A stretch of DNA of 63,771 bases, filler included, from Candidatus Nanoarchaeia archaeon (lineage in GTDB: Archaea > Nanobdellota > Nanobdellia > Woesearchaeales > DATDTY01): the NCBI GenBank assembly GCA_035290625.1. It is 4 parts of 4 records of this genome, joined end to end, with 100 filler letters (N's around TTAATTAATTAA, not from the genome) between each part and the next. Parts side by side here need not be neighbours in the genome. Positions count along the whole stretch, not along the records: positions 42,704 to 63,771 come from DATDTY010000081.1; 3 more parts are not named here. One strand, written 5' to 3'. The position numbers were made by a program, and so were the translations under genes. Below the pieces are notes generated by a model, which was not told where the DNA came from, made no database searches, and was given only the letters and a program-made list of their open reading frames with translations. Of this stretch, positions 1 through 63,771 are shown one piece after another; the first letter of the stretch is position 1, and every line of letters begins with the position of its first letter.

Positions 1-3
1 TCG

Positions 4-122
4 GGTTGCCGCGAGCTCGGCTCTTGCTGTTTTCAGCTAAGAGCGGCACCTCGCCCGTAAGGGACACCCCCCTCCGCTGCTGATGTCTCGCTTGATTGAG
101 TCTCGCGAAATTGGCGGCAACC
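4..122 (-). repeat. Structured intergenic repeat, copy 1 (GCGG/CCGC subtype)
   Basis: Minus strand reads GGTTGCCGCC-aattt-CGCGAGACT...AGCGGAGGGGGG..CCCTTACGGGCGAGGTGCCGCT...AGCCGAGC-TCGCGGCAACC; closely resembles the copies at 33014, 34167 and 60702. Confidence 0.85.
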
Positions 123-160
123 TCCATTCAGGACAGAGCCCGTCATTGGCTCTCAAGAAA

Positions 161-278
161 GGTTGCCGCCTTTTTTGTGAGGCTTTGAAGCAAGACATTA
201 ACACCGACAAGGGGGTCGTCCCATCGGAGGATATGTCGGTTCACAGCAGAAACAGCGCAGCCGAACCCGGCGGCAACC
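161..278 (+). repeat. Structured intergenic repeat, copy 2
   Basis: GGTTGCCGCC/GGCGGCAACC closing stem; GT-GA-GGCT/AGCC-GA-AC; ACCGACA/TGTCGGT. Confidence 0.9.
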
Positions 279-419
279 CGGGCGAGCCATCACCAAAATC
301 CTAACAAGTTGGTAACAAGCTTGCTTAACACGCCCTTGCCAGTTTGGCCATGGCTCCAGTTTCTGCTCAGCCAACAGCTTCCCGCAAGCCTTAAAAAGCT
401 CCGCCGCCTCTCGCAGAGT

Positions 420-1304
420 ATGGAAGACATCGCCAAATGGAGAAAGGCTGGCAGGATTGCAGCCGAGATCCGCGAATACGGAAAAAAGCAGATTAAGAAA
501 GGAGAGTCTCTCCTCGAAACCACAAAGAGGATTGAGGAGAAGGTTGCAGCCTCGGGAGCGCAGCTCGCATTCCCTGTCCAGATGAGCTGCAATGAAATTG
601 CTGCGCATTACTATCCAGGCTTTGACGACAAACAGGTATTTGCAGGCCAGCTTGTCTGCCTTGATGTTGGCACCCATATTGACGGCTGCATCGGAGACAC
701 TGCTGTAACTGTTGACCTCAGCGGCAAGTACTCAGACCTGATTAAAGCAGCGGAAAAGGCTCTCACTGATAGCCTTAGGATTGTTAAGCCGGGTGTTAAG
801 CTCACGGAGATCGGCAAAGCCATCCAAGATGCCATCACAGGAATGGGATTTCAGCCGATCAGAAACCTTTCAGGCCATGGCTTGGCAGAATACCAGATTC
901 ACACGCATCCAACAGTTCCGAATTACAACAACGGAGATCAGGAATCACTGCAAGAAGGCCAGATCATTGCCGTCGAGCCTTTTGCAACAACAGGCTCAGG
1001 CCTTATCCATGAGAAGGGGTTTCCCAACCTCTTCATGATCAGCCAGCCAAAAAACGTGCGCCTCGGCTTTGTGCGGGATATCCAGGCTAAAATCCAGACT
1101 TGGAATGGCTTGCCGTTTGCAAAGAACTGGCTCCTCAGCAAGTGGTCAGAGGCGCAGGTGAACTTTGCGTTAAAGCAATTTAAAGAACTTGGCATCCTCC
1201 AGGAATTTCCACCCCTTGTCGAGCGCTCCGGAGGCATGGTGAGCCAGGCTGAGCATACGCTGATTGTTGGAGAAAAAACCGAGATACTGACAAAGGCAGA
1301 TTAA
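420..1304 (+). CDS. map: Methionine aminopeptidase type II
   Basis: AFPVQMSCNEIAAHY, LDVGTHIDGCIGDTA, NLSGHGL, AVEPFAT, SQAEHT; ATG at 420 follows a TTAAAAA box. Confidence 0.95.
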   Translation: MEDIAKWRKAGRIAAEIREYGKKQIKKGESLLETTKRIEEKVAASGAQLAFPVQMSCNEIAAHYYPGFDDKQVFAGQLVCLDVGTHIDGCIGDTAVTVDLSGKYSDLIKAAEKALTDSLRIVKPGVKLTEIGKAIQDAITGMGFQPIRNLSGHGLAEYQIHTHPTVPNYNNGDQESLQEGQIIAVEPFATTGSGLIHEKGFPNLFMISQPKNVRLGFVRDIQAKIQTWNGLPFAKNWLLSKWSEAQVNFALKQFKELGILQEFPPLVERSGGMVSQAEHTLIVGEKTEILTKAD

Positions 1305-1612
1305 TTATTCGCCCCCCTCAGCAAAGCACCGCATCCGGAGTCTATGATCGTTATATTCTCTCTGTACCTCTGAGCTTCGTCTGCATGGCCAGGATCTTGA
1401 AGAATCATCTCCAGCAAGCTCTCATGCATTTCCTTATGAAAGAGGCATCTCTGCATATGGTGGTACAAACGCTCAGCCCGCCTGGCAAGCTTCGGCGGCA
1501 TAAGCTGATAGGGCGTGGAGCAGAGATAGGTAGTTGTAAAGAAGACAAAAGGATCTATCTTCTCTCTTCCCTCACTGATGCAGTTGCTTGCCGAGTATCT
1601 GGATTGCTTCAT
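1301..1612 (-). CDS. Small hypothetical protein (start uncertain)
   Basis: ORF fills the space between the hisS and map ends; no recognised motif. Confidence 0.35.
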   Translation of the reverse strand: MKQSRYSASNCISEGREKIDPFVFFTTTYLCSTPYQLMPPKLARRAERLYHHMQRCLFHKEMHESLLEMILQDPGHADEAQRYRENITIIDSGCGALLRGANN

Positions 1613-2843
1613 TCAGGCTCACCGCCATCTCTTTTCCTGTTGTCATATCTCTGAGCTTGACCTTGCTCTTCCTCACTTCCTCTTCTCCAAGGAAGATCAC
1701 ATACGGGATGCCAAGACTGGACGCATAATTGAGATTCTTGGAAGGCCCTCTTCCAGAAAGGTCGATATCTGCATTAACCCCGTTCTTCCTGAGTTCGCGG
1801 CAGGCGCTAAACGCTGGGTCAAACGCTCCTATCGGTATGACATACACATCAGCAACAGACTTCTTTTCCTTTTTCTCAAGGCAATCATAAATTCTGTCTA
1901 GGCCAAAACTGATTCCGACAGCAGGCACAGCCCCCTTGCCCATAAATGAGCCGATCATTGAATCATATCTCCCGCCGCCGCACACAGAAGAAGTAATCTT
2001 TGAATCCATAAGCACGACCTCAATGATCGTGCCTGTATAATAGCTGATGCCCCGGGCAAGGCTGATGTCAAAATCTGCCCTAACCTTCTGCCCTTCCAGT
2101 ATCGAAAAGACCTCTCTTATTTCTGCCAATCCCTGAGAGCCCGGCAGCATCGCCTGGAGAGTCTCCATCTTATCCTTATTTGGGGATTTCTGCATGTCAA
2201 GAAACTCCTTGATCTTTCCGACGGTCTCTGCTCCGAGCTTCAATTCCTTCCGGACTGCCTCCCAGCCAAGCTTCTCAAGCTTATCGATGCTGAGGATCGT
2301 CTGCTCCATTTTTGCCTCAGGAACCCCGAAGCTTGCCAAAACCTCATTGAGCAGCTTCCTGTTGTTGATGCGTATCACCGCTTTCAATCCAAGCTCCCTG
2401 AATGCAGCATCAGCAAGGCAGATAAGCTCTGCATCAGCAGTAAGCTTGCTGCATCCCACAATATCCGCATCGCACTGGACGAATTCCCTATACCTTCCCA
2501 ATCCCACAGGCCCATCCCTGAATACAGGCCCAATTTGGTAGCGCTTGAACGGCATTTTGAGCTGGGGGTTCATTGCAACAACACGAGCCAAAGGGACAGT
2601 GAGGTCATATCTCAATCCAAGCTCTCTGCCGCCCTGATCCTTGAAGCGGAACGTCTCCTTCAGAATCTCTGCGCCGCCTGCATATTTAGAAGCCAGTACA
2701 TCCCAGCGCTCGGTTATCGGAGTCTCAAGAGGAGCAAAGCCATACCGCTCAAAAAGCGCTGTCAGTAGCCTTATGATCCCATTCCGCGCAATCTGCTCTT
2801 GGGGAAGGAAATCTCTCGTCCCCTTGCTTCGCTCAGGTTTCAT
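1572..2843 (-). CDS. hisS: Histidine-tRNA ligase
   Basis: KGTRDFLP, LRYDLTVPLAR, GRYREFVQCDADIVG, LARGISYYTG, GGGRYD, AVGISFGLDR. Confidence 0.97.
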   Translation of the reverse strand: MKPERSKGTRDFLPQEQIARNGIIRLLTALFERYGFAPLETPITERWDVLASKYAGGAEILKETFRFKDQGGRELGLRYDLTVPLARVVAMNPQLKMPFKRYQIGPVFRDGPVGLGRYREFVQCDADIVGCSKLTADAELICLADAAFRELGLKAVIRINNRKLLNEVLASFGVPEAKMEQTILSIDKLEKLGWEAVRKELKLGAETVGKIKEFLDMQKSPNKDKMETLQAMLPGSQGLAEIREVFSILEGQKVRADFDISLARGISYYTGTIIEVVLMDSKITSSVCGGGRYDSMIGSFMGKGAVPAVGISFGLDRIYDCLEKKEKKSVADVYVIPIGAFDPAFSACRELRKNGVNADIDLSGRGPSKNLNYASSLGIPYVIFLGEEEVRKSKVKLRDMTTGKEMAVSLNEAIQILGKQLHQ

Positions 2844-2891
2844 AGAAGAAGTTATACTGAATGCGGTTTAAATATGTTTTCTTTCCATTCT

Positions 2892-3419
2892 CTAATGATT
2901 ACCGACATCTGCAAATAACACTAGGAGGAGGCCGGTAATATTAACGAGTATTGAGAGATAGGTCATCCATCCGAATCTAGGATTCAGTTCGTTTATCCTA
3001 TCAGCAATGACGTTTTGTTGCTTTCTACTAACTTCAGCGTATTCATTATTGACCTTCTCTAATTCTTTGAAATTCATCTCCGATAAGTCTGAAATAAATT
3101 GCATAGGAGGATCTTTGTGATAGACCATCCTATATCTATGAATGATAGACCGTCTTAAATCGTTATTAGCTTCGTTCTTATACTGCTCTATTTTTGGACT
3201 GAGGGAGGTTATTTCTTGAATTAGACTAGCCATATCTAGATTAGTCTGCGCACTATTTTGAAGTCTTATATTTTGCTCCCAATTTGAGAACCATATCTCT
3301 TCTTGTCCATGCCAATATTCAATCTCCGAATAAGTATAAAAGCCATACGAAGAGAGAGTAATAGACAAGATGATGAGCAAAGATCCAGCAACGAAGAAAC
3401 TCTTTCTCTTACATGCCAT
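2892..3419 (-). CDS. Hypothetical two-TM membrane protein, AT-rich
   Basis: Hydrophobic N- and C-terminal helices; TTATAAA box upstream. Confidence 0.7.
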   Translation of the reverse strand: MACKRKSFFVAGSLLIILSITLSSYGFYTYSEIEYWHGQEEIWFSNWEQNIRLQNSAQTNLDMASLIQEITSLSPKIEQYKNEANNDLRRSIIHRYRMVYHKDPPMQFISDLSEMNFKELEKVNNEYAEVSRKQQNVIADRINELNPRFGWMTYLSILVNITGLLLVLFADVGNH

Positions 3420-3624
3420 AACTAGTAATTAAGAGAATGCTCATTTATAACTCTTTTCAAAATTCTAGATGCAACTATCAATTATAACTAAGGCATATGC
3501 CAGCGAAACCATTATAACGAATGCTGCATTCAAGAACCGCATGACAGGCAAATTTACAGTGATCATCGAACAAGATAATAAAACACGATCTTCGGATAGA
3601 CAGGGATGAATTCTTAAATCAAAT

Positions 3625-4206
3625 CTAAACCCGGCTCTTATACCTCCCCCGCCTCTCAACGATCTCAAGCCGTTTCTCAACTGTCCTGTCATGATACCCT
3701 TTCAGGACCTCTCTGAAGCATGCCTCCCCTATCGTATGATGCTTTGCCTCCAATGCCTGCCTGAGGAGATGGAGGTCAACAGCTTTGTCTTCTGTTTTCA
3801 AAGAAAAGAAACCCAATCCAAAATCAACAAAATAGGCCTGATCCTTGAGGATGAAATTCGATGTAGTAAGGTCTCCGTGGATGATGTGGTTGTCATGCAG
3901 AATCCTGATCTTGCGTCCAAGTTCCCGCGAGACTTTCCTGTAGTCAGTCTTTTCAAGAATTGAGCTGAGCTTCTTCCCATCAATATACCCCATCACAATC
4001 TTCTCATCATCGGATTCCGCAATTCGCGGGCTTGGAAAATCCAGCTCAGCAAGCTTTTGGAGGATTTTTGCTTCTCTCCTTGTCCGGCTTTTCCTTAGCC
4101 TGCCGTCTATCTCCGGAATCCGATACTCCTTCGGAGCCCGATATTTGATGAGCGATTTTCCATCTTTGTACAGCTTCGCCTCCGCGCCCTGGGCTATAAG
4201 CTTCAT
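3625..4206 (-). CDS. bud32: KEOPS complex kinase Bud32
   Basis: IAQGAEA, LRKSRTRREAK, HGDLTTSN, DFGLG, EDKAVDLHLL, RRGRY. Confidence 0.93.
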   Translation of the reverse strand: MKLIAQGAEAKLYKDGKSLIKYRAPKEYRIPEIDGRLRKSRTRREAKILQKLAELDFPSPRIAESDDEKIVMGYIDGKKLSSILEKTDYRKVSRELGRKIRILHDNHIIHGDLTTSNFILKDQAYFVDFGLGFFSLKTEDKAVDLHLLRQALEAKHHTIGEACFREVLKGYHDRTVEKRLEIVERRGRYKSRV

Positions 4207-4320
4207 GATCTCCAGGTACAATCAATTGTATTTAAAGACTTCGGCAGAAGGGGCTCATTAGAACGTGATGAAGCTCTTTGTAATTAACGTAAGGGCTCTA
4301 TTCGTTTTGGCCGCTCTGCT

Positions 4321-5199
4321 CTAGAACACAGCCTCATCAGGAAATATCTTAATCCCTTCATCACTAATGGTCATCGGGAAAATCTTTGCAGCATGCTTCG
4401 TCGCCCTCATCTTGAAGATCTCCAATGACCTCTCCCTGATATCTCCTTTCCGGATGTTGTAAAGCAGGACAACGGTTCCAACCTCAAATTCAATGACTGT
4501 GCTCTGGTGCTTGTCAGGGTCAGCCTCCTGCTCGGTTGTCATCAAGGCAGTCACCCCCCATTTTGCAGCTGCATCAAACAGCTTGAAAACCGCCTTTCTC
4601 TTCTGGAGGTCATTCTCATGAAGAAGCGTGTATGCTGTCAAAGAGTCAACCACGAGCCGCTTTGCGCCGATAGAATCAATCGTGTCCCTGACTGTGCCGC
4701 CCCCTGCCTGCAGCACTTTCTCTACCTGCTCAGGCGCATAGCTTAAGATGACGAGCTTCTTGTCCTCAATGTACCTCCGGAGATCCCAGGGAAATTCTGC
4801 GAAGTCCTCCAGGATCTGCTGCTCCTGCTGCTCAAAGGAGATAAAAACTCCCGGCTCATTGAACCTCTTGATCCCTTCAACAAGGTATTGCATGCAGAGG
4901 ATGCTTTTTCCTGTCCCAGCCCCTCCTCCTATAAGCACACTTGAATTCTTGATAAATCCGCCCTGCATAGCTTCATCAAGCCCGAGGATCCCTGAAGGAA
5001 CGCGCTTTCCGGCCTGGCCTCGGCTTATGGCTTTGGGCTGAACCCTCTCAAGCGTCCCTTTTTCACGCCTGATCTGCAGTTTGCCTGCTGTAGAAAGCTC
5101 ATGCGTTGGTTCCTTAACTCTCTCAGACTCTTCTCTGAGGATCTGTTTTGTGAAGTGCTCCCTGAGCAGTTCTGTGTTGATGCCCGGCATTTCATCCAT
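4321..5199 (-). CDS. KaiC/RAD55-like RecA-superfamily ATPase (single domain)
   Basis: RVPSGILGLDEAMQGG, Walker A GGAGTGKS, RLVVDSL, RSLEIFKMRATKH. Confidence 0.9.
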   Translation of the reverse strand: MDEMPGINTELLREHFTKQILREESERVKEPTHELSTAGKLQIRREKGTLERVQPKAISRGQAGKRVPSGILGLDEAMQGGFIKNSSVLIGGGAGTGKSILCMQYLVEGIKRFNEPGVFISFEQQEQQILEDFAEFPWDLRRYIEDKKLVILSYAPEQVEKVLQAGGGTVRDTIDSIGAKRLVVDSLTAYTLLHENDLQKRKAVFKLFDAAAKWGVTALMTTEQEADPDKHQSTVIEFEVGTVVLLYNIRKGDIRERSLEIFKMRATKHAAKIFPMTISDEGIKIFPDEAVF

Positions 5200-5281
5200 C
5201 TAATGTGCACGCTCTTTTTAAACCTTATGGGACAGCACTCCGAAGATTTTCACGGAGCCGGCACCAAAGCATCGCTGGATT

Positions 5282-6529
5282 TCAGCCTATCACAAGCTGC
5301 GGCGCACGATTGATCATAAGGGTCACAGTCTGCTTTGCTTCTCTTTTTCCATCTGATGCAGTGATGAACACCTTTTGTTCTCCTGCGTCATCCCACCCAA
5401 CTGTCCCCTCATCGCTGTCCATAAAGCCGCCATACGAAACAGAAACAGTATCCTTGTTAGGATCCGTTGCCTGAACCTCAAGCACGATGGTCTTTGTGTC
5501 ATCTGCGTTGTCCAGGGTCATATCAGCACGGTTTTCCCCAATTGATACACTGGCATCTAAAGGCCTGACTGTGATGCTGATGCTCTCGATGACTGGCGGC
5601 TGGTTCAGCGGCTCAACAACCACAAAGAATGACTTTGAAGCCTCAAGTGAATTATCTGATGCAACAACCGTCACTCTATACTTCCCTGCATCACCTTCGA
5701 CTGTCCTCCATTCTCCTCTTTCGTTCAGTGGATTTGAATAGCTGATTGTGACTTCGTCATTATCAGGGTCTGCTGCTACTGCAGCTACCACAACAGTCTC
5801 GCCTTCTGTCAGTATGATATCCTGCAGAGACTCCAGTATTGGAGCCCGGTTCACATCAAGCACAGCGATCTCCACATTCTGGGTTGCAGTTGCTTTTCCA
5901 TCGCTTGCCGAAATCGTTACTGAGTATTTTCCTGCATCCTTGAACGTCGTCTTATACTCGCTGCCCGTCATGAATCCTCCATAGCTGATGCTGACCTCAT
6001 CCCCATCCTCATCGCTCACTTCAGGAGCCAGAGTGATGGTCTCGCCCTCGCTTACAGTTATCGGGCTGATTGCCGCTATCACAGGCGCATGGTTCTTGGA
6101 CTCAACGACGACAAGAAGTTCTTTTGTCACAGACGTTTTTGAATCTGACACAGTTATGGTTACAGGATAAGAGCCCGCATCCCCTTCCTTTGTTTGCCAT
6201 TCTCCTTTCTCATTAAGCGGTTTGCTGAAGGTGATGGTTAAAGGATCTCCATCTGGATCAGTTGCCTTGAAATCAACCTTGACAAGATCCCCTTCTGTAA
6301 ATGTCATGCTTTGCCCGCTTGGCTGAGGAACCTCGTCGGTCTTCTGGGTGATCTCCTCGATTTTCGGCACTTCATCTTCCGGAATCACCATCGCCGGCTC
6401 AACAGGCTCTGCCTTGATGTCTTCAGGATTGATCACAGTGAAAGGCCCCTGGCTTGGAGCGCAGGCAGCAAGACTAATAATCATAAGGATGAGAATCCAA
6501 CGTAAGTCACGCAAATGCAATGCAAACAA
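5282..6529 (-). CDS. Secreted lipoprotein with tandem Ig/PKD-like repeats
   Basis: Signal peptide ending LAAC (lipobox); repeated DPDGD-x-TISY and NxAP motifs; GGAGGTG SD before a TTG start (start approximate). Confidence 0.8.
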   Translation of the reverse strand: MFALHLRDLRWILILMIISLAACAPSQGPFTVINPEDIKAEPVEPAMVIPEDEVPKIEEITQKTDEVPQPSGQSMTFTEGDLVKVDFKATDPDGDPLTITFSKPLNEKGEWQTKEGDAGSYPVTITVSDSKTSVTKELLVVVESKNHAPVIAAISPITVSEGETITLAPEVSDEDGDEVSISYGGFMTGSEYKTTFKDAGKYSVTISASDGKATATQNVEIAVLDVNRAPILESLQDIILTEGETVVVAAVAADPDNDEVTISYSNPLNERGEWRTVEGDAGKYRVTVVASDNSLEASKSFFVVVEPLNQPPVIESISITVRPLDASVSIGENRADMTLDNADDTKTIVLEVQATDPNKDTVSVSYGGFMDSDEGTVGWDDAGEQKVFITASDGKREAKQTVTLMINRAPQLVIG

Positions 6530-6572
6530 CAAACCCACCTCCGTTTTGTTGTTATTCTCTAATACTAAACTA

Positions 6573-7262
6573 TTATTTAAATCTTCTGGTGGCACTTACC
6601 CCTGTTTTTACTCCTTTAGTTTGATGAATGAGTGGCTGGGCATACAACAAAAACCATGCCATGATCCCCATAGCCATCATGATAAGGACATATGTGGCCA
6701 CTGCTTCTTTTGCGAAATCAATAAAAAACTGCTGCGGAAAGAGCCGGATCAGCAGGCTGTCCTGTGGAAAGACCCATGTGCCATCCAGGAAAAAGACCTG
6801 ATGCATGCCTGCAAAAGACATCTGGAAAAACCCCATGCCTGCAAGGAGCATAAGGAGGATTCCGGCAGAAGCAATCCCGGCAGCAAACAGCACACTCCTG
6901 AAGCATCTTAACATATACGGGCCATACCCTCTGATCCTAAGGAGGATCGCTACAGCAACCAACAAGCCAAGAAGAGCCAGGCTCTGGAATGCAACATGGG
7001 CCCTGCCAAGGACTTCCTTGACATCCTTAATATGCTCTTCTTCTTCAGGCGATAATGGGAGGCTGTGTTGCTTTCCGCTCCCGTAGAACTCAAGCAATTC
7101 CTGGATATGCCTGTCTGCATCAGGAACAGGGGCATAAGCATCGTAGGAACTGAATTCATCCTGGTAAAATGAGGTATCATATAAAACGTGCTCAAAGCTG
7201 AAGAACAGAGTAAGCAATGGGATCAGGGCTCCGAGCAGAGATGCTAGTATCAAGGTTCGCAT
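6573..7262 (-). CDS. Integral membrane protein, DUF1461/TIGR01906-like
   Basis: EEEHIKDVK, FAGMHQVFF..TWVFPQDSLLIRLFPQQFF. Confidence 0.8.
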   Translation of the reverse strand: MRTLILASLLGALIPLLTLFFSFEHVLYDTSFYQDEFSSYDAYAPVPDADRHIQELLEFYGSGKQHSLPLSPEEEEHIKDVKEVLGRAHVAFQSLALLGLLVAVAILLRIRGYGPYMLRCFRSVLFAAGIASAGILLMLLAGMGFFQMSFAGMHQVFFLDGTWVFPQDSLLIRLFPQQFFIDFAKEAVATYVLIMMAMGIMAWFLLYAQPLIHQTKGVKTGVSATRRFK

Positions 7263-7306
7263 GCTTCCTAGATAATCGCCAGGTTTATAATGGATATGGT
7301 TTTCCG

Positions 7307-7472
7307 GGCTCCATCCAAAAAATGAAGGTTGCCATCAATTTGCGAGGCTCTGAACTCAGATCAGTACACCGACAAAGGGGAGGCTCCATCCGGGAAATGT
7401 CGGTTGTCTCCCTTAATTGCGCAGCCGACCTGGATGGCAACCCGACTGAAAGGAGGTTTTTTGGATGGAGCC
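7307..7472 (+). repeat. Structured intergenic repeat, copy 3 (outer GGCTCCATCCAAAAAA inverted repeat)
   Basis: 16-bp outer IR; GGTTGCCATC/GATGGCAACC; GA-GGCT/AGCC-GA; ACCGACA/TGTCGGT. Confidence 0.9.
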
Positions 7473-7488
7473 GATTTTCCAGCAGCCC

Positions 7489-7899
7489 ATGAAAGTCCTG
7501 ATCTTTGGAACATTTGACCACCTGCATCCTGGCCATGAGTACGTATTCAGAGAAGCCGCAAAGCATGGCAGGGTGGTTGCAGTTGTAGCAAGGGATGAAA
7601 CCGTGAAGAGAGTCAAAGGCATCTTCCCTCACCATTCAGAACAGGACAGGTTAAGGCAGGTTTCCAAATATGTCGATGCAGTTCTTGGCCATCATGGCTC
7701 AAAGATGAAGGTGATTGAGGAGCAAAAGCCGGATATCATTTGCTTAGGCTATGACCAGGAGGCTTTTGTGGATGAGCTTAAAGCATTTATTGCTGAGAAA
7801 AAGCTGAAGATGCCTATAGTCAGGCTCAAGCCTTATAAGCCGGAGATTTACAAGGGGAGACTCCTCCAAAAGCAGGATAGTAAAGGCCGCCAAGCCTGA
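7489..7899 (+). CDS. ribL: Archaeal FAD synthase (cytidylyltransferase family)
   Basis: FGTFDHLHPGH, VVARDETV, KPDIICLGYDQ. Confidence 0.85.
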   Translation: MKVLIFGTFDHLHPGHEYVFREAAKHGRVVAVVARDETVKRVKGIFPHHSEQDRLRQVSKYVDAVLGHHGSKMKVIEEQKPDIICLGYDQEAFVDELKAFIAEKKLKMPIVRLKPYKPEIYKGRLLQKQDSKGRQA

Positions 7900-8221
7900 T
7901 ATCCAGATGGTCAACCTCGTGATCCAAAACTATAGCAATAAGCGATACTCCCCGCCTATGAGTGTCCCGTAGCATTGCAGTTACACTGTCCTTAACCGAA
8001 TCAAACCGGTTGGCAGGGTCGGAATAAGGTTTAAGGCTCTTTTCTTGGGAAGGCATAACATAATATCCATTAGTATTGAGCTCGATAATCAATGAACCCT
8101 TTTTGGCATCCCCGAAAACCCTGTTGATATGCTCATAAGCCTCCAGCGGAGGTTCATCCGGATCTCCATCTTGGAGAGTCAGCACCCGAAAATTGCCAAT
8201 ACCAAAAGTCTCAATGCGCAT
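7826..8221 (-). CDS. Hypothetical protein
   Basis: 131-aa ORF with a TTTATAAAA box about 25 nt upstream. Confidence 0.55.
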   Translation of the reverse strand: MRIETFGIGNFRVLTLQDGDPDEPPLEAYEHINRVFGDAKKGSLIIELNTNGYYVMPSQEKSLKPYSDPANRFDSVKDSVTAMLRDTHRRGVSLIAIVLDHEVDHLDIRLGGLYYPAFGGVSPCKSPAYKA

Positions 8222-8295
8222 TTCTCGCTGAAATAAGGGTTATTTTATAAAAGTATTGGAATTGTTCGTATCTGCATCTATAAGCCGTGCCTTCC

Positions 8296-8515
8296 GGTGC
8301 CATTGAAAAGTCATGCAATGCCCTTTGTGAGCCTTCTATTCAAAACACAGAACAGCGACAAAGGGGGTGCTCAACCAAAACGCCTTCTGGCGGTTTGGTG
8401 TGCCAAAAGAGCATGGCTCTTTTTAGCACCATACGGGAAATGTCGCTTCCCATGAAGCTATGAAGGAGGCGAACCTGGCATTGCCGAACGAAGTGAGCAA
8501 CTTTTCAATGCCACC
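8296..8515 (+). repeat. Structured intergenic repeat, copy 4 (CATTGAAAAG subtype with central insert)
   Basis: CATTGAAAAGT/ACTTTTCAATG outer IR; GCAATGCC/GGCATTGC; GT-GA-GCCT/AGGC-GA-AC; AGCGACA/TGTCGCT; core near-identical to the 14953 copy. Confidence 0.92.
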
Positions 8516-8584
8516 CGCCTTCCACAACCTTTTTAAATAGTTTTCAATTCCCTTTTCCAGGAAAAAACACTTTAGGAGGTTTTT

Positions 8585-10210
8585 ATGGCAAATCAGATAC
8601 AACCGATCTTTATCCTTCCTGAGGGAAGCCAGCGGAGCACAGGCAGGTCTGCCCAGAAAAACAATATCATGGCTGCAAAGCTTGTTGCAGAGACTGTCAG
8701 GACAACCTTAGGCCCAAAAGGCATGGACAAGATGCTTGTTGATTCTTTGGGGGACGTTGTTGTAACGAATGACGGGGTTACGATTCTTGAAGAGATGTCT
8801 ATCGAGCATCCTGCTGCCAAGATGCTTGTTGAGATCGCCAAGACACAGGAAAATGAGATCGGAGACGGAACAACCACAGCTGTGGTCATTGCAGGAGAGC
8901 TTTTGAAGAAGGCTGAAGATCTTCTTGAGAGCAATGTCCATCCTACAGTGATTGCACGAGGCTACCGCCTAGCTGCAGAAAAGGCGCTCCAGGCTTTAGA
9001 GTCCATTGCAGAGCCGGTCTCAGAGGCAGATACGAGGATACTCAAGCTGATTGCAGAAACTGCTATGACAGGAAAAGGCGCAGAGGGGGCCCGTGATAAG
9101 CTTTCAGACATCGCAGTTAAGGCAGTTCTTAGCGTTCTTGAAAAACAGGCTGGAGATCTTGCTATTGATAAAGAAAACATCAAGATTGAGAAAAAAGTAG
9201 GGGGTTCGCTCCATGATGCAGAGCTTGTGCAGGGCATCATCCTTGACAAGGAACGGGTCCATTCAGGCATGCCCCGGCAAGTCAGGAATGCAAAGATTGC
9301 GCTGCTTGACCTTGCTATCGAGATCAAGAACACAGAGATTGACGCAAAGATACAGATCAACGATCCAAGCCAGATGCAGGCGTTTCTTGACCAGGAGGAA
9401 AAGATCCTCAGGAACATGGTCGATAAGGTGCTGAAGACAGGCGCAAATGTCGTGTTCTGCCAAAAAGGCATCGATGACCTTGCCCAGCACTACTTTGCAA
9501 AAGCAGGAGTCTATGCTGCAAGGAGGATCAAGAAGTCGGATATGGAAGCGCTGGCCAGGGCGACCGGAGCAAAGATCGGCTCCAACCTTGATGACCTCAG
9601 CTCTTCGGATCTCGGAAAAGCAGGGATTGTTGAAGAGATCAGGATCGGCGATGAGGATATGACCTATGTGCGGGAATGCAAGAATCCAAAATCCGTTACC
9701 GTCCTTGTGAGAGGGGGGACAGATCATGTTGTTGATGAGATGAAGCGGGCTGTGACAGACGCAATTGGCGACATTATTGCTGCCCTGAAGGTTGGGAAAG
9801 TCGTTGCAGGAGCAGGAGCCCCTGAATTGGAGGTTGCAAAGGAGCTCTTCAAGTACGCAGACTCGCTTTCCGGAAGAGAGCAGCTTGCAGTCCGCGCCTT
9901 TGCAGAATCCCTGGAAGTCATTCCAAGGACGCTTGCAGAGAACGCAGGCCTTGATCCCATAGATGTCATGACCGAGCTTAAATCAGCCCATGACAAAAAG
10001 CAGAAGTGGGCAGGCATTGATGTCTATACGGGCAAGGTGATGGATGCATGGAAGAAAGGAGTCATTGAGCCGCTCAAGATCAAGACACAGGCGATCAGCT
10101 CAGCCTCAGAGGTTGCCATCATGATCCTCAGGATCGATGACGTGATCTCCTCAGGCTCAAAAGACAGCGGCCCGCCAGCTATGCCTCCGGGCGGGATGCC
10201 TGAATATTGA
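8585..10210 (+). CDS. ths: Thermosome (group II chaperonin) subunit
   Basis: [33 protein letters not shown]. Confidence 0.98.
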
Positions 10211-10241
10211 TGCTCAGTGCTCCTAAACGCAAACCAGAGTT

Positions 10242-11012
10242 CTAGAGACTGATGTATACTTCAGGTTTGTAATCCACTTCGTGGTTTGCAAGTTTAAAAT
10301 ATCTTGACGAAAAATATGCCGAGAAAGCAGTCTTAAACCACAAAGGCGTATTCGTATGGAATATTCCCATAGAATTTCCTAGAATTGCACGAAGCGCGTT
10401 TCTCTTGCAGGATTCGTAAAAAGGTCGTACCTTTAAAACTCCATGAGCAGAGAATTGCGATAACTCTTCTCTCGGAAATAAGTAAAGGTGATGCGGGAAA
10501 TCTTCTGCAATATCAACAAGCGCATCGTATCTCAGGTATGTGTCACCCATACGCTCAAATTCCTCTCCGGATTCTAATTCTCTTCCAAAAAGAATTAAAG
10601 ATGTAATCTGAAATCCAGGCAAGAATGCTTTTTTATTTCTTTCTTTAAGCTCTGAGCAGCTTAATGGAGCTCTGTTTCTCATCATCTCATTATCTATCAA
10701 GAATCCCTCAACACTTGCTATAAAATACTCCAGTATTCCGTGGCCATACAAATCAGACAATCTTCCAAAAAAAGAAGACGATCCTCCCGTGCCATTAAGG
10801 CCATGCAGTTTATTTATTTCAGCCTCTAATTGAGATTTAACCTCCGCATTGCCTCCTCCATTATCATTCAGATTATCCAGGTTCCGAAGGTAACAATAAG
10901 TCCCTAAAAATTCATGCAGTTTTTATTCTCCATAGATTGCCCCGATGAGCTCAGCAAAGTGTCTGGCAGATTTGACTTTTTCCTGTGCAAAAAAGTTTGT
11001 TTCAGTTAACAT
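10242..11012 (-). pseudogene. Squalene/phytoene synthase-like gene interrupted by an in-frame TAA
   Basis: ATG at 11012 after a TTTAAA box; single TAA at 10925-10923; motifs YCYLRNLDNLND and DIAEDFPHHLYLFPREEL resemble the class I isoprenoid synthase motifs. Confidence 0.55.
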
Positions 11013-11140
11013 TGTAAAGGCAAATGCGCCTTCATTTAAAAATATATCTCGCGTTTACTTAAGGGGTGAGGCGCTGCGATTCGTAAATCGAAATCTTTAT
11101 AAACAATCAACCCAAAGGCTGATTAAAAAGGGGTGGTTGG

Positions 11141-11530
11141 ATGGAAGAGTATGAAGAAATCCCTCTCAAAGGGCAGAAGCGTGATCTTCAGGATTCTCTT
11201 GATAACCTAACAAAGGAGCTGCGCACGCTTCATTCCTTGTTTCGCGATGCTGCTGAGGATGCCGGCCAGGGGAGCCCTGATGACTCTCATCAGCAGATCC
11301 TGGAAAAGCTGGACACCATTATTGACCAGAACAGGAAGATTGCAGAAGGCATTGTAGCTGTAGCTGACCTGCTCCAGAAGAGGCAGCCAATGGGGCAGCC
11401 GATGCCGCAGAGTCCGCAAGTTCGCATGCAACCGCCATTTATGCCTTCAGGCTTGCCTCCTCTCCCGCAGCCAGGCCCGCTTCCTCCATCAGGCATGCCG
11501 CCTCCTCCTAAAAAAGGGTTTATGAGATAA
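11141..11530 (+). CDS. Hypothetical coiled-coil protein with Pro-rich tail
   Basis: TATA box and GGGGTGG SD; LDTIIDQNRKIAEGIVAVAD helix, then P/Q/M-rich C-terminus. Confidence 0.8.
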   Translation: MEEYEEIPLKGQKRDLQDSLDNLTKELRTLHSLFRDAAEDAGQGSPDDSHQQILEKLDTIIDQNRKIAEGIVAVADLLQKRQPMGQPMPQSPQVRMQPPFMPSGLPPLPQPGPLPPSGMPPPPKKGFMR

Positions 11531-11531
11531 G

Positions 11532-11915
11532 ATGCAGAACGAGCAGAACGGATATCTAGTTCTCAGAAAGCCTGCGAATCCAAGGCTAGTCCGGCTCTTC
11601 CGAGCTTTAGTGAATGCGTGTCGCAGGCAAGCTTTGCCTGAATCTGAAATGGCTGCCCCGCAAATCTCCAGGGATGATCCTGGGGCGCTGAAGCAGGGGG
11701 AAGCAAAGGACGAGTTCCAAATCAACGAACCGCAAAGCAGGAATTACAACAGCCAGATTCTCGCTCTGAAGTCAACCCTCAGAGACCTCAAGAAAGGCTT
11801 CAGGCTGCTGAAAACCAACACACAGGATAAAAAGCGCTTCCGGGATCGGATCCGCAGCATTGAGCGTAAAATCCGCAAATGGGAGCATTATAAGACTAAA
11901 GATCCTTGCTCATAA
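11532..11915 (+). CDS. Hypothetical protein
   Basis: Starts 1 nt after the upstream stop; basic helical C-terminus. Confidence 0.55.
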   Translation: MQNEQNGYLVLRKPANPRLVRLFRALVNACRRQALPESEMAAPQISRDDPGALKQGEAKDEFQINEPQSRNYNSQILALKSTLRDLKKGFRLLKTNTQDKKRFRDRIRSIERKIRKWEHYKTKDPCS

Positions 11916-12081
11916 CCGTATTTCTTCCGTTGTCTTTTGCGCGCTTGCACGCATCCTTGATGAGGTCGATGACTTTCTGGTTCAGCTTATCCCCAAAGTC
12001 CCCGGAGACATTTAAGGCTTTGTCTTCCACCTTTGCATAATCCTTAATCCTTGACCTGATAACAATGCTATCTTCTGTCAT
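11896..12081 (-). CDS. Small histone-fold protein (archaeal histone-like)
   Basis: IVIRSRIKDY..NVSGDF..ACKRAKDNGRNTVMSKDL, including the RxTxxxxD motif; GGAGGTG SD. Confidence 0.85.
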   Translation of the reverse strand: MTEDSIVIRSRIKDYAKVEDKALNVSGDFGDKLNQKVIDLIKDACKRAKDNGRNTVMSKDL

Positions 12082-12157
12082 GACGACCACCTCCCCGGCT
12101 GCCTAAACCCTGCAGATTATATAAAGCTTGCGAATCTCAGCTGCGGTGAAAATCAGT

Positions 12158-12230
12158 GCTGCCGCCTCTTTGCGAGGCTCTTCTCATCACAATGCGCAGC
12201 GACAAGGGGGATGCCGCAGTAAAAACGTCG
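12158..12230 (+). repeat. Structured intergenic repeat, copy 5 (left half only, degenerate)
   Basis: GCTGCCGCC-tcttt-GCGAGGCT...AGCGACAAGGGGG; right half not recognisable. Confidence 0.7.
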
Positions 12231-12538
12231 TCGTCTGGCATTTTGGTGTGCCAAAGTGATGCAGAATTTGCGTATAGTCCAAGATGATGGCACCATCTCT
12301 ATCCACCTTCCACCTCCCCCAAAAAATAACTACTCAACAATAAACACTATAACTTGAAAACACCAACCATCGTCACCTTTTCTGAGTACTACCATTTTAC
12401 ACACCATTACCACCGTTCATTACAAAAATCTCTCCCAGTATACGAAATCGTAACATTTAAATACTAGCGTCACTACAAATCCAAGCTATTGTCCAATTAA
12501 AAAAGAGCCTCAGATGAGGTAAAAAAGCAGGTGATACC

Positions 12539-13597
12539 ATGATGGATTTTATAGTAAACGCTGCCCAGAAGCAGAGTGCGGCGATGCCAAACCCCCAGAC
12601 CATAGGCCACGCAAATATTAAAGTTATAGGCTGCGGAGGAGGAGGCTCAAATATGGTCTCCTGGCTTTACAAGAAAGGGGTCAGAGGCGCAGAGATCATC
12701 GCATGCAACACTGACCAGCAGCACTTGGAAATCACTGAAGCTGACAAGAAGTTCCTTTTAGGAAAAGATATCACCCGAGGCCTTGGTTGTGGAGGATTCC
12801 CAAAGAAGGGAGCTGATGCAGCCCAGGAGGCCTTGCCTGAGATAAAGAATGCGCTCTCAGGATCAGACATGGTTTTTGTATGCGCAGGCATGGGAGGAGG
12901 CACAGGAACAGGATCAGCCCCTATTATCGCTAAGGTTGCCAAGGAGAACGATGCAATCGTTATTGGGACAGTGACCATGCCATTCTCCATTGAGCGGGCA
13001 AGGATCGATAAGGCAGAGTTCGGGCTTGAGCAGCTGAGGGCAAACGCAGACACTGTTATTGTTATAGATAATAATAGGCTGGTCAAGATAGCAGGAAACC
13101 TTCCGGTCCAGCAGGCATTTGCAGTTGCCAACGAGCTGATCTCTACAATGATCAAAGGTATTGTGGAAACCATTGCCATCCCCTCTCTGGTCAACCTTGA
13201 CTTTGCGGATGTCAAGGCAATCATGAAAGGAGGCGGTGTTGCAGCCATTGGAGTTGGAAGCTCAGACACGACAAACAAGGTCAAGGAAGCTGTGACAGGA
13301 GCGCTTTCCAATCCTTTGCTGGACATCAGCTACAAGGGCGCAACAGGAGCCTTGATCCATATAGAAGGCGGCCCTGATATGACCCTTGAAGAAGTGAGCA
13401 AGGTTGGAGATCTGGTGACAGAAAACCTTGATGAGGATGCAAATGTGATCTGGGGAGCAAGAGTAAACAACGACATGAAGGGAAAGATGATTGTGATGAC
13501 GATTATCACCGGAGTTGTCTCACCCTGGATTGTCGGAAAGCAAGGACGCAGGCAGGCTCAGCCCTCCCAGGATATCGGTGTAGAGATAATAGAGTAG
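12539..13597 (+). CDS. ftsZ: Cell division protein FtsZ
   Basis: IKVIGCGGGGSN, GMGGGTGTG, VNLDFADV. Confidence 0.98.
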   Translation: MMDFIVNAAQKQSAAMPNPQTIGHANIKVIGCGGGGSNMVSWLYKKGVRGAEIIACNTDQQHLEITEADKKFLLGKDITRGLGCGGFPKKGADAAQEALPEIKNALSGSDMVFVCAGMGGGTGTGSAPIIAKVAKENDAIVIGTVTMPFSIERARIDKAEFGLEQLRANADTVIVIDNNRLVKIAGNLPVQQAFAVANELISTMIKGIVETIAIPSLVNLDFADVKAIMKGGGVAAIGVGSSDTTNKVKEAVTGALSNPLLDISYKGATGALIHIEGGPDMTLEEVSKVGDLVTENLDEDANVIWGARVNNDMKGKMIVMTIITGVVSPWIVGKQGRRQAQPSQDIGVEIIE

Positions 13598-13604
13598 GTG
13601 CCCC

Positions 13605-14333
13605 ATGGTAGACAAAGAAAAAATAATCCAGCGCATGGTTAACGCCATCGCAGAAGACAATAAGGACTTTTTCGGAAAGGAGAACACGGACAGCTTTAAG
13701 CGAATCCTTCCGGCATTATTGAAGAGAGGTGTGGACAACATCAACCTTGCGATGTTTCCGGACTCTGTGCGGTCTACAGTCCTCGAGACCTTGGGAGAGG
13801 AGTACCGCAGGAGAGGAAGCCTGTCAGACGCTGTAAAGTGCTATGTGCTGACGGGGAACCGGAAGAGGATATCTGAAGTCGGCCAGGAGTATGAGCGCGT
13901 TGGCAACCGGAAGGAAGCGATTGCCTCGTATGTCATTGCAGACAACAGAGAGAAGCTGCTCGAGCTGGGGACTATTGCTCTGGAAGACGGCCATGTCGTT
14001 GAATCCATCATGGCCTTTAAGGCGATTGACAACCGGGAGGGCCTGCTTTTGGTAGGCCAGGATTGCCTTGCCAAGGGAAGATGGGATGCTGCATTTGAAG
14101 TCCTCTCACTCGTGAATGAAGTTGGCAAGCTTACGGAATTAGGCGAGAAATGCCTTGCTGATAAGCAGTACAGCACTGCCATGAAGGCATTTCAGGCAGC
14201 GAATAACACTGAAGGCATCAATAAGGTAGGAGACACCTGCCTTCGCGAAAACCTCTTCGAATTTGCCCTTGAAGCATATGCACTCTCAAAGAACGATGTT
14301 ATGGTATCCTTTATCAAGGAGAACTTTGGTTAA
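13605..14333 (+). CDS. Alpha-solenoid (TPR-like) repeat protein
   Basis: About 29-aa repeats of type LxxxGxxxLxxgxxxxAxxaf; in an apparent operon with ftsZ. Confidence 0.8.
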   Translation: MVDKEKIIQRMVNAIAEDNKDFFGKENTDSFKRILPALLKRGVDNINLAMFPDSVRSTVLETLGEEYRRRGSLSDAVKCYVLTGNRKRISEVGQEYERVGNRKEAIASYVIADNREKLLELGTIALEDGHVVESIMAFKAIDNREGLLLVGQDCLAKGRWDAAFEVLSLVNEVGKLTELGEKCLADKQYSTAMKAFQAANNTEGINKVGDTCLRENLFEFALEAYALSKNDVMVSFIKENFG

Positions 14334-14334
14334 C

Positions 14335-14619
14335 ATGGAAAGCGTCACCATGGATGCATTGCTTGTAAGGCAGCTTGAGGTGCTTTTTGACCTCCAGCTT
14401 AAGAAGATTAGGAACGAGTGCAGTATATTGAATGATTCCCTGGATGGGCTGAAATCCGAGATTCAGATGCTCAAAAGGCAGATGAATGAATTTAAATCCA
14501 GGCCAGAGCCGGCTGTGCAGGCTCCTCACTCTGCCCCTGTTGCGCAGGAAGCGCAAAAGCCAGAGCCATTTACTCCAGGAAACACCCCCCTAGACAAGCT
14601 GTTCTACTACGGCAAATGA
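14335..14619 (+). CDS. Small coiled-coil protein
   Basis: Heptad region, Pro/Ala linker, C-terminal LDKLFYYGK; directly follows the upstream gene. Confidence 0.75.
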   Translation: MESVTMDALLVRQLEVLFDLQLKKIRNECSILNDSLDGLKSEIQMLKRQMNEFKSRPEPAVQAPHSAPVAQEAQKPEPFTPGNTPLDKLFYYGK

Positions 14620-14939
14620 AACCCCTCACATATCGGTGCGGAAACTGCGAGCTCAGCATGACGAGCCAGGACTCAAGGTACAGCAAGGATGGAAAGACCC
14701 TGCTCTGCGTTGATTGCCATAGTGTGATCTACGGCAAGAGACCGTCGCATATGGTTATGGTTCCAAATAAGCGCGATGCTGTGATGAACAGGCCAGTGAT
14801 GATATGTGAATCCTGCAGGTATCGCTTTAGGGTCAGGAGCCTTGATGGCAACAGGTGCCCGAACTGCGACTCTGCCTCAATCACCCGGTATGAGACCGAT
14901 GTAGACAAAATTCTGAAAGAGATCAGCCAGCTTCGGTGA
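14616..14939 (+). CDS. Double zinc-ribbon protein
   Basis: Four CxxC pairs (CGNC, CVDC, CESC, CPNC); ATGA overlap with the upstream gene. Confidence 0.8.
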   Translation: MKPLTYRCGNCELSMTSQDSRYSKDGKTLLCVDCHSVIYGKRPSHMVMVPNKRDAVMNRPVMICESCRYRFRVRSLDGNRCPNCDSASITRYETDVDKILKEISQLR

Positions 14940-14952
14940 TCAATCTTCAGCC

Positions 14953-15214
14953 GGCGGCATTGAAAAGATATGCAATGCCCTTTGTGAGCCTTCTATTCAA
15001 AACACAGAACAGCGACAAAGGGGGTGCTCAACCAAAACGCCTTCTGGCGGTTTGGTGTGCCAAAAGAGCATGGCTCTTTTTAGCACCATACGGGAAATGT
15101 CGCTTCCCCTGAGAATACACAGGAGGCGAACTGCTCCGAAGGAGCGACCAAAAATGCGAAGCATTTTTGAGTATCGGCATTGCCGAACGAAGTGAGAAGC
15201 TTTTCAATGCCGCC
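14953..15214 (+). repeat. Structured intergenic repeat, copy 6 (longest, all optional modules)
   Basis: GGCGGCATTGAAAAG/CTTTTCAATGCCGCC; core plus GCTCC-GAA-GGAGC, AAAAATGC-GAA-GCATTTTT and CGAAC-GAA-GTGAG. Confidence 0.93.
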
Positions 15215-15283
15215 TTTCATCCGGTCGTTAGCAGATACTTTCATCCAAAAGATTAATAAAGGTGTACTAAGAATACCCCCTCT

Positions 15284-16147
15284 ATGTCCATTAAAGCACA
15301 GATCTCCAGGCTGAAGGAAAACTGGCTTCTCGTTGCCTTGGTCTTGTTCGCAGTCTTCTTTGTAAGCGGCCTTCCATCTTCACTCAATGCGTCCATGCAG
15401 AAAAATCTTGAATTCGCGACTCTCGGCATGAGCGAGCAATTCAGCCGAGGCATCTTTCCTGAAACTGGCTTTGCTCCGGAGGTTGAAATACGCAAGATTG
15501 TCAAGTCTGCAAGCCTGACTGCCGAGGTGAAGCGCGGAAAGTTCCGGGATTCAGAAAAAGACCTTCGCGATATTGTCTCAGATGCCGATGGGCTTATTTT
15601 GAACGAGAATGTGGGCACCTCTGGATCAGGAGTGGACTCCAGGCTCTATGGAAGCTACAGCCTCAGGATTCCATCGGAAAACTATGACGCAGTTGTTCAG
15701 GAGATAAAAAAACTGGGGGAAGTAAAGACGTTTTCCGAGAACACCCAGGACATCACCGGAAGCTATACTACCGCCAGGATTAATCTTGAGTCTGAGCAGA
15801 GGAGGCTGGAGAGCTTTAAGAGGATGGTGGAATCGGCAACAGAGGTAGCAGACAAGATACAGCTTACAGACCGCATCTTTGACCAGGAGCGGCAAATAAA
15901 ATTCCTGGAGGAGCAGCTTTCCACTGATGATGAAAGGATTGACTACACCTCAATCTTTGTGACTTTGCAGGAGAAGGCGTCAGGCTTTGCAGGAATCGTG
16001 CTCATCAGATTCTCCGAGATCGTAAAGGGCCTGGTGAACAGCTTTAATTCCCTGGTCATGCTGGTGACTGTTGCGCTCCCCTACGCTGTTGCGCTGGTTA
16101 TCCTTCGGGTTGTCTACGTCTGGCATAAGAAGAAATCAAGATTCTGA
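15284..16147 (+). CDS. DUF4349-family membrane protein
   Basis: RKIVKSASL, SLRIPSENYD, QDITGSY, coiled coil, IDYTSIFVTLQE, C-terminal TM. Confidence 0.85.
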   Translation: MSIKAQISRLKENWLLVALVLFAVFFVSGLPSSLNASMQKNLEFATLGMSEQFSRGIFPETGFAPEVEIRKIVKSASLTAEVKRGKFRDSEKDLRDIVSDADGLILNENVGTSGSGVDSRLYGSYSLRIPSENYDAVVQEIKKLGEVKTFSENTQDITGSYTTARINLESEQRRLESFKRMVESATEVADKIQLTDRIFDQERQIKFLEEQLSTDDERIDYTSIFVTLQEKASGFAGIVLIRFSEIVKGLVNSFNSLVMLVTVALPYAVALVILRVVYVWHKKKSRF

Positions 16148-16323
16148 ATTGAATTCTTACGAGTTTGACTCGTTAGCTTGCACGATTGGCCGATCACCCC
16201 ACGAAGTGATGGGCGGAGAATGAATTTCTGAGTTCCTATTTTCTGTGTTGCAATGAATTTGACTATCTTATAGTAATAACTTTTGGCAAACTTTATATAG
16301 GGCTGCAGACCCCCTCTCACCTT

Positions 16324-17454
16324 ATGACGAATACTTCCCTCATCCAAAGAAGAGACCTTGAGAAAGCATCTGATCAGGACAGGTATCGCTTATACTTTGA
16401 GCGCTATGGAATCACTCCTGAAGAGATAGCGAGAATCTGTTCAAAGGCAGGATTTGAGAAGGTTTGGGCTGCAGGAAGGACTCTTGTAGAGCATTGCAGG
16501 GGTAAAACATTTTCCATTCCTCAAAAGAAAGTGAGCGCCCAAATCTCAGAAACAACTCTGGCAGGACTAATAGCTGAAGAATGGGATGGAAACTATGGCA
16601 GGCATTCTTCCAATGTAAGTGGTACACTTTTAAATAGGTATCCATCGGAACTTCCCAAGCTAAAAAGAGGCTTTCCAGACATTCAGGTTAATTCTACTCA
16701 TCTCTTCCGAGAAGAATTAGGCATCTATGCAGGCAACCTGTTTGAGGCTGTTAGGCAAGGCCATGAGTTTTATGCAAGCGCAGATGATTTGAGAGAGTCA
16801 ATCTGCGTTCCTCTGGAATGGAACTATGATGCTGGACTAATGGCAGGAATAGGCCTGGCTGAAGGAGCTGTCCAAAGGATGAGGCTAGAAAGTGGCCCTA
16901 AGGCTATTGATATACTTCTAAAAAGTAAGAGAGAAGGCGCTTCCGGACTGCATGATAGCATCTGTAAAGTGTTGCAGTCAGCTTTCAATTTCACGACTAA
17001 CCCTTATAGTTCAGAGGACGGAACTGCAAGTTATGTATCTATAAATAGCTCAGCGGTTGCCACATGGATCAATAACCTTTTTCCTTTGCGGCAACGAACA
17101 TATGACGGCGAGTTTCTGGCTTTTGTAGGAGACGATGTAAAACTTGGTTTTTTCGCAGCATATATTGCAGCAAAGGGAAGGTATCAAGCCGGCACGCTCA
17201 TGACAAACTCTACGCGTAAACATATTCTTGAGGACTTACATGAGATTGCGGCATCAGCTAATTTAGGCAGCACTCTCCTGGGGCCCTATCAGTTGCGCGC
17301 TCGCTTTAAGGACTGTATGTCTGAATCATATCGTCTCCGGATACATCCGCACTCAGTCATCACAATGTATGAGAAAGGCATGCTTCTCAATCCAGCGCAT
17401 GAGGAACAAGTCAAGAAAAGGCTTCATGAGGGCCGCACTTGCATTCAAAACTAG
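16324..17454 (+). CDS. Degenerate double-LAGLIDADG-like protein
   Basis: Motif 1 GLMAGIGLAEG, motif 2 GFFAAYIAAKG; YVSINSSAVATW and YRLRI strands. Confidence 0.55.
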   Translation: MTNTSLIQRRDLEKASDQDRYRLYFERYGITPEEIARICSKAGFEKVWAAGRTLVEHCRGKTFSIPQKKVSAQISETTLAGLIAEEWDGNYGRHSSNVSGTLLNRYPSELPKLKRGFPDIQVNSTHLFREELGIYAGNLFEAVRQGHEFYASADDLRESICVPLEWNYDAGLMAGIGLAEGAVQRMRLESGPKAIDILLKSKREGASGLHDSICKVLQSAFNFTTNPYSSEDGTASYVSINSSAVATWINNLFPLRQRTYDGEFLAFVGDDVKLGFFAAYIAAKGRYQAGTLMTNSTRKHILEDLHEIAASANLGSTLLGPYQLRARFKDCMSESYRLRIHPHSVITMYEKGMLLNPAHEEQVKKRLHEGRTCIQN

Positions 17455-17512
17455 GAAGCTATCCTGAATCAACAAAACTAGAGATACTCCTCAACCCTGA
17501 ACTCCCTCTTGC

Positions 17513-17676
17513 GGTCGCATTGAAAAGTGATGCAATGCCTTCTTGTGAGCCTCTGAAATAAAAGAGAGATCAGCGACACAGGGGATGCTCCACACGGGAA
17601 ATGTCGCTTACCACATCTATAAGCGCGAGGCGAACTTGGCATTGCCGAACGAAGTGAGCAACTTTTCAATGCGACC
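17513..17676 (+). repeat. Structured intergenic repeat, copy 7
   Basis: GGTCGCATTGAAAAGT/ACTTTTCAATGCGACC; GT-GA-GCCT/AGGC-GA-AC; AGCGACA/TGTCGCT. Confidence 0.92.
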
Positions 17677-17720
17677 CCTCTTGCACAACTTATTTAAACC
17701 CGCCCTTGTTGGAGGAATGG

Positions 17721-18482
17721 ATGGTCTTTTACTACAGCCTTGATCCGGTCCTCTTCCATCTTGGCCCATTGGAGATACGCTGGTATGGCATCATCTATGT
17801 TCTCGGCTTTGTGCTTGCCTACTTCATGCTGAAGTATCTGGTTAAGCTCAAGAAGCTGCCTCTCTCAGCAAAGGATATTGAAGACTTAATGTTCTACGAG
17901 ATGATAGGAGTTGTGATTGGCGCAAGGATATTCTATATCCTCTTCTACAACCTATCATCGTATGCTGCGAATCCTCTCTCTGTATTTGCAGTCTGGCAGG
18001 GCGGCCTAAGTTTTCATGGCGGCCTGGCAGGCGCCTTTCTCGCAGGCTGGCTCTTCTGCAGAAAAAGAAACTTTGATTACCTGGCTCTTGCTGATCTCGT
18101 CGTCATCCCGGCAAGCCTTGCCCTTTCTTTTGGCAGGATTGCCAACTTCATCAACGGAGAGCTTGTCGGAAGAGTGGCCACTGTTCCCTGGGCAGTCCAG
18201 TTCCCTGGCTATGACGGAGCCAGGCATCCTTCCCAGCTCTATGAATCTGGAAAAAACATCCTCATCTTTTCTATGCTCTGGATTCTGAAGAACCGGGAGT
18301 ATAAGAAGGGAACCCTCTTTGCAGCATTTATCATCCTCTATTCATCCCTCAGGTTTTTCATCGAGTTTTTCAGGGCCCCCGATCCCCAGCTGGGATTTTT
18401 GGTGTTTGGCCTGACCATGGGGCAGATCCTCAATATCGCGATGCTCATGATTGGGCTGTGGGTGTTCTACAAGACACGATGA
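17721..18482 (+). CDS. lgt: Prolipoprotein diacylglyceryl transferase (bacterial type)
   Basis: GPLEIRWYG, GARIFY, WQGGLSFHGG, GRIANFINGELVGR, RHPSQLYE, RFFIEFFR, LTMGQ. Confidence 0.95.
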   Translation: MVFYYSLDPVLFHLGPLEIRWYGIIYVLGFVLAYFMLKYLVKLKKLPLSAKDIEDLMFYEMIGVVIGARIFYILFYNLSSYAANPLSVFAVWQGGLSFHGGLAGAFLAGWLFCRKRNFDYLALADLVVIPASLALSFGRIANFINGELVGRVATVPWAVQFPGYDGARHPSQLYESGKNILIFSMLWILKNREYKKGTLFAAFIILYSSLRFFIEFFRAPDPQLGFLVFGLTMGQILNIAMLMIGLWVFYKTR

Positions 18483-19066
18483 ATTCCGACAAACTTGCTA
18501 TGGCTGGTGCAGGATTCCTGCTTGTGGCAGTCCTTGGCCTTGTCAGCTCTCTTGATTTTCTTTTTCCTGCGCCTCCTCTTGATCTGGCAAGCTTAAGGGT
18601 GAATGCAACCCTGCTTGAATCCCTTGCTTCGGATGCGCCTGTCACGCTTCTGGTCTTTACCGACTATGGATGCGGCCCCTGCAAGTCCCTCTACTCCGTT
18701 CTTGAACGAATCAAGGGAGGATATGGCGAGAATGTCGCAATCATCACAAAGTTCATGCCATCCAAAGACGGCAAGCTTGAAACCGGCCTTGCTGCAGAGT
18801 GCGGGAATGATGCTTTCAGGATGTATCTCTACCTTGGCCAGGGCAAGGATCCTCTGGCCTATGCTGAGATGGCAGGCCTTGGCAATGAGACTGTTCTTGA
18901 CTGCATGAGGAATACATCAACCCAAGACAAAGTTTTGGAGGGAATCGAGCTTGGAACAAAGCTCGGCGTTACAGGCCTTCCAACATTATTCATGAATGGG
19001 GTTGCTGTCGAAGGCGCTGCATCCTATTCAGAGCTGAAACTGCTTATTGATTCGGAGCTCCAATGA
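18479..19066 (+). CDS. DsbA/BdbD-like thioredoxin-fold protein, membrane anchored
   Basis: APVTLLVFTDYGCGPC, GVTGLPTLFMNG. Confidence 0.85.
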   Translation: MNSDKLAMAGAGFLLVAVLGLVSSLDFLFPAPPLDLASLRVNATLLESLASDAPVTLLVFTDYGCGPCKSLYSVLERIKGGYGENVAIITKFMPSKDGKLETGLAAECGNDAFRMYLYLGQGKDPLAYAEMAGLGNETVLDCMRNTSTQDKVLEGIELGTKLGVTGLPTLFMNGVAVEGAASYSELKLLIDSELQ

Positions 19067-19908
19067 GCCGTATACTGGAATTCATCAAGGATGGATACCA
19101 TGCTTCATTTGAGATCCTGAGAGGCCAGAGAAGGCAGCTTATCACCCCATTCCTCATTGATATTGCCTTCCTGTATGTTACAGGCTTCATCACTGCGGCC
19201 TTTGGAAATAAGATAACAGAGTATGCGGTCCAGCTGGGCTTTCTGGTGTCGAGCAGATCAGGAAACCTGACGCAGCAGTATGTCTCAAGCAGCATTCCCC
19301 AGATGATGGCTGCAAATCCCCAGATTGCATCTTCAGTCTACACACTCATCCTCCTTTTCAGCCTGTCCTCGCTCGCGGCCTTCGTGCTGTTCCTCAGCCT
19401 GGAATCCTTCAGCTTCTGGCTTATCCTGAAGCAGTCGGGATATCCTGTCGCATTTGGCCGATACTTCCTCCAGTTCTTTCAGGTTTCATTAGTCTGGTTA
19501 GCCTTTATGGTCGTCTACTGGATGAGTTCCTATGCAGACAGCCTTCGGTTTACACTCTCCAACAGGACTGCCCTCTACACCCCAAGCCCTGGCTTTTTGG
19601 TATACCTTCTTCTTGTTGGGTATTTTGCTTTGATATCCTACAGCCTCATTGGCACAGGCTCCTTCAAATCGATCATCACATCAACATTCTCCCTTGGCGT
19701 TAAGAAAGCCCATCTCCTGGGAGCATTGGCCGTCAGCCTCATTGCATTGTACAGCGTCTTCAATCTGATCCTTGTTTTCGCGTTTCTCCTGAACCAGTTC
19801 CTTGGACTGATGCTTGGCTTTGCTCTTGTTGTCCCCTGTCTGATATTCGTGCGGGTTGTCATGGCCAAGGGAGTGAGGAAACTGGTTGGCCTCACTTCGA
19901 AGGAATGA
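19063..19908 (+). CDS. Polytopic membrane protein
   Basis: About six hydrophobic segments; ATGA overlap with the upstream gene. Confidence 0.8.
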   Translation: MSRILEFIKDGYHASFEILRGQRRQLITPFLIDIAFLYVTGFITAAFGNKITEYAVQLGFLVSSRSGNLTQQYVSSSIPQMMAANPQIASSVYTLILLFSLSSLAAFVLFLSLESFSFWLILKQSGYPVAFGRYFLQFFQVSLVWLAFMVVYWMSSYADSLRFTLSNRTALYTPSPGFLVYLLLVGYFALISYSLIGTGSFKSIITSTFSLGVKKAHLLGALAVSLIALYSVFNLILVFAFLLNQFLGLMLGFALVVPCLIFVRVVMAKGVRKLVGLTSKE

Positions 19909-19983
19909 TGCTGCATACACTGTACGGCTGGGGGATTCTTTTGCGCCGAAAGTTATATAAGCTCTGTTGCATTTTTGGAGCAA

Positions 19984-20487
19984 ATGGTGGTCGCTCCGAG
20001 TGTGCTGACACACGCTGACGAAGAAAGTTATTTAAGAAAACACGTTGCGCGAAATATCTCCTTGACGAATTCTTTATCTGATGCCGAACTGCCAATCCAT
20101 GAAAAAAACTGTTATTTTCACCCTTACGAAAAAGACGCTGTTTGGCCGGTTACTAATTTTACCGATACCTATCCACCAATGCCGGAATTCAAAGACGACC
20201 CTGTAATGCAAAGATTAAGATCCTTGTATATCGCTTTAGACGACTATATTCATAATGTCCTTGGTCACCTCCCCCAAGAAAAAGAATATAGGCATAATCT
20301 TGTTCGTGAGAGAATCGAGGATGCATCTATTTCTTTGTGTGAACTGGCAACTCAAATGGGAAACCGCAGCATGAACGAAGAAACATATATCTCTCTTTTT
20401 AAGAATTACCATCCTTCATTAATCACAACATACAATTTAATGGAACGATTGCACCTAGGTATTCCTGTTAGGGCAATACGGAATTGA
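19984..20487 (+). CDS. Hypothetical protein
   Basis: ORF after a TTATATAA box; AT-richer than core genes. Confidence 0.6.
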   Translation: MVVAPSVLTHADEESYLRKHVARNISLTNSLSDAELPIHEKNCYFHPYEKDAVWPVTNFTDTYPPMPEFKDDPVMQRLRSLYIALDDYIHNVLGHLPQEKEYRHNLVRERIEDASISLCELATQMGNRSMNEETYISLFKNYHPSLITTYNLMERLHLGIPVRAIRN

Positions 20488-20770
20488 GAATAACTGTCAA
20501 ATTTTTCGTTTAGAAACAAGCGAGCTCGATGCCGACTGACTTTCTACTGAGCCACAGGCCCCCCTAGCTGGGCGCGGCAGTATCCGCATCTCATGAACAG
20601 TATTGAAACTGCGGTTAATAGGAGTTCTATTCAATTTTTTCTGGGGCTGAACTATAGAAAGGGGCAACGAAACGATTACGGGGCGAAAAGTCTTTATACC
20701 GGAACATCTACAAGTATCACAACGTAAACTATTTAAAAGAATTAGGTTTTATTGATTTAAAAGGGGAAAA

Positions 20771-21916
20771 ATGGATAACACTAAACATAAAGTTTTTTTT
20801 GGAAATTCAAACAATATGAAAGAAGTTTTAGATAGTAGTGTAAACATTATAGTTACTTCTCCGCCTTATCCTATGATTGAAATGTGGGATAAGCAATTTT
20901 CATCTCTTAATCCAAAAATTGGTGAAGCTCTCAAAGATGGCAAAGGAATGGAAGCTTATGATTTAATGAATGAAGAATTATATAAAGTTTGGAAAGAAGT
21001 AAATCGTGTTCTTGCAGATGGCGGAATTGTTTGTATAAATATTGGTGATGCGACAAGAAAAGTAAATGGCTCTTTTCATCTCTATGCTAATCATTCCAGA
21101 ATAACTCAATATTTTGAGAAGATGGGATTTCAATCTTTACCTTTAATTATATGGAGAAAAGAAACCAATAAACCAAATAAATATATGGGTTCTGGAATGT
21201 TACCCCCTAGTGCATATGTTACACTTGAGCATGAATATATTTTAATCTTCCGCAAAGGAAATAATCGTGAGTTCAAATCTAATGAAATATTAAAAAGACA
21301 AGAAAGCAGTTTTTTTTGGGAAGAGAGAAATGTTTGGTTTTCAGATTTATGGAATGGACTTAAAGGAGTTTCTCAATCGCTTAATCATTCTGATTTACGA
21401 GAGAGGTCGGCAGCATATCCGTTTGAATTAGCATATAGATTAATTAATATGTATTCTCTGAATGGAGATACTGTTCTTGACCCATTTTTCGGAACGGGAA
21501 CAACTATGCTCGCTGCAATGGTTGCCGGCAGAAACTCAATTGGTTATGAAATAGACCCTAATTTTAAAAAAGTTATTGATATGAGAATTTCTGAAACAAT
21601 CCATTTTGGTAGAAATATAGTTATAGACAGATTAAAAAAACATAAGCAGTATATTGAACAAAGGGAAGCTGAAAAGGGCGAACCAAAGCATTATTCAGAG
21701 AGATATGAATTCAAAATTGTAACAAATCAAGAAAAAAATATGTTTTTGCCATTAATCAAAGATATAAAAAAGATTAACGACAATCATCTCGAAGCGATAT
21801 ATGATACTGAAAAGATTGAGTTAGGAAAAAAAGAACATTCTGCAGTTTTAAGTAATCACATAAATAAAGTCAAAGTTGAAAAAGAAGCCCACACATTAAG
21901 CGCATATTTACTTTAG
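20771..21916 (+). CDS. Site-specific DNA methyltransferase (N4-C/N6-A, beta class)
   Basis: Motif IV TSPPY precedes motif I VLDPFFGTGTT; very AT-rich. Confidence 0.93.
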   Translation: MDNTKHKVFFGNSNNMKEVLDSSVNIIVTSPPYPMIEMWDKQFSSLNPKIGEALKDGKGMEAYDLMNEELYKVWKEVNRVLADGGIVCINIGDATRKVNGSFHLYANHSRITQYFEKMGFQSLPLIIWRKETNKPNKYMGSGMLPPSAYVTLEHEYILIFRKGNNREFKSNEILKRQESSFFWEERNVWFSDLWNGLKGVSQSLNHSDLRERSAAYPFELAYRLINMYSLNGDTVLDPFFGTGTTMLAAMVAGRNSIGYEIDPNFKKVIDMRISETIHFGRNIVIDRLKKHKQYIEQREAEKGEPKHYSERYEFKIVTNQEKNMFLPLIKDIKKINDNHLEAIYDTEKIELGKKEHSAVLSNHINKVKVEKEAHTLSAYLL

Positions 21917-21918
21917 AA

Positions 21919-22551
21919 CTATTTTTCTAATCTGTTCATTTCTTGTTTTATTTCGTCAATAACTTCGATATTATTTATTACTTTTTTATCTCCTTCTTTT
22001 ATCGAGATTATATAAAATACTTTTCCACCATATTTAGCAGTAAACTTCTTATGAGTTTCTGCCTGTTGTGTTCTTTCTTTAAAAATTTCAGGAATATGAG
22101 AAACCCCTCCAGCAGGTTTTATTTGTAATCCTATATATTTCTCATTAATCTTAATGAAGAAATCTACATTAAATAGTCTGTCCCATTCATCAGGGGCTGG
22201 TTCAATTTTGACTTTAAGAATATCTTGAAGTTGTCCATATATTGTTTCTTTTTCACTTACATATCCATCATAAGTTCTATTTATGACGAGATTAATTATA
22301 AAATCTATACAATCCTGTTCCGTTACATCATCTATTTCTGCTCGTAAAACTTCTGTAATTTTAGTGTATAACTTTTTCCCTAATTCAATAAGATGTGCTT
22401 TTGGATATACGCTTCCATAATAGTATTTTTCCCAATCTTCTACCTTTCTTGGCTGACACTTTCTTATTTGTTCTGAAACCTTACCAACATTACGAGAGAA
22501 ATTTAACTGAAATCTATTTGTTGCACTATTTAATATCCATTCCTTTGCCAT
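21919..22551 (-). CDS. Type II restriction endonuclease, MjaI-like
   Basis: NVGKVSEQIRKC..WEKYY, APDEWD..NVDFFIK..IGLQIKP (PD-(D/E)xK variant); convergent with the MTase. Confidence 0.75.
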   Translation of the reverse strand: MAKEWILNSATNRFQLNFSRNVGKVSEQIRKCQPRKVEDWEKYYYGSVYPKAHLIELGKKLYTKITEVLRAEIDDVTEQDCIDFIINLVINRTYDGYVSEKETIYGQLQDILKVKIEPAPDEWDRLFNVDFFIKINEKYIGLQIKPAGGVSHIPEIFKERTQQAETHKKFTAKYGGKVFYIISIKEGDKKVINNIEVIDEIKQEMNRLEK

Positions 22552-22861
22552 AATCTATACTAAATCAATAAAACATATATAAATGTTGTTAAATCCGACT
22601 TTTCGCCCTAACGATAAAACTAATGTTGCCCCTTTATTCTTGTTCTTGATTGCTCACCTTGTTCGCCTGAATGAACGCCCCCGAAAAAACTCTTCGGACG
22701 AAGTTTGACCCCACGTTGTAGGGTCAAAGGAGATAACAGGAATTCCGATGTTAGCCAAAATTTTCTTACTGCCGAAAATCAGATAGGTGCTGTAGTTTTT
22801 ACTTACTTTAAACGACGAGGGGGGAATTCCGTAACGACTAGTAACGAGGTGGCGAGAAAAC

Positions 22862-23533
22862 TTATTTTATTTCACAATTACAATTATCCACCCACTCACA
22901 AAATCCACATTCATCAGAGGGGGCAGGAATTTCTGCTTCTAGAACTTGAACAGCTTCCTTAAAAATACTTTCAGCATTTTTGATATTAACTTTAATCTTA
23001 ACCAAATCTTTATGAAAATCCACATCACCATTCTCATGGACTTTGCTTGGATGATAAAACAACAGATACGTATAATCCTCGGTATCGTAGCCATTCTTTC
23101 TCAAGAGAAAATTGTAGATGTCCATTTGATCCTGATAATGTTCATGTGTGTCCTCTTTTAATGGGAAACCCCTGGTCTTATAATCCAAAACAATCAGTTT
23201 CTTTCCTTTCTTGAGAAGATTATCGATTGCTCCATGAAATAGATTGCCTTTCATGTCCGTCCATCGAATTCCTTTAAAGTTGCTTCTCCAGGCTTTAAGA
23301 AGCTCTTCATCATCAAACAGCTTAACCTCCCCCTTTAATTGCTGTAGTTCCGGAGGAAGCTCGCCTCTTTTCATAAACCAGTCAAAGTGTTCTTTGAGGA
23401 TCTTATCCATTCCGCTGGGTAAAGAGGGAAAAATTGTATCCGGCCTTTTAATATTCTTGTTGAAATGAAGCCAGAAACATCTAGGGCAGTCTTTCAATAA
23501 GCTTAAACTTGATGGGCTGAATTTGTATGGCAT
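22862..23533 (-). CDS. PD-(D/E)XK nuclease, Cas4/AddB-like
   Basis: FSPSSL..DCPRCFW, GAIDNL..VLDYKT, QMDIY, CGFC. Confidence 0.85.
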   Translation of the reverse strand: MPYKFSPSSLSLLKDCPRCFWLHFNKNIKRPDTIFPSLPSGMDKILKEHFDWFMKRGELPPELQQLKGEVKLFDDEELLKAWRSNFKGIRWTDMKGNLFHGAIDNLLKKGKKLIVLDYKTRGFPLKEDTHEHYQDQMDIYNFLLRKNGYDTEDYTYLLFYHPSKVHENGDVDFHKDLVKIKVNIKNAESIFKEAVQVLEAEIPAPSDECGFCEWVDNCNCEIK

Positions 23534-23613
23534 CTTAATCTAAATCAATCCCTCCCAGCTTCGGCGCTTCCTTAATATTTTTTAGGGCACTTCACTACTA
23601 ACCAACTCATCCC

Positions 23614-24744
23614 TCAGAACCTTCCCAGCACTTCCTTGACTCTTCTCACAGTCGTCTTCCAGGAGAATTTTTCAACAACTGTCTTCCTTGCCTCATCTCC
23701 AAGTCGCCTCCTGAGGAACGGATCCTTCAGCAGCCATTCAAGCTTCAAAGACAAAACAAGCGAATTCCGTTTTGGGAAGAAAAGGCCATTCTTCTTCTCC
23801 CTGATGTATTTCTGCACATATCCGACCTTCGTCACCACACAGGCCAGGCCGACAGACATGGCTTCTAATGTGCTAAGCGAGGTTGTCTCAGTAAGCGAAG
23901 GCAGCACAAAAATATCCATCGCCTGCAAATACGGAACGACATCATTCTGCTGCCCAGCATAGATAATCTGCGGCTTGTCCTTGAACAAACGCTTCTGCTC
24001 CTCAATCCCGTCTCCAACAATAAGCAGGGTAACCTCCTTATGGCTGTAGAGAAGCCTTTGGAACGCCCTGTACAGGGTGTAGAGGTCCTTCTCCCGCGCA
24101 AGCCTTCCATGATACCCTATCACCGTATGGGAAGGGTTGATGCCAAGCTCCTCCTTTGCCTGCACCTTTGATGAAGGAGGAACAAAATGCTCAGGATTTG
24201 TTCCAAGGTGCACCAGAACATGGGCTGTCCTGATCCCTGCCCATTCAAACTTCTTGATAACCTCATAGGTGGGCACCATGATGAGATGGCATTTGCTGTA
24301 AAGCCCTGCAGCAAGCCTCTTGGTAAGATGGTATGCGATCTTCTTTCTGAAATACCTGGAGCTCAGCGCATTGGGGACAAGCTCCCACTCAATGGAATGG
24401 GCAAAGGCGATCAGCGGCTTTCCCTTCTTGTGGCTGGCCCTGATTGCTGTGCTCCCGATAGGCCCGATGGTCTGGATCCACACAAGGTCAGCATTGTCCA
24501 CCTCTTGGCTGATCGTTTTCCATGCAAACCTGGCAGGAATGAAATCTCCGATCCTGAACGGCAGCAGTCCAATCCAGACCATCCGTATCTCCGGCAGGTT
24601 TGCCACCTCTCCCTTGTGCCTTGGAGCGACTACCGTGATCTCATATTCGTCCATAAGGCTCGGGATGACCTCCCACAGAAACCTTGCAATTCCATCCCAT
24701 CGTGGAAGAAAGTTATCAGTGGCGATCAGGAGTTTTCGTTTCAT
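23614..24744 (-). CDS. Glycosyltransferase family 4
   Basis: TDNFLPRWDG, GRLAREK, DIFVLPSLTETTSLSTLEAMS. Confidence 0.92.
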   Translation of the reverse strand: MKRKLLIATDNFLPRWDGIARFLWEVIPSLMDEYEITVVAPRHKGEVANLPEIRMVWIGLLPFRIGDFIPARFAWKTISQEVDNADLVWIQTIGPIGSTAIRASHKKGKPLIAFAHSIEWELVPNALSSRYFRKKIAYHLTKRLAAGLYSKCHLIMVPTYEVIKKFEWAGIRTAHVLVHLGTNPEHFVPPSSKVQAKEELGINPSHTVIGYHGRLAREKDLYTLYRAFQRLLYSHKEVTLLIVGDGIEEQKRLFKDKPQIIYAGQQNDVVPYLQAMDIFVLPSLTETTSLSTLEAMSVGLACVVTKVGYVQKYIREKKNGLFFPKRNSLVLSLKLEWLLKDPFLRRRLGDEARKTVVEKFSWKTTVRRVKEVLGRF

Positions 24745-25372
24745 GCGTGAATACCTCGGCAAACCAGCAGCCATGGTCAAGGCCATTGAAAAGTGCCTTA
24801 ACATACACACTGGTCATCAGCGTGTAGACCGCAAGCTTTTGGCTCTTGTGCTCCCGGATTGCCTGGATCTTCTTCTTGAATGTAGGAGTGATGTCCACCA
24901 CAAGCTTGACAGCATTTTTCTTAAAGCTTATGGGGTTCCAGATGTCAAAGGAGAACACAGGAAACCTCTCTTTCATCTTAGCAACAGCCTCAGTTACGAT
25001 CCTGAACACTGCACGGTGATCCGGATGCGGGTCATCCTTGCTGTGCGTGAATATCTTTTCAGGCTTATAGGTGTTGATCAGAGACTGGATCTTCCGCTCA
25101 AGCCCGAGTTCCTTTGCCTGCTCTGGAAAATGGTTCTCCCGTAAGCCAAGGTAGACGATCTGCGCCTCGCCGAGGATCTTTCCTGCGACCGCAGACTCCC
25201 TGACTCTGGTTTTCGCAATCTCATGCCTCTTCATCCAGGGATGTGATTTCTCACCATAGGAGAAAATGACAGTGATGACCTTTTTTCCTTCTTGGGCGTA
25301 CTTCGCCAGGGTTCCTCCTGCTCCGATCACCTGATCATCATTATGGGCGCAGAAGTTCAGGACAGATGCCAT
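24716..25372 (-). CDS. PIG-L family deacetylase
   Basis: AHNDD..GAGGTL, RVRES, DPHPDH, KIQAIREHKSQ. Confidence 0.9.
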   Translation of the reverse strand: MASVLNFCAHNDDQVIGAGGTLAKYAQEGKKVITVIFSYGEKSHPWMKRHEIAKTRVRESAVAGKILGEAQIVYLGLRENHFPEQAKELGLERKIQSLINTYKPEKIFTHSKDDPHPDHRAVFRIVTEAVAKMKERFPVFSFDIWNPISFKKNAVKLVVDITPTFKKKIQAIREHKSQKLAVYTLMTSVYVKALFNGLDHGCWFAEVFTHETKTPDRH

Positions 25373-25438
25373 GCAGCACTAAAGATGAATGTGCTTTAAA
25401 AAGATTTGCCCCACGGCCCGCCAGAATGGAAGCTTTGC

Positions 25439-25837
25439 CTATCTTCCGTAGAATTCATTGTAGATCACTCTAACTGCATCATCTGCCTGGCTCTCGCCTA
25501 CTCCGACAAAAAAGCTGATCTCCGAAGCACCCTTGTTCAGGACACGCTGCCGGATTCCTGCATTGGCAAGCGCCTGGAGCACTCTTGCATCTCCATTGAT
25601 GTGCGATTCATAATCTCTTTTCATCCCCAGCCCTGCGATGCCAACCATGGCGATAGCTTCTCCTACCTCTATCTCCATCGGTGCAGATTTCTTATTAAAC
25701 CTCTTATCCAATTCACGAACAATCTCATTGACAGTTCCAGGGCTTGAAATCTTATTTTTGTCAATAATGAGCGTCATAGTATCGATTCCTGTTGGAGAAT
25801 GCTCATAAGGAACCCCCATATCTTTTAGTATCCCCAT
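25439..25837 (-). CDS. Stand-alone ACT domains of aspartokinase type (possible fragment)
   Basis: GVPYEHSPTGIDTMTLII, IAGLGM, ALANAGI..GASEISFFVGV..AVRVIYNEF; no kinase domain. Confidence 0.7.
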   Translation of the reverse strand: MGILKDMGVPYEHSPTGIDTMTLIIDKNKISSPGTVNEIVRELDKRFNKKSAPMEIEVGEAIAMVGIAGLGMKRDYESHINGDARVLQALANAGIRQRVLNKGASEISFFVGVGESQADDAVRVIYNEFYGR

Positions 25838-25969
25838 GACATCCCTGCCAAATCCGCAATCTTTTTAAATAAGCTATAATCCCATTAGTATGCTCTGTGC
25901 ATAGTGAACTTCACTATCCCAGACTCCGCAAGGAGATGAGAGCCAGAATTCTGGTTTTCAGGAGGAACT

Positions 25970-26500
25970 ATGACATTAGGATTGCATGTTAACCGGCAGC
26001 AGCTTGTTGAGAAGCTTGCTGAGAAGCTCAAGACAATCTCCGAGATCAAGGCTCCGGATTGGGCAGCGTATGTAAAGACCGGAATGCATAAGGAAAGGCC
26101 GCCTGTTGATCGTGATTGGTGGCACAAGAGGGCTGCGTCGGTCTTATACAAGGTTCTGAGGTACGGGCCTATTGGAGTCTCAAAGCTGCGCCGCGCATAT
26201 GGCGGCAGGAAAAACCGTGGAGTGAAGCCTGAGCATTTCTACAAAGGCTCAGCCAACATCATCAGAAAGGCGCTTCAGCAGCTTGAAAAGGCAGAGCTTG
26301 TGAAGAAGGTTGAAAAAGGGGTCCATAAGGGTAAAATAGTAACCCCAAAAGGAGCAGCCCTGATACACAGCGTTGCAAAGACAATCATTCCAAAAGAGGC
26401 TCTGGAGCAGTTCAAGACAGCTAAACTAAAGAAGGACGATAAAAAGGAAGATACAAAAGCCGAGGCAAAGAATGAACCAGGACGAACTCAGCCAGTTTGA
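25970..26500 (+). CDS. rps19e: 30S ribosomal protein S19e
   Basis: PDWAAYVKTGMHKERPP, RAASVL, GPIGVSKLRRAYGG. Confidence 0.97.
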   Translation: MTLGLHVNRQQLVEKLAEKLKTISEIKAPDWAAYVKTGMHKERPPVDRDWWHKRAASVLYKVLRYGPIGVSKLRRAYGGRKNRGVKPEHFYKGSANIIRKALQQLEKAELVKKVEKGVHKGKIVTPKGAALIHSVAKTIIPKEALEQFKTAKLKKDDKKEDTKAEAKNEPGRTQPV

Positions 26501-26735
26501 ACTCCAGCAGCAGTTTCAGCAGCTTGAGGCAGTTGTCAAGGCAAAGTTCACAAAGGAAGCGCTGCTCCGCTATGGGACGATTAAGGCTGCTGACCCTGAA
26601 AAGGCAGTCCAGCTTATTGGTTTGCTCGCCCAGGCGCTCCAGAGAGGCAATATCCAGTCGATCGATGATGCGGCTTTCAAGAATCTCTTAGCCAGGCTTG
26701 CTCCGCCAAAAAAAGGATTCAGGATGAGGAGATAA
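26472..26735 (+). CDS. PDCD5-like dsDNA-binding protein
   Basis: TKEALLRYGTIKAADPEKA..IDDAAFKNLL; usual position after rps19e. Confidence 0.85.
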   Translation: MNQDELSQFELQQQFQQLEAVVKAKFTKEALLRYGTIKAADPEKAVQLIGLLAQALQRGNIQSIDDAAFKNLLARLAPPKKGFRMRR

Positions 26736-26908
26736 TGGCCAGGGTCAAACATCCAAGCAAGAAGCAGAGATTAGCAAAAGCCCATCGCCAGACTCGTTGG
26801 GCTCCGTACTGGACTGTTCCAAAGAAGTACGGCAAAGGCAGGAAGGTCCATCCCGGCAGGCATACTGCCAACAAGCGAAGCTGGAGAAGGACGAAATTAA
26901 AGGCATAA
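26735..26908 (+). CDS. rpl39e: 50S ribosomal protein L39e (not in ORF track)
   Basis: MARVKHPSKKQRLAKAHRQTRWAPYW...KRSWRRTKLKA. Confidence 0.92.
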   Translation: MARVKHPSKKQRLAKAHRQTRWAPYWTVPKKYGKGRKVHPGRHTANKRSWRRTKLKA

Positions 26909-26909
26909 C

Positions 26910-27395
26910 ATGGCAAAGAAGACTGATCCCAAGAAGATACTGGAGCGGACCTACATCATCCCTTTAAGGAGGGAGTGGCTGAAGGCTCCGAAGTACCGGA
27001 GAGCCAAGAGAGCTACTACTGCTGTCCGTTCCTTTCTTGTGAAGCACATGAAGTCAGACAGCATCAAAATAGGACCATTTCTGAACCAGGAGATTTGGAA
27101 GCGAGGCATAAAGAGCCCTCCTCATAAGATTAAGGTCACGGCCGTAAAGGATGAGAAAGGAACAGTCCAGGCTGAGCTTTTCGGGGTTCCTGAGAAAAAG
27201 GTGAAGAAGGAAGAGCTTCCAAAAGCTGGCCCGCATACAGAGAAGCGTGAGGAGATCTCTGAGACTGCCAAGAAGGTTGAAGCAGAGGAACTCAAGGCAA
27301 TAAAGCTAGAGCAGCCCCCCCATCCAAAGATTGAGACACGGGAAAGAAGGCAGCCAGCTGCCAAGCCTGCTGCTACAACACAAAGGGCGGATTAG
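26910..27395 (+). CDS. rpl31e: 50S ribosomal protein L31e with charged C-terminal extension
   Basis: ERTYIIPLRR, RRAKRA, LNQEIWKRGIKSPP. Confidence 0.95.
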   Translation: MAKKTDPKKILERTYIIPLRREWLKAPKYRRAKRATTAVRSFLVKHMKSDSIKIGPFLNQEIWKRGIKSPPHKIKVTAVKDEKGTVQAELFGVPEKKVKKEELPKAGPHTEKREEISETAKKVEAEELKAIKLEQPPHPKIETRERRQPAAKPAATTQRAD

Positions 27396-28174
27396 GGAAT
27401 GTTTCCTTCGGGTTGCGCTGACAGCAGTTTCCTTAAAATGTAGTTTTTGTAATGGTTTTCCATGAAGTTATCTGCTTTCTCTGCAGCAGTATGCAATCGC
27501 TTGTACTCATCAAGCTCTCCTGTTGTTGGCGGGGGTGAAGAACCTATCCCTTGCATATGCCTCTTGTAGTCTGAAAAGCAAATGTGACTAAAACCTGCCA
27601 TGACTAAAGAACCAAGACCAGCTATGATACTTATACCATACCCGACTTCTCCAAACAATGCCCCTACTCCAGCAACTCCTGCGAAGAATGTGGAGCCACC
27701 TGCGCTCATGATGTAATTACGATACTCACCACGCGCTATTTCAGCTAAATCCATCTGTTTCCATCGAAGGTAATCTTCCCTAACCGCCTCATAGCCTATC
27801 TTGGAATCATCAATAGGCTGATCTGAGAAGCCGCCTAAAATGTCAGCTAAATCTCTGGAAGAATTTCCCCTCCTTTCCGGAGATGCTTCTTTGAGATTGA
27901 ATTTTCCATCTCTCCTCTTCTCTCCCACCTTACTCTCATAACCAACATCATAATATGACTCTATCGACCACTCCAAACCATAAAACTCCTCAACTTCTTT
28001 TACAAAAGATGTTTCCTGAGCTAACACTCTGGAAATAAGAGGATTCCCCTGATGTGTTTCCATCTGCTGCACACATTGTTCTAGGGGTATGCCTATATCT
28101 TCACAGACGACGATCCGGTCTACTCTTCTTCGCTCTGAGAAGACAACCTTGCCCACAATCTCTCCTTCCTTCAT
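27392..28174 (-). CDS. Hypothetical protein with a two-TM hairpin
   Basis: 260-aa ORF; Gly-rich hydrophobic hairpin. Confidence 0.65.
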   Translation of the reverse strand: MKEGEIVGKVVFSERRRVDRIVVCEDIGIPLEQCVQQMETHQGNPLISRVLAQETSFVKEVEEFYGLEWSIESYYDVGYESKVGEKRRDGKFNLKEASPERRGNSSRDLADILGGFSDQPIDDSKIGYEAVREDYLRWKQMDLAEIARGEYRNYIMSAGGSTFFAGVAGVGALFGEVGYGISIIAGLGSLVMAGFSHICFSDYKRHMQGIGSSPPPTTGELDEYKRLHTAAEKADNFMENHYKNYILRKLLSAQPEGNIP

Positions 28175-28293
28175 GGTAATTGCCTCTTCATAGTGTTTAC
28201 TACTTTAAAATGAGAATGAATAATGACTATTTATATGTTTGTCGTTCCATTCAGAACGATAACTTTAAATATCCAAAACACTTCCCTATAAGT

Positions 28294-29010
28294 ATGGATA
28301 CAGCGCCGCTTCAACGGCTCGGGCTTCAGGAATCAGATGTTAAAATCTACCTCTCCTTGCTGAGCCATGGCCTAAGCACAGCTACGCAGATTTCCCAGTA
28401 TACCGGCCTGAATCGAAGCCATACCTACGATAAATTAGACCTGCTTCTGGAAAAGGGGCTCATTTCCTTCGTGATAAAAAACAACGTGAAGTACTTCCAG
28501 GCAAGCGCTCCAGAAAAGATTCTCGATTATATAAGTGAAATGCAAAAGGACATCCAAATAATTATTCCTGATCTTGCTAAGCTCCAACGCAGCAACAAAA
28601 CCAAGACAATTGTTGAACTCTACCAGGGAAAGGAGGGGATGAAAACCGTCTTTAAGGACATACTGAGAGAAAAGAAGGATTATTTTGTGCTTGGAGAAGA
28701 AGGGAAATTCCAGGAGATCCTTCCTGTATTTATCCAGCAATTCTTGAGAGATGTGCCAAGGCTCGGCATGAAGGAACATTTGCTGAGCAAGGAAAGCAAG
28801 AGAGGCAGCATAGCCATGACTCCCAAGAATTCAAGAATAAAGTACCTTCCTGATGAGATCCTCTCTCCTTCGATGAGCGTTATATACGGGAACAAGACTG
28901 CTGTCTTTATTTGGTCAGATCCGCTCTTCGCTATCTTGATTAAGGACAAAGATGTTGCACGATCATTTAAATCGTATTTTGATGTGTTATGGAGGATCGC
29001 TAAAACCTAA
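28294..29010 (+). CDS. TrmB-family transcriptional regulator
   Basis: LGLQESDVKIYLSLL..GLNRSHTYDKLDLLLEKGLI; YQGKEG; FKSYFDVLW. Confidence 0.9.
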   Translation: MDTAPLQRLGLQESDVKIYLSLLSHGLSTATQISQYTGLNRSHTYDKLDLLLEKGLISFVIKNNVKYFQASAPEKILDYISEMQKDIQIIIPDLAKLQRSNKTKTIVELYQGKEGMKTVFKDILREKKDYFVLGEEGKFQEILPVFIQQFLRDVPRLGMKEHLLSKESKRGSIAMTPKNSRIKYLPDEILSPSMSVIYGNKTAVFIWSDPLFAILIKDKDVARSFKSYFDVLWRIAKT

Positions 29011-29114
29011 CCTCTTCCATTGCATGGCCCCCCAGTTCGTAACAAATACGTTCATCACTTAGAAGTAATAATGAACACAAACCTTTAAAAAGAGGGATTT
29101 ACTTCCCTTCTCAT

Positions 29115-29792
29115 ATGAAAGATCTTGACCTGCCATGGCTGGAGATGGCTCTACGCAGCCTTCCCGAGGGAACGCAATCATTGCTTGGTGAAGCAGTTCA
29201 GCATCTCATTCAGCAGAATGCAAGCCTGCAGCAGCAGGTAGAGCTGCTTGAACAGCAGGTCGGCATTGATGCTCTTACAGGCCTGTACAACAAAGGGAGG
29301 TTTGAGAAGGATCTGCTCGAACAGGTCTCAGCATTTGAGCGTCTCTTGGATTCACAGAGAGGTGTTGTGCCAAAGGAAAGCCTTGGCCTCATCTACGGAG
29401 ATATTGACCTTTTTAAAAGTATTAATGACGCCAATGAAAGCCATCTGTATGGCGACACTGTGTTGAGGGATGTTGCAGCCGTCCTGAGGAAGGAGGCACG
29501 ACTTCACGAACATGGATACCGCGTAGGAGGAGACGAATTTGCACTTATTCTGCCTCCATCAATTGCTGAACATGGGCTTGGATTGGCCAACAGGATAAGG
29601 GAGAATGTAAGCCAATTGCCAGATGTTACAATGAGCTTTGGAGTTGCTCTCTACCAGCGAGAATCTCCTGTAAAAAGCAGGCAAGATTTGAACGAGGCTG
29701 TAAAGCGGTTCAGAACGCAGGCTGATACTGCGTTATACCAAGCAAAGGAACTAGGAAGAAATCAAGTAGTCCTGTACCAAGAGCAAGTTTAA
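29115..29792 (+). CDS. GGDEF diguanylate cyclase with N-terminal coiled coil
   Basis: DALTGLYNK, DIDLFKSIND, GDTVL, YRVGGDEF, TMSFGVA, ADTALYQAKELGRN. Confidence 0.93.
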   Translation: MKDLDLPWLEMALRSLPEGTQSLLGEAVQHLIQQNASLQQQVELLEQQVGIDALTGLYNKGRFEKDLLEQVSAFERLLDSQRGVVPKESLGLIYGDIDLFKSINDANESHLYGDTVLRDVAAVLRKEARLHEHGYRVGGDEFALILPPSIAEHGLGLANRIRENVSQLPDVTMSFGVALYQRESPVKSRQDLNEAVKRFRTQADTALYQAKELGRNQVVLYQEQV

Positions 29793-29800
29793 ACAGTTTC

Positions 29801-30775
29801 TCAAAAATCCACCGGGAAAAATATCTTTCTTACTGCGATAAAGACTATATAGGCACCAATCAGCACCAGCGCCTTTGGCTTTGTGAGGGCCTTGCTGTTT
29901 CTAAGGAAATAATAAATGAGCAGAGCAGTTGCAATCTTGACAGGCAGATCATACCAGATGATCACACCTGGCACAGTATAGCCGGAGATCAACGCTCCCA
30001 GGCCTGCTGCAAACATAGGATTTGTGACATTGCTTCCGATCAGGATGCCTGCTGCAATATCCGGCTGCCGTTTCCTCACTGCTGCAAGCGAGGTAATCGC
30101 CTCAGGCATGCACGCAGCAATGCCGAGAATGATGACTCCATACAATGAAGCGCTGATATGTATGCCCTCAATAATCCTCAAAGAAGCATCAAGAACTCTC
30201 TCAGCTGCAAACCCCATCAGGACAAATGAAAGCAGGGTGATGAAAATCTGGCCAGAAAGGGATGCCCTGGACATTGCATCGTGTTCATGCTGCTTAGGCC
30301 GATCAGTCCTTTTCAGATAGAACAGATAAGCAATATAGCCAAAGAAAAGGACAGCTCCCTCCAGCCTCGAAATAAATCCGTTAAGGCCTGCGAGCAGCAA
30401 GAGAACCCCTGCCAGGATCAGCGCCCCTACATTCCTGTTAATCGATGGCCTTCTAACCCTGATGACTGCGAGCAGCCCGACTACGGCCAGCATAACGTTC
30501 TGCTGGAAGATGTCCGAGCCGATATTGGTCCCAAGGACAAGGCCAGACACCTCATCCATAGTTGAAGGATCGCCCAGAATCCTGAGCGAGCCTGCCAGAT
30601 GCGTAAAGATCTCCGGAAAACTCGTTCCGATCGACAGGATAGTCATTCCGACAAACCCATGAGAGAGCCTGAAGTGGCCAGCAATCCTCATGCTTGACCG
30701 CAGCGCAAACTCTGCGCACATCAGAATAATCACAATACCAACAATAAGCGTGAGAAACTCAATGACGAGGGTCAT
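29801..30775 (-). CDS. Ca2+/Na+ antiporter (CaCA family)
   Basis: GTSFPE..GTNIGSD and CMPE..LIGSNVTN alpha repeats. Confidence 0.9.
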   Translation of the reverse strand: MTLVIEFLTLIVGIVIILMCAEFALRSSMRIAGHFRLSHGFVGMTILSIGTSFPEIFTHLAGSLRILGDPSTMDEVSGLVLGTNIGSDIFQQNVMLAVVGLLAVIRVRRPSINRNVGALILAGVLLLLAGLNGFISRLEGAVLFFGYIAYLFYLKRTDRPKQHEHDAMSRASLSGQIFITLLSFVLMGFAAERVLDASLRIIEGIHISASLYGVIILGIAACMPEAITSLAAVRKRQPDIAAGILIGSNVTNPMFAAGLGALISGYTVPGVIIWYDLPVKIATALLIYYFLRNSKALTKPKALVLIGAYIVFIAVRKIFFPVDF

Positions 30776-30818
30776 ACCTTCTCCTTCATCTGTGGCGTTA
30801 AAAATCTTTCGGCAACAA

Positions 30819-30965
30819 GGGCTCCATCCAAAAAATGAAGGTTGCCATCATTTTTGAGAGACTCTGCGCAAGTATCGGTGCAGCTGGCAGGAGGACGTCC
30901 CTATGGAGGATGCCAGCATGATGCGTTAGAATGCGCAGGCGAGCCGATGTGCTCCGCAGGAGCAT
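30819..30965 (+). repeat. Structured intergenic repeat, copy 8 (right end lost)
   Basis: GGGCTCCATCCAAAAAATGAAGGTTGCCATC as in copy 3; central stem GCTGGCA/TGCCAGC; GCTCC-GCA-GGAGC. Confidence 0.85.
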
Positions 30966-31156
30966 AGGACTTCGGGTTAAACACCCGAGGCCCTTTTTAT
31001 CATATACACTTCATTTTGGCTGCCTTCCGAAGTGCGCTTCATGAGAAAGAGATAATCTCAAAAGTATTTATAGAAAGTAGACCGAAGAGGGGCACAGACT
31101 AATATTAAGATTAGCTCGGAAGTAATTTATTTACTTTCAAATACATAAAAAATAAA

Positions 31157-31862
31157 CTATTGATTCGTCGCATCAATCGTTGTCCTGACGCTCGTATTTA
31201 CAGCCTGGAAGGTCTGGCCTTTGTATTCTGCAGCATACGCGGCGGGTGTAAGGTTAAACAAGCCATTGATGAAGGACTCTGCAGAACTGAGATAATTGAA
31301 GAGCCATCTCTGGCTTCCCTCAGCAGCCACCTTGTCCCAGGTTGCCAGGATTTGAGTGTTGTCTGCCCGGAGAAGATATATCTGTTGGGATTCATAGACT
31401 GCAGCTCCGGATATCACACTTCCATCAATGCCTGCCTGGATTGCAGCATCGCCAAGGGCATCAAGGTTTGAGGAGCTGAGGCTCATCTGGAGCGCTCCTG
31501 AAGAGCCTGTTTGATTTCCTGATTGGCAGGATATGTAAAGGTAATCGGTCTCATTGATAAGCAAGGCATCTGAAGCCAGCAAGGAGCAGGTATGGTCTGT
31601 GCTTCCTGTGCAGTTTCTTAATGCAGTTCCGCCGAAGGCTGGCTCTGTCATGGCAGTGTAGTTGAGGTTAACATCTGCAATTGCACAGCTTGCCGGGATA
31701 CCTGTAGTGAGATTAAAGGTTGGAGTAGTGGTATTTGCTTCATACGGAGCTGTTCCAGGGCTTGGATCATAGCCCTGGCATGATAAACAGAAGAGGTTGC
31801 TCAGTGCAAGGCCTTGGGCTGAAACATAAAAGAGATCTCCAAGCGAGGTAAATCCATGCTCT
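31157..31862 (-). CDS. C-terminal part of a secreted/surface protein, truncated by the gap
   Basis: Frame open to the gap; TTTPTFNLTT, Cys pairs, NxT sequons. Confidence 0.65.
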
Positions 31863-31961
31863 NNNNNNNNNNNNNNNNNNNNNNNNNNNNNNNNNNNNNN
31901 NNNNNNTTAATTAATTAANNNNNNNNNNNNNNNNNNNNNNNNNNNNNNNNNNNNNNNNNNN
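31863..31961. other. Artificial contig linker
   Basis: N-run, TTAATTAATTAA (stop in six frames), N-run. Confidence 0.97.
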
Positions 31962-32010
31962 NGAGCCCTTGGATTCATAATCTTTATAAATCAGCGCAGG
32001 GTTTTGTGGC

Positions 32011-32688
32011 TTGGAGGCAGCAGTGGTTACACTTATCTTCAGCCCAAGGTGGTTTTATGGAATCGACTCACTGTTTGATATCGTCTTTGTGCTGGTGTCA
32101 ATACTGATTGCCGCTTTTGCGAGAAAAGCTTTTCGGCTGACGCGAGAGAGAAAATTCCTCTCCCTCTACTGGGCGTTTGTGTTTTTTGCACTGGCGTTTC
32201 TTGTGAAGATCCTCACCCATGTGGTGATATACTTCAAATACATGGATCTCAATGTGCTTAACCTTTTTTTGGCCTTGGGGGAGATCACCCTGGGGTTCCA
32301 GATAGGGTATTTCCTCTACCGCCTTGTCTTTCTGCTCAGCCTGATTATCCTGCTCAGCCTGACCATGCACATAACTGACAAGAGGATTCTGGTCATGCTA
32401 CAGATTTTTGCTGTTCTCTTTGCTGCAACGAGCATGGCCTGGCCGGTGGTCTTCCATATTGTTGGAGCTGTTTTCCTGTTCTTTATCTGCAACACCTGCA
32501 GGATGAATTATAAATTCAGGGGAACGATGCCGAGCAAGCTTGTGGCCTATAGCTTCCTGATGTTTTTCCTGAGCCAGGTGATGTTCATTCTCATGTCCTG
32601 GCACGACTTTGCCTATGTCCTGGGAGAAACGATGCAGCTGATTGGCAGCCTGCTCCTGCTTGCGTCGCTGTATCTTGTCCTGAGGTGA
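32011..32688 (+). CDS. Seven-TM membrane protein
   Basis: About seven hydrophobic helices; start uncertain. Confidence 0.8.
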   Translation: MEAAVVTLIFSPRWFYGIDSLFDIVFVLVSILIAAFARKAFRLTRERKFLSLYWAFVFFALAFLVKILTHVVIYFKYMDLNVLNLFLALGEITLGFQIGYFLYRLVFLLSLIILLSLTMHITDKRILVMLQIFAVLFAATSMAWPVVFHIVGAVFLFFICNTCRMNYKFRGTMPSKLVAYSFLMFFLSQVMFILMSWHDFAYVLGETMQLIGSLLLLASLYLVLR

Positions 32689-32690
32689 CC

Positions 32691-32960
32691 ATGAAGAGCC
32701 GGAGAAGCCGCATTGATGTCATCCGGGATATCCTTGCTTCTGTCCAGGACAGGCAGATGATCAAGCCTACGCATCTGCTCTATAAATCGAACCTCAGCTA
32801 CCCTAAGATGAAAGAGTATATCTCTGATCTCAAAGAGAAGAATCTCATCATTGAGACTTACCACAAGAACAACCGGGTTTTTGTCATTACCGAGCAGGGC
32901 AACAGGTTTCTTGCCGAGCTGCGAAGAATCAAGAGCTTCACAGAGTCGTTTGGGATTTAG
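32691..32960 (+). CDS. Archaeal winged-helix regulator (HTH_45-like)
   Basis: RRSRIDVIRDIL..KPTHLLYKSNLSY..ITEQGNRFL. Confidence 0.88.
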   Translation: MKSRRSRIDVIRDILASVQDRQMIKPTHLLYKSNLSYPKMKEYISDLKEKNLIIETYHKNNRVFVITEQGNRFLAELRRIKSFTESFGI

Positions 32961-33013
32961 ATCTGCCGCCAATAGGGCAATCCTTTGCGCGAAAACACCG
33001 TCTCTAAACTCCA

Positions 33014-33135
33014 AGGCTGCCGCCAATTTCGCGAGGCTCGATCAGGAAAGAAACTCGGAAGCGGAGGGAGTTGCCCCCTACGGGCGAGGTGCCGCTCTGC
33101 GCTGAAAACAGAAAGAGCCGAGCCGGCGGCAGCCT
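33014..33135 (+). repeat. Structured intergenic repeat, copy 9
   Basis: AGGCTGCCGCC/GGCGGCAGCCT; GC-GA-GGCTC/GAGCC-GA-GC; AGCGG/CCGCT. Confidence 0.9.
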
Positions 33136-33179
33136 GAGAAAGCACATTGGGCTCTCGAGCAAATCAATATCTTTTTATT

Positions 33180-33803
33180 ATGCCAGAGGTTACCATTCCT
33201 ATGCTTAAAAAAATACAGGGCATGTTGCATGCAAAGGAAGGCATTGATGAAGTGAAGCAGGAACTTGCATCTGTAAAGGGCAACTTCGGGAAGGATGTTG
33301 AGGAGATGAAGCTGCGTTTGTCTGAGCTGTCTGCTGCATGGGAGGCTGCATACAAGGCGCAGCAGGGGCATACTGATACCTCAATGAAGGCGCAGCAGGA
33401 GCTTATTGATGGTTTGAAGAGCGTCAGGGAGCTGAATGAATTGTTTGAAAGCGAGCTGAATGATCTGAGGATGGTGAAAAGCAGAATGCACAAGGCTTTG
33501 CTTGAGGACCTTAAGGAAGAGTTCAGGGAGGAGATTGCTGCTGTAAAGGCATCGCTTGTGATGGAAGCAGGATCATTGCATCAGCTCAGGGATGAAGTGC
33601 TCTCAATGGCTGGCCAGATCAGGATGATCAAGCCTGAACTTGCAAAGTTTACAGAACTCTCGCAGCATATCAAGAAGGCTGATTTTGACTTGAATAAATA
33701 CGCTCTTCGCCTGGACGAGGCAAACCGGGACAAGCTTGAGCTTCTGCGGAAGATTGATACTCTCCAGAAGCTTATATCCAAAGAGCGGCGCCTCAGGCCC
33801 TAG
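33180..33803 (+). CDS. Coiled-coil protein
   Basis: Heptad pattern throughout. Confidence 0.75.
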   Translation: MPEVTIPMLKKIQGMLHAKEGIDEVKQELASVKGNFGKDVEEMKLRLSELSAAWEAAYKAQQGHTDTSMKAQQELIDGLKSVRELNELFESELNDLRMVKSRMHKALLEDLKEEFREEIAAVKASLVMEAGSLHQLRDEVLSMAGQIRMIKPELAKFTELSQHIKKADFDLNKYALRLDEANRDKLELLRKIDTLQKLISKERRLRP

Positions 33804-33909
33804 CCCATCTTCTGGCTATTTCTGCCGCGATATTGGCCTTGATATGCGTGTTCGCCAGCAGCTTATTGATTATGCTATGAATGGTGGTAACTTTCTCCTT
33901 TGCCTCCAT
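33793..33909 (-). CDS. Candidate 38-aa small protein
   Basis: MEAKEKVTTIHSIINKLLANTHIKANIAAEIARRWARA; TTTATATA box and GGGGTGA SD. Confidence 0.5.
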   Translation of the reverse strand: MEAKEKVTTIHSIINKLLANTHIKANIAAEIARRWARA

Positions 33910-33969
33910 TCTCTCACCCCCTTGAAAAATCCAAGGCAATCAAAGTATATAAAGTTTACGAAACTGGAT

Positions 33970-34161
33970 CTGGTGAAAGTCGATGTTGCCGCCCCATGTG
34001 AGCCCTTTTAGTGAAAACAACGCAGCGACAAGGGAGTCGCCCCCTGCGGGGAATGTCGATAACCACGCAAGCAGTGCGAGGCGAACTGCTCCGAAGGAGC
34101 GACCAAAAATGCGAAGCATTTTTGAGTACTGGCGGCAACAGCGGAGCGTGACTTTCACTGG
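33970..34161 (+). repeat. Structured intergenic repeat, copy 10
   Basis: GTGAAAGTC/GACTTTCAC; TGTTGCCGCC/GGCGGCAACA; CGACA/TGTCG; both GAA hairpin modules. Confidence 0.9.
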
Positions 34162-34166
34162 AGCAG

Positions 34167-34298
34167 TTCAAAGGTTGCCGCCATTTTTTGCGAGGCTCAA
34201 TCAGGAAAGAAACTCGGAAGCGGAGGGAGCCGCCCTCTACGAGCGAGGTGCCGCTCTTCGCTGAAGACAGAAAGAGCTGAGCTGGCGGCAACCTTGAA
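34167..34298 (+). repeat. Structured intergenic repeat, copy 11 (tandem with copy 10)
   Basis: AAGGTTGCCGCC/GGCGGCAACCTT; close to copy 9. Confidence 0.9.
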
Positions 34299-34357
34299 AA
34301 GAGGGTTAGTGGAGCCGAAACCGTCTTCTTAGGTTCCTTGAGAACTTAGGATCACGT

Positions 34358-34510
34358 TCAAGAAACAGTTCCAGTTGTAACAAGCTGCATGAAGTCGGAC
34401 CACATCTTCAGCCAGTCGCCCTGGTTCTTTGTCAGCAAAGCAAGGAGGACAATAACTAGAATGACAAGGGCAAAAACAAATATCCTTCCGATCAGGGATT
34501 TAAGGGCCAT
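34358..34510 (-). CDS. 50-aa single-TM protein
   Basis: MALKSLIGRIFVFALVILVIVLLALLTKNQGDWLKMWSDFMQLVTTGTVS. Confidence 0.55.
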   Translation of the reverse strand: MALKSLIGRIFVFALVILVIVLLALLTKNQGDWLKMWSDFMQLVTTGTVS

Positions 34511-34715
34511 GCCAGCTCTTCAGGTTTACACCTATTTTAATCTTTCTGTGTGAAGGGCTGGCAGTTTTATTCTTTTTCCATTTTTTCATTGAAGACACAA
34601 TGGCAGCAGACTGTCATTTTCTGCGAAAATGCCCTACTCGGGTTTCCCGTAGGGAGCGACCCCTCCCTCGTCTGCTGCCGTTGCCTCCTGAACTCGGATT
34701 ACTGCCAAATCTGGT

Positions 34716-35420
34716 TTATTTCACATTGACGATGATTTTCTTGGTGTTGGAGTATTGGTTGATAGGGGTTTTCTGCCAGTCTGCGCAGGAGGGGGATGAA
34801 GAGATCCAACAGCAGTCGCCTACTATATCATCAGAGTCTCCACGAGTGTTGCCATCGCTGTCTTGATCATTCTGAGGGTCTACGCAAACACAATCTGGAG
34901 AAGGAGTGGTTTGCGGGAGTTGATTAAAATGTGTGCTGGAATCCACGCTATTCGCATAACACACCCTAACATCCAGTGTATGAGTTCCAATCTGGGCGTC
35001 CTGGTTAACCCTTACTGGAATTGCGAGAAGGCGCTGCTCTGTGTTTTTGATTGAGTAAGTTTTTGCGGGGATTGTGTCCAGACCATTTGTTGGTATGAGT
35101 GTGGCTCCTTGATATGCCTGGCCTTCGATGATATTCACACTAAACTCCTTCTCTGCTCCCAGCGTGTTCAGGATTCCTAATCCGAAGGTGTAGGATTTTC
35201 CTCTCTGCAGGTTGACCTGGGTTTTTGGCAGGGCAACTCTTTCTCCTGAGATCAGCATGGCCTGGAGCTCCTTTTCAGTCTGCTCGTCAAGCTGGGTCTG
35301 CAGGTCTACTGCTGTGCCGAAGAACTGGTAGACCAGATAGAGGCCAAACATGAATACGATCAGGCTTAAAATCAGCATGACAAGGAAATTGACTGAAAGC
35401 TCAATGCCTCTTTTGTTCAT
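34716..35420 (-). CDS. Type IV pilin-like protein (class III signal peptide)
   Basis: MNKRG/IELSVNFLVMLILS; Cys-rich insertion near the C-terminus. Confidence 0.8.
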   Translation of the reverse strand: MNKRGIELSVNFLVMLILSLIVFMFGLYLVYQFFGTAVDLQTQLDEQTEKELQAMLISGERVALPKTQVNLQRGKSYTFGLGILNTLGAEKEFSVNIIEGQAYQGATLIPTNGLDTIPAKTYSIKNTEQRLLAIPVRVNQDAQIGTHTLDVRVCYANSVDSSTHFNQLPQTTPSPDCVCVDPQNDQDSDGNTRGDSDDIVGDCCWISSSPSCADWQKTPINQYSNTKKIIVNVK

Positions 35421-35493
35421 CCTCTCTTCTTAGAGGGATAGGTATAAATAGGTTTCCCTCTTCTGCCACTCGTATCCCTGCAGGGGCAGACCA

Positions 35494-35916
35494 ATGAAGT
35501 TCATCAACAATAAGACCATCCAATTGGACAAGATGATGAATGACCTTGACAAGTTTGTCGTGAGATTTGTACGGATATTGGAGAAGCACGCCGCGTAGGT
35601 TATTGTTTCTGGGTATGTTGCAATACTGCTTGGCAGAAGCAGGGCAACAGATGATGTTGGTATTATTATCCCGAAAATAGGCAAAAAACGACTGATTCTG
35701 TTATACAATGACCTTATAGAGGATGGCTACTGGTGTTTGAATTCTACTGATTTAGATGGATTATATGATCGATTGCTATCCAAACATTCGATACGATTTG
35801 CTGTTGAGCCAAATGTTTCTCCAAATGTAGAATTGAAGTTTTCAAAAGATCCTTATGATGATATCGCTCTCAGGAATCCCTATGATTGCTCCGACAACAA
35901 TCATAGAGATTCCTGA
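35494..35916 (+). pseudogene. Nucleotidyltransferase-like gene with in-frame TAG, apparently truncated
   Basis: ...LEKHAA*VIVSGYVAILLGRSRATDDV...; TAG at 35596-35598; the D-x-D motif appears as DDVG. Confidence 0.6.
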
Positions 35917-36105
35917 TTTTACATCAATCCTTGAGACCCCGCAGAGGCCAAGGAACAATCTGAGGAGTGGAAATGCGGAAAAATAACGTTAATTATTTAT
36001 AAACCGGGAAGATATCCCAAGGATGGCAATTACAGGGCAATTTCATGCATTATTTTGGCTAATCCAGCGAAGATGTATAAAGCAGAATTGGGTTATGCAA
36101 CTGCA

Positions 36106-36258
36106 ATGAACCGATCAGAAAAAGCATTAGTGGTATTCCAAGGCAAGAAAATCAGGCGAACTTGGTTTAATGATGAATGGTGGTTCTCAGTAGTTGATAT
36201 TATAAGCGCATTAACCCAAACCGATAGAGCCAGAAAGTACTGGTCTGACTTAAAGGTT
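36106..36258 (+). CDS. Bro-N domain protein, truncated by the gap
   Basis: FQGKKIRRTW..EWWFSVVDII..ARKYWSDLK. Confidence 0.85.
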
Positions 36259-36358
36259 NNNNNNNNNNNNNNNNNNNNNNNNNNNNNNNNNNNNNNNNNN
36301 NNTTAATTAATTAANNNNNNNNNNNNNNNNNNNNNNNNNNNNNNNNNNNNNNNNNNNN
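36259..36358. other. Artificial contig linker
   Basis: N-run, TTAATTAATTAA, N-run. Confidence 0.97.
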
Positions 36359-36359
36359 A

Positions 36360-39056
36360 ATACCATCGAGAAACTTTGGGGGCTGGTACCAATTCGATGA
36401 CTTCATGCTTAATGCGGAATCCGCTGATCCGGAAGGCGGCAGCATAAATGTGAAGGCGTATCTCTTCGATTCAGAGACTCCTCTTTGTTTTGATGAGGAT
36501 AATGGGATAAATGTTATTCACCAAGGGTTCACGATTCTTGCCAGTCGTAGAACCGATGAAGAAAACCCTTTATACTCCACAGAGTTTGACAGGTGCGACC
36601 CGGACAGCCCAACAAATCTCATGGAGTATTACTGCGATGGAAACGAACTGGTCTCAACCCGAATAGACTGCAGCAATTCAGGAAGGGTATGCATCGATGG
36701 AAGATGTTCTGCTCCCTGTGTTGATACTGATGGGAGAGATTCGCATGTTATCGGGGAGGTTTATGTTGTGGGGGCTGATTCAACATGGGAATCACATACT
36801 GATGAATGCAAGCCCCCATCTCATGACAATCCATACTCTACAATAGCCCTTGAGAACACCTGCCAAGGAAATCAAAGGGCCGTGGAAGAGATATCCTGCA
36901 ATGACGGAGAAGCATGCCTCAGGGGGAGATGTTTAGCATCTGCCCAGTTGGAAGCAGAATTAACAGAGTGCCAGCAATATAATCAGTATGATGGTTATAG
37001 TCTAACGAGCCCCTATGTACAAAACCGAGTCTCACTTGTCAGGCATTATGGTTGGGATGGTTTGGGCGGATTTAGCATCTTGGACCAGCAGGAGGATTTC
37101 TGCACTGATAGCCAGACTGTCCAGGAATTCTTTTGCCAGGAAACATGGGATCAAAATAGTAGGCAATATTTATGGTGGGTGGCTGATCGGATAACGCCCT
37201 GCCCATCGGGTTATTCCTGCAGTGAAGGGAGGTGCAGGCAGGATGAAACGAGGTTCTCCAATAACCAGGGAGACGTTAACAGCGATGGATTAGTAACTGA
37301 AGCTGACCTCATCCAGCTTCGTGAGTGGCTTGAACGAGACTTGGAGCATATTCCTGAGGCAGATATCGATGGAGACGGCCTTGTTGACCCTTATGACGCC
37401 TTTCTGATTTCCCGCTTTCTGGAGACCGGCACTTTTGATTTCCGTTATGCTGTGCGCAACCTTCTTGTTCGTACAGCAACCTCTACAGGGCTGCCCCTGT
37501 CCTCCTTGTACACGTTGGATACAGGAAGAGATGAATGGGTTTCGGGAAGGCTTGAGGAGGGCAATGTGATGTGGCAGATGGAGTACAAGCAGAAAGGCGC
37601 TTCTCGCCAGCAGTGCAGGCCTCCTGTATTGAACATCAAAACCAAGTTCAGGGATCGGGATATAGGCAGGGCTGATCAGATGTACAAGCTCTTTCCTGGC
37701 CTTACAACATATCCTGGGTTTTATGAATTGCGCTACAGAAAGATGCGCTTTACGCCAGATTGCGATGTCTGGGGAGACTTTGAGCTTGGACCTCTTCTGC
37801 GGGAATATTTTATCTATTCAATCTTCAGGCATTTTGGCATTCCTGCTGTAGACCCTGTAGCATTTGCCCAAGTTACTTTTGTATCATCGGATACTGATTT
37901 TGACCAGGGAGAGTCTTATCCCTACCTCATACTCCAGAGGATTGATGAAGAGAAAGATCAAATCCCGTTTGCGTCTCAGTTTTCCTTTGTCCGGTTGATT
38001 GAATCGAGCGACACGGTATGGGATGTTTCAGGAGATGGTTTCTCTGGCGTGTCCATTCAATACAGTGACCTGAGTTCAGAAATGAGCGGGCAAGAAGAAC
38101 TCAGATTTGACCCTGACACTGCCATCAGATATTCCTTATTGTCGGATTTTACCTCGTTGGGAGACATTGCCACTTTGCACAATGTAGATTATGGGCTGCA
38201 GAGCTCAGGCATCTGGAAGCATATTCCTTTTGACTTTGACATATCTTTTTACTGTGACTTTTCTACCAGAGAGGTTCTCAACCGGATTGAGCAACTACCT
38301 TCTGAACTCCAGCCGTTCTACAAACAGGCTTACTACAGGATTGCCAGGGAAATCTTTGACAACCCAGATAACCTCAATTATATGCTTGCTCTTGTGGACA
38401 GCTATCCTTTCAGCGATAACACCGTCAAAATGAAGAACACGATTAAGCTGCGGTTCTATTATTATGCGCTTTATTTCGGCTCCTCCCAATTTGCATCAGA
38501 TCTTGGGCAGGAATATGTTCCTTTTGAGAACCAAGAGGCTTATGTCCGGGAAGCTGTTCGCATAGCTGAACGGGAATCGTTTGATTCTATTTGCATGGAA
38601 AATAGCAGGCATCGCATTTTGCTTGATCTTCCTCTTGTACTTGAATCGCGTTATAAGCAACCAGAGATCGTTCCTGGGCCTCTTGCTGTCAGGCTTACTC
38701 CTCACATCTATGGAGATACTATAAGGATGGCTGTTGGCGACAGGACTCCTCCGATTATTTTCCACGAAGCCAACAATCAGGAGATAACAGGAAGGCGGGT
38801 TGCTGTCTTTTGGAGGGCAGGAGGAGATTCCGAAGGTAATCCCCTTTTTAGTGATGCTCCTAGAGGCTCAGTAACCAATGCCAGAGAGGACCAGAGCCTT
38901 GTCCATCAGGCAGAAAACGGCAGGCCGATATGGTTTGATGCCGGTCCTGTGATCCAATTCAACCAGCCAGGCTATTATGAGCTGCGCATGGCTGTGAAAG
39001 GCTTGGATGGAACCTGGAGCGCTCCTGCGATAGTTACGTATATTATTGGGGAATAA
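36360..39056 (+). CDS. Extracellular protein: Cys-rich repeats, dockerin, CotH-kinase-like domain (5' truncated)
   Basis: CxDxDG..EYYC..CxxGRC repeats; GDVNSDGLVTEADL and ADIDGDGLVDPYD; LREYFIYSIF, HNVDY, WKHIPFDFDISF. Confidence 0.75.
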   Translation: MPSRNFGGWYQFDDFMLNAESADPEGGSINVKAYLFDSETPLCFDEDNGINVIHQGFTILASRRTDEENPLYSTEFDRCDPDSPTNLMEYYCDGNELVSTRIDCSNSGRVCIDGRCSAPCVDTDGRDSHVIGEVYVVGADSTWESHTDECKPPSHDNPYSTIALENTCQGNQRAVEEISCNDGEACLRGRCLASAQLEAELTECQQYNQYDGYSLTSPYVQNRVSLVRHYGWDGLGGFSILDQQEDFCTDSQTVQEFFCQETWDQNSRQYLWWVADRITPCPSGYSCSEGRCRQDETRFSNNQGDVNSDGLVTEADLIQLREWLERDLEHIPEADIDGDGLVDPYDAFLISRFLETGTFDFRYAVRNLLVRTATSTGLPLSSLYTLDTGRDEWVSGRLEEGNVMWQMEYKQKGASRQQCRPPVLNIKTKFRDRDIGRADQMYKLFPGLTTYPGFYELRYRKMRFTPDCDVWGDFELGPLLREYFIYSIFRHFGIPAVDPVAFAQVTFVSSDTDFDQGESYPYLILQRIDEEKDQIPFASQFSFVRLIESSDTVWDVSGDGFSGVSIQYSDLSSEMSGQEELRFDPDTAIRYSLLSDFTSLGDIATLHNVDYGLQSSGIWKHIPFDFDISFYCDFSTREVLNRIEQLPSELQPFYKQAYYRIAREIFDNPDNLNYMLALVDSYPFSDNTVKMKNTIKLRFYYYALYFGSSQFASDLGQEYVPFENQEAYVREAVRIAERESFDSICMENSRHRILLDLPLVLESRYKQPEIVPGPLAVRLTPHIYGDTIRMAVGDRTPPIIFHEANNQEITGRRVAVFWRAGGDSEGNPLFSDAPRGSVTNAREDQSLVHQAENGRPIWFDAGPVIQFNQPGYYELRMAVKGLDGTWSAPAIVTYIIGE

Positions 39057-39089
39057 ATTTATATATATCTCTGATACTTCAACTCTTCT

Positions 39090-39392
39090 ATGGCAAAGGT
39101 AAAGGTTGCTTCTATCCATGACATTCCTGAAGGAGAGGTCAGGAAGGTTGAGGCAAATGGCATTGAGATTGCCCTCTCCCATGTAGATGGCGCATTCCAT
39201 GCAGTGCAGCATCAATGCCCTCACAAAGGCGGGCCTCTTGGAGAGGGGTTTCTGGAAGGCGGTGTTTTAAACTGCCCCTGGCATGGCTGGCGGTTTGATG
39301 TGACGACAGGCAAGTCAAAGTATGATGAGAAGATCAAGATCAAGACCTTTCCTGTTAGTGTTCAGGGAGAGGATGTTTTTGTAGAGGTTTGA
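39090..39392 (+). CDS. Rieske [2Fe-2S] ferredoxin
   Basis: CPHKGGPL and CPWHGWRFD. Confidence 0.95.
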   Translation: MAKVKVASIHDIPEGEVRKVEANGIEIALSHVDGAFHAVQHQCPHKGGPLGEGFLEGGVLNCPWHGWRFDVTTGKSKYDEKIKIKTFPVSVQGEDVFVEV

Positions 39393-39431
39393 ATCCTTAA
39401 AGTGTTAAGTAAAGTTGTTAACTTCCCAATC

Positions 39432-39592
39432 GGGCTTTTTGCAGGGGCTTATCAGGGATGCCGCCGAGTTCGCTTCCAGTTTCCTTTGTTCATATCGACA
39501 TTCCCCGGGTTGGACGACCCCCTTGTCGATGTGCTTCTTTTTGGCTGCAAAGCTCACAAAAAAGGCGGCACCCTTCCCCCTGCAAAAAGCCC
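39432..39592 (-). repeat. Structured intergenic repeat, copy 12
   Basis: GGGCTTTTTGCAGGGG outer IR; minus strand GT-GA-GCTT/AAGC-GA-AC and ATCGACA/TGTCGAT. Confidence 0.9.
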
Positions 39593-39690
39593 CGAGGTAC
39601 TTGGAAACTCTACTTAACTCAAAGAAAACTTTTATAAACCAGGATGGTTTCACTATTGTTATCATTTTTCAAAACAAGGGAGGAAAACTT

Positions 39691-40299
39691 ATGGTACACG
39701 AACTGCCAAAACTTGCGTATGATTTTAATGCGTTAGAGCCATATATAGATACAGAAACAATGAAGCTCCATCATGGCAAACACCATGCCGGCTATGTTGC
39801 GAAGCTGAATGCTGCCCTGGAGAAATACCCCAAGCTTCAAGGGAAGGACGTGAAGGAATTATTGAAGGATTTGAACGCTATCCCTGAAGAAATACGGACT
39901 GCCGTCAGGAACAATGGGGGAGGGCATGCAAACCACAGCTTGTTCTGGGCCATCATGGCGCCAAAGGCAGGAGGAAATCCGTCTGGAAAGATTGGCAAGG
40001 CGATTACAAAAGCGTTTGGCAGCTTTGAAGCATTCAAGGAGAAGTTTTCAGATGCTGCTGCAACACGGTTTGGATCTGGATGGGCATGGCTTGTTGTTGA
40101 TAAGGGAAAACTTGCAATCATGAGCACCGCAAACCAGGACAGCCCGCTCTCAGAAGGGAAGATCCCTGTTCTTGGATTGGACGTATGGGAACATGCGTAT
40201 TATCTTAAGTACCAGAACAAGCGGCCTGACTACATTGCTGCATGGTGGAATGTGGTGAACTGGAAGCAGGTTGAAGAAAACTTGACTAAGGCGATGTAA
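39691..40299 (+). CDS. sod: Fe/Mn superoxide dismutase
   Basis: [31 protein letters not shown]. Confidence 0.97.
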
Positions 40300-40326
40300 G
40301 AACAGTTCCATGATTGTTGCATTCTT

Positions 40327-40740
40327 TTATCTCTTCTCTTTTATTTTTCTTTTATACCCTTCAATCGCCTTTCTTGCGGAATCCACAAGAGGCAGCTTCA
40401 AGGCTTCATCAATCGTGTACCAGCCATAGGTGAGTATTTCCTCGTTTGGGGTTATATCTGTCTGCATTGCCCTGGCAGCGTAGGTGATGAAATGAAATCC
40501 CATCTTGGGATCTATGAAATCCTTGCTTGGCTGCTTTTCGCTCTCTCCTAATCTAACCAAATCGGAGATTTCAATAGCAAGCTCTTCATTAATCTCCCTC
40601 CTGAGCGCTCTCTCTTCTGTCTCTCCGTCCTCAATCCTTCCTCCTGGGACGATGTATCCGTTCCATTTCGGGGAGGTCATCAGAAAAATCTTACCAGAAA
40701 GGCTATAGAGCACTGCTCCGACACAGGTTTTTATGGGCAT
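40327..40740 (-). CDS. NUDIX hydrolase
   Basis: PGGRIEDGETEERALRREINEEL. Confidence 0.92.
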   Translation of the reverse strand: MPIKTCVGAVLYSLSGKIFLMTSPKWNGYIVPGGRIEDGETEERALRREINEELAIEISDLVRLGESEKQPSKDFIDPKMGFHFITYAARAMQTDITPNEEILTYGWYTIDEALKLPLVDSARKAIEGYKRKIKEKR

Positions 40741-40767
40741 CTCCGCAAGTTCTCCTTATGTCTTGGG

Positions 40768-41250
40768 TCAATCAGGCCCGGGCATGGCAGCTCTCTTAAC
40801 ATCTCTTTGGAGGCTAGGCCCCACCTTTTCCTCCAGAACTTTGTAAAACGCTGCAGGGCCAAAGGTTTTTCCTGAATGGACTGCAGCTAGGGCATCCTCA
40901 TAGGAAAACCATTGGTGAGTTTGATCCACGGAATCAAATTTGTCGGGGATATCCAAAACAACTATCTTGCTTGAGACAGCTTCCTCTCCAGTCAATGCTT
41001 CCACGCAATAGTTTTCCAGGATGAAAGTTTTCATATATTCTTCCATCACGAAAATCTGGTCAGCCCGCTCAATGTGATTTGTTTCCAACTGAACGCCCCT
41101 GCCATTGATCCTCCCCCATGGTTTGATGCCTGCAGACTGCACTTCTGCATCTAACGAGTGGTCTTTACAGTACTGAACAAGCCATTCTTCAGCAGCCGGG
41201 CTTCGGTACAGGTTCTGCCCGCACACGAATAAATAGGCTGGCTTTTTCAT
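40768..41250 (-). CDS. Low-molecular-weight protein tyrosine phosphatase-like protein
   Basis: LFVCGQNLYRS, VQSAG, ADQIFVME, LDIPD. Confidence 0.88.
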   Translation of the reverse strand: MKKPAYLFVCGQNLYRSPAAEEWLVQYCKDHSLDAEVQSAGIKPWGRINGRGVQLETNHIERADQIFVMEEYMKTFILENYCVEALTGEEAVSSKIVVLDIPDKFDSVDQTHQWFSYEDALAAVHSGKTFGPAAFYKVLEEKVGPSLQRDVKRAAMPGPD

Positions 41251-41254
41251 CTTG

Positions 41255-41473
41255 TTACTCCAGGACTTCGATCATCTTCTTTTTTGATGTGAGTCCAGAA
41301 ACAATCTTAATTCTCCTCTTCTCTTTCTTATAAAACAATTTCACCAATTCAAGATTGGCTTTATTATTCTCGGGCTTTGATTTTACCCTGCAAATATACG
41401 CATGCAGATCTTTATCGAAGCTGAGCGAAGAATCCTTTGAATTCGGCTTGACAACCACTGACCACCTAGTCAT
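41255..41473 (-). CDS. DUF167/YggU family protein
   Basis: VKPNS, PENNKANLELVK, IVSGLTSKKK. Confidence 0.88.
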   Translation of the reverse strand: MTRWSVVVKPNSKDSSLSFDKDLHAYICRVKSKPENNKANLELVKLFYKKEKRRIKIVSGLTSKKKMIEVLE

Positions 41474-41786
41474 AATCCCGCCAGGTGTGCTTACACTTGG
41501 TGCATCTCAGGAACTTGGTTTCAGGCTCATCCCCTGCCCGGGTCTGGACAAGCCAGTAATAGGCTTCAGTATTTTTGCACTGGCTGCACTCAGCCTTGGT
41601 GATGGGAAGGGTATGCTCCTGATCTGCGGTTATAACTCCCACACTTGGCCTTCCTGACTGGACTCTCTCTTTTATCTTCGCTTCCTGCTTTTTATCTTTT
41701 GACTTATAGCCGCAGCTACAGTAGAGGATCTTCTTTGACCCTTCAAGCTTTGGCCGCAGCAGCGAGCCGCATTTTGGGCAAAACAT
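41466..41786 (-). CDS. tfs: Transcription factor S (TFS/RpoM)
   Basis: MFCPKCGS; QTRAGDEPETKFLRCTKCKHTWR. Confidence 0.95.
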   Translation of the reverse strand: MFCPKCGSLLRPKLEGSKKILYCSCGYKSKDKKQEAKIKERVQSGRPSVGVITADQEHTLPITKAECSQCKNTEAYYWLVQTRAGDEPETKFLRCTKCKHTWRDYD

Positions 41787-41787
41787 G

Positions 41788-42414
41788 TTAGTGGAAGAGG
41801 CTGATGAGATCAACAAAAATAATCTTGATCCAGCCAATAAAAGGTATCCTGAAAAAGGCGGTTCCGAGGATCTGATCCTCGCTTATGCCGGTCTCATCAA
41901 TGATCCTGAGCGCCTGTGGATTTCCCTTGGGAACCCTTGTTCCGTCAGCCAGCCGGTACTCAATAATTGAGTCCGGGTTATTGTCCCCCTTTGTTTGAAA
42001 AGACTCTCCTGTGCCAACGACCCGATGGATGATGGGATCTGGACGCAGGGTTTTGAACACGATTATATCCCCCCTTTTTATATTTTGTGCTTCTTTCCCC
42101 CAGAGGATGATAATGTCTCCCTTATTGAAGCCCGAAGAGAGCGTATAGCCCCTGAATTCATCCTTTGAGATGCCTTTGGCCTCATACCACTGCCCCTGCT
42201 GCTCCCACCAGGCGTTGAAATTGCCGGTATGCTCCATGCTTTTCGAGACGACAGCAACCACAGGAAAAGGGGTTCCCAAGAGCAAGCCTAGCCCAGGGTA
42301 GACAACAAATTTTATCAGCACAAACGCAAGCACAGCATTTGCAATCCAGGACCAGACGCTGTCCTCCACCCAGAGGAAATGCCAGAGCTGCTTTGCAGCC
42401 TTCCTGATATCCAT
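41788..42414 (-). CDS. Signal peptidase I (Sec11 type)
   Basis: VVSKSMEH, GDIIVF, PIIHRVV, TKGDNN. Confidence 0.92.
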   Translation of the reverse strand: MDIRKAAKQLWHFLWVEDSVWSWIANAVLAFVLIKFVVYPGLGLLLGTPFPVVAVVSKSMEHTGNFNAWWEQQGQWYEAKGISKDEFRGYTLSSGFNKGDIIILWGKEAQNIKRGDIIVFKTLRPDPIIHRVVGTGESFQTKGDNNPDSIIEYRLADGTRVPKGNPQALRIIDETGISEDQILGTAFFRIPFIGWIKIIFVDLISLFH

Positions 42415-42458
42415 GGGATAGAGCCTTCTCCGGGCTTTTAAAAAGGTTGTGATTCTGC

Positions 42459-42603
42459 GGTGGCATTGAAAAGTCATGCAATGCCCTTTGTGAGCCTTCT
42501 ATTCAAAGTACAGAACAGCGACAAAGGGGTTGCTCCATACGGGAAATGTCGCTTCCCATGAGAGTATGCACAAGGCGAAGTCGGCATTGCCGAACGAAGT
42601 GAG
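42459..42603 (+). repeat. Structured intergenic repeat, copy 13 (ends at contig break)
   Basis: Close to copy 4 but without the central insert. Confidence 0.92.
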
Positions 42604-42703
42604 NNNNNNNNNNNNNNNNNNNNNNNNNNNNNNNNNNNNNNNNNNNNTTAATTAATTAANNNNNNNNNNNNNNNNNNNNNNNNNNNNNNNNNNNNNNNNN
42701 NNN
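42604..42703. other. Artificial contig linker
   Basis: N-run, TTAATTAATTAA, N-run. Confidence 0.97.
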
Positions 42704-43007
42704 CTATATCAAGCCTCTCCTCTGGTGCAGGCTTTCGGACTATACAAACCCAGGCAGGGAGACAACTCGCATCTCTCTTGTTTCCAACAGGGATCCCGAT
42801 CATGGAGAGGAACATGTGGTTGGCCTTGGAAGGGATATTGTGAAGATCTTCAAAAAACTCTATCCAAAGATGCATATTTCTTCCGAAGACATCCACGCCA
42901 GCTACTGCAAAAATGCCTGGCATGGCAGAATCACCCTCCGTCAGGAAGCCCTTGCTGCCGGTCTTCATTACAGGCTGTTTGGGTTGAGATTGGTGAAAGA
43001 GATTTGA
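42704..43007 (+). CDS. 3' fragment of an unknown gene
   Basis: Frame open from the gap to TGA; no motif recognised. Confidence 0.4.
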
Positions 43008-43091
43008 CTGATTTTTACTCCTTTAGAATACTCAACAATAGGAATGTTTAAATAGGAGTTATGCCCTTCTTCCTCTGTTAGGGGGAATGAG

Positions 43092-46000
43092 ATGAGACAG
43101 AATGTTTTCAAAACTCTAGTATCTATTATTTCTATGATAGCAATCCTATCATTCTCTGCTTCTGCATGGACTGTCCAATTGTCTTCTCCGCAGAATGGAA
43201 CGAATGTGAGTAATAACAATGTTTTATTCACGTTTAATACAAGCACTGATGCTCCTGATACCCTGAACTTCACCCTCATGGCCAACTTTACAGGAGTATG
43301 GCTCGGGAACAATACAAATTTCACAAATATTGCTTTTCCGGTCGGAAGCACGAGAAGTATAGGCGTAATGATTCCTGATGGTAATTATATATGGAACATC
43401 AATGCTACAAATTTTTCCGATGCGATAGATTACAATTTCTCAGCTGGGAATTTTTCCTTTGCTATGGATAACAGACCTCCAAGTGTATCCTTCCTTGACC
43501 CTCTCAGCCTCGCAAATGTAAGCAGAACAATCAACCTCACCATCGCAGGAACTGATCCAACAACAGGCATCCAATCCCTTCGGGTTCAAAACGGAACAAA
43601 TGGAAACTGGATCCCTCTTTCTTTATCGGCAGGAACAAAAAATGATGGAAACTGGTCAGTTCTGTTCGACACAGCGTCGGTAGCTGATGGGTCATTGAAT
43701 CTTAGGCTAAATGCAACGGATTACGCTGGAAACAGCAATAGCTCTGAGGCCATAACAATAACCATAGACAACACCCATCCAAAAATATTCAAGTACAATG
43801 GAAACGTTGTTAGTAACGCAATTGTCAAAGGGAATATAAGCCTCAACGTAACAGCGAATGATACTTTAACAGGAATCCAGAAATTGAATTTCACCATAAC
43901 TGACAACTCAGGAGAGAGACTGCTCCTTGCAGAAAGGCGCAATGATTTCTGGAATGCGTCAATAGACGCAACAACACTCACTGATGGTGTGCATAATGTA
44001 ACAGCGCAAGCGTATGATCATGCAGGGAATGGGCCGCTCAATCGTGTGGTTATCAGCGAAGTGGCTTTCAATGGACTAGGTTCTGATTCAGCGCTTGGAA
44101 ATGAGTGGATTGAGCTCTACAATCCAACAAGCCAGCCGGTCACCCTTTCAAATTGGACGATTGATCCTCAGGCAGCAGGTTCAACAAATTTCGATATAGC
44201 GAACGCAGTAATCCCCCCTTACTCTGCCATGACCTTCTCAGAAAATACAACATGGTTTACTGCAAATTTTGGGTTCCCGCCTGATAATAGTGATGACGGG
44301 TTTGGAACATTAAGGGACGCAGGAGATACTATCTATCTGAAAAATGCAAGCGGAGGCATAGTTGACAGTGTAGTGTATGGGGATGCCTCCATAACTGGCG
44401 TCACAGCAAATGACGGGGAAACAATCATCCGAAACCCAGTCAGCGGAGACACAGACTCAGAGTCAGACTGGTCCTCAAACAACACAGCAACACCCGGCCA
44501 GGCAGCAAATCCAAGCCATATCACAGTTACAGTTGATAACACGCCTCCAAAGGTAGCAGCATTTAACGGCGCTGTGATCAATAACGCCGACCTTCGATCA
44601 GGAACCTACACCATCAACGCAACCGTAACTGATGCAACAACAGCAGCAAACGCAGTCTACTTTGCAATAATGAATTCAAGCGGAAGCCAATTCCAGACCA
44701 TAACAGCATCAAATGAGGCAGGAAGTTTCTGGAATGCGTCATTTGACACTACAACACTGGCAGATGGAACCTACAACATAACCGCCTACGCCAATGACAG
44801 TCTTGGCAACCTCAACAACACCGAAAGAATAACAGTCGATATTGACAGCACTCCTCCTTCACTCTCTGTTGTAACGCCTCTCAACAATTCTTTCCTTATG
44901 AGTACAACCCCAGAGATAGGATTTAATATAACTGATTCGCTAAGCGGGGTTAACACATCCTCAATTTCATTCAAATATAGGTTCTCCCTGCTTCCACCGC
45001 AGTTTGACATAAGCAATGTTGCCATAACTCCTATTCCAAATGGATTCTATGTCAATGGGACAATAACGGACTTCGGAAGCCAAGGCGTCATCAACATAAC
45101 CGTCAATGCAAAGGATAATGCAACCAACGCAATCCAGCAATTCTCATGGTCATTCACAATATCATTTAATGCTCCCTCAATCCCTTCAGTAACAATAAAC
45201 GACACAGACAATCTCGTTAGGTCATCAGACACGCTCAACATAACCCTGAATGTATCAAGCGAATTTGCACCAATTGCAGCTGTAAACATAAGCAACGCAA
45301 CTGCAATCCAGTTAACCAACATATCCACAGGCATCTGGGCAGCTAATTTCACGCCAAACAATCTCAGCTGCTCGGCAGACGGAGCATGCGCAGTCCACAT
45401 AACAGTGATAGACGCAGCTGGAAACATAAACAGCTCTGAGTCATTCAGCCTTACCATAGACAACACGCTGCCTTCTGTAACAAACCTCCTAATCTCCGAC
45501 ATTGACAACATCACAAGAAGCCAGGACGTCGTAACCTTCAACGTCACAGTTACAGACGCCCATTTCAGCTCAGGAAAAGTCACCTTAGGAAATGCATCCT
45601 TGCTAACCCTTAGGAACAATACACCAACAGTATGGAATATTACAACTCCAGTAAGTTCCTTTGACTGCACCCAGACAGACGGGCCATGCATCCTGACCCT
45701 TGCCGTAGAGGACGACGCAGGAAACATCAACAGATCAGAAAGAATAGCATGGCAAATAGATGATGCCGCTCCAAGAGTCTTCAACATCACAACAAACGAT
45801 TCTAACAATATTGTGAAAAGCACTGAAACGATAAACATATCAGTAAATATTACAGACACAAATGCAATAACAAACGTATCTCTCAATGGAACGCTCCTGT
45901 CAAAATCAGGAAATCGTTTTTCAACTGTAAACTCAACATCCCAATTCTGCCCTGGAGTGACCAATGGCTTCTGCCAGCTCACCTTTAATGCAACTGATAT

Positions 46001-49000
46001 TGCAGGCAATCTCAACAGCTCAGAAACTCTCACATTTATCGTTGACGAGACATCCCCCTCAGTAGCAGCCTTGAGCACCTCTGATTCTGACAACATTGTT
46101 GCTCCAACTACTGTCATCACTCTAACCGCAAACGTCTCTGATAGTAACGGGATTGCATCAGTCTTCTTCAATGACACAATCCCCATGCTTCCTGCATCAG
46201 GCAATCTTTACACTCTCCAGAACACGACATCATATTTCTGCCCTGGCATTAGCGATGGAGCATGCAAGCTGAACTTCACCGCAATTGACTATGCAGGAAA
46301 CAGGAACAGCACACAAACACTCACATTAACCGTCGATAATAGCGCCCCGGCCTCTCCAAACTTCACCCAGACACCTTCAATCGTCACTAACTCTGATAAT
46401 GTAACCCTCAACATCACCTGGACTGATGTAAATGGCATTGCTTCAGTATTGATAGAGCACAATGCAACAGGAAACTTCACAAACGCAACTGTGACAAATG
46501 TCTCTAATGTCTACTCTGCAACAATCCCCTCTTCGCTTATTGATAACCATGAAACGATTGCATGGAGATCAACAGCAAGAGACAATGCAGGAACAACAAC
46601 AACCACTTCTCTCATGTTCTTCACAGTAACCAACAGAGCTCCAAACTCAAGCTCTATCCTCCCCATCGCCTGGCAGGAAGAGACAACCACGAGCATTAAC
46701 CTCTCCATCTACTTTGCTGATTCAGATGGTGACTCCCTGATATTTAGCATAACCAATCCGCCTGAAAGAATTAATGCAGCAATCAATGGGCAGATTGTAA
46801 CCCTCACAGCGCCTTCGAACTTCTTTGGGCTTGATTACATCGTCTTTAATGCAACAGACAGCTTCCTGTCCAACCTATCCAATAATGTGACTTTGAATGT
46901 TACAGATATCAATGATGCTCCTGTTGTCTCAGCAGTATCCGATATCGCGCTCCAGGAAGACACCTCAAACACAACCCTGAACCTCAGCAGCCTTGTAAAT
47001 GACTCAGACACTCCAAAATCCAGCATCACCTGGTCCGCAACCATCATCAACAATCCAAACATCTCAGTCCTGATTAATCAAAGCACAAAGATTGCAAATA
47101 TCTCCTCTTCAAACAACTTCACTGGCACAGCAAAGCTCTTCTTCACTGCGAATGATGGGGCTGCCTCAGCAGACACCAACCTTATCACAGTCAATGTAAC
47201 GCCAATTAACGATCCTCCAACAGCCACTCTCTTGCTCAGCCCCGGCCTCAATGCCCTTGTCGGGCCAAACGTCAGCCTGACTTGGTCTCCAGCAAGCGAT
47301 ATTGATGGTGTTGTCTCATACCTCGTCGTCCTAAACGCATATCCCAATCCAAATACTACTGCAGCCCAGACGACATCGGCAGCAGCTGACATCACCAGCC
47401 TTGCTGACCAAACCTATTATTGGAGAGTCATTTCAACAGATGGAAGCCTCAATACCACGTCTGAAACACGGAATTTCACAGTCAGGCTCAATACTCCTCC
47501 AAATATCACCTCAGTCTATCCATCAACAAATCCAACGATAGCAGAAAACCAGACTCAGCGTTTCAACGCTTCCTTCAATGATAGGGAAAATAATATCATG
47601 ACTGCAAACTGGTTTGTGGACAACGTGATCCAATCTGCAGGAGCAAGCTCAGACCTTCAGCTTAACCACAGCTTCTTCAATTACGTTCCTGCATTCAATG
47701 AATCCGGCCAGCGCACCGTCAGGTTTACGGTGATAGACCAGTTTAGCCAGACAACAAACTACACATGGACCATCACAGTCTCAAACTCCAATAGAGCTCC
47801 TCTCTTCACCCACAGCCTTTCCGGCCCTGACGCAAGGGAAGACCTTCCTTACATCTTTGATATCAACTGCACAGATCCTGACAATGATTCAGTAACCTTT
47901 GCAACCACTGCGCCAGGATTCAGCATCTCCGGCGGTAACCTCACATTCATCCCAGGAAATAACAATGTTGGAACTGCTTCTGCCAACATCACCTGCTCTG
48001 ATGGAAGCCTTTCAACCCTGGGCACAGTCTCCTTCCTTGTCATCAACACCAATGATGCGCCGAACATCACGTCATTCTCGCCATCAGCCCAGAAGATCAT
48101 CCTCAACACGCTCCAATCCCAGGCATTCAGCATAACAAGCATAGACAGCGACGTCGGGGATACTGCAGGCCTTGCAACAACATGGCTTGTCAACAATGCA
48201 ACACAAGGAACCGGCTCAACCTTCAGCTTTGGCCCAACAAGCCTGGCAGGAGATTATTCCATCACAGCAAGAGTAAGGGATAACTCAAATGCAGAAGCCT
48301 CACGCGGTTGGAACCTTACTGTAAGCGTTGTTCCAAGATCAGAGAATATCAGTGGAAGCATCTTAAACCTCACTCCCCAGCAAGCCCAGGCAGCAGCCAA
48401 TATCACCATTGAAAAGCCATCTCAGGGCACTATTGATTTCAGGAACAACATCCTAAACCTCACAAATCTTGCAGCTCTTGATGAGGTCGTTAAGATCGAG
48501 CCCGGGATTATTGCCATTGACACAGACCGGGCCCCGCAACTGAACAGATCAGCCCATATCATCATGCGGGGCTTAAGCTTCACATCAACTCCAGCCATCT
48601 ACTATAACAGAGGCTTCAACCTCGGCCTCAATGACTCAAACACCCAGCGCTGCCCTGACAGCCTTTGCTCCAACATAACCTATCAGGCAGGGACACTTGA
48701 GTTTGATGTAGCGCATTTCACCACATTTTTGACAGGAAGCGAGGATCAGCCTCCTCAATTCACCACCTCTCCTCCAACCACCGCAATCATCAATACAACC
48801 GTAGTCTATGATGCAAACGCTGCCGATCCGGAAAATGCTGCAGTAGCCTACCAGCTGCTCCAGGCTCCTGAAGGGATGTCCCTCAATAATGCAACAGGCT
48901 TGATCACATGGAATGCAGCAAGCCTTGGCAGGTTCGATGTTGTCCTTCAGGCATCTGACGGATCACTCGCATCAACCCAAAGCTTTACCATACGGGTCAG

Positions 49001-50060
49001 GACTTCAACAAATCTCCTGATAAGCAACGTGGATGCAAAGGTGGACAGCAAGAGAAGCAGCAACCTGGCAGATGGAGACAGTATCAGGAGAGACGCAGAG
49101 CCTGAGTCCAAAGTAAAATTCGAGATTGAGCTTGAGAACACAGGAAACACAGAGATGCAGGACGCAGCAGCAACCATAATCCTTGAAGGCATCGATGATG
49201 GAGATGATGATGAGGAAGACACAGATTCCTTTAACCTCCAGCCAGGCAGGAAGAGGAGCGAGAGCGTTTCCTTTACCATTCCGCTTGTCGTTGATGAAGA
49301 CACCTACAGGGTTATCATCCGGGCAGAGGGCACAGAGGCGAATGGCACTCTTGCAGAAGACGAGATAGAACTTTTCCTTGACGTCAACAAGAACAAGCAT
49401 TCCCTCCAGATCAGGAATGCTGAAGCAAACCCCAATCCAGCAATCTGCGAGAAGGATGTTGAGCTCAGATTCCAGGTCATGAACCTTGGAGAGGATGATG
49501 AAGACGAGGTGAGCATTAAGGCAAGCAGCCCAGGCCTTGGATTCTTAAGGACTGAAACAGACATCTCGCTGGATGCAAACCAGGATGAGGAGAGCAGGCT
49601 CAACAGGGCCTATACCATCCCAGTCCAGGATATAGCGCCAGGATCCTATCCTATAACGATTACAAGCTTCTATGACAGCAAAGAGGAGTCCCAAAAAACC
49701 GTCCAGCTGGAGAAGGTAGAATGCGAATTCGAGCCGCTTCCAGTGAGGCCTAGCCAGCAGAGGCTTGAGCCTGTCCAGGTGATACGGACAACCACAGGCC
49801 TCCCTCCTTTGCAGACCCTGCCGGCAGCCCAGAGGCTGCAGCCAGCGGCGCAGACTAAAGCCCAGGCTCCTACAACGCAACAGCCAGGGGCCCAGCCTTC
49901 CCAGGAAAAGCCTTCAATTACAACAGTCCCGCAGCCTATCCAGGTAGATGGTTCACTGATACTAACCTTTATGATTATTGGCTTGATCGTCCTTGGAGGC
50001 CTTGCGATTTACGGTATAGGCTATCTGATTATCAAAGCTCCAAGAAGGCCGCTGTACTGA
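43092..50060 (+). CDS. Giant cell-surface glycoprotein (Ig-like repeats, lamin-tail domain, C-terminal anchor)
   Basis: Signal peptide; repeated DxAGN/DNTxP Ig units; VVISEV..EWIELYN; dense N-x-S/T; P/Q linker and terminal TM. Confidence 0.92.
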   Translation: MRQNVFKTLVSIISMIAILSFSASAWTVQLSSPQNGTNVSNNNVLFTFNTSTDAPDTLNFTLMANFTGVWLGNNTNFTNIAFPVGSTRSIGVMIPDGNYIWNINATNFSDAIDYNFSAGNFSFAMDNRPPSVSFLDPLSLANVSRTINLTIAGTDPTTGIQSLRVQNGTNGNWIPLSLSAGTKNDGNWSVLFDTASVADGSLNLRLNATDYAGNSNSSEAITITIDNTHPKIFKYNGNVVSNAIVKGNISLNVTANDTLTGIQKLNFTITDNSGERLLLAERRNDFWNASIDATTLTDGVHNVTAQAYDHAGNGPLNRVVISEVAFNGLGSDSALGNEWIELYNPTSQPVTLSNWTIDPQAAGSTNFDIANAVIPPYSAMTFSENTTWFTANFGFPPDNSDDGFGTLRDAGDTIYLKNASGGIVDSVVYGDASITGVTANDGETIIRNPVSGDTDSESDWSSNNTATPGQAANPSHITVTVDNTPPKVAAFNGAVINNADLRSGTYTINATVTDATTAANAVYFAIMNSSGSQFQTITASNEAGSFWNASFDTTTLADGTYNITAYANDSLGNLNNTERITVDIDSTPPSLSVVTPLNNSFLMSTTPEIGFNITDSLSGVNTSSISFKYRFSLLPPQFDISNVAITPIPNGFYVNGTITDFGSQGVINITVNAKDNATNAIQQFSWSFTISFNAPSIPSVTINDTDNLVRSSDTLNITLNVSSEFAPIAAVNISNATAIQLTNISTGIWAANFTPNNLSCSADGACAVHITVIDAAGNINSSESFSLTIDNTLPSVTNLLISDIDNITRSQDVVTFNVTVTDAHFSSGKVTLGNASLLTLRNNTPTVWNITTPVSSFDCTQTDGPCILTLAVEDDAGNINRSERIAWQIDDAAPRVFNITTNDSNNIVKSTETINISVNITDTNAITNVSLNGTLLSKSGNRFSTVNSTSQFCPGVTNGFCQLTFNATDIAGNLNSSETLTFIVDETSPSVAALSTSDSDNIVAPTTVITLTANVSDSNGIASVFFNDTIPMLPASGNLYTLQNTTSYFCPGISDGACKLNFTAIDYAGNRNSTQTLTLTVDNSAPASPNFTQTPSIVTNSDNVTLNITWTDVNGIASVLIEHNATGNFTNATVTNVSNVYSATIPSSLIDNHETIAWRSTARDNAGTTTTTSLMFFTVTNRAPNSSSILPIAWQEETTTSINLSIYFADSDGDSLIFSITNPPERINAAINGQIVTLTAPSNFFGLDYIVFNATDSFLSNLSNNVTLNVTDINDAPVVSAVSDIALQEDTSNTTLNLSSLVNDSDTPKSSITWSATIINNPNISVLINQSTKIANISSSNNFTGTAKLFFTANDGAASADTNLITVNVTPINDPPTATLLLSPGLNALVGPNVSLTWSPASDIDGVVSYLVVLNAYPNPNTTAAQTTSAAADITSLADQTYYWRVISTDGSLNTTSETRNFTVRLNTPPNITSVYPSTNPTIAENQTQRFNASFNDRENNIMTANWFVDNVIQSAGASSDLQLNHSFFNYVPAFNESGQRTVRFTVIDQFSQTTNYTWTITVSNSNRAPLFTHSLSGPDAREDLPYIFDINCTDPDNDSVTFATTAPGFSISGGNLTFIPGNNNVGTASANITCSDGSLSTLGTVSFLVINTNDAPNITSFSPSAQKIILNTLQSQAFSITSIDSDVGDTAGLATTWLVNNATQGTGSTFSFGPTSLAGDYSITARVRDNSNAEASRGWNLTVSVVPRSENISGSILNLTPQQAQAAANITIEKPSQGTIDFRNNILNLTNLAALDEVVKIEPGIIAIDTDRAPQLNRSAHIIMRGLSFTSTPAIYYNRGFNLGLNDSNTQRCPDSLCSNITYQAGTLEFDVAHFTTFLTGSEDQPPQFTTSPPTTAIINTTVVYDANAADPENAAVAYQLLQAPEGMSLNNATGLITWNAASLGRFDVVLQASDGSLASTQSFTIRVRTSTNLLISNVDAKVDSKRSSNLADGDSIRRDAEPESKVKFEIELENTGNTEMQDAAATIILEGIDDGDDDEEDTDSFNLQPGRKRSESVSFTIPLVVDEDTYRVIIRAEGTEANGTLAEDEIELFLDVNKNKHSLQIRNAEANPNPAICEKDVELRFQVMNLGEDDEDEVSIKASSPGLGFLRTETDISLDANQDEESRLNRAYTIPVQDIAPGSYPITITSFYDSKEESQKTVQLEKVECEFEPLPVRPSQQRLEPVQVIRTTTGLPPLQTLPAAQRLQPAAQTKAQAPTTQQPGAQPSQEKPSITTVPQPIQVDGSLILTFMIIGLIVLGGLAIYGIGYLIIKAPRRPLY

Positions 50061-50132
50061 TAAATCCTATCAGTTGTCTGGTTCTGTAAGCCGATGTAAA
50101 ACTATTTAAACAATGTTTGACAAAAGAGAGGA

Positions 50133-51959
50133 ATGCGATCCTTTCCAGAGCTTCTCTCGGCATACCGGTCCTTTCCTGATCCGGTCTATCTGCTCTCAGA
50201 ATACATCAGCTCCAAGAAGGCATGGCTTCGGGTCTCTGACATCAATAGGCAGATTGCGCCCTGGGTGAACCTCATACGAGAGATCATCAATTCAGCCCAG
50301 GCGTATGAGCAGCAGCTCGTGCAAAGGCTTTCCAAGGATATCCAGGAGGTTGAACAGAGCCTCTCCAGCCTCCACACGCTCAAGCCATTTGAGTCAGATT
50401 CTGACTTGCATGCAGCCTTTGCCGAAGCAGCTGCAGCTGTGGAAAAGCGCTTGGAAAGGATACGGCGTGAGATGGGCGGCAGAAAAGGGCTCATGGAGCC
50501 TGTTGACCTGAGCAAGAATTCCGTATCATCAAGCATGGATCAGGCCAAGCTCTGGCTGCAGGCTGAACTGCAAAAAAACAGGCTTTTCTCATTTCGGAGG
50601 AGGGGGCATCTCAGAGCCCAGATGATAAGCTATCTCACCCAGTTTTGCAGCCGGATTGAGAAAGAAGTGCTATTTGAGAAAGAGATAGCAGAATATCTGG
50701 CAGATATCCACAAAAAGATAAAGCTGCTCCGTGAGCTTTTCGAAAAGGCAGATATACAAGGCACAGAGAGCATGCCCGGGATATTACGGAAGGAAGAGCT
50801 GGCTATTGAGGCTCTCCTGCAGATCGAGAGAACCTATGAGTCATCAGCTGATCAGAGGATCCTTGCTCTCAAGCAGCATCTCGAAGCTGAAAGGCAGAAA
50901 TCCCTGCAGCTCAGTATGATCACAGGATACAAGCATGCGCCTTACAATCTGCACTCCCTTGTTTTTGTGCATATGACCCGTTATTTTCCAACCAAAGGCA
51001 TATTATGGACAAGAGTCTCCGGTGACTCAGGATTGAGGGATACGCTTCATTTCTCCATCAACGGTCCTGTCGGAAATGTCGACGTGGCTAACTGGGAGAA
51101 CGCACCAATTGCAGTCCTCATCCCGGGATCGGTGTTTCCTCTCAAGAGGATCAGAAACCTTGCGCGGTTTGACACCTTCATCTTTGGAAATCTTAAGATT
51201 CCTGCAGGCTCTGTAATCCTCACAACAAAGCATATTGTGGCTGAGGCTGCCAGCCATGAAAACGTGCCTGTAAGCGCATTTGCATACGCCTTTGAAAAAA
51301 ATGGCATCCTCGTTAAGGCTGAAGAGGATAACGTGAGCATTTACAGTGCGGTGCAGAAGCTGCTGGAAAACGCTGGGAGAGGGGGAATGCCGGTATACGA
51401 AGCCAGCAATGAGGAGGATACTTGGAAGCTGGCTGCTCAGCTAGGAGTGAGTTCAATCCGCCATGTGCAAACACAGGAACATGAGTATGAAGATATAAGA
51501 AGGGCCATGGATACTCTCCAAATTTTTCTCAGAAAAAAAGGAAACTGGAAGGATGGAACCTTTGACGGCAACGAAGACTTTAAGGCCGGGAATTGGGTGA
51601 GTTACGAAAGGTATTTTTCTGTGCCACCCCACGCCCTCAATTGGATGGAAACAAATTGCGGAGATCCGCTCTATCGAAGAGTCTGCAGCCTGATGCTCCA
51701 GATGCTGACAGACACATTAAAGCTGCTCGAATTTGCAGTTGGGACGATACGATTGTGCATCGAGAAGGGTCCGATAAGCCTGGATAAGAAAAGAATGTTT
51801 GTGGATGTGCTCGGTGCAGTGTATGAAGGAGTTTCCCAAGCAAAGGTTGGGTATGCTCTCTACGCATTTTCTCCAAATGCAGCGAAAAATGTTGATGAAT
51901 TAATTGAGAAAATCAAGCGGCATTTTGAGATATGCCGTGAGCATCTAAACAGACGGTAG
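50133..51959 (+). CDS. Hypothetical protein (helical N-terminus, globular centre)
   Basis: 608-aa ORF after a TTTAAA box; central VHMTRYFP..RDTLHFSINGPV block. Confidence 0.75.
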   Translation: MRSFPELLSAYRSFPDPVYLLSEYISSKKAWLRVSDINRQIAPWVNLIREIINSAQAYEQQLVQRLSKDIQEVEQSLSSLHTLKPFESDSDLHAAFAEAAAAVEKRLERIRREMGGRKGLMEPVDLSKNSVSSSMDQAKLWLQAELQKNRLFSFRRRGHLRAQMISYLTQFCSRIEKEVLFEKEIAEYLADIHKKIKLLRELFEKADIQGTESMPGILRKEELAIEALLQIERTYESSADQRILALKQHLEAERQKSLQLSMITGYKHAPYNLHSLVFVHMTRYFPTKGILWTRVSGDSGLRDTLHFSINGPVGNVDVANWENAPIAVLIPGSVFPLKRIRNLARFDTFIFGNLKIPAGSVILTTKHIVAEAASHENVPVSAFAYAFEKNGILVKAEEDNVSIYSAVQKLLENAGRGGMPVYEASNEEDTWKLAAQLGVSSIRHVQTQEHEYEDIRRAMDTLQIFLRKKGNWKDGTFDGNEDFKAGNWVSYERYFSVPPHALNWMETNCGDPLYRRVCSLMLQMLTDTLKLLEFAVGTIRLCIEKGPISLDKKRMFVDVLGAVYEGVSQAKVGYALYAFSPNAAKNVDELIEKIKRHFEICREHLNRR

Positions 51960-52011
51960 GGAAGTCATCTTATGCCAATACATTTTAAAAGCCAGCCATC
52001 TTCAAATCCCC

Positions 52012-53217
52012 ATGACTCCTCTTAGAACCCTCCAGGAAGGCTCTGCATCCCTCCTTGTCCCAAAAGCAGAAAAGATATCCAGGAAGATGCAAGTATTCTA
52101 CAATCCGGTCATGAAGCTGAACCGGGACATCACGATTCTGCTGCTGAAGCAATTTCCTCCTCTCCATCTCTGTGATCCCTTGGCAGGCACGGGAGTAAGG
52201 TCTATCCGCTTTGCTCAGGAGCTGCAATACAAGTCAATTACAGCAAATGATATCGGAGAGAGTGCATTTCAACTCATAAAGAAAAATATGAATCTCAACA
52301 ATGTAAGCTTTAGTGTGGAGAATAAAGACGCAGCTCTTCTCTTACTGCAATCTAAAGGCTTTGACTACATCGATCTTGATGTTTTTGGCTCTCCAAACTT
52401 CCTTCTGGATTCGTCAATCAAAAGGCTTTCAAGAACAGGCATACTTGCCGTAACTGCAACAGACACAGCTCCGTTGGCAGGCACGTATCCAAAAGCATGC
52501 ATGAGGAAGTATTGGGCTGTTCCAAAAAAAGATTCAAATATGCATGAAACCGGCATCAGGATCCTGATCAGGAAGGCCCAGCTTATCGGAGCGCAATATG
52601 ACAAGGCATTACTTCCCATTTTCTCCTATTTCAAAGACCACTATTACCGTGTGTTCTTCAGGGTTGAGAAAGCAAAAAAAGAAGTTGATCTTCTTCTGAA
52701 GCAGCACGGCATGCATGGAGCAGCAGGCCCGCTCTGGCTTGGAAATCTTTGGGATTCAAGGCTCACAGCGAAGATGGCCAAAACCGTATTAAAAGAAATC
52801 GAGAAAGACATTAAAAATGCCCAATTGAACAAAAAATTAAAAATAAATAAAAAAGAAACAACCAATGATATATCAGTACGTAAAGATAAAGAACGTGGAA
52901 ATGAGCTATTAATAAACAATGATAGTATTGAAAGCAAAAATATCCTTCCAAACCATAAAAAAGATAAAAATGGGATCCTCGGGCTGCTAAAATGCATCAG
53001 CAATGAATCAAAAATACAGGCAGTCGGCTTCCATCACCTTCCTTCAATCTGCAGGAAATACAAGCTGAGCATCCCAAAAAGAGAAATTCTCTTAAAAGAA
53101 TTAAACAAGAGCCATAAAGCCGCAGAGACTCATTTCACTCCAGAAGGCATCAGAAGCAGCCATACGGAGGAGGAGATAAAGAACTTTATAAGACGGAGGC
53201 CTCAGAGAAATATGTAA
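52012..53217 (+). CDS. trm1: tRNA (guanine-26-N2)-dimethyltransferase
   Basis: VFYNPVMKLNRD, LAGTGVRSIR, FDYIDLD, VTATD, HETGIRILI, GPLWLG, THF. Confidence 0.93.
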   Translation: MTPLRTLQEGSASLLVPKAEKISRKMQVFYNPVMKLNRDITILLLKQFPPLHLCDPLAGTGVRSIRFAQELQYKSITANDIGESAFQLIKKNMNLNNVSFSVENKDAALLLLQSKGFDYIDLDVFGSPNFLLDSSIKRLSRTGILAVTATDTAPLAGTYPKACMRKYWAVPKKDSNMHETGIRILIRKAQLIGAQYDKALLPIFSYFKDHYYRVFFRVEKAKKEVDLLLKQHGMHGAAGPLWLGNLWDSRLTAKMAKTVLKEIEKDIKNAQLNKKLKINKKETTNDISVRKDKERGNELLINNDSIESKNILPNHKKDKNGILGLLKCISNESKIQAVGFHHLPSICRKYKLSIPKREILLKELNKSHKAAETHFTPEGIRSSHTEEEIKNFIRRRPQRNM

Positions 53218-53252
53218 CCATCTTTATATAGGTGGTACATATAAGGGCAGAC

Positions 53253-54881
53253 ATGAACAAGCTGATTATGGTTTTAGGTATATTTGTTATAATCCTTCCC
53301 ATAATCTCTGGTCAAATAGCTGAATGTGATGATCAGGAAAAAGGGTGGCAGATTCAGAAATGTTATAGTGACAAAGCAATTGAACTTAACAAAAGAGAAT
53401 TATGTGATTTCGCAGGAGACTATAAAGGAACCTGTTATTATAAACTTGCAGTAGACGAATCCAATCCTAACGTGTGTGAATCAGCAGAAGGATTCAAAAG
53501 GACTTGCTATAACGAATTGGCTCTTACTCTTAGAGATGAAAAGCTATGCGAACAGGCCGGCTCCCTTGAACAAGAGTGTTATTTTGAACTTGCAATGGAT
53601 TTGCAAGAGGGGTCTTTATGCGAGAAAACAAAGGGGGATGAATGCTGGATTCAACTGGCTATTCTAACAAAGAACGAATCCTTATGTTCTGTTCCAAAAA
53701 ATACGGAAGAATGCTTTTGGAGGCTGTATGAATCTACGGGTGATAAAGGGCTTTGCCAGTTCTTAGATGCAAAGAGAGAGGAATGTTTATGTAAGAATGA
53801 TGAGTACTTGAATGCAGACACGTGTGTAAGATTAGAGTGTAAGAAAAAAGAAACGGCGCAGAACCACCAATGTGTAGAAATTCAAGAGTCTAATGATTAC
53901 ATATGCGTTTTAGAGTGGAATTCCAGAATAACTGGTGAACCCATTGAGAGGTGGTGCGGGTCAGTTACTATAACCGAATATATCGGATCACTTCTTGTGG
54001 TTATTGCCGGAATTGCATTATTATCTGCGGTGACAGAGACTGGAAAGTCCAGTAGGGGGTATAAGAGGCTCAAGGAAAGGTTCGTAAGAAGCCAACTTCT
54101 GTATCAGGCTGCGCGCGCAGTTTTTTTAAACGGATTAATTGCTAGCCTCCTCGTCAGCATTTTAATGATATATGCCATGTCCCGATCTCCATATTATGGA
54201 ATCTATGTTTGGGGAGAGTATGGTGGATCTTTTATTCGGGGTTTTTTCATAATCTTTTTGACTGGGCTCATTGTCTTCGCTTTGAACAAACTGATTAAGA
54301 ATAAGTATGTAAAATCGTCAGGTATAGGTGCAATTACAGGTATTGCTTTTGGTTTTTTCTATCTTTTATTTATGACGGTATATCCTTTAGAGGATCTATT
54401 CTTCTGGGTTGAGTTTATTTATTATCCTCTGTCCTCTTGGTTGTATTCATCAGGGCTTATTGAATGCGGGAAGGGTCACCCTGATTTGTGCGAGATTATC
54501 TATTACATACCGGTTTTTGTGAGTAATACGATGATAGGGATCATTTTAGGGTTAGGGGCAAGTTTCTTTTCAAAGATAGTGGATATAACGTCATGGAAAA
54601 ACAGGATCCCGGAGATGGTTAGGAGAACTATTCGCGAACTAACCTTGACCGTGCTGTTCTTTTACATAATAATCCGGATATCGAGCGTGTTAGGAATTCC
54701 TAATAGAATGTTAAATGTCTTTTTTGCAAACCTGGTGGCTCCTTTAATCTTATTAGATCTATCATATTTTGGTGAGCACCTAAAAGGGTGGCATATGCTA
54801 GTCATCTCTATGATATACGTTACGCTCTTATATTCATTATGGAAGGTTACTTCTTGGAAAATTAAAGAGAGACTGGGCTAA
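53253..54881 (+). CDS. Membrane protein with extracellular Cys-rich repeats
   Basis: Signal peptide; CYxxLAxxxxxxxLC repeats; multi-TM C-terminus. Confidence 0.8.
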   Translation: MNKLIMVLGIFVIILPIISGQIAECDDQEKGWQIQKCYSDKAIELNKRELCDFAGDYKGTCYYKLAVDESNPNVCESAEGFKRTCYNELALTLRDEKLCEQAGSLEQECYFELAMDLQEGSLCEKTKGDECWIQLAILTKNESLCSVPKNTEECFWRLYESTGDKGLCQFLDAKREECLCKNDEYLNADTCVRLECKKKETAQNHQCVEIQESNDYICVLEWNSRITGEPIERWCGSVTITEYIGSLLVVIAGIALLSAVTETGKSSRGYKRLKERFVRSQLLYQAARAVFLNGLIASLLVSILMIYAMSRSPYYGIYVWGEYGGSFIRGFFIIFLTGLIVFALNKLIKNKYVKSSGIGAITGIAFGFFYLLFMTVYPLEDLFFWVEFIYYPLSSWLYSSGLIECGKGHPDLCEIIYYIPVFVSNTMIGIILGLGASFFSKIVDITSWKNRIPEMVRRTIRELTLTVLFFYIIIRISSVLGIPNRMLNVFFANLVAPLILLDLSYFGEHLKGWHMLVISMIYVTLLYSLWKVTSWKIKERLG

Positions 54882-54972
54882 GAGTTTCGGGTAGAAGAGG
54901 GGAAATCAAAAAGTATCACGAGATTCATAATCTCTCCCTACGGCATATCTGAATATCAGGAGGATCGCCCTA

Positions 54973-55248
54973 TTACCCAATCGTCCTTCTCACATCAGTA
55001 ACTTCGCATGAGGATACTGTATCAAGCTCGGCAATTGACTTCTCAAGCTCCTCAGTTGAGCCGATGTTCTCATCCATTATAAACATGAGGATTAGAGCAA
55101 CAAGGCCAAATGCGATAGGCTCCTGAATGGTCTTTCCTACCTCTCCGCCAAACTCAGAAATAAGCCGCACAGCCCTGTCTTTAATTGCATCAAGATCCAC
55201 ATCAGTTGCACGGGGCATGATCTTCAGCGTTACAACAACCGTTGCCAT
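54973..55248 (-). CDS. ef1b: Elongation factor aEF-1 beta
   Basis: VVVTLKIMP, EPIAFGLVAL, VTDVRR. Confidence 0.93.
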   Translation of the reverse strand: MATVVVTLKIMPRATDVDLDAIKDRAVRLISEFGGEVGKTIQEPIAFGLVALILMFIMDENIGSTEELEKSIAELDTVSSCEVTDVRRTIG

Positions 55249-55249
55249 C

Positions 55250-55417
55250 TTAATTCGGCCCCGCAAAGCCGCAGGCATGGCAAAGGTACTGGGCTGCCAT
55301 GCTCCTGCAGTGCGTGCATCTGATAATCTTCGTCTTGCCGCATTCAGGGCATAAGAAGTGAGTAAATCCCTCATTCGAGGTCACTTTCTTTTTGCATGAG
55401 TTGCAAATCTCTTCCAT
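55250..55417 (-). CDS. Zn-ribbon protein, DUF1610/HVO_2753-like (not in ORF track)
   Basis: CNSC, FLCPECG, IIRCTHCR, YLCHACGFAGPN; usual position upstream of ef1b. Confidence 0.9.
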   Translation of the reverse strand: MEEICNSCKKKVTSNEGFTHFLCPECGKTKIIRCTHCRSMAAQYLCHACGFAGPN

Positions 55418-55497
55418 GCGTCAGGAGAGATAACCCCTCATTTATAAATGTTGTGAGGGCGTAAGTTCGCAGCAGATACCCCCTATGCTATAGGTAT

Positions 55498-55630
55498 AAT
55501 GTGCATTGGCTGGGCCCTTTGCGAGCCGGTTAAAGATAGATCATAGCAGCGACAAGAGGGTTGGCACCTTCGGAGAATGTCGCTACCCGTTCTAATAGCG
55601 CTCGGCGAGCCTGGCCTGCCAATGCACATT
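55498..55630 (+). repeat. Structured intergenic repeat, copy 14
   Basis: AATGTGCATTGGC/GCCAATGCACATT; GC-GA-GCCG/CGGC-GA-GC; AGCGACA/TGTCGCT. Confidence 0.88.
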
Positions 55631-55633
55631 CTC

Positions 55634-55813
55634 AGGTTGCCGCCGTGCTCAAAAATGCCCTGCATTTTTGGTCGCTCCTTCGGAGCAGCTCGGCTCTTTC
55701 TGTCTTTAGCGAAGAGCGGTCCAACCAAAACGCCCGAAGGTGTTTTGATTGGACCAACCCCTCCCGCTGTGGTTCCTTTACACTATTGAGCCTCGCGAAA
55801 ATGGCGGCAACCT
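55634..55813 (-). repeat. Structured intergenic repeat, copy 15 (tail-to-tail with copy 14)
   Basis: AGGTTGCCGCC/GGCGGCAACCT; AGCGG/CCGCT; central insert and GCTCC-GAA-GGAGC module. Confidence 0.88.
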
Positions 55814-55929
55814 TTGCGATGTATAGGAGAACCTTGCAAAGCCGTAATATCTCGTAACTCCTTAGAATTGCGATTACCATTCCAGAGATACAACAAAGCT
55901 TAATAAAGAAATAATCTGTAGGGCAATAT

Positions 55930-57822
55930 ATGGGGCTGGGAATAAGCGATAGGGAGCTAGATGCAATCCTTGGAGAGCCTCCAAAAACTCCGGCAGAGAA
56001 GATACCTCTTTCTCGGAGATCCCTCTCTTTGATCAGAAAGGCCAGGCCGGATGAACAGCTTCTTGAGAGGGAAGCAGAACTCAGGCAACGGGAGTCCAGC
56101 CTCAAGGAAAAAGAGGCAATGCTTCTTGAGAAAGAAACCGAGATCGAAAGGGCTGCAAGGCTGCAGGGAAAACAGGAAGCAGCAGAGCAGAAGAAGATTG
56201 AAGCGCTGCGTGCCTCAACAGCCAGGATGCTCGAGCAAAAAGATCAGGCCATCAAAGAGGCCGAAGATCTGGAAAACCGGCGCATAGAAAAGCTAAAGTC
56301 CGAGATCGCAAAGCTTCAGGATCAAAAAAATCAAGCTATCGGAGAGGCTGAGCAGCAGAAGCAAAAGCGGCTTGAGCAGCTTCAGCAAGCTATTGTCAGG
56401 ATTCAGGAGCAAAAAAGACTGATTGATGGAGAATTGGCTGGAAAGCGGGATCTTGTTAGGAAAGCCCTTCACAGAGAGAAGGAGCAGGCTGGCCTGGAAA
56501 AGCAGCAGGAGTTTCTTCAGGCAAAGGCCAAGCAGATTGTGGAGATGAAACAGAGCCTGGATACAAAGGAATCCACTCTTTACAGGCAAGAGAAGCTGCT
56601 GAAGAGCAGAGAAGGAAAGCTTGGCAGCATTGAAGCAGCTGAAAAGAGAACGGTGGAAGCCCTCAGGAGAGAGATTGCATCACTGGAACAGAGGAAAGGG
56701 GAGTTTTTTGGAGTAAAGAGGGATATTTCGAGAGACAAGGCAAGCCTTGCTGAGAAAGAGGAAGAGATTCTGGACACTGTGAAAAGGCTTGAGAAGGACC
56801 GAAGGCTTCTTACAGAAAAAGAAAAGGAAATCATCGGGAAAGTCAATGAGCTGGAGGAGAACCGGCAGATCCTCATGAAAGAAGAGCAAAAGGCGAAGGC
56901 AAAGCTTACAGAGCTGCTCCAGAGAGGGCGCACACTTGAATCCCATGCGAAAATCGTGATGCAAAGCAAGATTGCAATTGAGGAAATGATTCCCCAAGCC
57001 CAGAGCAAGATAGAATCCTTGGCAGAAGAATGGGAGGCAGCGAAGCGAAGCATTAAGGAAGACCTTGCCTACCTCTCAAAAATAAGAAAAGGGCTGCCCT
57101 CATTCCTGCAGCAGTTCAGGGAGGAGCAGAAGAGAGAGAAAGCCAGGATTCAGACATTGGAAAGCGCTTCCAAATCCATCAGCATTGAACGGAAGGGGCT
57201 CGAAGACCAGGAGAACTCCATTGCAAAAAAATTGGCAGAGCTCCGTCAAATCAGAAATGAGCAGCGCGACAAAGAGCGGGAGCTCAGCAGCAGGGAGGAA
57301 AAGATCAGAAGGGCCCAGGAGCTTAAGGAAAATATAGGGAAACTTGTCCTGGAGCACAAGCGGGCCCAGATGAGTGTTGAAGAAGAGACCGAGAAGCTGA
57401 AGAAGATCACTGCAGAAAGCATGGCCAAGATGGGCCTGATCAAAGACCGGGAGATTGAGCTGATGAAGCGGGCAGCCAGGCTTCAGAGAAAGGAAGACTT
57501 TCTTGTGCAGAAAGAGGCAGATCTCCGCCAGCAGAAGATTCATACGCTGCATGAGGAGTTCCAAGCCATCAAAAATGAGCCTGATATCAGCTTTGAGATC
57601 GAAAAGATCCATACAGAGTATCCTCAGCATCCAAGGGTGATGGAGATGCTTCGGACTGCGCGGGGGCTGATTCGAGACGGAAGGATAGACCAGGCAAAGC
57701 AGCAGATACGGGCAATCGAGGACCTGCAGGCAACCCTGAAGCCTGAGGACAAGGCAAGGCAGAAGATTACGTATGATGTTCTGGAGCTCAAGACTGAGAT
57801 GAAGCTGGCGATGCTGCAGTAA
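55930..57822 (+). CDS. Long coiled-coil protein
   Basis: E/K/Q/R heptads over most of the length; helical C-terminal domain. Confidence 0.85.
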   Translation: MGLGISDRELDAILGEPPKTPAEKIPLSRRSLSLIRKARPDEQLLEREAELRQRESSLKEKEAMLLEKETEIERAARLQGKQEAAEQKKIEALRASTARMLEQKDQAIKEAEDLENRRIEKLKSEIAKLQDQKNQAIGEAEQQKQKRLEQLQQAIVRIQEQKRLIDGELAGKRDLVRKALHREKEQAGLEKQQEFLQAKAKQIVEMKQSLDTKESTLYRQEKLLKSREGKLGSIEAAEKRTVEALRREIASLEQRKGEFFGVKRDISRDKASLAEKEEEILDTVKRLEKDRRLLTEKEKEIIGKVNELEENRQILMKEEQKAKAKLTELLQRGRTLESHAKIVMQSKIAIEEMIPQAQSKIESLAEEWEAAKRSIKEDLAYLSKIRKGLPSFLQQFREEQKREKARIQTLESASKSISIERKGLEDQENSIAKKLAELRQIRNEQRDKERELSSREEKIRRAQELKENIGKLVLEHKRAQMSVEEETEKLKKITAESMAKMGLIKDREIELMKRAARLQRKEDFLVQKEADLRQQKIHTLHEEFQAIKNEPDISFEIEKIHTEYPQHPRVMEMLRTARGLIRDGRIDQAKQQIRAIEDLQATLKPEDKARQKITYDVLELKTEMKLAMLQ

Positions 57823-58873
57823 TAATCTTATCCTGGATCTTAAAATCAGTATTCAGGAATTTCTTGACTGTTTCAATGTTACTGAGTGTATGGGGAGTTA
57901 TCTGGGAAACCCTGATTGATCCTCCAAAAATCCCAAGAAGCGGAATGAGGTTATCAGCAAGATGCGAATCAACTGGAGCTCCTGAGCTCATCTCCCTCAA
58001 GAGAGCCTTTGCAGCCTCTTCGCCAACTGCCTCAGCCTTTCTCCCCTTCTCTCCCAGGCAGTCTGCTCCCAGCCGGATGGGTCTTCCCAGCGAGGGGTCT
58101 TCAGGATTGGAAGAATACACTGCCCACAGCGTTATTCCGGAACCTGTCGACAGCGTGTCGCAGTATTCAGCAGCAATGGAAACAGGAAATCCACGCAGGG
58201 CATGCTTTGCTGCGGTAGCCTGCCTCTCAGCAACCTCAGCCTTTTCCAAATCCTTTGACGCGTGAGAAATTCCCTGGATTGCAAACAACTTTTGCTGTTC
58301 GGTGAGGAACAATCCTCGAGTAAATTGCTTCTGGTGAAATGAGCTAAAAGAGGGATGCTCATCCAGCCGAAAAAAAGGCTTAGTCCTCAGCTCAACCCAT
58401 CCCCCTCCCTTCGGCATATACCCCCTCCGTATTCCTGAAACACTGATATCGCCGTAGGTTCGCAGATGAGGCGCAAACACCTGATTAAAATAGTCCACAG
58501 GCATGCTGAACGGAACATCAGTTCCTCCTTGGATCCGAAACCGTGTTCTCTTTCCGAAGAGCGATGGAATCAGGACAGCCTGCAGCAGCAGTGTGATGCT
58601 TCCGGCAGTTCCGATATCAATTGAGATATTTCCTCCTCTCAGCTCCTTAGGGATAAAAGTGATTCCAAGAGATCCAGGGTTAGCTCCCTCAACCTGTGCA
58701 GAGCTCAGCTTCTGGCTAGCAGCTATGGCTGCCAGATGCTGCGGCTTGAGGCCAGGCTTAGGCCTGTTCTTCCTGATGTCCTCCATGTGAAACGCTGTTT
58801 TGGTGAGCACAGACAGGGCAAGGGAAGTTCTCAGTATCTGGCCCCCTCCTTCAGCTCCGTTGATAAGCAGCAT
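57788..58873 (-). CDS. rtcA: RNA 3'-terminal phosphate cyclase
   Basis: EGGGQILRT, RPKPGLKPQH, GTAGSITLLLQ, GGTDV, VDSHLADNL. Confidence 0.96.
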   Translation of the reverse strand: MLLINGAEGGGQILRTSLALSVLTKTAFHMEDIRKNRPKPGLKPQHLAAIAASQKLSSAQVEGANPGSLGITFIPKELRGGNISIDIGTAGSITLLLQAVLIPSLFGKRTRFRIQGGTDVPFSMPVDYFNQVFAPHLRTYGDISVSGIRRGYMPKGGGWVELRTKPFFRLDEHPSFSSFHQKQFTRGLFLTEQQKLFAIQGISHASKDLEKAEVAERQATAAKHALRGFPVSIAAEYCDTLSTGSGITLWAVYSSNPEDPSLGRPIRLGADCLGEKGRKAEAVGEEAAKALLREMSSGAPVDSHLADNLIPLLGIFGGSIRVSQITPHTLSNIETVKKFLNTDFKIQDKIITAASPASSQS

Positions 58874-58937
58874 CCGGAAAAGTGAGCCGAAGAGATATAA
58901 AAAGTTATGCCACAAAGCTGCTTGCAGGTAGAAATTC

Positions 58938-59143
58938 AGCTCCATCCAAAAACCTCCTTTCAGTCGGGCTGCCAATGAAAATACTCAGGTATTTTCAAGC
59001 GCTCCTTCGGAGCGCATCGGCTCGCCTGAGCTTTCCAAGGTGCAAAGCTGGCATCCCCGTAGGGACCCCCCCCTGTCAGCTGCTCAGGGATTTGCAAAGA
59101 GGCTCGCAAAAATGATGGCAGCCTTCATTTTTTGGATGGAGCT
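58938..59143 (-). repeat. Structured intergenic repeat, copy 16
   Basis: AGCTCCATCCAAAAA outer IR as in copy 3; GC-GA-GCCT/AGGC-GA-GC; GCTGACA/TGCCAGC. Confidence 0.9.
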
Positions 59144-59188
59144 CCGTAATTCGCAACGCTTTTAAATGCGGCATTCCATCCCTCTCCT

Positions 59189-60112
59189 ATGGATCGGGAA
59201 ACAAGGCAGCATGTCATCTATGGAAGCGTATTCGCCGTAAGCATAATCCTTATCGTCTCTTTTTTCACGATTCAGATCAATGGGCTCAGGACCCAGCTCA
59301 ATGAAGGGCTGTCAAGCCTTACAGCGAAGCTCGAGAGCTCTCTATCAAAAGAAGCCTCCTTGAGAGAGCAGTCCGACGCCAAAGCGGCCAAGGACATAGA
59401 GGATCTCTCCAAATCCCTTGCCCAGAAAGAGAGCCAGATCAGCACCTTGTCAGGCGACCTTTCTTCTCTCCGGATAGAGAGCCAGCAGCAGTTCACCTCC
59501 CTGGAGGAGAACATCAAGTCAGTCAAGATAGAGAACCAGGACTTTTCAGCAATCATCGATGATGTCGTGCAGGGAGTTGTCGGAATCCGCACAGACTCCA
59601 AGCAGGGCTCTGGCTTTATTGCGGACAGCGAGGGCTACATTATCACCAATTATCATGTGATTGAGGGAGCAAGGGCTGCTGCAGTGCTTACCCATGATGG
59701 GGAAAACCATAGGGTGCGGCTCGTTGATTTCAATCCGGATGCAGATATTGCTGTCCTGAAAATAGATGGCAGCTTTGCGTCTCTGGGCTTTACAGATTCC
59801 GACGAGGTTGAGATCGGCCAAAAGGTGATTGCAGTTGGCTCTCCAGGCGGCCTTGACTTTACAGTCACGCAAGGCATCATCAGCGCCAAGAGGCAGAATG
59901 ACGGAAACAGCTACATCCAGATTGATGTTCCGATAAATCCAGGAAACTCTGGCGGGGCTCTGGTCACCATCGAAGGCAAAGTGGCAGGTGTCAATTCCCT
60001 CAAGCTTGCAGGCTTTGAAGGCGTTGGCTTTGCCCTTGCCTCAAACCAGGTGCAGGAGATCATTGAGCCGATGATTGCTGCTGACAAGGCTCGGGTTGCG
60101 CAGTTACCCTAA
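59189..60112 (+). CDS. HtrA-like trypsin serine protease (TM plus coiled coil, no PDZ)
   Basis: GSGF, ITNYHV, DIAVLK, INPGNSGG. Confidence 0.92.
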   Translation: MDRETRQHVIYGSVFAVSIILIVSFFTIQINGLRTQLNEGLSSLTAKLESSLSKEASLREQSDAKAAKDIEDLSKSLAQKESQISTLSGDLSSLRIESQQQFTSLEENIKSVKIENQDFSAIIDDVVQGVVGIRTDSKQGSGFIADSEGYIITNYHVIEGARAAAVLTHDGENHRVRLVDFNPDADIAVLKIDGSFASLGFTDSDEVEIGQKVIAVGSPGGLDFTVTQGIISAKRQNDGNSYIQIDVPINPGNSGGALVTIEGKVAGVNSLKLAGFEGVGFALASNQVQEIIEPMIAADKARVAQLP

Positions 60113-60670
60113 CTTTCTTGCTCTATCTCCCATTCTCGCTCTTTCTGATACGTTATCCCATACCCTTAGCGCTGCATTTTCCAACAGCTTCCTGCTTCCA
60201 TTGTTCTGTATCAAAAAATCAAAGCTTGAGGGCTCTGCCTGGAATTTGCGTATCCTGTCCAGGCTGCTCTTCATCCGCTTTTCAACAATCTCTTTCTTTG
60301 CGGTCACAAGAATGACAAGGTCTGAAATTTTGGAAAGCCGAAGCTCCTTATAGAGGGCAGCATCAATAACTGCAATCTTCTTCCCTGCGCTTTGCCGCTC
60401 GATCTCCAGAATCATCTGAGGATGCACAAGGCTGTTCAGAAGCCTTAAGTTCTTAGGATTGGAAAAGACCAAGTCCCCAAGCACCTTCCTGTCAATCCTT
60501 CTGCCTTTAAGGATCCTTTTCCCGAACAATCGCAGAAGCTCCTCCCTCTTCTGCTCCAGTATTTGATGGCCTATCCTGTCAGCATCAATCACGACAGCGC
60601 CCAAGCTCCTGAAAAAAGCCGCAACTGTCGTCTTCCCAACTCCTATCTTTCCGGTGACGGTAATGATCAT
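60104..60670 (-). CDS. coaE: Dephospho-CoA kinase (bacterial type)
   Basis: TGKIGVGKTT, IDADRIGH, IDRKVLGDLVF, LNSLVHP, DAAL. Confidence 0.88.
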   Translation of the reverse strand: MIITVTGKIGVGKTTVAAFFRSLGAVVIDADRIGHQILEQKREELLRLFGKRILKGRRIDRKVLGDLVFSNPKNLRLLNSLVHPQMILEIERQSAGKKIAVIDAALYKELRLSKISDLVILVTAKKEIVEKRMKSSLDRIRKFQAEPSSFDFLIQNNGSRKLLENAALRVWDNVSERARMGDRARKLG

Positions 60671-60701
60671 AGTGTCTCCATACAATGCTCTGCCCCGATT
60701 G

Positions 60702-60823
60702 AAGGCTGCCGCCTCTTTCGCGAGGCTCAGCAACCAAATATCAGCACAAGCGGAGGGGGTTGCCCCCTACGGGGCGGTGCCGCTCTTTGCTGAAACCAGC
60801 AAGAGCCGAGCCGGCGGCAACCC
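60702..60823 (+). repeat. Structured intergenic repeat, copy 17
   Basis: GGCTGCCGCC/GGCGGCAACC; GC-GA-GGCT/AGCC-GA-GC; AGCGG/CCGCT. Confidence 0.9.
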
Positions 60824-60920
60824 GAACCAAGCAAGATTTTGGACAGAGCCTCTGGACAGAGCCTCTCCGCGAAGCAAATTTATAAACCTTTTTAAAGGAG
60901 CAAGTGATTCTGCTGCGTAT

Positions 60921-61031
60921 GCCAGCGTGACAGAATCCGGCCAATGTGCTCGCCTCGAAGCTTGCGTCCTGGACGCAGTGAAGACAGCGAGTGGGCTTCG
61001 GCCCTTCCAGGTTCAAATCCTGGCGCTGGCG
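60921..61031 (+). tRNA. tRNA-Ser(CGA) with a 26-nt intron at 37/38 (60960-60985)
   Basis: Acceptor GCCAGCG/CGCTGGC; anticodon stem CTCGC/GCGAG; long variable arm GGGC-TTCG-GCCC; T arm CCAGG-TTCAAAT-CCTGG; G73; no encoded CCA. Confidence 0.9.
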
Positions 61032-61146
61032 TAACGGAGTGGAGTCCAGTGCCATGACCAGGAAATCTCTGATTTCCGCTGCCTGACGCCCAAAGAAATG
61101 TGCTCAAAGAATCCAAATGCCTGTCAGTTTTATATCTCTGGTGTCT

Positions 61147-61485
61147 CTAACTGGCCGGATTCAAATACCTCTTCACAGCCCTCTCAAAAGCTTCTCCGGC
61201 TTTCTCTGCCTGCTTAGATGTGCTTTTTGGGCTATAAACAAGGTTATGATAAAATCGAACAACCAGATGTTCATCAGCATCTGTCTCAAGGTAGATTTTT
61301 GAGTTTCCGTCCCATCTTGATCCTACTCTGTACTCCGGTGGGCTGCGCCCTTCCTTAATCCGCCTCAAAATCTCCGAGGGCGGCATTCTCATAACATCAT
61401 CGAATGGTCTCCCCCTGCCGCACTTCTCTTCATACATCCTGATTATCTCCAGAAGATGCTCTTCCTTCAAATCATCGAGTTTCAT
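61147..61485 (-). CDS. Hypothetical protein
   Basis: 112-aa ORF after a CTTATAAG box. Confidence 0.65.
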   Translation of the reverse strand: MKLDDLKEEHLLEIIRMYEEKCGRGRPFDDVMRMPPSEILRRIKEGRSPPEYRVGSRWDGNSKIYLETDADEHLVVRFYHNLVYSPKSTSKQAEKAGEAFERAVKRYLNPAS

Positions 61486-61629
61486 TCGGGCTGGTAATGC
61501 AGATTTCCTTATAAGGGTATCGCCAGCATCGCAACATCGGCGTTATGCCCTCAGTCTGTAAACATGTGGTAAGCCTCGTTTTCACACTTCGACGGCAGGT
61601 TTTTAAAGGGATCGGCGCCCCCCTCCTTA

Positions 61630-62163
61630 ATGACAGAGCCGCAACCTCTATGGGACCAATACCTAATCACAGGAAGCCCTGCAGTGTTCGGGCAGCTCTA
61701 TACACTGACGTATCCAAATGTACGAAATTACATCAGGAGAAACGCATCTTCGCAGCATGTAGAAGACCTTGTGCAGGACGTTTTCTTTAAACTCCTCTCT
61801 CACTATGGCCCCGAAAAGCCCCACCCTGCCCCTTTTAAAGTCCTCCTTATGGCAGTGAGCAGGAATACCCTCATTGACCACCAGCGCAGCCAGGCTGTAC
61901 GAAACAAGTACAGGGGAAATGGGCAAGATCCGTATTCTCTGCCAGAGCAGCGCACAAATCTCGATCTGGAAAGGGCGCTTGGCCAAGCAGGATCTGTGAG
62001 GCTGAGCAGAGACCAGCAGCCTGCATTCAGCCTCTTGCTGAATGGGCACTCTAACGAAGAGATAGCAAATGCATTAGGCAAAAGCAGTCCTGATACAAAG
62101 CAAATGGTGTACAGGATCAGGGAAAAATTGAGATCCAAACTCGATTTTGATCAATTCCTTTGA
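61630..62163 (+). CDS. ECF-type sigma-70 factor homologue
   Basis: Region 2 FGQLY..VRNYI..VEDLVQDVFFKL..FKVLLMAVSRNTLIDHQR; region 4 LSRDQQPAFSL..GHSNEEIANALGKS..TKQMVYRIREKLR. Confidence 0.88.
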   Translation: MTEPQPLWDQYLITGSPAVFGQLYTLTYPNVRNYIRRNASSQHVEDLVQDVFFKLLSHYGPEKPHPAPFKVLLMAVSRNTLIDHQRSQAVRNKYRGNGQDPYSLPEQRTNLDLERALGQAGSVRLSRDQQPAFSLLLNGHSNEEIANALGKSSPDTKQMVYRIREKLRSKLDFDQFL

Positions 62164-62174
62164 GAACTGTAGCC

Positions 62175-62330
62175 CTATTCCTTCTGCTCAAACTCAAATC
62201 CGCAGCCCGGGCATTTGTATCTCGTCGGAGAAATGAGCTTCATACGCTTGTGGCAGGTATAGCAGTATAACGGGACATCTAGGTGGATCCCGACTTCATC
62301 CAGCTGTACATCGACGCCGTTATCCTCCAT
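62175..62330 (-). CDS. 51-aa zinc-ribbon protein (not in ORF track)
   Basis: MEDNGVDVQLDEVGIHLDVPLYCYTCHKRMKLISPTRYKCPGCGFEFEQKE; GGGTGG SD and TTTAAAAA box. Confidence 0.7.
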   Translation of the reverse strand: MEDNGVDVQLDEVGIHLDVPLYCYTCHKRMKLISPTRYKCPGCGFEFEQKE

Positions 62331-62407
62331 GATTCCACCCAAGAATTGACTACACCGCCAACTCAGCTGCAGAGGTTCCGTATCTTTTTAAATGTTATGC
62401 AAAACTG

Positions 62408-62603
62408 GGCTTCCCTGAAAATGTAGTTGCCGTCAATCTGCGAGGCTCTGAACTCAAATCAGTACCCCGACAAGGGGGTTGTCCCATACGGGGAATGTCT
62501 GTCATCCCTATCACTTTCGCAGCCGAGCCGACGTGCTCCGAAGGAGCGCCCGGAAATGTTTGGCATTTCCGATGGCAACCTTGAAAAGATTTTCACCGGA
62601 GCC
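62408..62603 (+). repeat. Structured intergenic repeat, copy 18
   Basis: GTTGCCGTC/GATGGCAAC; GC-GA-GGCT/AGCC-GA-GC; GACA/TGTC; GCTCC-GAA-GGAGC. Confidence 0.88.
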
Positions 62604-62652
62604 GTAGGTAACTGGCCCCTGCATTCGCTTCCTCCAAAAGCAAACAAAGACA

Positions 62653-63564
62653 TTACCGCGCAGTTATAGGCAGCTGCTGAGAGGAAAAGAAAACATTTCC
62701 GATGCCGGTTCCAACCCGCAGTGCTGCCTGGCTTCCGACCCTATTGAGAAGCTCAAAAAGTCCTTTCTTCGCTTCATACTCTACAAGGACAGGCTCAATC
62801 TTCTGTGTTTTGCGGATGTAGTCAAGCCCAGCTTGCCTGTCTCCCAATTCATCAACCAAGCCAAGTTCCTTAGCCTCAGAACCCAGATAGAATATTCCAG
62901 TTGCAAGCGTTTCAACAGAGTCTTTTGGAAGATTCCTGTTCTTCGCAACCTCATCCACAAAATAGCCATGGATCATATCAAGCTTTCTCTGCAGGAGACG
63001 GACCTCCTCAGGGCTCAGCTTTCTCAGCGGGCTTCCGATATCCTTATACGGTCCAGAAACAAGCCGCTGGTAGGTTACATTGTGCTCTGTCAAAAACCCG
63101 GAAAAGTCAAGATACGAAGAAATCACTCCGATAGAGCCTGTGATAGACATCGGATTGGCAATGATATAATCTGTTGCAGACGCGACCCAGTAGCCTCCTG
63201 AAGCCCCTACATCCCGAATGACTGCAACAGTAAGCTTCTTTGATTTCTTAATAGCATTCCCTATCTCCTGAGATGCAACTGCTGAACCGCCAGGAGAGTT
63301 AATCTCAAAAAGGATTGCACGGATTAAAGGATCCTTTTCCGCCTTGTCAATGAATTCAACTATGTCCTCAGATACCGTCACTTCGCTCGGAAAGATGTCA
63401 AAGGAGTCTTCAGTGACAATAGTTCCGCTGATTGTGATCAATGCAACATTCCCTCCTGCCAATGAGGAGCCGCCTGCAATCAAGGTGAGGATGCCAGCAG
63501 CCAAGAAAGCAAACACCAGCAGAGCTCCACCGGCAATCAGCGCAGCGACAAGCACCTTGTTCAT
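62653..63564 (-). CDS. sppA: Signal peptide peptidase SppA
   Basis: INSPGGSAVAS, ASGGYWVAS, TGSIGV, GPYKDIGS, GLVDELG. Confidence 0.95.
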   Translation of the reverse strand: MNKVLVAALIAGGALLVFAFLAAGILTLIAGGSSLAGGNVALITISGTIVTEDSFDIFPSEVTVSEDIVEFIDKAEKDPLIRAILFEINSPGGSAVASQEIGNAIKKSKKLTVAVIRDVGASGGYWVASATDYIIANPMSITGSIGVISSYLDFSGFLTEHNVTYQRLVSGPYKDIGSPLRKLSPEEVRLLQRKLDMIHGYFVDEVAKNRNLPKDSVETLATGIFYLGSEAKELGLVDELGDRQAGLDYIRKTQKIEPVLVEYEAKKGLFELLNRVGSQAALRVGTGIGNVFFSSQQLPITAR

Positions 63565-63667
63565 AGAAAAGTACGAGGATGGCTTGTTTAAAAAGCTTCT
63601 GGTTGACGGAAAAGTGAGAACGAAAAAACAAACGCTTAAATAACCAACCCCGATTAACAGAGGACAG

Positions 63668-63771
63668 ATGAGCAAAAAAAAGGAAGAGCAGGAGCGGCAG
63701 GAACAGATGCAGATGGAGATTTCTCGCATCCGGCTTCCAAGGGGCAGGGAGACGTTTGGAGTTCTGGAGCA
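63668..63771 (+). CDS. eif1a: Translation initiation factor aIF-1A (5' part, runs off the window)
   Basis: MSKKKEEQ...RIRLPRGRETFGVLE. Confidence 0.8.
   Translation, partial: MSKKKEEQERQEQMQMEISRIRLPRGRETFGVLE

Follow-up and report, generated by a model that had tools for sequence, protein, structure and literature searches.

The window, a stretch of 63,771 nucleotides from Candidatus Nanoarchaeia archaeon (GCA_035290625.1), consists of four contigs with N-linkers between them and carries a dense set of repeats, which are a MITE of Woesearchaeota-type archaea, small and non-coding. A covariance model of the core of this element, run over the whole window with filters off, gave exactly 18 matches at E ≤ 1, and each of the roughly 18 starts proposed in the original prediction indeed holds a copy; the three weakest matches (E 0.05-0.7) bear hairpin inserts. 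The fold lies on the − strand in four of the 18 copies (those starting at 4, 39432, 55634 and 58938; an armless variant, also on −, is not counted). Because the window is made of joined contigs, the copies starting at 4 and 42459 are cut by contig ends. Those starting at 12158 and 30819 are without their 3′ part. The features are as follows.

1..140, −: copy 1; TIR of GGCTCTGTCCTGAAT type with core, the contig start truncating the other end (core model)
149..277, +: copy 2; core intact, ends decayed, back to back with copy 1 (core model)
7307..7472, +: copy 3; complete, TIR 15/15 of CATCC type, 9-bp duplication (7/9), TATA 17 nt leftward
8296..8515, +: copy 4; complete, CATTG type, central loop with two-hairpin insert, 8-bp duplication (7/8), TATA 15-16 nt rightward
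12139..12272, +: copy 5; CGGTG-type TIR on the left, core present in its 5′ half and decayed in its 3′ half
14953..15214, +: copy 6; complete, CATTG type, two hairpin inserts
17513..17676, +: copy 7 (reference); 164 bp, TIR 15/15, exact 8-bp duplication CCTCTTGC
17693..17698, +: TATA box of the lgt promoter, 16 nt beyond the right end of copy 7 (target example)
20520..20553, −: solo end; GTAG-type TIR and start of the closing stem, absent from the original prediction
30820..30972, +: copy 8; CATCC-type TIR on the left, core with one accessory hairpin, right end missing
33014..33134, +: copy 9; core, no recognisable TIRs
33966..34165, +: copy 10; TIR 11/15, two-hairpin insert
34173..34318, +: copy 11; core, in tandem with copy 10, right end decayed
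34600..34680, −: armless variant; closing stem, central G/C module and accessory hairpin, read by eye, likewise not predicted
39432..39592, −: copy 12; complete, TIR 15/15 of TTTGC type, no duplication remaining
42459..42603, +: copy 13; CATTG type, truncated on the right by the contig end
55498..55630, +: copy 14; core within an outer inverted repeat that differs from IS5-type TIRs
55634..55812, −: copy 15; core with two inserts, without TIR pair, adjoining copy 14
58938..59143, −: copy 16; complete, TIR 15/15 of CATCC type, TATA 16-17 nt off one end
60686..60850, +: copy 17; core, left end decayed, right end of GGCTCTGTCC type
62408..62603, +: copy 18; chimera, its TIR of CCCTG type on the left and of CGGTG type on the right, without duplication

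Copies 4 and 6 are 94% identical over 181 nt, and copies 9 and 11 are 88% identical over 116 nt. The TIR of copy 1 is identical to that of the IS5-like elements L111, L123 and L124, and copy 3 shares its TIR with the 1.2-kb IS L137. The armless variant gave no match to the core model. A candidate empty site at copy 6, where one contig (depth 3.4) skips 14941-15233 and has 7 other letters instead, was not clean and was set aside.

A search of the whole 1.37-Mb source genome, proposed alongside the original prediction, yielded ~178 copies (~130 per Mb), and the core is present in 45 of 150 genomes of the same order. Full elements (n = 122) are non-coding and mostly about 140-260 bp long; crude ORF calls are overlapped by 22 of the 178 copies, mostly through start extensions. 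Comparison with Rfam, also proposed, uncovered no matching family: there were 0 matches in the window at the gathering threshold and, among 20 copies, 2 chance matches far under it. Viral contigs gave 0 matches to the element pattern, a look through sequencing runs showed no RNA data set from a carrier, and we found no earlier description of the folded-core family in the open-access literature. One record bears the label Methanosarcinales but belongs to the order of the source genome and is therefore no evidence for wider spread.

The core measures ~115 nt and has the predicted layout of closing stem, pyrimidine bulge, tandem-GA helix, ~20-nt arm, central stem and second arm. The two arms conserve length (19-21 nt across genomes), not sequence, and showed no pairing with each other when tested as a hidden stem; two-hairpin inserts recur at fixed sites. 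When 42 copies, drawn from several genomes, were aligned with MAFFT without structural guidance, paired cells made up 93.8%, versus 76.7% when shuffled and 25-35% when slid, with both sides changing in 11 of 17 pairs. A tree test on 142 copies under 85% identity, in which the parser chooses the register by pairing and hence leans to structure, gave 5-31 joint changes, against 0.4-7.5 expected, for 18 of 19 Watson-Crick pairs. Alignment and tree agree that the helices covary and that, as proposed, structure rather than sequence is conserved. RNAalifold recovered only the central stem and the G-run/C-run hairpin, and the apical pairing has two alternatives. For copy 7, the fold has a z of about -4.5, both as DNA and as RNA.

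While the core was recognised in all 18 copies, the original prediction overlooked what lies beyond the closing stem, namely the outer TIRs (15-16 bp) and the target duplications (8-9 bp). A register-fixed 16-nt TIR pair is present in 122 of 178 copies, the remainder being mostly chimeric, decayed or cut. Exact direct repeats of at least 7 bp flank 69 of 125 TIR-bearing copies, compared with about 0.5 in shuffled flank pairs, supporting the suggestion of an actively spreading element; duplication length peaks at 8 and 9 bp, and is 8 bp in the CATTG subfamily. In 79 of 121 copies, the distance between one end and the start of a TATA box is 13-19 nt (five control offsets gave 2-16 of 121), the next ATG peaks 43-47 nt outside the element, and convergent gene pairs hold 12 of 128 copies versus 71 of 490 gaps. 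Insertion occurs in either orientation relative to the TATA box, the neighbouring promoter points away from the element, and orientation is independent of the flanking genes, as predicted (41 sense versus 35 antisense in tandem gene pairs). The place of the element is the upstream margin of a promoter, and the gene itself is spared.

IS5-like transposons of related genomes share these ends, the 9-bp duplications and the TATA spacing. Among the autonomous 0.9-kb and 1.2-kb elements (0.88-1.24 kb), 41 have TIRs, with TATA at 13-19 nt in 33 of them and a 9-bp duplication in 21. In 28 of 122 cases the MITE TIR equals that of an autonomous element, and in 73 of 122 it lies within 2 mismatches of an IS5-like TIR; thus, of the two kinds of match said beforehand to remove the novelty, one to known IS ends exists and one to an Rfam family is absent. 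The partner transposases are compact (270-320 aa) and match Pfam DDE_Tnp_1 above cut-off; the nearest NCBIfam model is NF033579 IS5, for which the matching transposases score 135.7, 91.7 and 98.9, under the cut-off of 140. PF13737 is not listed for the two matching transposase clades, which are 31% identical over a 125-aa alignment. Since the autonomous elements of relatives share ends, duplication and target with the MITE, it appears to be moved in trans by DDE transposases, and the repeats are very probably a MITE with IS5-type mobility. From these sequence comparisons we strongly infer that IS5-family (IS903-group-like) transposases, with their genes elsewhere, cleave at the TIRs and bring about insertion of the element; different end types would be served by several transposases. 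IS903-group elements are described with 9-bp duplications and 15-27-bp IRs (PMC3281130), and the present family resembles the IS903 group and derived MITEs in its short TIRs starting with GG, the 9-bp duplication, and ~0.9-1.2-kb partners with one DDE_Tnp_1 transposase (PMC3281130). The partners fit the group pattern of 9-bp duplications, IRs of 15-19 bp and a length near 1 kb.

The source genome has its own IS5-like element, intact, multi-copy and with related ends. Only 3 of 122 MITE TIRs come within 3 mismatches of the TIR of this element; the assembly yielded no transposase whose ends match exactly, and no parent was identified for the common CATTG class (8-bp duplication) or the GTA-type ends. 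IS5-like genes occur in 19 of 45 carrier genomes and 31 of 105 others (p 0.14, for incomplete assemblies and related genomes). An HUH/Y1 or reverse-transcriptase (RT) partner, which had been anticipated, is not obligatory, with Y1 in 23 and RT in 16 of the 45 carriers. Elements of the source genome that we take to be of IS1634 (C61), IS6 (C49), IS481 (C24) and IS200 (Y1) type have other ends and were rejected as partners, as was the sole RT, which is DGR-like in appearance and unlinked. PF13737 has no match in the source genome; PF13737 elements of relatives target TATA edges too, but their TIRs differ. IS1595, considered as a parent of the GTA-type ends, occurs in 1 of 5 and 2 of 251 genomes, and its ends do not match. 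One IS481-type copy is inserted into a MITE at C52.

As a mobile unit, the element is a MITE, an already known kind; its unusual part is the conserved core, which nearly all autonomous elements lack. Of 40 autonomous IS loci, one contains the core; in the autonomous IS L133 it occupies the 3′ tail, and three other IS have its central module. At the same time, it sits in at least nine end types, including the unrelated GTA-type ends; the copies C34:10571 and C37:5810 have near-identical cores, different TIR pairs and a duplication each of their own, and on the core tree the end type switches 24 times (minimum 8, shuffled 61). We picture a 'shell and core' MITE in which recombination between copies would move one core among shells. 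Core and TIR pair decay alike, by 4.1% and 4.3% in copies with intact duplications and by 6.8% and 7.7% in old copies, and simple MITEs without the core also spread in the source genome. Presumably, although this is a weaker inference, the core is retained for help in the spread of the element, not for a host need of each copy. It is possible, if somewhat unlikely, that the core is an old self-serving structure riding in the ends of several unrelated transposons, with one-strand folding giving a copying advantage, for example by opening to a DDE element a single-strand route coupled to replication, or by offering a host protein of replication or transcription a place to land. A single-stranded fold is not a known requirement of cut-and-paste IS5-type transposition.

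For the fold itself, we tentatively propose a single-stranded DNA rod, which would bring the TIRs into register and show a protein a bubble of fixed length lying between the sheared-GA helix and the G/C-rich tip. The GA/GA tandem stands in a pyrimidine-GA-purine frame, a DNA-type motif, and hairpins with GA tandems plus GNA triloops number 35 versus 1 on the fold strand; in DNA, motifs of this kind are stable (PMC13037366, PMC10085684). G-T pairs are few (16 of 672), and the mini-hairpin is the same as at the end of the IS200-type elements of the source genome. GCGAAGC-type side hairpins, far more stable as DNA (PMC13037366), occur in 53 of 121 copies. Fold energies favour neither strand. As to orientation along the replication strands, fold strand and C-rich strand coincide for 59 of 77 copies of the source genome, and for 17 of 19 contigs, whatever the gene direction (41 contigs scored, weak-skew contigs set aside), and with local windows in 68 of 97 copies and 23 of 31 young ones. 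The bias was not reproduced in two relatives, G073 (8 C-rich versus 19 G-rich) and G101 (17 versus 16; 20 windows each) and is therefore not treated as a family rule; for IS5a elements, a mixed, genome-specific strand bias has been reported (PMC3971601).

That the core of the same MITE acts as RNA, a 6S-like or decoy rod whose two-sided 20-nt bubble affects the transposase or host transcription, seems to us rather unlikely. The apical loop is UNCG-G in 107 of 142 copies, 46 with C-G closure, an RNA-type sign (36 versus 1 such hairpins on the fold strand), G-T exceeds A-C within the core (22 versus 11; 16 versus 9) and not in the TIRs (17 versus 18), and tandem G-A pairs form in RNA too. However, orientation to host transcription is random (41:35), the adjoining promoter is directed away, Rfam has no match, and the side hairpins are of the kind that is stabler as DNA (PMC13037366).

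A fold without function, its symmetry maintained by template switching and gene conversion between quasi-palindrome halves and between copies, would fit the frequent recombination indicated by chimeric ends and core swaps, the equal decay of helices and TIRs after insertion, and the spread of core-less MITEs. Such correction would, however, convert GA/GA to GA/TC, whereas GA/GA is retained at 161/166 and 163/166 positions (anchor-biased counts), and would make the arms complementary, whereas they are unpaired and of constant length; we regard this reading as unlikely. We hold it decidedly improbable that the core is an independent REP/REPIN-like element of single-stranded DNA, mobilised by HUH (Y1/RAYT) enzymes and settling in IS5-type ends and tails: despite the core or its central module in IS, the GTA-type ends, the fixed-site inserts and the enrichment of Y1 genes in carriers (23/45 versus 32/105), the duplications border the TIRs and not the core, the Y1 genes of the genome are IS200-type, with other ends and no copies adjacent, 22 of 45 carriers have no Y1 match, and RT and IS5 are enriched also, so that general mobile-element load may be responsible. 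Programmable guide arms for insertion or modification (as in bridge RNA, seekRNA or box C/D RNAs), suggested by two variable ~20-nt unpaired arms between fixed helices, are scarcely credible and largely refuted for genomic targets, given that arms match their own flanks no better than those of other copies (longest common stretch 6.2 versus 6.1 and 6.1 versus 6.0), have no long genomic match elsewhere (only a slight shift versus shuffles), occur unchanged at unrelated sites, and lack C/D boxes or a K-turn register.

MITE interiors are usually regarded as disposable, and ordinary MITEs are internal deletions of one parent. Here, in contrast, the interior is not parent-derived, as its near absence from IS loci indicates, is common to many end types, and has a covarying fold kept across an order. 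Across dozens of family-level lineages, this one interior has retained its non-canonical fold and the set lengths of its arms even as the ends around it are exchanged among different transposases, and this suggests a hitherto unrecognised step in the spread of small elements. If the core is the self-serving structure considered above, it would be a structural 'spread enhancer' exchangeable between MITE shells, coupled to a TATA-anchored targeting system in archaea; the landing of the partner transposases at the upstream edge of TATA promoters is a testable targeting rule, useful for archaeal genetics. REP/REPIN elements, although likewise abundant intergenic repeats with stable stems and modular hairpins, are HUH-moved and have no IS5-type TIR or duplication; unlike them and IS200/IS605 derivatives, the present family has duplications, and Y1 genes are unlinked, with other ends. 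IS elements have been named the main source of MITEs (PMC10969869), and the structured bacterial MITEs Correia, ERIC and QMITE share abundance, intergenic location, stable stems and modular hairpins with our family, whereas no non-canonical pair or fixed-length bubble is described for them in the accessible part of that source (PMC10969869). The Mutator-like DDE elements TnGBS, ISLre2 and ISKra4 insert 15-17 bp upstream of sigma-A promoters and resemble the present system in fixed spacing to a promoter element and low-harm intergenic insertion; they differ in transposase family (the partners here are nearest to IS5), in the bacterial -35 box in place of the archaeal TATA, and in oriented insertion, which here occurs in both orientations (PMC3942029). 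For archaeal ISH6, an AT-rich, possibly promoter-biased target has only been suggested (PMC3942029).

Finally, a catalogue of prokaryotic MITEs includes one Woesearchaea genome with 105 MITEs per Mb, near the density found here, and elements of this family may figure in its supplement; its accessible part gives no structure, partner or target for the Woesearchaea MITEs (PMC11602168). In the present source genome, the copies adjoin a sizeable share of the promoters of a small genome and break its assembly.

The element family is real. A covariance model of the core, the folded interior of about 115 nt, matched the window exactly 18 times, at each of the places listed in the original prediction, and a genome-wide profile search based on ten of these copies yielded 190 matches, merged into 178 copies of a small non-coding mobile element (MITE). 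The layout described earlier also held: the 166 parsed copies share one plan, in which a closing helix, a pyrimidine bulge, two base pairs, GA/GA and four base pairs lead into a first unpaired arm (19–21 nt in 133 of 166), followed by a six-pair central stem enclosing a G-run/C-run/G-run tip and by a second arm (19–20 nt in 124 of 166). Two tests, one using 42 copies in a plain alignment and the other a tree of 142 copies with <85% identity (222 tried, 197 parsed), supported covariation of the helices. In the alignment, 93.8% of cells were paired, against 76.7% after shuffling and 25–35% with partners slid, and two-sided changes occupied 145 cells against 52; on the tree, joint changes lay far above the branch-weighted null in 18 of 19 pairs. 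The plain alignment is the cleaner test, because the tree parser picks registers by pairing. Orientation was, as claimed, independent of transcription (a 41:35 split relative to genes). The two arms are not complementary to one another and show no match to the flanks of their own copy, and a search of the genome under study gave no clear targets for them, so that they look like spacers.

The original prediction overlooked what lies outside the closing helix, namely a short side hairpin, then TIRs of 15–16 bp (consensus near GGCTYYRTWGAAA) and target duplications. The TIR pair is retained in 122 of 178 copies, and exact flanking direct repeats of at least 7 bp were found in 69 of 125, compared with about 0.5 in shuffled pairs; the duplication measures 8 bp in the CATTG type and 9 bp in most end types. 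In 79 of 121 copies, a TATA-like box starts 13–19 nt off one of the ends (2–16 copies at control offsets), and the next start codon peaks 43–47 nt outward from the element. These spacings therefore place the MITE at the upstream border of promoters, where it occurs in both orientations. In other genomes, the TATA box and the duplication were each present at 24 of 39 loci, and in a second set each at 17 of 27. PF13737-type IS in the relative G157 (L012, L019, L021 and L023), which have other ends, are likewise inserted ~15 nt from TATA boxes; thus, the targeting is broader than the MITE/IS5-like family described here. Promoter targeting is already known for Mutator-like elements of bacteria (parts of PMC3942029).

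As a mobile unit, the element is of a kind already known, a MITE with IS5-type partners. A search of carrier genomes and of the order recovered elements of 0.9 kb and 1.2 kb with one DDE transposase each; among 41 such autonomous elements with TIRs, 33 lie at this distance from a TATA box and 21 are flanked by 9-bp duplications, which they have in common with the IS903 group of the IS5 family (parts of PMC3281130). The novelty proposed in the original prediction stands with respect to Rfam, with zero matches for the family, and falls with respect to known IS ends: MITE TIRs are identical to autonomous-element TIRs in 28 of 122 cases and within two mismatches in 73 of 122. One end type, GGCTCAGTAGAAAGT, has a matching 270-aa transposase. 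For transposases of the matching elements, the nearest model is IS5 NF033579, with scores under its cut-off. The genome under study carries an intact IS5-like element (contig C49, 19040–20006; L245), whose type of ends recurs at several contig breaks and on simple core-less MITEs (contigs C15, C17 and C30), and whose TIR is close to just 3 of 122 core-bearing copies. Searches for autonomous elements found no parent of either the CATTG-type or the GTA-type ends. Partner element L095 comes from a genome flagged unpublished (G328), the same end being given independently by L120; G305 and G131, also flagged unpublished, contribute an alignment row (L049), an IS locus (L090), a MITE copy (L164) and tally entries. 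The 1.2-kb IS5-like elements bear exchangeable hairpin cassettes at a single place in their 3' tail (L094, L125–L147), and an IS481-type element is inserted in one MITE copy of the genome under study (C52, 18468–18637).

The core is not derived from the parent transposons: among 40 autonomous IS loci, only L133 matches its model, with a core in the 3' tail. Nine end groups in the genome under study hold the same core; in other genomes it also lies between unrelated ends that start with GTA and have 8-bp duplications. Two cores that are nearly identical are enclosed by different TIR pairs, both flanked by a duplication of their own, and the window copy starting at 62408 has two different ends. 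On the core tree, which has few columns and many open forks, end type is clustered, with 24 changes (minimum 8, shuffled 61). A second abundant MITE group, with ~200 and ~90 ends in G306 and G309 (L218, L219, L223, L228, L239 and L242), has GTA-type TIRs and 8-bp duplications and keeps the closing and GA-type helices around other interiors; no parent was identified for this group.

Tentatively, we favour the reading that the core may fold as DNA and help the element to spread. Pointing to a DNA fold are pyrimidine-GA-purine tandems in the core, GNA-triloop mini-hairpins on the fold strand, the scarcity of G-T pairs and the presence of the same mini-hairpin on IS200-type ends; the chemistry behind such motifs is treated in parts of PMC13037366 and PMC10085684. 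Hairpin cassettes with the same GA/GNA motif occur behind tRNA-like genes (C24, 14780; C33, 31522–31555 and 50950). That the core acts as RNA seems rather doubtful; signs of an RNA fold are the tip, which is of the UNCG type in 107 of 142 copies, and a mild excess of G-T pairs. DNA and RNA folds are hard to distinguish by computation (parts of PMC5737381). Once an element has inserted, base pairs of the core and of the TIRs are lost at similar rates, which suggests selection between copies as they spread rather than on every copy in place. It is unlikely that the fold is a by-product, and a separate HUH-moved element, the last of four partly overlapping readings, is quite improbable. Of the co-distributed enzymes proposed originally, Y1 was found in 23 and reverse transcriptase in 16 of 45 incomplete and related carrier genomes; IS5 was found in 19 of them, and none of the three co-occurs strictly.

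The C-rich strand is the fold strand in 59 of 77 copies of the genome under study, whatever the gene direction. In each of two relatives with complete genomes, the strand that leaves cdc6 is G-rich along part of the chromosome; this would place the fold off the lagging-strand template. The strand bias is a hint only, because two other carriers failed to repeat it.

The core family was found in 45 of 150 same-order genomes, and in a sample of 150 genomes across the phylum all 19 matches fell in that order. With each species represented by one genome, a pattern scan gave 43 loci in 13 records; 11 records are labelled Woesearchaeota, Nanoarchaeota or Nanoarchaeia, and one of the other two belongs to the same order. 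In a bulk survey, one Woesearchaea genome has 105 MITEs per Mb, for which the sections consulted give no description (PMC11602168), and a 2026 survey of archaeal IS uses the word "promoter" 0 times and "MITE" once (PMC13343696). No published description of the core-bearing family was found in the open-access literature.

The archaeal assembly comprises 1.37 Mb in 84 contigs, four of which form the window, with archaeal gene content (thermosome, S19e and L31e) and these further features:
20771–23533, adjoining DNA methylase, MjaI-type endonuclease and PD-(D/E)XK nuclease, with a solo element end beside them
29115–29792 (+), GGDEF-domain protein
31863–31962, 36259–36358 and 42604–42703, 100-nt N-run/TTAATTAATTAA linkers, the contigs across which are not true neighbours
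61630–62163 (+), 177-aa ORF with matches to sigma-70 regions 2 and 4 (ECF-like), in an archaeal host

GGDEF-domain proteins are unusual in archaea. Elsewhere in the genome, contig C68 encodes a 360-aa reverse transcriptase (37802–39274) with an upstream region resembling a diversity-generating retroelement, the locus being cut by the contig end.

What the first reader, a model, noticed from the sequence alone, without database searches (positions are those of the whole stretch)
14953..15214. Motifs suggest the element folds as single-stranded DNA, not RNA
Seen: accessory hairpins close with 3-nt GNA loops on the element strand: GCTCC-GAA-GGAGC (copies 6, 10, 15, 16, 18), GCTCC-GCA-GGAGC (copy 8), AAAAATGC-GAA-GCATTTTT (6, 10) and C-GA-AC-GAA-GT-GA-G (4, 6, 7, 13). 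The conserved tandem G-A mismatches mostly sit in a YGAR context. Established: d(GCGAAGC)-type GNA triloops and YGAR sheared pairs are exceptionally stable in DNA and less so in RNA. Inference: a strand-specific ssDNA substrate comparable to REP/IS200-IS605 ends, attC sites or single-strand origins. Caveat: some central loops (TACG, TTCG) could be read as RNA UNCG tetraloops.
Basis: partly seen in the sequence, partly recalled or inferred. Interest (0 to 1): 0.8.

Follow-up and report, generated by a model that had tools for sequence, protein, structure and literature searches.

The report
Archaeal mini-transposon folding as single-stranded DNA
This repeat is a tiny non-coding jumping element of small uncultured archaea, likely moved by an ordinary IS5-type transposase, whose conserved interior carries DNA-type folding signatures, including co-varying three-base contacts, so it likely folds as single-stranded DNA rather than RNA and may help the element copy itself during replication.

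Summary
The motifs are real and lie on the element strand. The element is a 160-260 nt miniature transposon (MITE) with about 140 copies in this Woesearchaeales genome and hits in 47 of 150 genomes of the order. It has 14-bp inverted ends and 8/9-bp target duplications, and its ends match 0.9-kb IS5-family elements.

The 'DNA, not RNA' reading holds on sequence evidence:
- Inner helices covary heavily yet hold 1.2% G·T, against 7.3% G·U in tRNAs.
- Side hairpins close with GNA/GNNA loops, almost never UNCG.
- Two central positions covary three ways (G·C·G to A·T·A; 81/21 and 88/16 of 106), the signature of a purine-motif triplex.
- Orientation ignores local genes and promoters but runs in 100-260 kb blocks.

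Against it: a conserved TNCG central loop, unresolved polarity relative to the fork, no RNA data, no bench test, and no matching transposase in this assembly. Verdict: a new variant of a known kind, with an unusual, probably DNA-level tertiary fold.

The parts
14953..15214 (+). Full MITE copy (262 nt) carrying both optional hairpin cassettes
   Evidence: CM hit 14953-15214; TIR/TSD parse; fold z -7.5 as DNA, -6.6 as RNA
14945..14952 (+). Left 8-bp target duplication (6 of 8 match to the right copy)
15215..15222 (+). Right 8-bp target duplication
14953..14967 (+). 5' terminal inverted repeat (P1 left arm); across the family this end resembles the right end of IS5-family elements
15200..15214 (+). 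3' terminal inverted repeat (P1 right arm); across the family this end resembles the IS left end
14972..14979 (+). P2 helix 5' strand (pairs with 15176-15183)
   Evidence: covariation
14984..14991 (+). P3 5' strand with tandem G·A in YGAR context (GA at 14986-14987 opposite GA at 15128-15129; partner strand 15124-15131)
   Evidence: replaced by Watson-Crick AA/TT in one group of copies
14992..15011 (+). 5' variable strand, about 19 nt, not complementary to the 3' variable strand (about 15105-15123)
   Evidence: lengths 17-21 and 17-22 nt; longest complementary run 3.56 against 3.58 for shuffled partners
15012..15018 (+). P4 helix 5' strand (pairs with 15098-15104)
15020..15095 (+). Central domain: predicted purine-motif triples A15020·T15029·A15095, G15021·C15030·G15094, G15022·C15087·G15093; central loop 15088-15092
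   Evidence: three-way covariation; assignment in this copy read
15031..15086 (+). Optional two-hairpin cassette (about 56 nt) inserted in the central domain
   Evidence: copies with and without it
15133..15169 (+). Optional cassette of two GAA-triloop hairpins
15184..15196 (+). Side hairpin with tandem G·A and GAA triloop between P2 and P1
1..301 (.). Head-to-head pair of copies (1-140 minus, cut by the contig end; 148-301 plus)
7307..7472 (+). Family copy
8296..8515 (+). Family copy with central cassette
12139..12320 (+). Truncated copy (weak hit)
17513..17676 (+). Simple copy with a perfect 8-bp duplication
30820..30984 (+). Degenerate copy with a GCA-triloop hairpin (weak hit)
33007..34316 (+). 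Three copies (33007-33153, 33991-34089, 34165-34316)
39433..39591 (-). Family copy
42476..42603 (+). Copy cut by a contig end
55495..55801 (.). Tail-to-tail pair (55495-55633 plus; 55686-55801 minus)
59015..59117 (-). Family copy (core)
60686..60850 (+). Family copy
62408..62570 (+). Family copy with GAA-triloop cassette

Best explanation
It is a non-autonomous miniature transposon with IS5-type ends and 8/9-bp target duplications, likely moved in trans by an IS5-family DDE transposase, and its conserved interior likely folds as single-stranded DNA, a fold that would favour its own copying at the replication fork. SHOWN: the ends, the duplications, insertion 13-18 nt upstream of an outward-facing TATA-like box, covarying helices, three-way covarying central positions and long-range orientation blocks. 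INFERRED from these: the folding molecule is the element strand as DNA. It forms a rod of four near-pure Watson-Crick helices with a sheared GA tandem, an open bubble of two ~19-nt strands, and a G*G·C / A*A·T triple core; extra cassettes are tolerated when they fold on themselves. MORE SPECULATIVE (about 35%): the fold forms when the fork exposes that strand, pairs the two ends and pauses synthesis or binds a replisome or transposase factor. Transposition then happens at the fork with net copy gain. That would account for about 140 core-bearing copies against 2 full copies of the plain deletion derivative of the resident IS5.
For: MOBILITY. 86 of 139 hits have strict 14-bp TIRs. 8-bp duplications (at most 1 mismatch) occur in 15 of 20 copies of one subfamily and 9-bp ones in 16 of the other 66; the shuffled-flank control is about 0. 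MITE ends match at 12 or more of 14 positions to ends of 0.9-1.0 kb IS5-family elements in 25 of 86 and 41 of 80 copies, against under 0.1% shuffled. One of those transposases passes the NF033579 cut-off. FOLD. 34 of 39 pairs show double changes; 90% of cells pair, against 70% shuffled and 40% or less when slid. DNA RATHER THAN RNA. Inner helices hold 28 G·T in 2,282 pairs (1.2%; A·C 24) against 47 in 644 (7.3%) for 30 tRNAs; a second copy-rich genome has 2 in 1,104 in P2-P3. GNA triloops run 60:8 and 29:8 by strand; UNCG makes up 0 of 77 and 1 of 83 side tetraloops. GNA triloops are the specially stable DNA loops and the RNA tetraloop counterpart melts far lower (PMC13037366, passages). Triples are G·C·G 81, A·T·A 21, other 4 and G·C·G 88, A·T·A 16, other 2 in 106 copies from other genomes, and 84/16 and 99/8 of 123 here. 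Purine-motif triplexes are stated not to form in RNA (PMC4666352, passages). NOT TRANSCRIPT-LINKED. Strand versus local genes is 71:67. The adjacent TATA points away and is on the left in 24, the right in 23 and both in 5 of 86. An internal TATA-like site appears 6 times in 86 copies. REPLICATION-SCALE. Neighbouring copies share strand 59:29 here and 55:29 in G336, where one 260-kb stretch is 27:4. Here 64 of 90 lie on the C-rich strand (contig-flip p=0.0009).
Against: The central loop letters T-N-C-G are almost invariant. That is an RNA UNCG-like signature, although covariation fixes a register in which they are not a canonical cUNCGg loop; their reverse complement is a GNA on the other strand. 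Short G·G-C triples exist in RNA catalytic triplexes, and the literature on purine-motif RNA triplexes is mixed (PMC7583470, passages). The same triples read as pyrimidine-motif on the opposite strand. Most G336 copies have other central domains, so this triple core is not universal. GNA bias by distinct contexts is not significant in this genome alone (12:5). Fork polarity conflicts. The element strand is C-rich here (64:26) and in pooled relatives (32:15), near even in G101 (9:7), and weakly G-rich in G336. The r-protein operon is on the element strand in G101 but opposite in G000. Orientation bias can also come from clamp-bound transposases without ssDNA (PMC3971601, passages). No transposase with matching ends was found in this assembly. 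The core is absent from 30 IS5 loci apart from one weak hit. IS5 co-occurrence is weak: 19 of 46 element-positive against 35 of 103 negative genomes (my count). No clean empty site was seen.
Confidence: 0.6

Rival explanations
1. The fold acts as RNA: the MITE is transcribed (read-through or from an unseen promoter) and the rod, UNCG-like loop and triples form an RNA module that helps the element or the host.
For: Near-invariant TNCG central loop. RNA fold z -6.6. MITE transcripts are generally described as stable stem-loops (PMC10969869, passages). Short purine triples occur in RNA (PMC7583470).
Against: 1.2% G·T with no excess over A·C despite heavy compensatory change. GNA triloops on side hairpins and almost no UNCG. 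No sense bias; G336 even leans antisense, 30:17. Promoters point away on either side. No Rfam match at gathering score in the window or in 6 loci.
Confidence: 0.15
2. The pairing is a by-product: template switching between inverted arms keeps perfecting the helices, and the conserved letters are duplex binding sites for the transposase or a host protein, so no functional single-strand fold exists.
For: Very pure Watson-Crick helices are what template switching produces (PMC8604942 and PMC3820800, starts of abstracts in a listing). TIR left-right covariation is already explained by different IS partners. The two strands fold about equally in nearest-neighbour models.
Against: It does not explain mirror-type three-way covariation, which changes at least 18 and 10 times on a rough tree. 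Nor does it explain the retained non-Watson-Crick tandem GA, the fixed-length unpaired strands that are never corrected, or strand-specific loops.
Confidence: 0.15
3. The core is a host-useful ssDNA signal (primase loading, SSB exclusion or fork control) spread by MITE shells and kept by host selection rather than for its own copying.
For: DNA mini-hairpins occur at phage and plasmid priming sites and resist SSB (PMC13037366). The core travels with many different end types. Orientation blocks are replichore-sized.
Against: The element was found in only 47 of 150 genomes of the order, at 1 to over 100 copies, and not in the 7 closed or nearly closed genomes checked individually. There is no conserved gene neighbourhood.
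Confidence: 0.07
4. It is an HUH (REP/RAYT, IS200/IS605) or integron attC-type single-strand recombination substrate.
For: Strand-specific DNA-type hairpins. The genome holds Y1 transposases.
Against: 8/9-bp duplications and IS5-type ends. The one Y1 locus read has its own unrelated hairpin ends. No integron integrase passes cut-off in 8 genomes. attC-type end motifs occur in 1 and 0 of 86 copies.
Confidence: 0.03

Closest known systems
MITEs derived from IS5-family insertion sequences (NF033579 transposases; assignment to the IS903 group is recalled and taken from earlier findings)
   Same: Non-coding, about 14-bp TIRs starting GG, 9-bp (one subfamily 8-bp) duplications, ends matching 0.9-kb elements in the same order, same insertion site upstream of TATA boxes.
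   Different: The interior does not match the IS loci examined. It is conserved across 46 other families of the order as a covarying fold with base triples, and it is carried by many different end types.
IS6/IS26-family ends
   Same: 14-bp TIR consensus agreeing at 11 of 14 positions with the published bacterial consensus; 8-bp duplication (PMC6807381 and PMC7986276, passages).
   Different: The Woesearchaeales IS6-like elements whose ends I could read have other ends; IS5 elements match better.
E. coli BoxC / PIT / TM-ECO intrastrand triplex repeat
   Same: A dispersed intergenic repeat with a G-rich purine-motif intrastrand DNA triplex and no link to gene orientation (PMC4666352, passages).
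   Different: BoxC has 9-nt stems in Y-R-R order. Here there are 3 triples in R-Y-R order with a crossing linker, inside a TIR/TSD-bounded rod, and supported by natural covariation.
REP/REPIN-RAYT, IS200/IS605 ends, attC sites
   Same: Strand-specific DNA hairpin features and an orientation bias along the chromosome.
   Different: Those are HUH or tyrosine-recombinase substrates without target duplications (established knowledge). This element has DDE-type ends and duplications.
Candidate MITEs catalogued in a Woesearchaea genome (PMC11602168)
   Same: Reported density of 105 per Mb (passage), close to the roughly 100 per Mb here; it may be the same family.
   Different: The passages seen describe no fold, triples or strand bias; the supplement could not be read.

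Membership tests
MITE of IS5-family type | Short, non-coding, multi-copy, terminal inverted repeats | tested here: met
   139 hits, 86 with strict TIRs, lengths 148-298 nt
MITE of IS5-family type | Fixed-length target duplication | tested here: met
   8 bp in 17 and 9 bp in 16 of 86 at 1 mismatch or fewer; control about 0
MITE of IS5-family type | Ends match an autonomous IS of the family | tested here: met
MITE of IS5-family type | Matching transposase present in the same genome | tested here: inconclusive
   The resident IS5 (G000 C49) has different ends; the assembly is in 84 contigs
MITE of IS5-family type | Mobilised in trans by that transposase | not testable with these tools
   needs an assay
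REP/RAYT or IS200/IS605 end | No target duplication; HUH Y1 transposase linked to the hairpins | tested here: not met
   duplications present; the Y1 locus read has unrelated ends
REP/RAYT or IS200/IS605 end | Active strand on the lagging-strand template | tested here: inconclusive
   bias real, polarity conflicting
Integron attC site | RYYYAAC...GTTRRRY ends, cassette co-orientation, IntI | tested here: not met
Single-strand origin / ssi | Primase- or RNAP-dependent priming on the folded strand | not testable with these tools
   needs biochemistry
Purine-motif intrastrand DNA triplex | Mirror purine tracts with G*G·C and A*A·T triads | tested here: met
   three-way covariation; only 3 triads, shorter than the 6-15 of the published search
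Purine-motif intrastrand DNA triplex | Physical formation (N7 protection, Mg2+ dependence) | not testable with these tools
   bench only
Known structured RNA (Rfam) | Match at gathering score | tested here: not met
   0 in the window; only sub-threshold matches in 6 loci
K-turn / L7Ae site | Obligate tandem G·A next to a 3-nt bulge | tested here: not met
   the GA tandem is flanked by pairs on both sides and replaced by AA/TT in one group of copies

The most novel reading that the evidence does not exclude
A naturally evolved, tertiary-folded single-stranded DNA module, with a triplex core fixed by covariation. It acts as a replication-coupled transposition enhancer and has hitch-hiked on many different IS5 end pairs across an archaeal order: a selfish DNA aptamer, where genomes so far offer mainly hairpin-level ssDNA signals.
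Probability: 0.3. Interest if true: 0.85.

Novelty: new variant of a known kind. Interest (0 to 1): 0.6.

Why it matters
Whether intrastrand DNA triplexes and mini-hairpins have selected roles in cells is an open question; the E. coli triplex repeat had no effect found in vivo (PMC4666352, passage). Here natural covariation across many archaeal families predicts specific triple swaps and rescues, so the question becomes directly testable with short oligonucleotides. It would also show that a classical duplex DDE system can gain a single-strand structural enhancer. If the fold is only a by-product, the element is an ordinary MITE.

Tried and rejected
Expression: no RNA holder listed among 20 runs; this is no evidence either way.

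Empty sites: one low-depth contig in one of 4 runs joins 14940 to 15234 with 7 other letters, which is not a clean empty site; no such joint at a second copy in 4 runs.

Mobilising partners that do not fit:
- IS1595: 0 of 34 genomes.
- IS256: 0 of 5.
- Cas1: 1 of 5.
- Reverse transcriptase: 8 of 16 copy-rich against 2 of 18 element-free genomes, but missing in several copy-rich ones.
- IS6-like: 64 of 401, with different ends where readable.
- IS1634-like and an rve-domain IS here have unrelated ends.
- Integron integrase: 0 of 8 over cut-off.

Other dead ends:
- No recurrent neighbouring gene.
- No long element with matching TIR and duplication in G000.
- A metagenome scan with one IS5 protein gave 7 distant loci that I did not analyse.
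- No match in viral contigs.
- Folding energies do not separate DNA from RNA or strand from strand.
- No closed genome with the element was found (G016, G025, G022, G162, G326, G224, G096, G097), so the closed-genome skew test could not be run.
- An origin-motif scan was uninformative.
- The variable strands do not pair with each other.
- My HMM found only 12 of the G336 copies, so the covariance-model set of 88 was used.
- The TIR script covered 29 of 31 IS5 loci.

Full report
SETTING. The window is four contigs of one 1.37-Mb archaeal assembly (G000, 84 contigs) joined by N linkers. Its genes are archaeal: thermosome, type II methionine aminopeptidase. A pattern scan for the element's centre gave 123 loci. 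Their titles read Woesearchaeota, Nanoarchaeota/Nanoarchaeia, 'archaeon' or 'uncultured Methanosarcinales'; two of the last kind are genomes of G000's own order by identical coordinates. I therefore call the host Woesearchaeales (inference).

OBSERVATION. Genome-wide the three modules lie on the element strand 29:1, 11:0 and 39:0. In 86 full copies GNA triloops outnumber their reverse complement 60:8 among 152 triloop hairpins; in 106 copies from other genomes the figure is 29:8 among 105. By distinct contexts the counts are 12:5 (p=0.14) and 15:3 (p=0.008).

WHAT IT IS. An iterated profile gives 139 hits in G000; some at contig ends may be one copy counted twice. 86 have 14-bp inverted ends, GG...CC. 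One subfamily is flanked by 8-bp duplications (15 of 20), the rest by 9-bp ones (16 of 66); shuffled flank pairs give about none. The copy in the finding has 6 of 8 matching. The model finds the element in 47 of 150 genomes of the order, in 46 families besides its own (the tally includes one unpublished genome), and over 100 copies in two of them. I first suspected IS6 partners, because the end consensus agrees at 11 of 14 positions with the published IS6/IS26 consensus (PMC6807381, passages). The local IS6-like elements have other ends where readable. Earlier findings of this scan pointed to IS5, and I tested it. NF033579 matches 137 of 401 genomes of the order, 28 over cut-off (includes two unpublished genomes). 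Five 0.9-kb elements among the 29 loci examined have ends of the MITE type, three of them with a 9-bp duplication, and one transposase passes the cut-off. MITE ends match an IS end at 12 or more of 14 positions in 25 of 86 and 41 of 80 copies, against under 0.1% for shuffled ends. The MITE 3' end often carries the IS left-end signature (27 of 86, 37 of 80). The interior does not match these IS loci. The resident IS5 of G000 has different ends, and its plain 219-bp derivative has 2 full copies. Both MITEs and autonomous elements sit just upstream of an outward-facing TATA-like box: 52 of 86 MITEs against 7.4% background per side, 45 of 88 in G336, and most of the 9 IS elements inspected by eye. 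Docking is therefore likely a property of the transposase, not of the fold.

THE FOLD. On 39 aligned copies, 34 of 39 pairs show double changes; 90% of cells pair, against 70% shuffled and 35-40% when slid. From the outside in, the order is the TIR helix, P2, two pairs, a tandem G·A in YGAR context, P3, two unpaired strands of about 19 nt that do not pair with each other, P4 and a 20-nt central domain, with a side hairpin 3' of P2. In one group of copies the GA tandem is replaced by AA/TT pairs, so it behaves as a helix continuation, not a K-turn. The optional cassettes I read are self-folding hairpins.

DNA OR RNA. (1) The inner helices of copies from other genomes hold 28 G·T in 2,282 pairs (1.2%) with 24 A·C; 30 tRNAs from G000 and relatives hold 47 G·U in 644 (7.3%). 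P2 alone, which the search pattern did not constrain, holds 9 in 704. G336 repeats this with 2 in 1,104 for P2-P3, though P4 there has 13 in 559. The TIR helix has 4.0%. (2) Side loops are GNA or GNNA; UNCG makes up 0 of 77 and 1 of 83 tetraloops, GNRA 9 and 4. GNA triloops are the specially stable DNA loops and r(GCGAAAGC) melts much lower than its DNA form (PMC13037366, passages). (3) Central positions 1/10/20 and 2/11/19 change together. In 106 copies from other genomes the counts are G·C·G 81, A·T·A 21, other 4 and G·C·G 88, A·T·A 16, other 2; 77 of these came from a pattern that left the three letters free to vary independently within purines or pyrimidines. In G000 the counts are 84/16/23 and 99/8/16 of 123 parsed copies (16 unparsed). 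Positions 10-12 pair with 18-20, and 1-3 mirror 18-20: the G*G·C / A*A·T pattern of an antiparallel purine-motif triplex. PMC4666352 (passages) states such triplexes cannot form in RNA; PMC7583470 (passages) lists evidence both ways and shows short G·G-C triples in splicing RNAs. A G336 subfamily with different letters again has mirror purine tracts around a pyrimidine run, but most G336 copies use another short centre. (4) Copies are indifferent to transcription: 71:67 against local gene strand, 33:31 between co-directional genes, promoter left 24 and right 23. T-N-C-G is nearly invariant in the central loop. The covarying pairs, however, close a 5-nt loop whose first base is T 65, C 31, A 8, and shifting to the cUNCGg register breaks the A·T·A variants.

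ORIENTATION. Neighbouring copies share strand 59:29. 64 of 90 lie on the C-rich strand by gene-corrected third-position skew (contig-flip p=0.0009), similarly in young and old copies. In G336, 88 copies on 800 kb form blocks (27:4 over 260 kb, 7:0, 12:5, one switch). Polarity is unresolved. Pooled relatives lean C-rich, 32 of 47 scorable loci out of 93. G101 is 9:7. G336 leans G-rich and gene-rich in segments that I chose from the element runs. In G000 the C-rich strand is also gene-rich, 431:348, but the r-protein operon (recognised by eye from translations) lies on the G-rich strand, whereas in G101 it shares the element strand. A closed relative without the element suggests G/T-rich equals leading if its origin is near cdc6. 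IS orientation bias can also arise through sliding-clamp binding (PMC3971601, passages), so this line argues against a transcript role more than it argues for ssDNA.

MECHANISM. Shown: DDE-type ends and duplications, promoter-edge insertion, covarying helices and triples, orientation blocks. Inferred: IS5-family transposases act in trans, and the fold is formed by the element strand as DNA. Speculative: folding at the fork pairs the ends and pauses synthesis or recruits a factor, biasing transposition towards copy gain. Mini-hairpins are reported to pause polymerase in some sequencing reactions and purine triplexes to block it in vitro. Rivals are an RNA-level role, template-switch by-product, and a host-selected signal.

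NOVELTY. Searches returned no description of this fold. A MITE census reports a Woesearchaea genome at 105 candidates per Mb (PMC11602168, passage); its supplement could not be read and may list this family. PMC13343696 and PMC10969869 (passages) did not mention it in the passages seen. The element is a known kind, a MITE, with an apparently undescribed and probably DNA-level tertiary fold. Interest 0.6.

Noticed in passing
window 15215-15253: The right-hand 8-mer of the duplication occurs again 24 nt downstream, 14 nt before a TATA-like run, which is the family's usual docking geometry. One low-depth contig lacks the element and the first 8-mer. This may be the scar of successive insertions at one promoter.
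   Followed up: partly
G000 C49:19040-20006; C30:15139-15357; C15:2072-2290: An apparently multi-copy IS5-family element (its ends recur at five contig breaks) with its own plain 219-bp MITE that lacks the structured core.
   Followed up: partly
L318, L320, L324, L328 (left ends): These IS5 elements carry a hairpin just inside the left end that overlaps a G-rich run upstream of the transposase start; possibly translational control.
   Followed up: no
G000 C49:1-912; L276, L286: IS6-like elements of about 0.9 kb with GG-starting 12-14 bp ends; two of them have 9-bp duplications.
   Followed up: partly
G000 C68:38030-38677 (L264): Reverse transcriptase in a 375-aa frame, a size compatible with diversity-generating retroelements (recalled; not tested).
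   Followed up: no
G000 C49:16170, C46:22216, C18:70; C61:271-1821; C24:15819: IS200-type Y1 transposases (the C46 one has its own hairpin ends), an IS1634-like transposase (family label recalled) and an rve-domain element.
   Followed up: partly
G336 C9 ~160-193 kb; G000 C51 ~31-41 kb: Element orientation switches from plus to minus. A Xer-like recombinase gene lies near the first switch and a second cdc6 paralogue near the other; either could mark a terminus or origin.
   Followed up: no
G016 C1 (20 sampled stretches): This single-contig genome is A-rich at third positions on the plus strand in all 20 samples, with no switch, unlike a bidirectionally replicated circle.
   Followed up: no
window 43092-50060: A 2,322-aa ORF with internal ~290-bp repeats, possibly a surface protein.
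   Followed up: no
window 1-301 and 55495-55801: Pairs of copies in opposite orientation, abutting each other.
   Followed up: no

Follow-up and report, generated by a model that had tools for sequence, protein, structure and literature searches.

Organization of the Locus

The window (i.e., the whole stretch of DNA analyzed, 63,771 nt) consists of four contigs joined end to end, of which contig C81 (window 42704–63771) carries a gene for a homolog of the bacterial sigma-70 factors, P0001. The host is a Woesearchaeote, a small groundwater archaeon, whose genome is rated 100% complete and comprises 84 contigs. The features at the locus are as follows.

60687..60826, no strand assigned: dispersed structured repeat of the left flank, one of about 229 in the genome
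60920..61032, plus strand: tRNA-Ser(CGA) with a 26-nt intron (ARAGORN)
61147..61485, minus strand: putative divergent 112-aa ORF with its own TATA-like box (about 61509–61516)
61600..61607, plus strand: archaeal TATA box TTTTTAAA, at the modal native spacing
61630..62163, plus strand: ECF-type (group 4) sigma-70 homolog, P0001 (ORF, profile matches, predicted fold)
61642..61911, plus strand: sigma2 domain, residues 5–94, four predicted helices (AlphaFold2, alignment)
61813..61815, plus strand: E62, at the position of sigmaE F64 in the −10 base pocket (alignment)
61843..61845, plus strand: L72, at the position of sigmaE W73 in the −10 base pocket (alignment)
61942..62139, plus strand: sigma4 domain with helix-turn-helix, residues 105–170 (AlphaFold2, alignment)
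62175..62342, minus strand: convergent 55-aa zinc-ribbon-like ORF (CxxC/CxxC), with only sub-threshold family matches
62407..62599, no strand assigned: dispersed repeat of the right flank, inside which two assemblies diverge (assembly comparison)

As claimed in an earlier note on this DNA, the ORF at 61630–62163 on the plus strand is intact (177 aa, 0 internal stops) and contains the sigma motifs quoted there, no anti-sigma gene is adjacent to it, and a tRNA-Ser gene lies about 600 nt away (598 nt upstream), with structured elements on both sides (repeats at 60687–60826 and 62407–62599). Neither neighboring gene matches any family above cut-off, and zf-HC2, the one anti-sigma family tested, is matched nowhere in the genome. 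The divergent 112-aa ORF was considered as an anti-sigma factor or partner and was rejected: it has no family and no usable Atlas match, only 3 of the 300 other order genomes encode a homolog, and a sigma gene stands beside none of the three homologous loci fetched.

ARAGORN called the tRNA-Ser(CGA) only once intron search was switched on and the threshold relaxed; with the default settings, and in Rfam at the gathering score, the gene is overlooked. An integrated element at this tRNA was rejected because the tRNA 3′ end has no second copy in the genome (i.e., no att site) and because the GC content and codon usage match those of the host. A viral or plasmid origin of the sigma gene was also rejected, as only weak matches were found. 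The left repeat folds better than shuffled sequences (z −2.8) and the right repeat barely better (z −1.6). Such elements are spaced about 6 kb apart on average, 56 of the 677 genes with an element on each side have both of them within 1 kb, and the six other sigma genes of the genome are not flanked in the way the P0001 gene is; a special tie between the sigma gene and the repeats was therefore rejected. Given the lack of an att duplication and the density of the elements, the tRNA-Ser and the flanking repeats appear incidental.

Next to the tRNA, window 60104–60670 encodes a bacterial-type dephospho-CoA kinase CoaE (TIGR00152, above cut-off), and window 43092–50060 encodes a 2322-aa surface-type protein with bacterial Ig-like, lamin-tail and cadherin-like domains. 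Window 19000–23000, on contig C75, is low in GC (32–34% vs. about 47%).

Integrity of the Assembly

That the sigma gene stems from an assembly chimera or from misbinned bacterial DNA is extremely improbable. A second assembly, L041, equals window 51630–62581 at 99.99% identity and includes trm1, ef1b, rtcA, the tRNA and the sigma gene. A single contig of run X4 covers 59987–62436, with the intron-bearing tRNA and the sigma gene, at 0 differences, and a contig of run X5 covers 60782–62436; none of the four runs compared is flagged as a possible source of the assembly, though they may stem from one sampling campaign. Other assemblies thus link the sigma gene to archaeal genes, and the chimeric join that the earlier note had named as a possible refutation is itself refuted for the upstream side of the sigma gene. 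The identical P0001 protein was found on 20 contigs from several sources, the sole variant differing by one residue, and the archaeal TATA box and native codon usage described below argue against misbinned DNA.

Directly downstream of the sigma gene, however, the two assemblies disagree inside the right-hand repeat, where L041 runs on into contig C2 and not into sppA and eif1a, and 62436–62543 is bridged by no listed piece from the four runs. The link to eif1a is therefore unconfirmed. Thus, of the genes said in the earlier note to share a contig with the sigma gene, trm1, aEF-1beta and rtcA stand, each confirmed by HMM, but the eif1a join differs between assemblies. The continuations on C81 and C2 belong to one and the same bin, and the crossover between them inside the repeat reflects either an assembly misjoin or a true rearrangement. 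Contig C44 carries another copy of sppA and eif1a, 95–98% identical.

Promoter and Residence in the Genome

Matches to TTWWAW in this genome peak 29–30 nt ahead of start codons, with 137 matches at −29. Among the 773 genes with an upstream gap, 284 have a match within −36 to −24, compared to 57 in a control window. The match of the sigma gene begins at −29/−28, the modal position of the genome, which bears out the earlier observation that the TATA-like box is placed as for native genes. The 3′ end of TTTTTAAA lies 22 nt ahead of the ATG, and of the two upstream BRE-type A positions only one is matched. The transcript would be near-leaderless, and the sigma gene is probably expressed.

In codon usage the sigma gene ranks at the 53rd percentile among 926 genes, and its GC3 is average for the host genome. 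Given this native codon usage and that the nearest relatives are no more than 37–40% identical, the reading frame and fold have presumably long been kept. We infer that the gene is derived from bacteria and has long resided, under some selection, behind an archaeal TATA box.

Class Assignment and Relatives

P0001 matches the sigma-70 superfamily model TIGR02937 at 60.8 bits (cut-off 42.9), with no subfamily model above cut-off among the best 25 models listed. In the HMM check proposed in the earlier note, Sigma70_r2 scores 30.9 (cut-off 24) and Sigma70_r4_2 scores 25.5, just 0.2 bit short of its cut-off of 25.7; Sigma70_ECF scores 24.7 (cut-off 21.1), and region 3 is unmatched in the Pfam search. 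By profile search sigma2 and sigma4 are thus present and sigma3 is absent, which is the domain content that defines ECF (group 4) sigma factors (PMC7826278).

The AlphaFold2 model of P0001, built on a 146-row alignment, has a mean pLDDT of 86.9 and shows four helices followed by a low-confidence linker and a four-helix, helix-turn-helix domain. Foldseek ranks ECF structures first (CnrH, sigmaE, SigW and others), and the TM scores against isolated sigma2 domains are 0.80–0.81. The structure check suggested earlier has therefore come out in favor of a sigma2/sigma4 fold, the absence of which had been named as a ground for refutation. The gene is a real, native-looking ECF-type sigma homolog in an archaeon. 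The N-terminus of P0001 is not hydrophobic, and neither a signal peptide nor a membrane segment was found in the protein.

Relatives of P0001 are distant. Among the best 150 matches from 1.84 billion representatives, identity reaches at most 37–40%; the best E-value is 1e-9, at 33–37% identity, and full-length identity to any relative is about 37% at most. None of 40 genomes of the order has a relative at E ≤ 0.001, and 4 of 400 genomes of the class have matches, which are weak (26–28% identity).

In two quick trees, P0001 grouped with thin support with database matches, apart from most archaeal ECFs. One of the two, a 35-row tree, sets P0001 apart from the other Woesearchaeales ECF-size genes (SH-aLRT 98); it omits most matches as well as 10 of the 25 archaeal rows, which had long branches or a doubtful context. 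The trees are star-like, and a single archaeal ECF clade is not rejected by the AU test (p = 0.092). The P0001 gene was likely acquired separately.

Residues Retained and Lost

The matches used for the residue comparisons were picked by likeness to P0001, so that residues scored as kept are inflated and those scored as lost are conservative. Alignment to E. coli sigmaE places E62 and L72 of P0001 at the positions of F64 and W73, which form the −10 base pocket. Among the 86 relatives with equal D46–N79 spacing, the E62 site is aromatic in 81 and the L72 site in 85, and none lacks both aromatics; across all 148 matches of the gapped alignment, both are missing in 5. The −10 pocket class score of P0001 is below those of all 148 aligned matches. 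Of the 25 other ECF-size genes aligned from the order, 24 carry W or Y at the pocket tryptophan site, so the loss is specific to P0001.

Other surfaces are retained in the alignment. In the region 2.2 helix, D46, Q49, D50 and F52 correspond to D48, Q51, E52 and F54 of sigmaE, and the region 2.2 class score is at the 66th percentile of matches, with the hydrophobic core score at the 53rd. Which of the region 2.2 residues touch the beta-prime clamp we carry over from sigma70, as an assumption. The melting wedge asparagine (sigmaE N80) is N79, and R86 in sigma2 and R162 in sigma4 are also kept. The available text of PMC6648896 describes the contact of region 2.2 with the beta-prime clamp in general terms. 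At the sigmaE specificity positions K56, N80, N84, R171 and F175, as given in the portion available of a preprint (bioRxiv 10.1101/2020.06.23.168245), P0001 has K54, N79, D83, K157 and Y161.

On the sigma4 surface facing the flap-tip helix, at the contact position I135 of sigmaE (PMC6648896, in the part available), P0001 has S122, and serine occurs there in none of the 148 matches. L137, L167 and L171 are kept, S122 and G118 are polar or small, and this surface scores at the 16th percentile, with a register uncertain by one residue. The recognition helix starts with P154 and D155, which are rare (8 and 2 of 148, respectively). What is new about P0001, as read from these alignments, is that the two aromatics of the −10 pocket are gone and the other surfaces are kept.

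Sigma-70 Genes of the Host and Its Order

For the host polymerase there is a single Rpb1-type match and a single Rpb2-type match, each of them archaeal. No bacterial RNA polymerase core genes were found in the host genome, nor any match to alpha-CTD or the DksA-type zinc finger. The nearest named relatives of the host Rpo1N clamp are mostly Woesearchaeota or Nanoarchaeota, with some other depositor labels. TBP and TFB are present, and so, in this small genome, are two TFE-like genes above the Pfam cut-off (C18:4691–4999 and C27:6751–6996).

Seven sigma region 2 matches are found in the host genome: P0001 and six RpoD-like ORFs of 447–618 aa, amid archaeal-looking genes. RpoD-like ORFs with a sigma-70 match include the following.

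C31:12297–15090
C28:14859–16715
C70:1–1556
C9:5127–6716
C33:84871–86700

The region 2.2 motif is present in all six and the tryptophan pair in most; the paralog on C33 has a weak extra helix-turn-helix match.

Across the order, TIGR02937 is matched above cut-off in 116 of 301 genomes, a tally that takes in nine unpublished genomes. An alpha-CTD match occurs in 9 of the 301, so contamination is no explanation of the sigma-70 frequency. The 25 ECF-size genes aligned from the order each occur singly and at differing loci, with no common neighborhood among them. In genomes of the order or the class, sigma matches on seemingly misbinned bacterial or phage contigs were also observed (L010 [G014:C67], L208 [G365:C1], L063 and L068), and in L208 the ECF gene adjoins an anti-sigma-like gene.

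Four of the six alpha-CTD loci fetched in the order encode fusions of sigma4 and alpha-CTD without a region 2 match, on archaeal-looking contigs (L211:1471–2562, L212:574–1725, L213:277–1713 and L216:517–1710); L214 carries alpha-CTD by itself. Sigma DNA-binding modules have thus been reused in the order with the core-binding domain absent.

Relation to Known Systems

The presence of a bacterial ECF sigma factor homolog in an archaeon is less surprising than the earlier note had held, since such genes form a published class (PMC8204110), occur in about 39% of the genomes of the order and account for seven matches in the host genome. In the available text of that study, sigma-70 genes are reported as prevalent in Woesearchaeota, with misbinning ruled out, no anti-sigma factor and the mechanism left open (Castelle 2021, PMC8204110). 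The family fam00359 occurs in 39% of 196 Woesearchaeota and has signalP and TMHMM values of 0.0 (PMC8204110, entries of Table S3), an incidence comparable to the 116 of 301 order genomes here. P0001 fits the description of the DPANN sigma-70 genes in its genuine Woesearchaeota context and lack of a signal peptide. From what is available on fam00359, the two share the host group, the sigma-70 family, the lack of an anti-sigma factor and the lack of a signal peptide or membrane segment. They differ in that fam00359 mainly carries the primary sigma label (K03086) and has a median length of 280 aa, whereas P0001 is a 177-aa ECF with its pocket aromatics lost. The P0001 gene joins this published, still unexplained class of DPANN sigma-70 genes.

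P0001 resembles bacterial ECFs (E. coli sigmaE, M. tuberculosis SigL, BldN, CnrH and SigW) in consisting of sigma2, linker and sigma4 without sigma3, in its predicted fold, and in keeping the region 2.2 helix, the wedge asparagine and most specificity positions. In contrast to them, it has a TATA promoter and no adjacent anti-sigma gene in a host where no bacterial core was found, its F64/W73 equivalents are E and L, and its full-length identity stays at about 37% or below. Archaea are absent from the main text of the ECF reclassification (PMC7826278). Phage-encoded sigma factors, as described in the part available of PMC9429907, are similar in that the carrier genome lacks a bacterial core, and phage ECF-like proteins are among the structural matches of P0001; the P0001 gene, however, resides in the chromosome of a cellular archaeon without an att site, and its phage matches are weak (25–26% identity).

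The role of sigma-70 genes in archaea without bacterial RNA polymerase has been an open question since 2021 and concerns about 39% of Woesearchaeales genomes; a literature search covering few subscription journals found no functional test of woesearchaeal sigma-70 genes. Given its small size, predicted solubility and natural lack of the melting pocket, P0001 is a cheap test case.

Possible Functions of P0001

The two functions proposed in the earlier note, a repurposed DNA-binding regulator and a factor acting on the polymerase of a bacterial partner, are also the two leading candidate explanations here; the lost pocket and the lack of an export signal make us lean to the former. Given that both promoter-opening aromatics are lost, P0001 may be a plain regulator that binds double-stranded DNA in the archaeal cell free of core polymerase, a prediction that we favor tentatively, at something short of an even chance. 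The sigma4 helix-turn-helix would bind duplex DNA with the region 2.4 helix of sigma2 assisting, and P0001 would occupy sites (repression or silencing) rather than start transcription. Consistent with such a role are the retention of duplex-reading residues next to the loss of the −10 pocket aromatics, the single archaeal-type polymerase of the genome, the lack of an export signal on P0001, its S122 at the flap-tip contact position, and, elsewhere in the order, the sigma4 and alpha-CTD fusions that have no sigma2 match. If it is true, a sigma factor has been turned into an ordinary regulator.

Several observations argue against core-free binding. Free ECF sigma factors are usually poor promoter binders without core, and the rare P154 and D155 in the recognition helix may weaken DNA binding. 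The region 2.2 core-binding helix is kept, though unneeded in that role. The family as a whole, moreover, resembles working sigma factors, as the pocket tryptophan is kept in most other ECF-size genes of the order, and the motifs for core binding and melting in the six RpoD-like paralogs. In sigmaE, alanine mutants of F64 and W73 merely slow open-complex formation and do not abolish melting (PMC6648896, in the text available). No target or binding site of P0001 was found in the host genome, and an ECF-type motif is not enriched upstream of host genes (15 vs. 21.6 in shuffles). A TGTAAAC...CGT pair lies upstream of the sigma gene itself, with a 13-nt spacer compared to 16–18 in the available portion of the Todor preprint.

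The lost pocket could also be the early decay of a relic, i.e., an old horizontal acquisition drifting under weak selection. The scarcity of relatives in the order and the class, the several rare substitutions in P0001 and the lack of a common neighborhood among the 25 ECF-size loci point in this direction, but the frame is intact, the TATA box stands at the modal position, the codons are ameliorated, the fold is predicted with confidence (pLDDT 86.9) and the hydrophobic core is at the 53rd percentile, and we consider decay unlikely.

P0001 might instead work on the polymerase of the archaeon itself through the clamp coiled coil, where it would serve as an alternative initiation factor or compete with TFE and Spt4/5. 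The clamp coiled coils of bacteria and archaea are homologous, and P0001 has kept its core-binding helix. The host clamp helices, however, are of the ordinary archaeal type, near those of solved archaeal RNA polymerases, with a net charge of −6 compared to +1 in E. coli beta-prime 260–309. R275, R293, E295, K296 and R297 of E. coli beta-prime are replaced by I, E, L, W and D, respectively, and the same residues occur in 80 of 80 close relatives, which is partly an artefact of the search patterns. Nor are TTGACA/TATAAT promoters enriched upstream of host genes (60 vs. 52.2 ± 7.8). Given the archaeal-type clamp and the lack of sigma promoter enrichment, action on the host's own polymerase is very unlikely. 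When P0001 was modeled in a single job together with the clamps of E. coli beta-prime and of host Rpo1N, the predicted complex scored 0.20 (mark 0.32; controls not folded), which counts neither for nor against binding.

The second of the two leading explanations is that P0001 acts in trans on the RNA polymerase of a bacterial partner or prey, to be delivered by cell contact and to dock on the beta-prime clamp, where it would redirect transcription or, for want of the melting pocket, tie up the core as a decoy in the manner of phage sigma factors. Bacterial hosts or prey have been proposed for Woesearchaeota (PMC8204110, PMC9723730 and PMC12352652, in their available text). The kept region 2.2 helix and the family-wide retention of core-binding and melting motifs are consistent with such action, as are two lytic transglycosylase (SLT) genes in the genome.

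C13:1743–4115 and
C72:15422–16162: lytic transglycosylase (SLT) genes, one of them 790 aa with a hydrophobic, signal-like N-terminus

Of the 301 order genomes, 159 have an SLT match, but such matches are not enriched in sigma carriers (58/114 vs. 101/186, tallied by eye; Fisher p = 0.63, with kin not independent), and a co-occurrence of sigma and lytic transglycosylase genes across the order genomes was therefore rejected. With no signal peptide or membrane segment on P0001 and no known delivery route or host, action on a bacterial polymerase is a doubtful possibility; if it were true, it would provide the first direct evidence that an archaeon manipulates transcription in bacteria. A more specific version is that P0001 is sent into a bacterial host and docks on its polymerase but cannot open promoters, a decoy sigma that shuts down or steers transcription, with the RpoD-like paralogs as its activating counterparts; this we regard as quite unlikely.

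Also in line with action on a bacterial polymerase is the dN/dS between the RpoD-like paralogs on C28 and C70, which is 0.33 overall and 0.09 in region 2. These two share a common neighbor gene, at 74.6% nucleotide identity, and C70 may come from a sister population.
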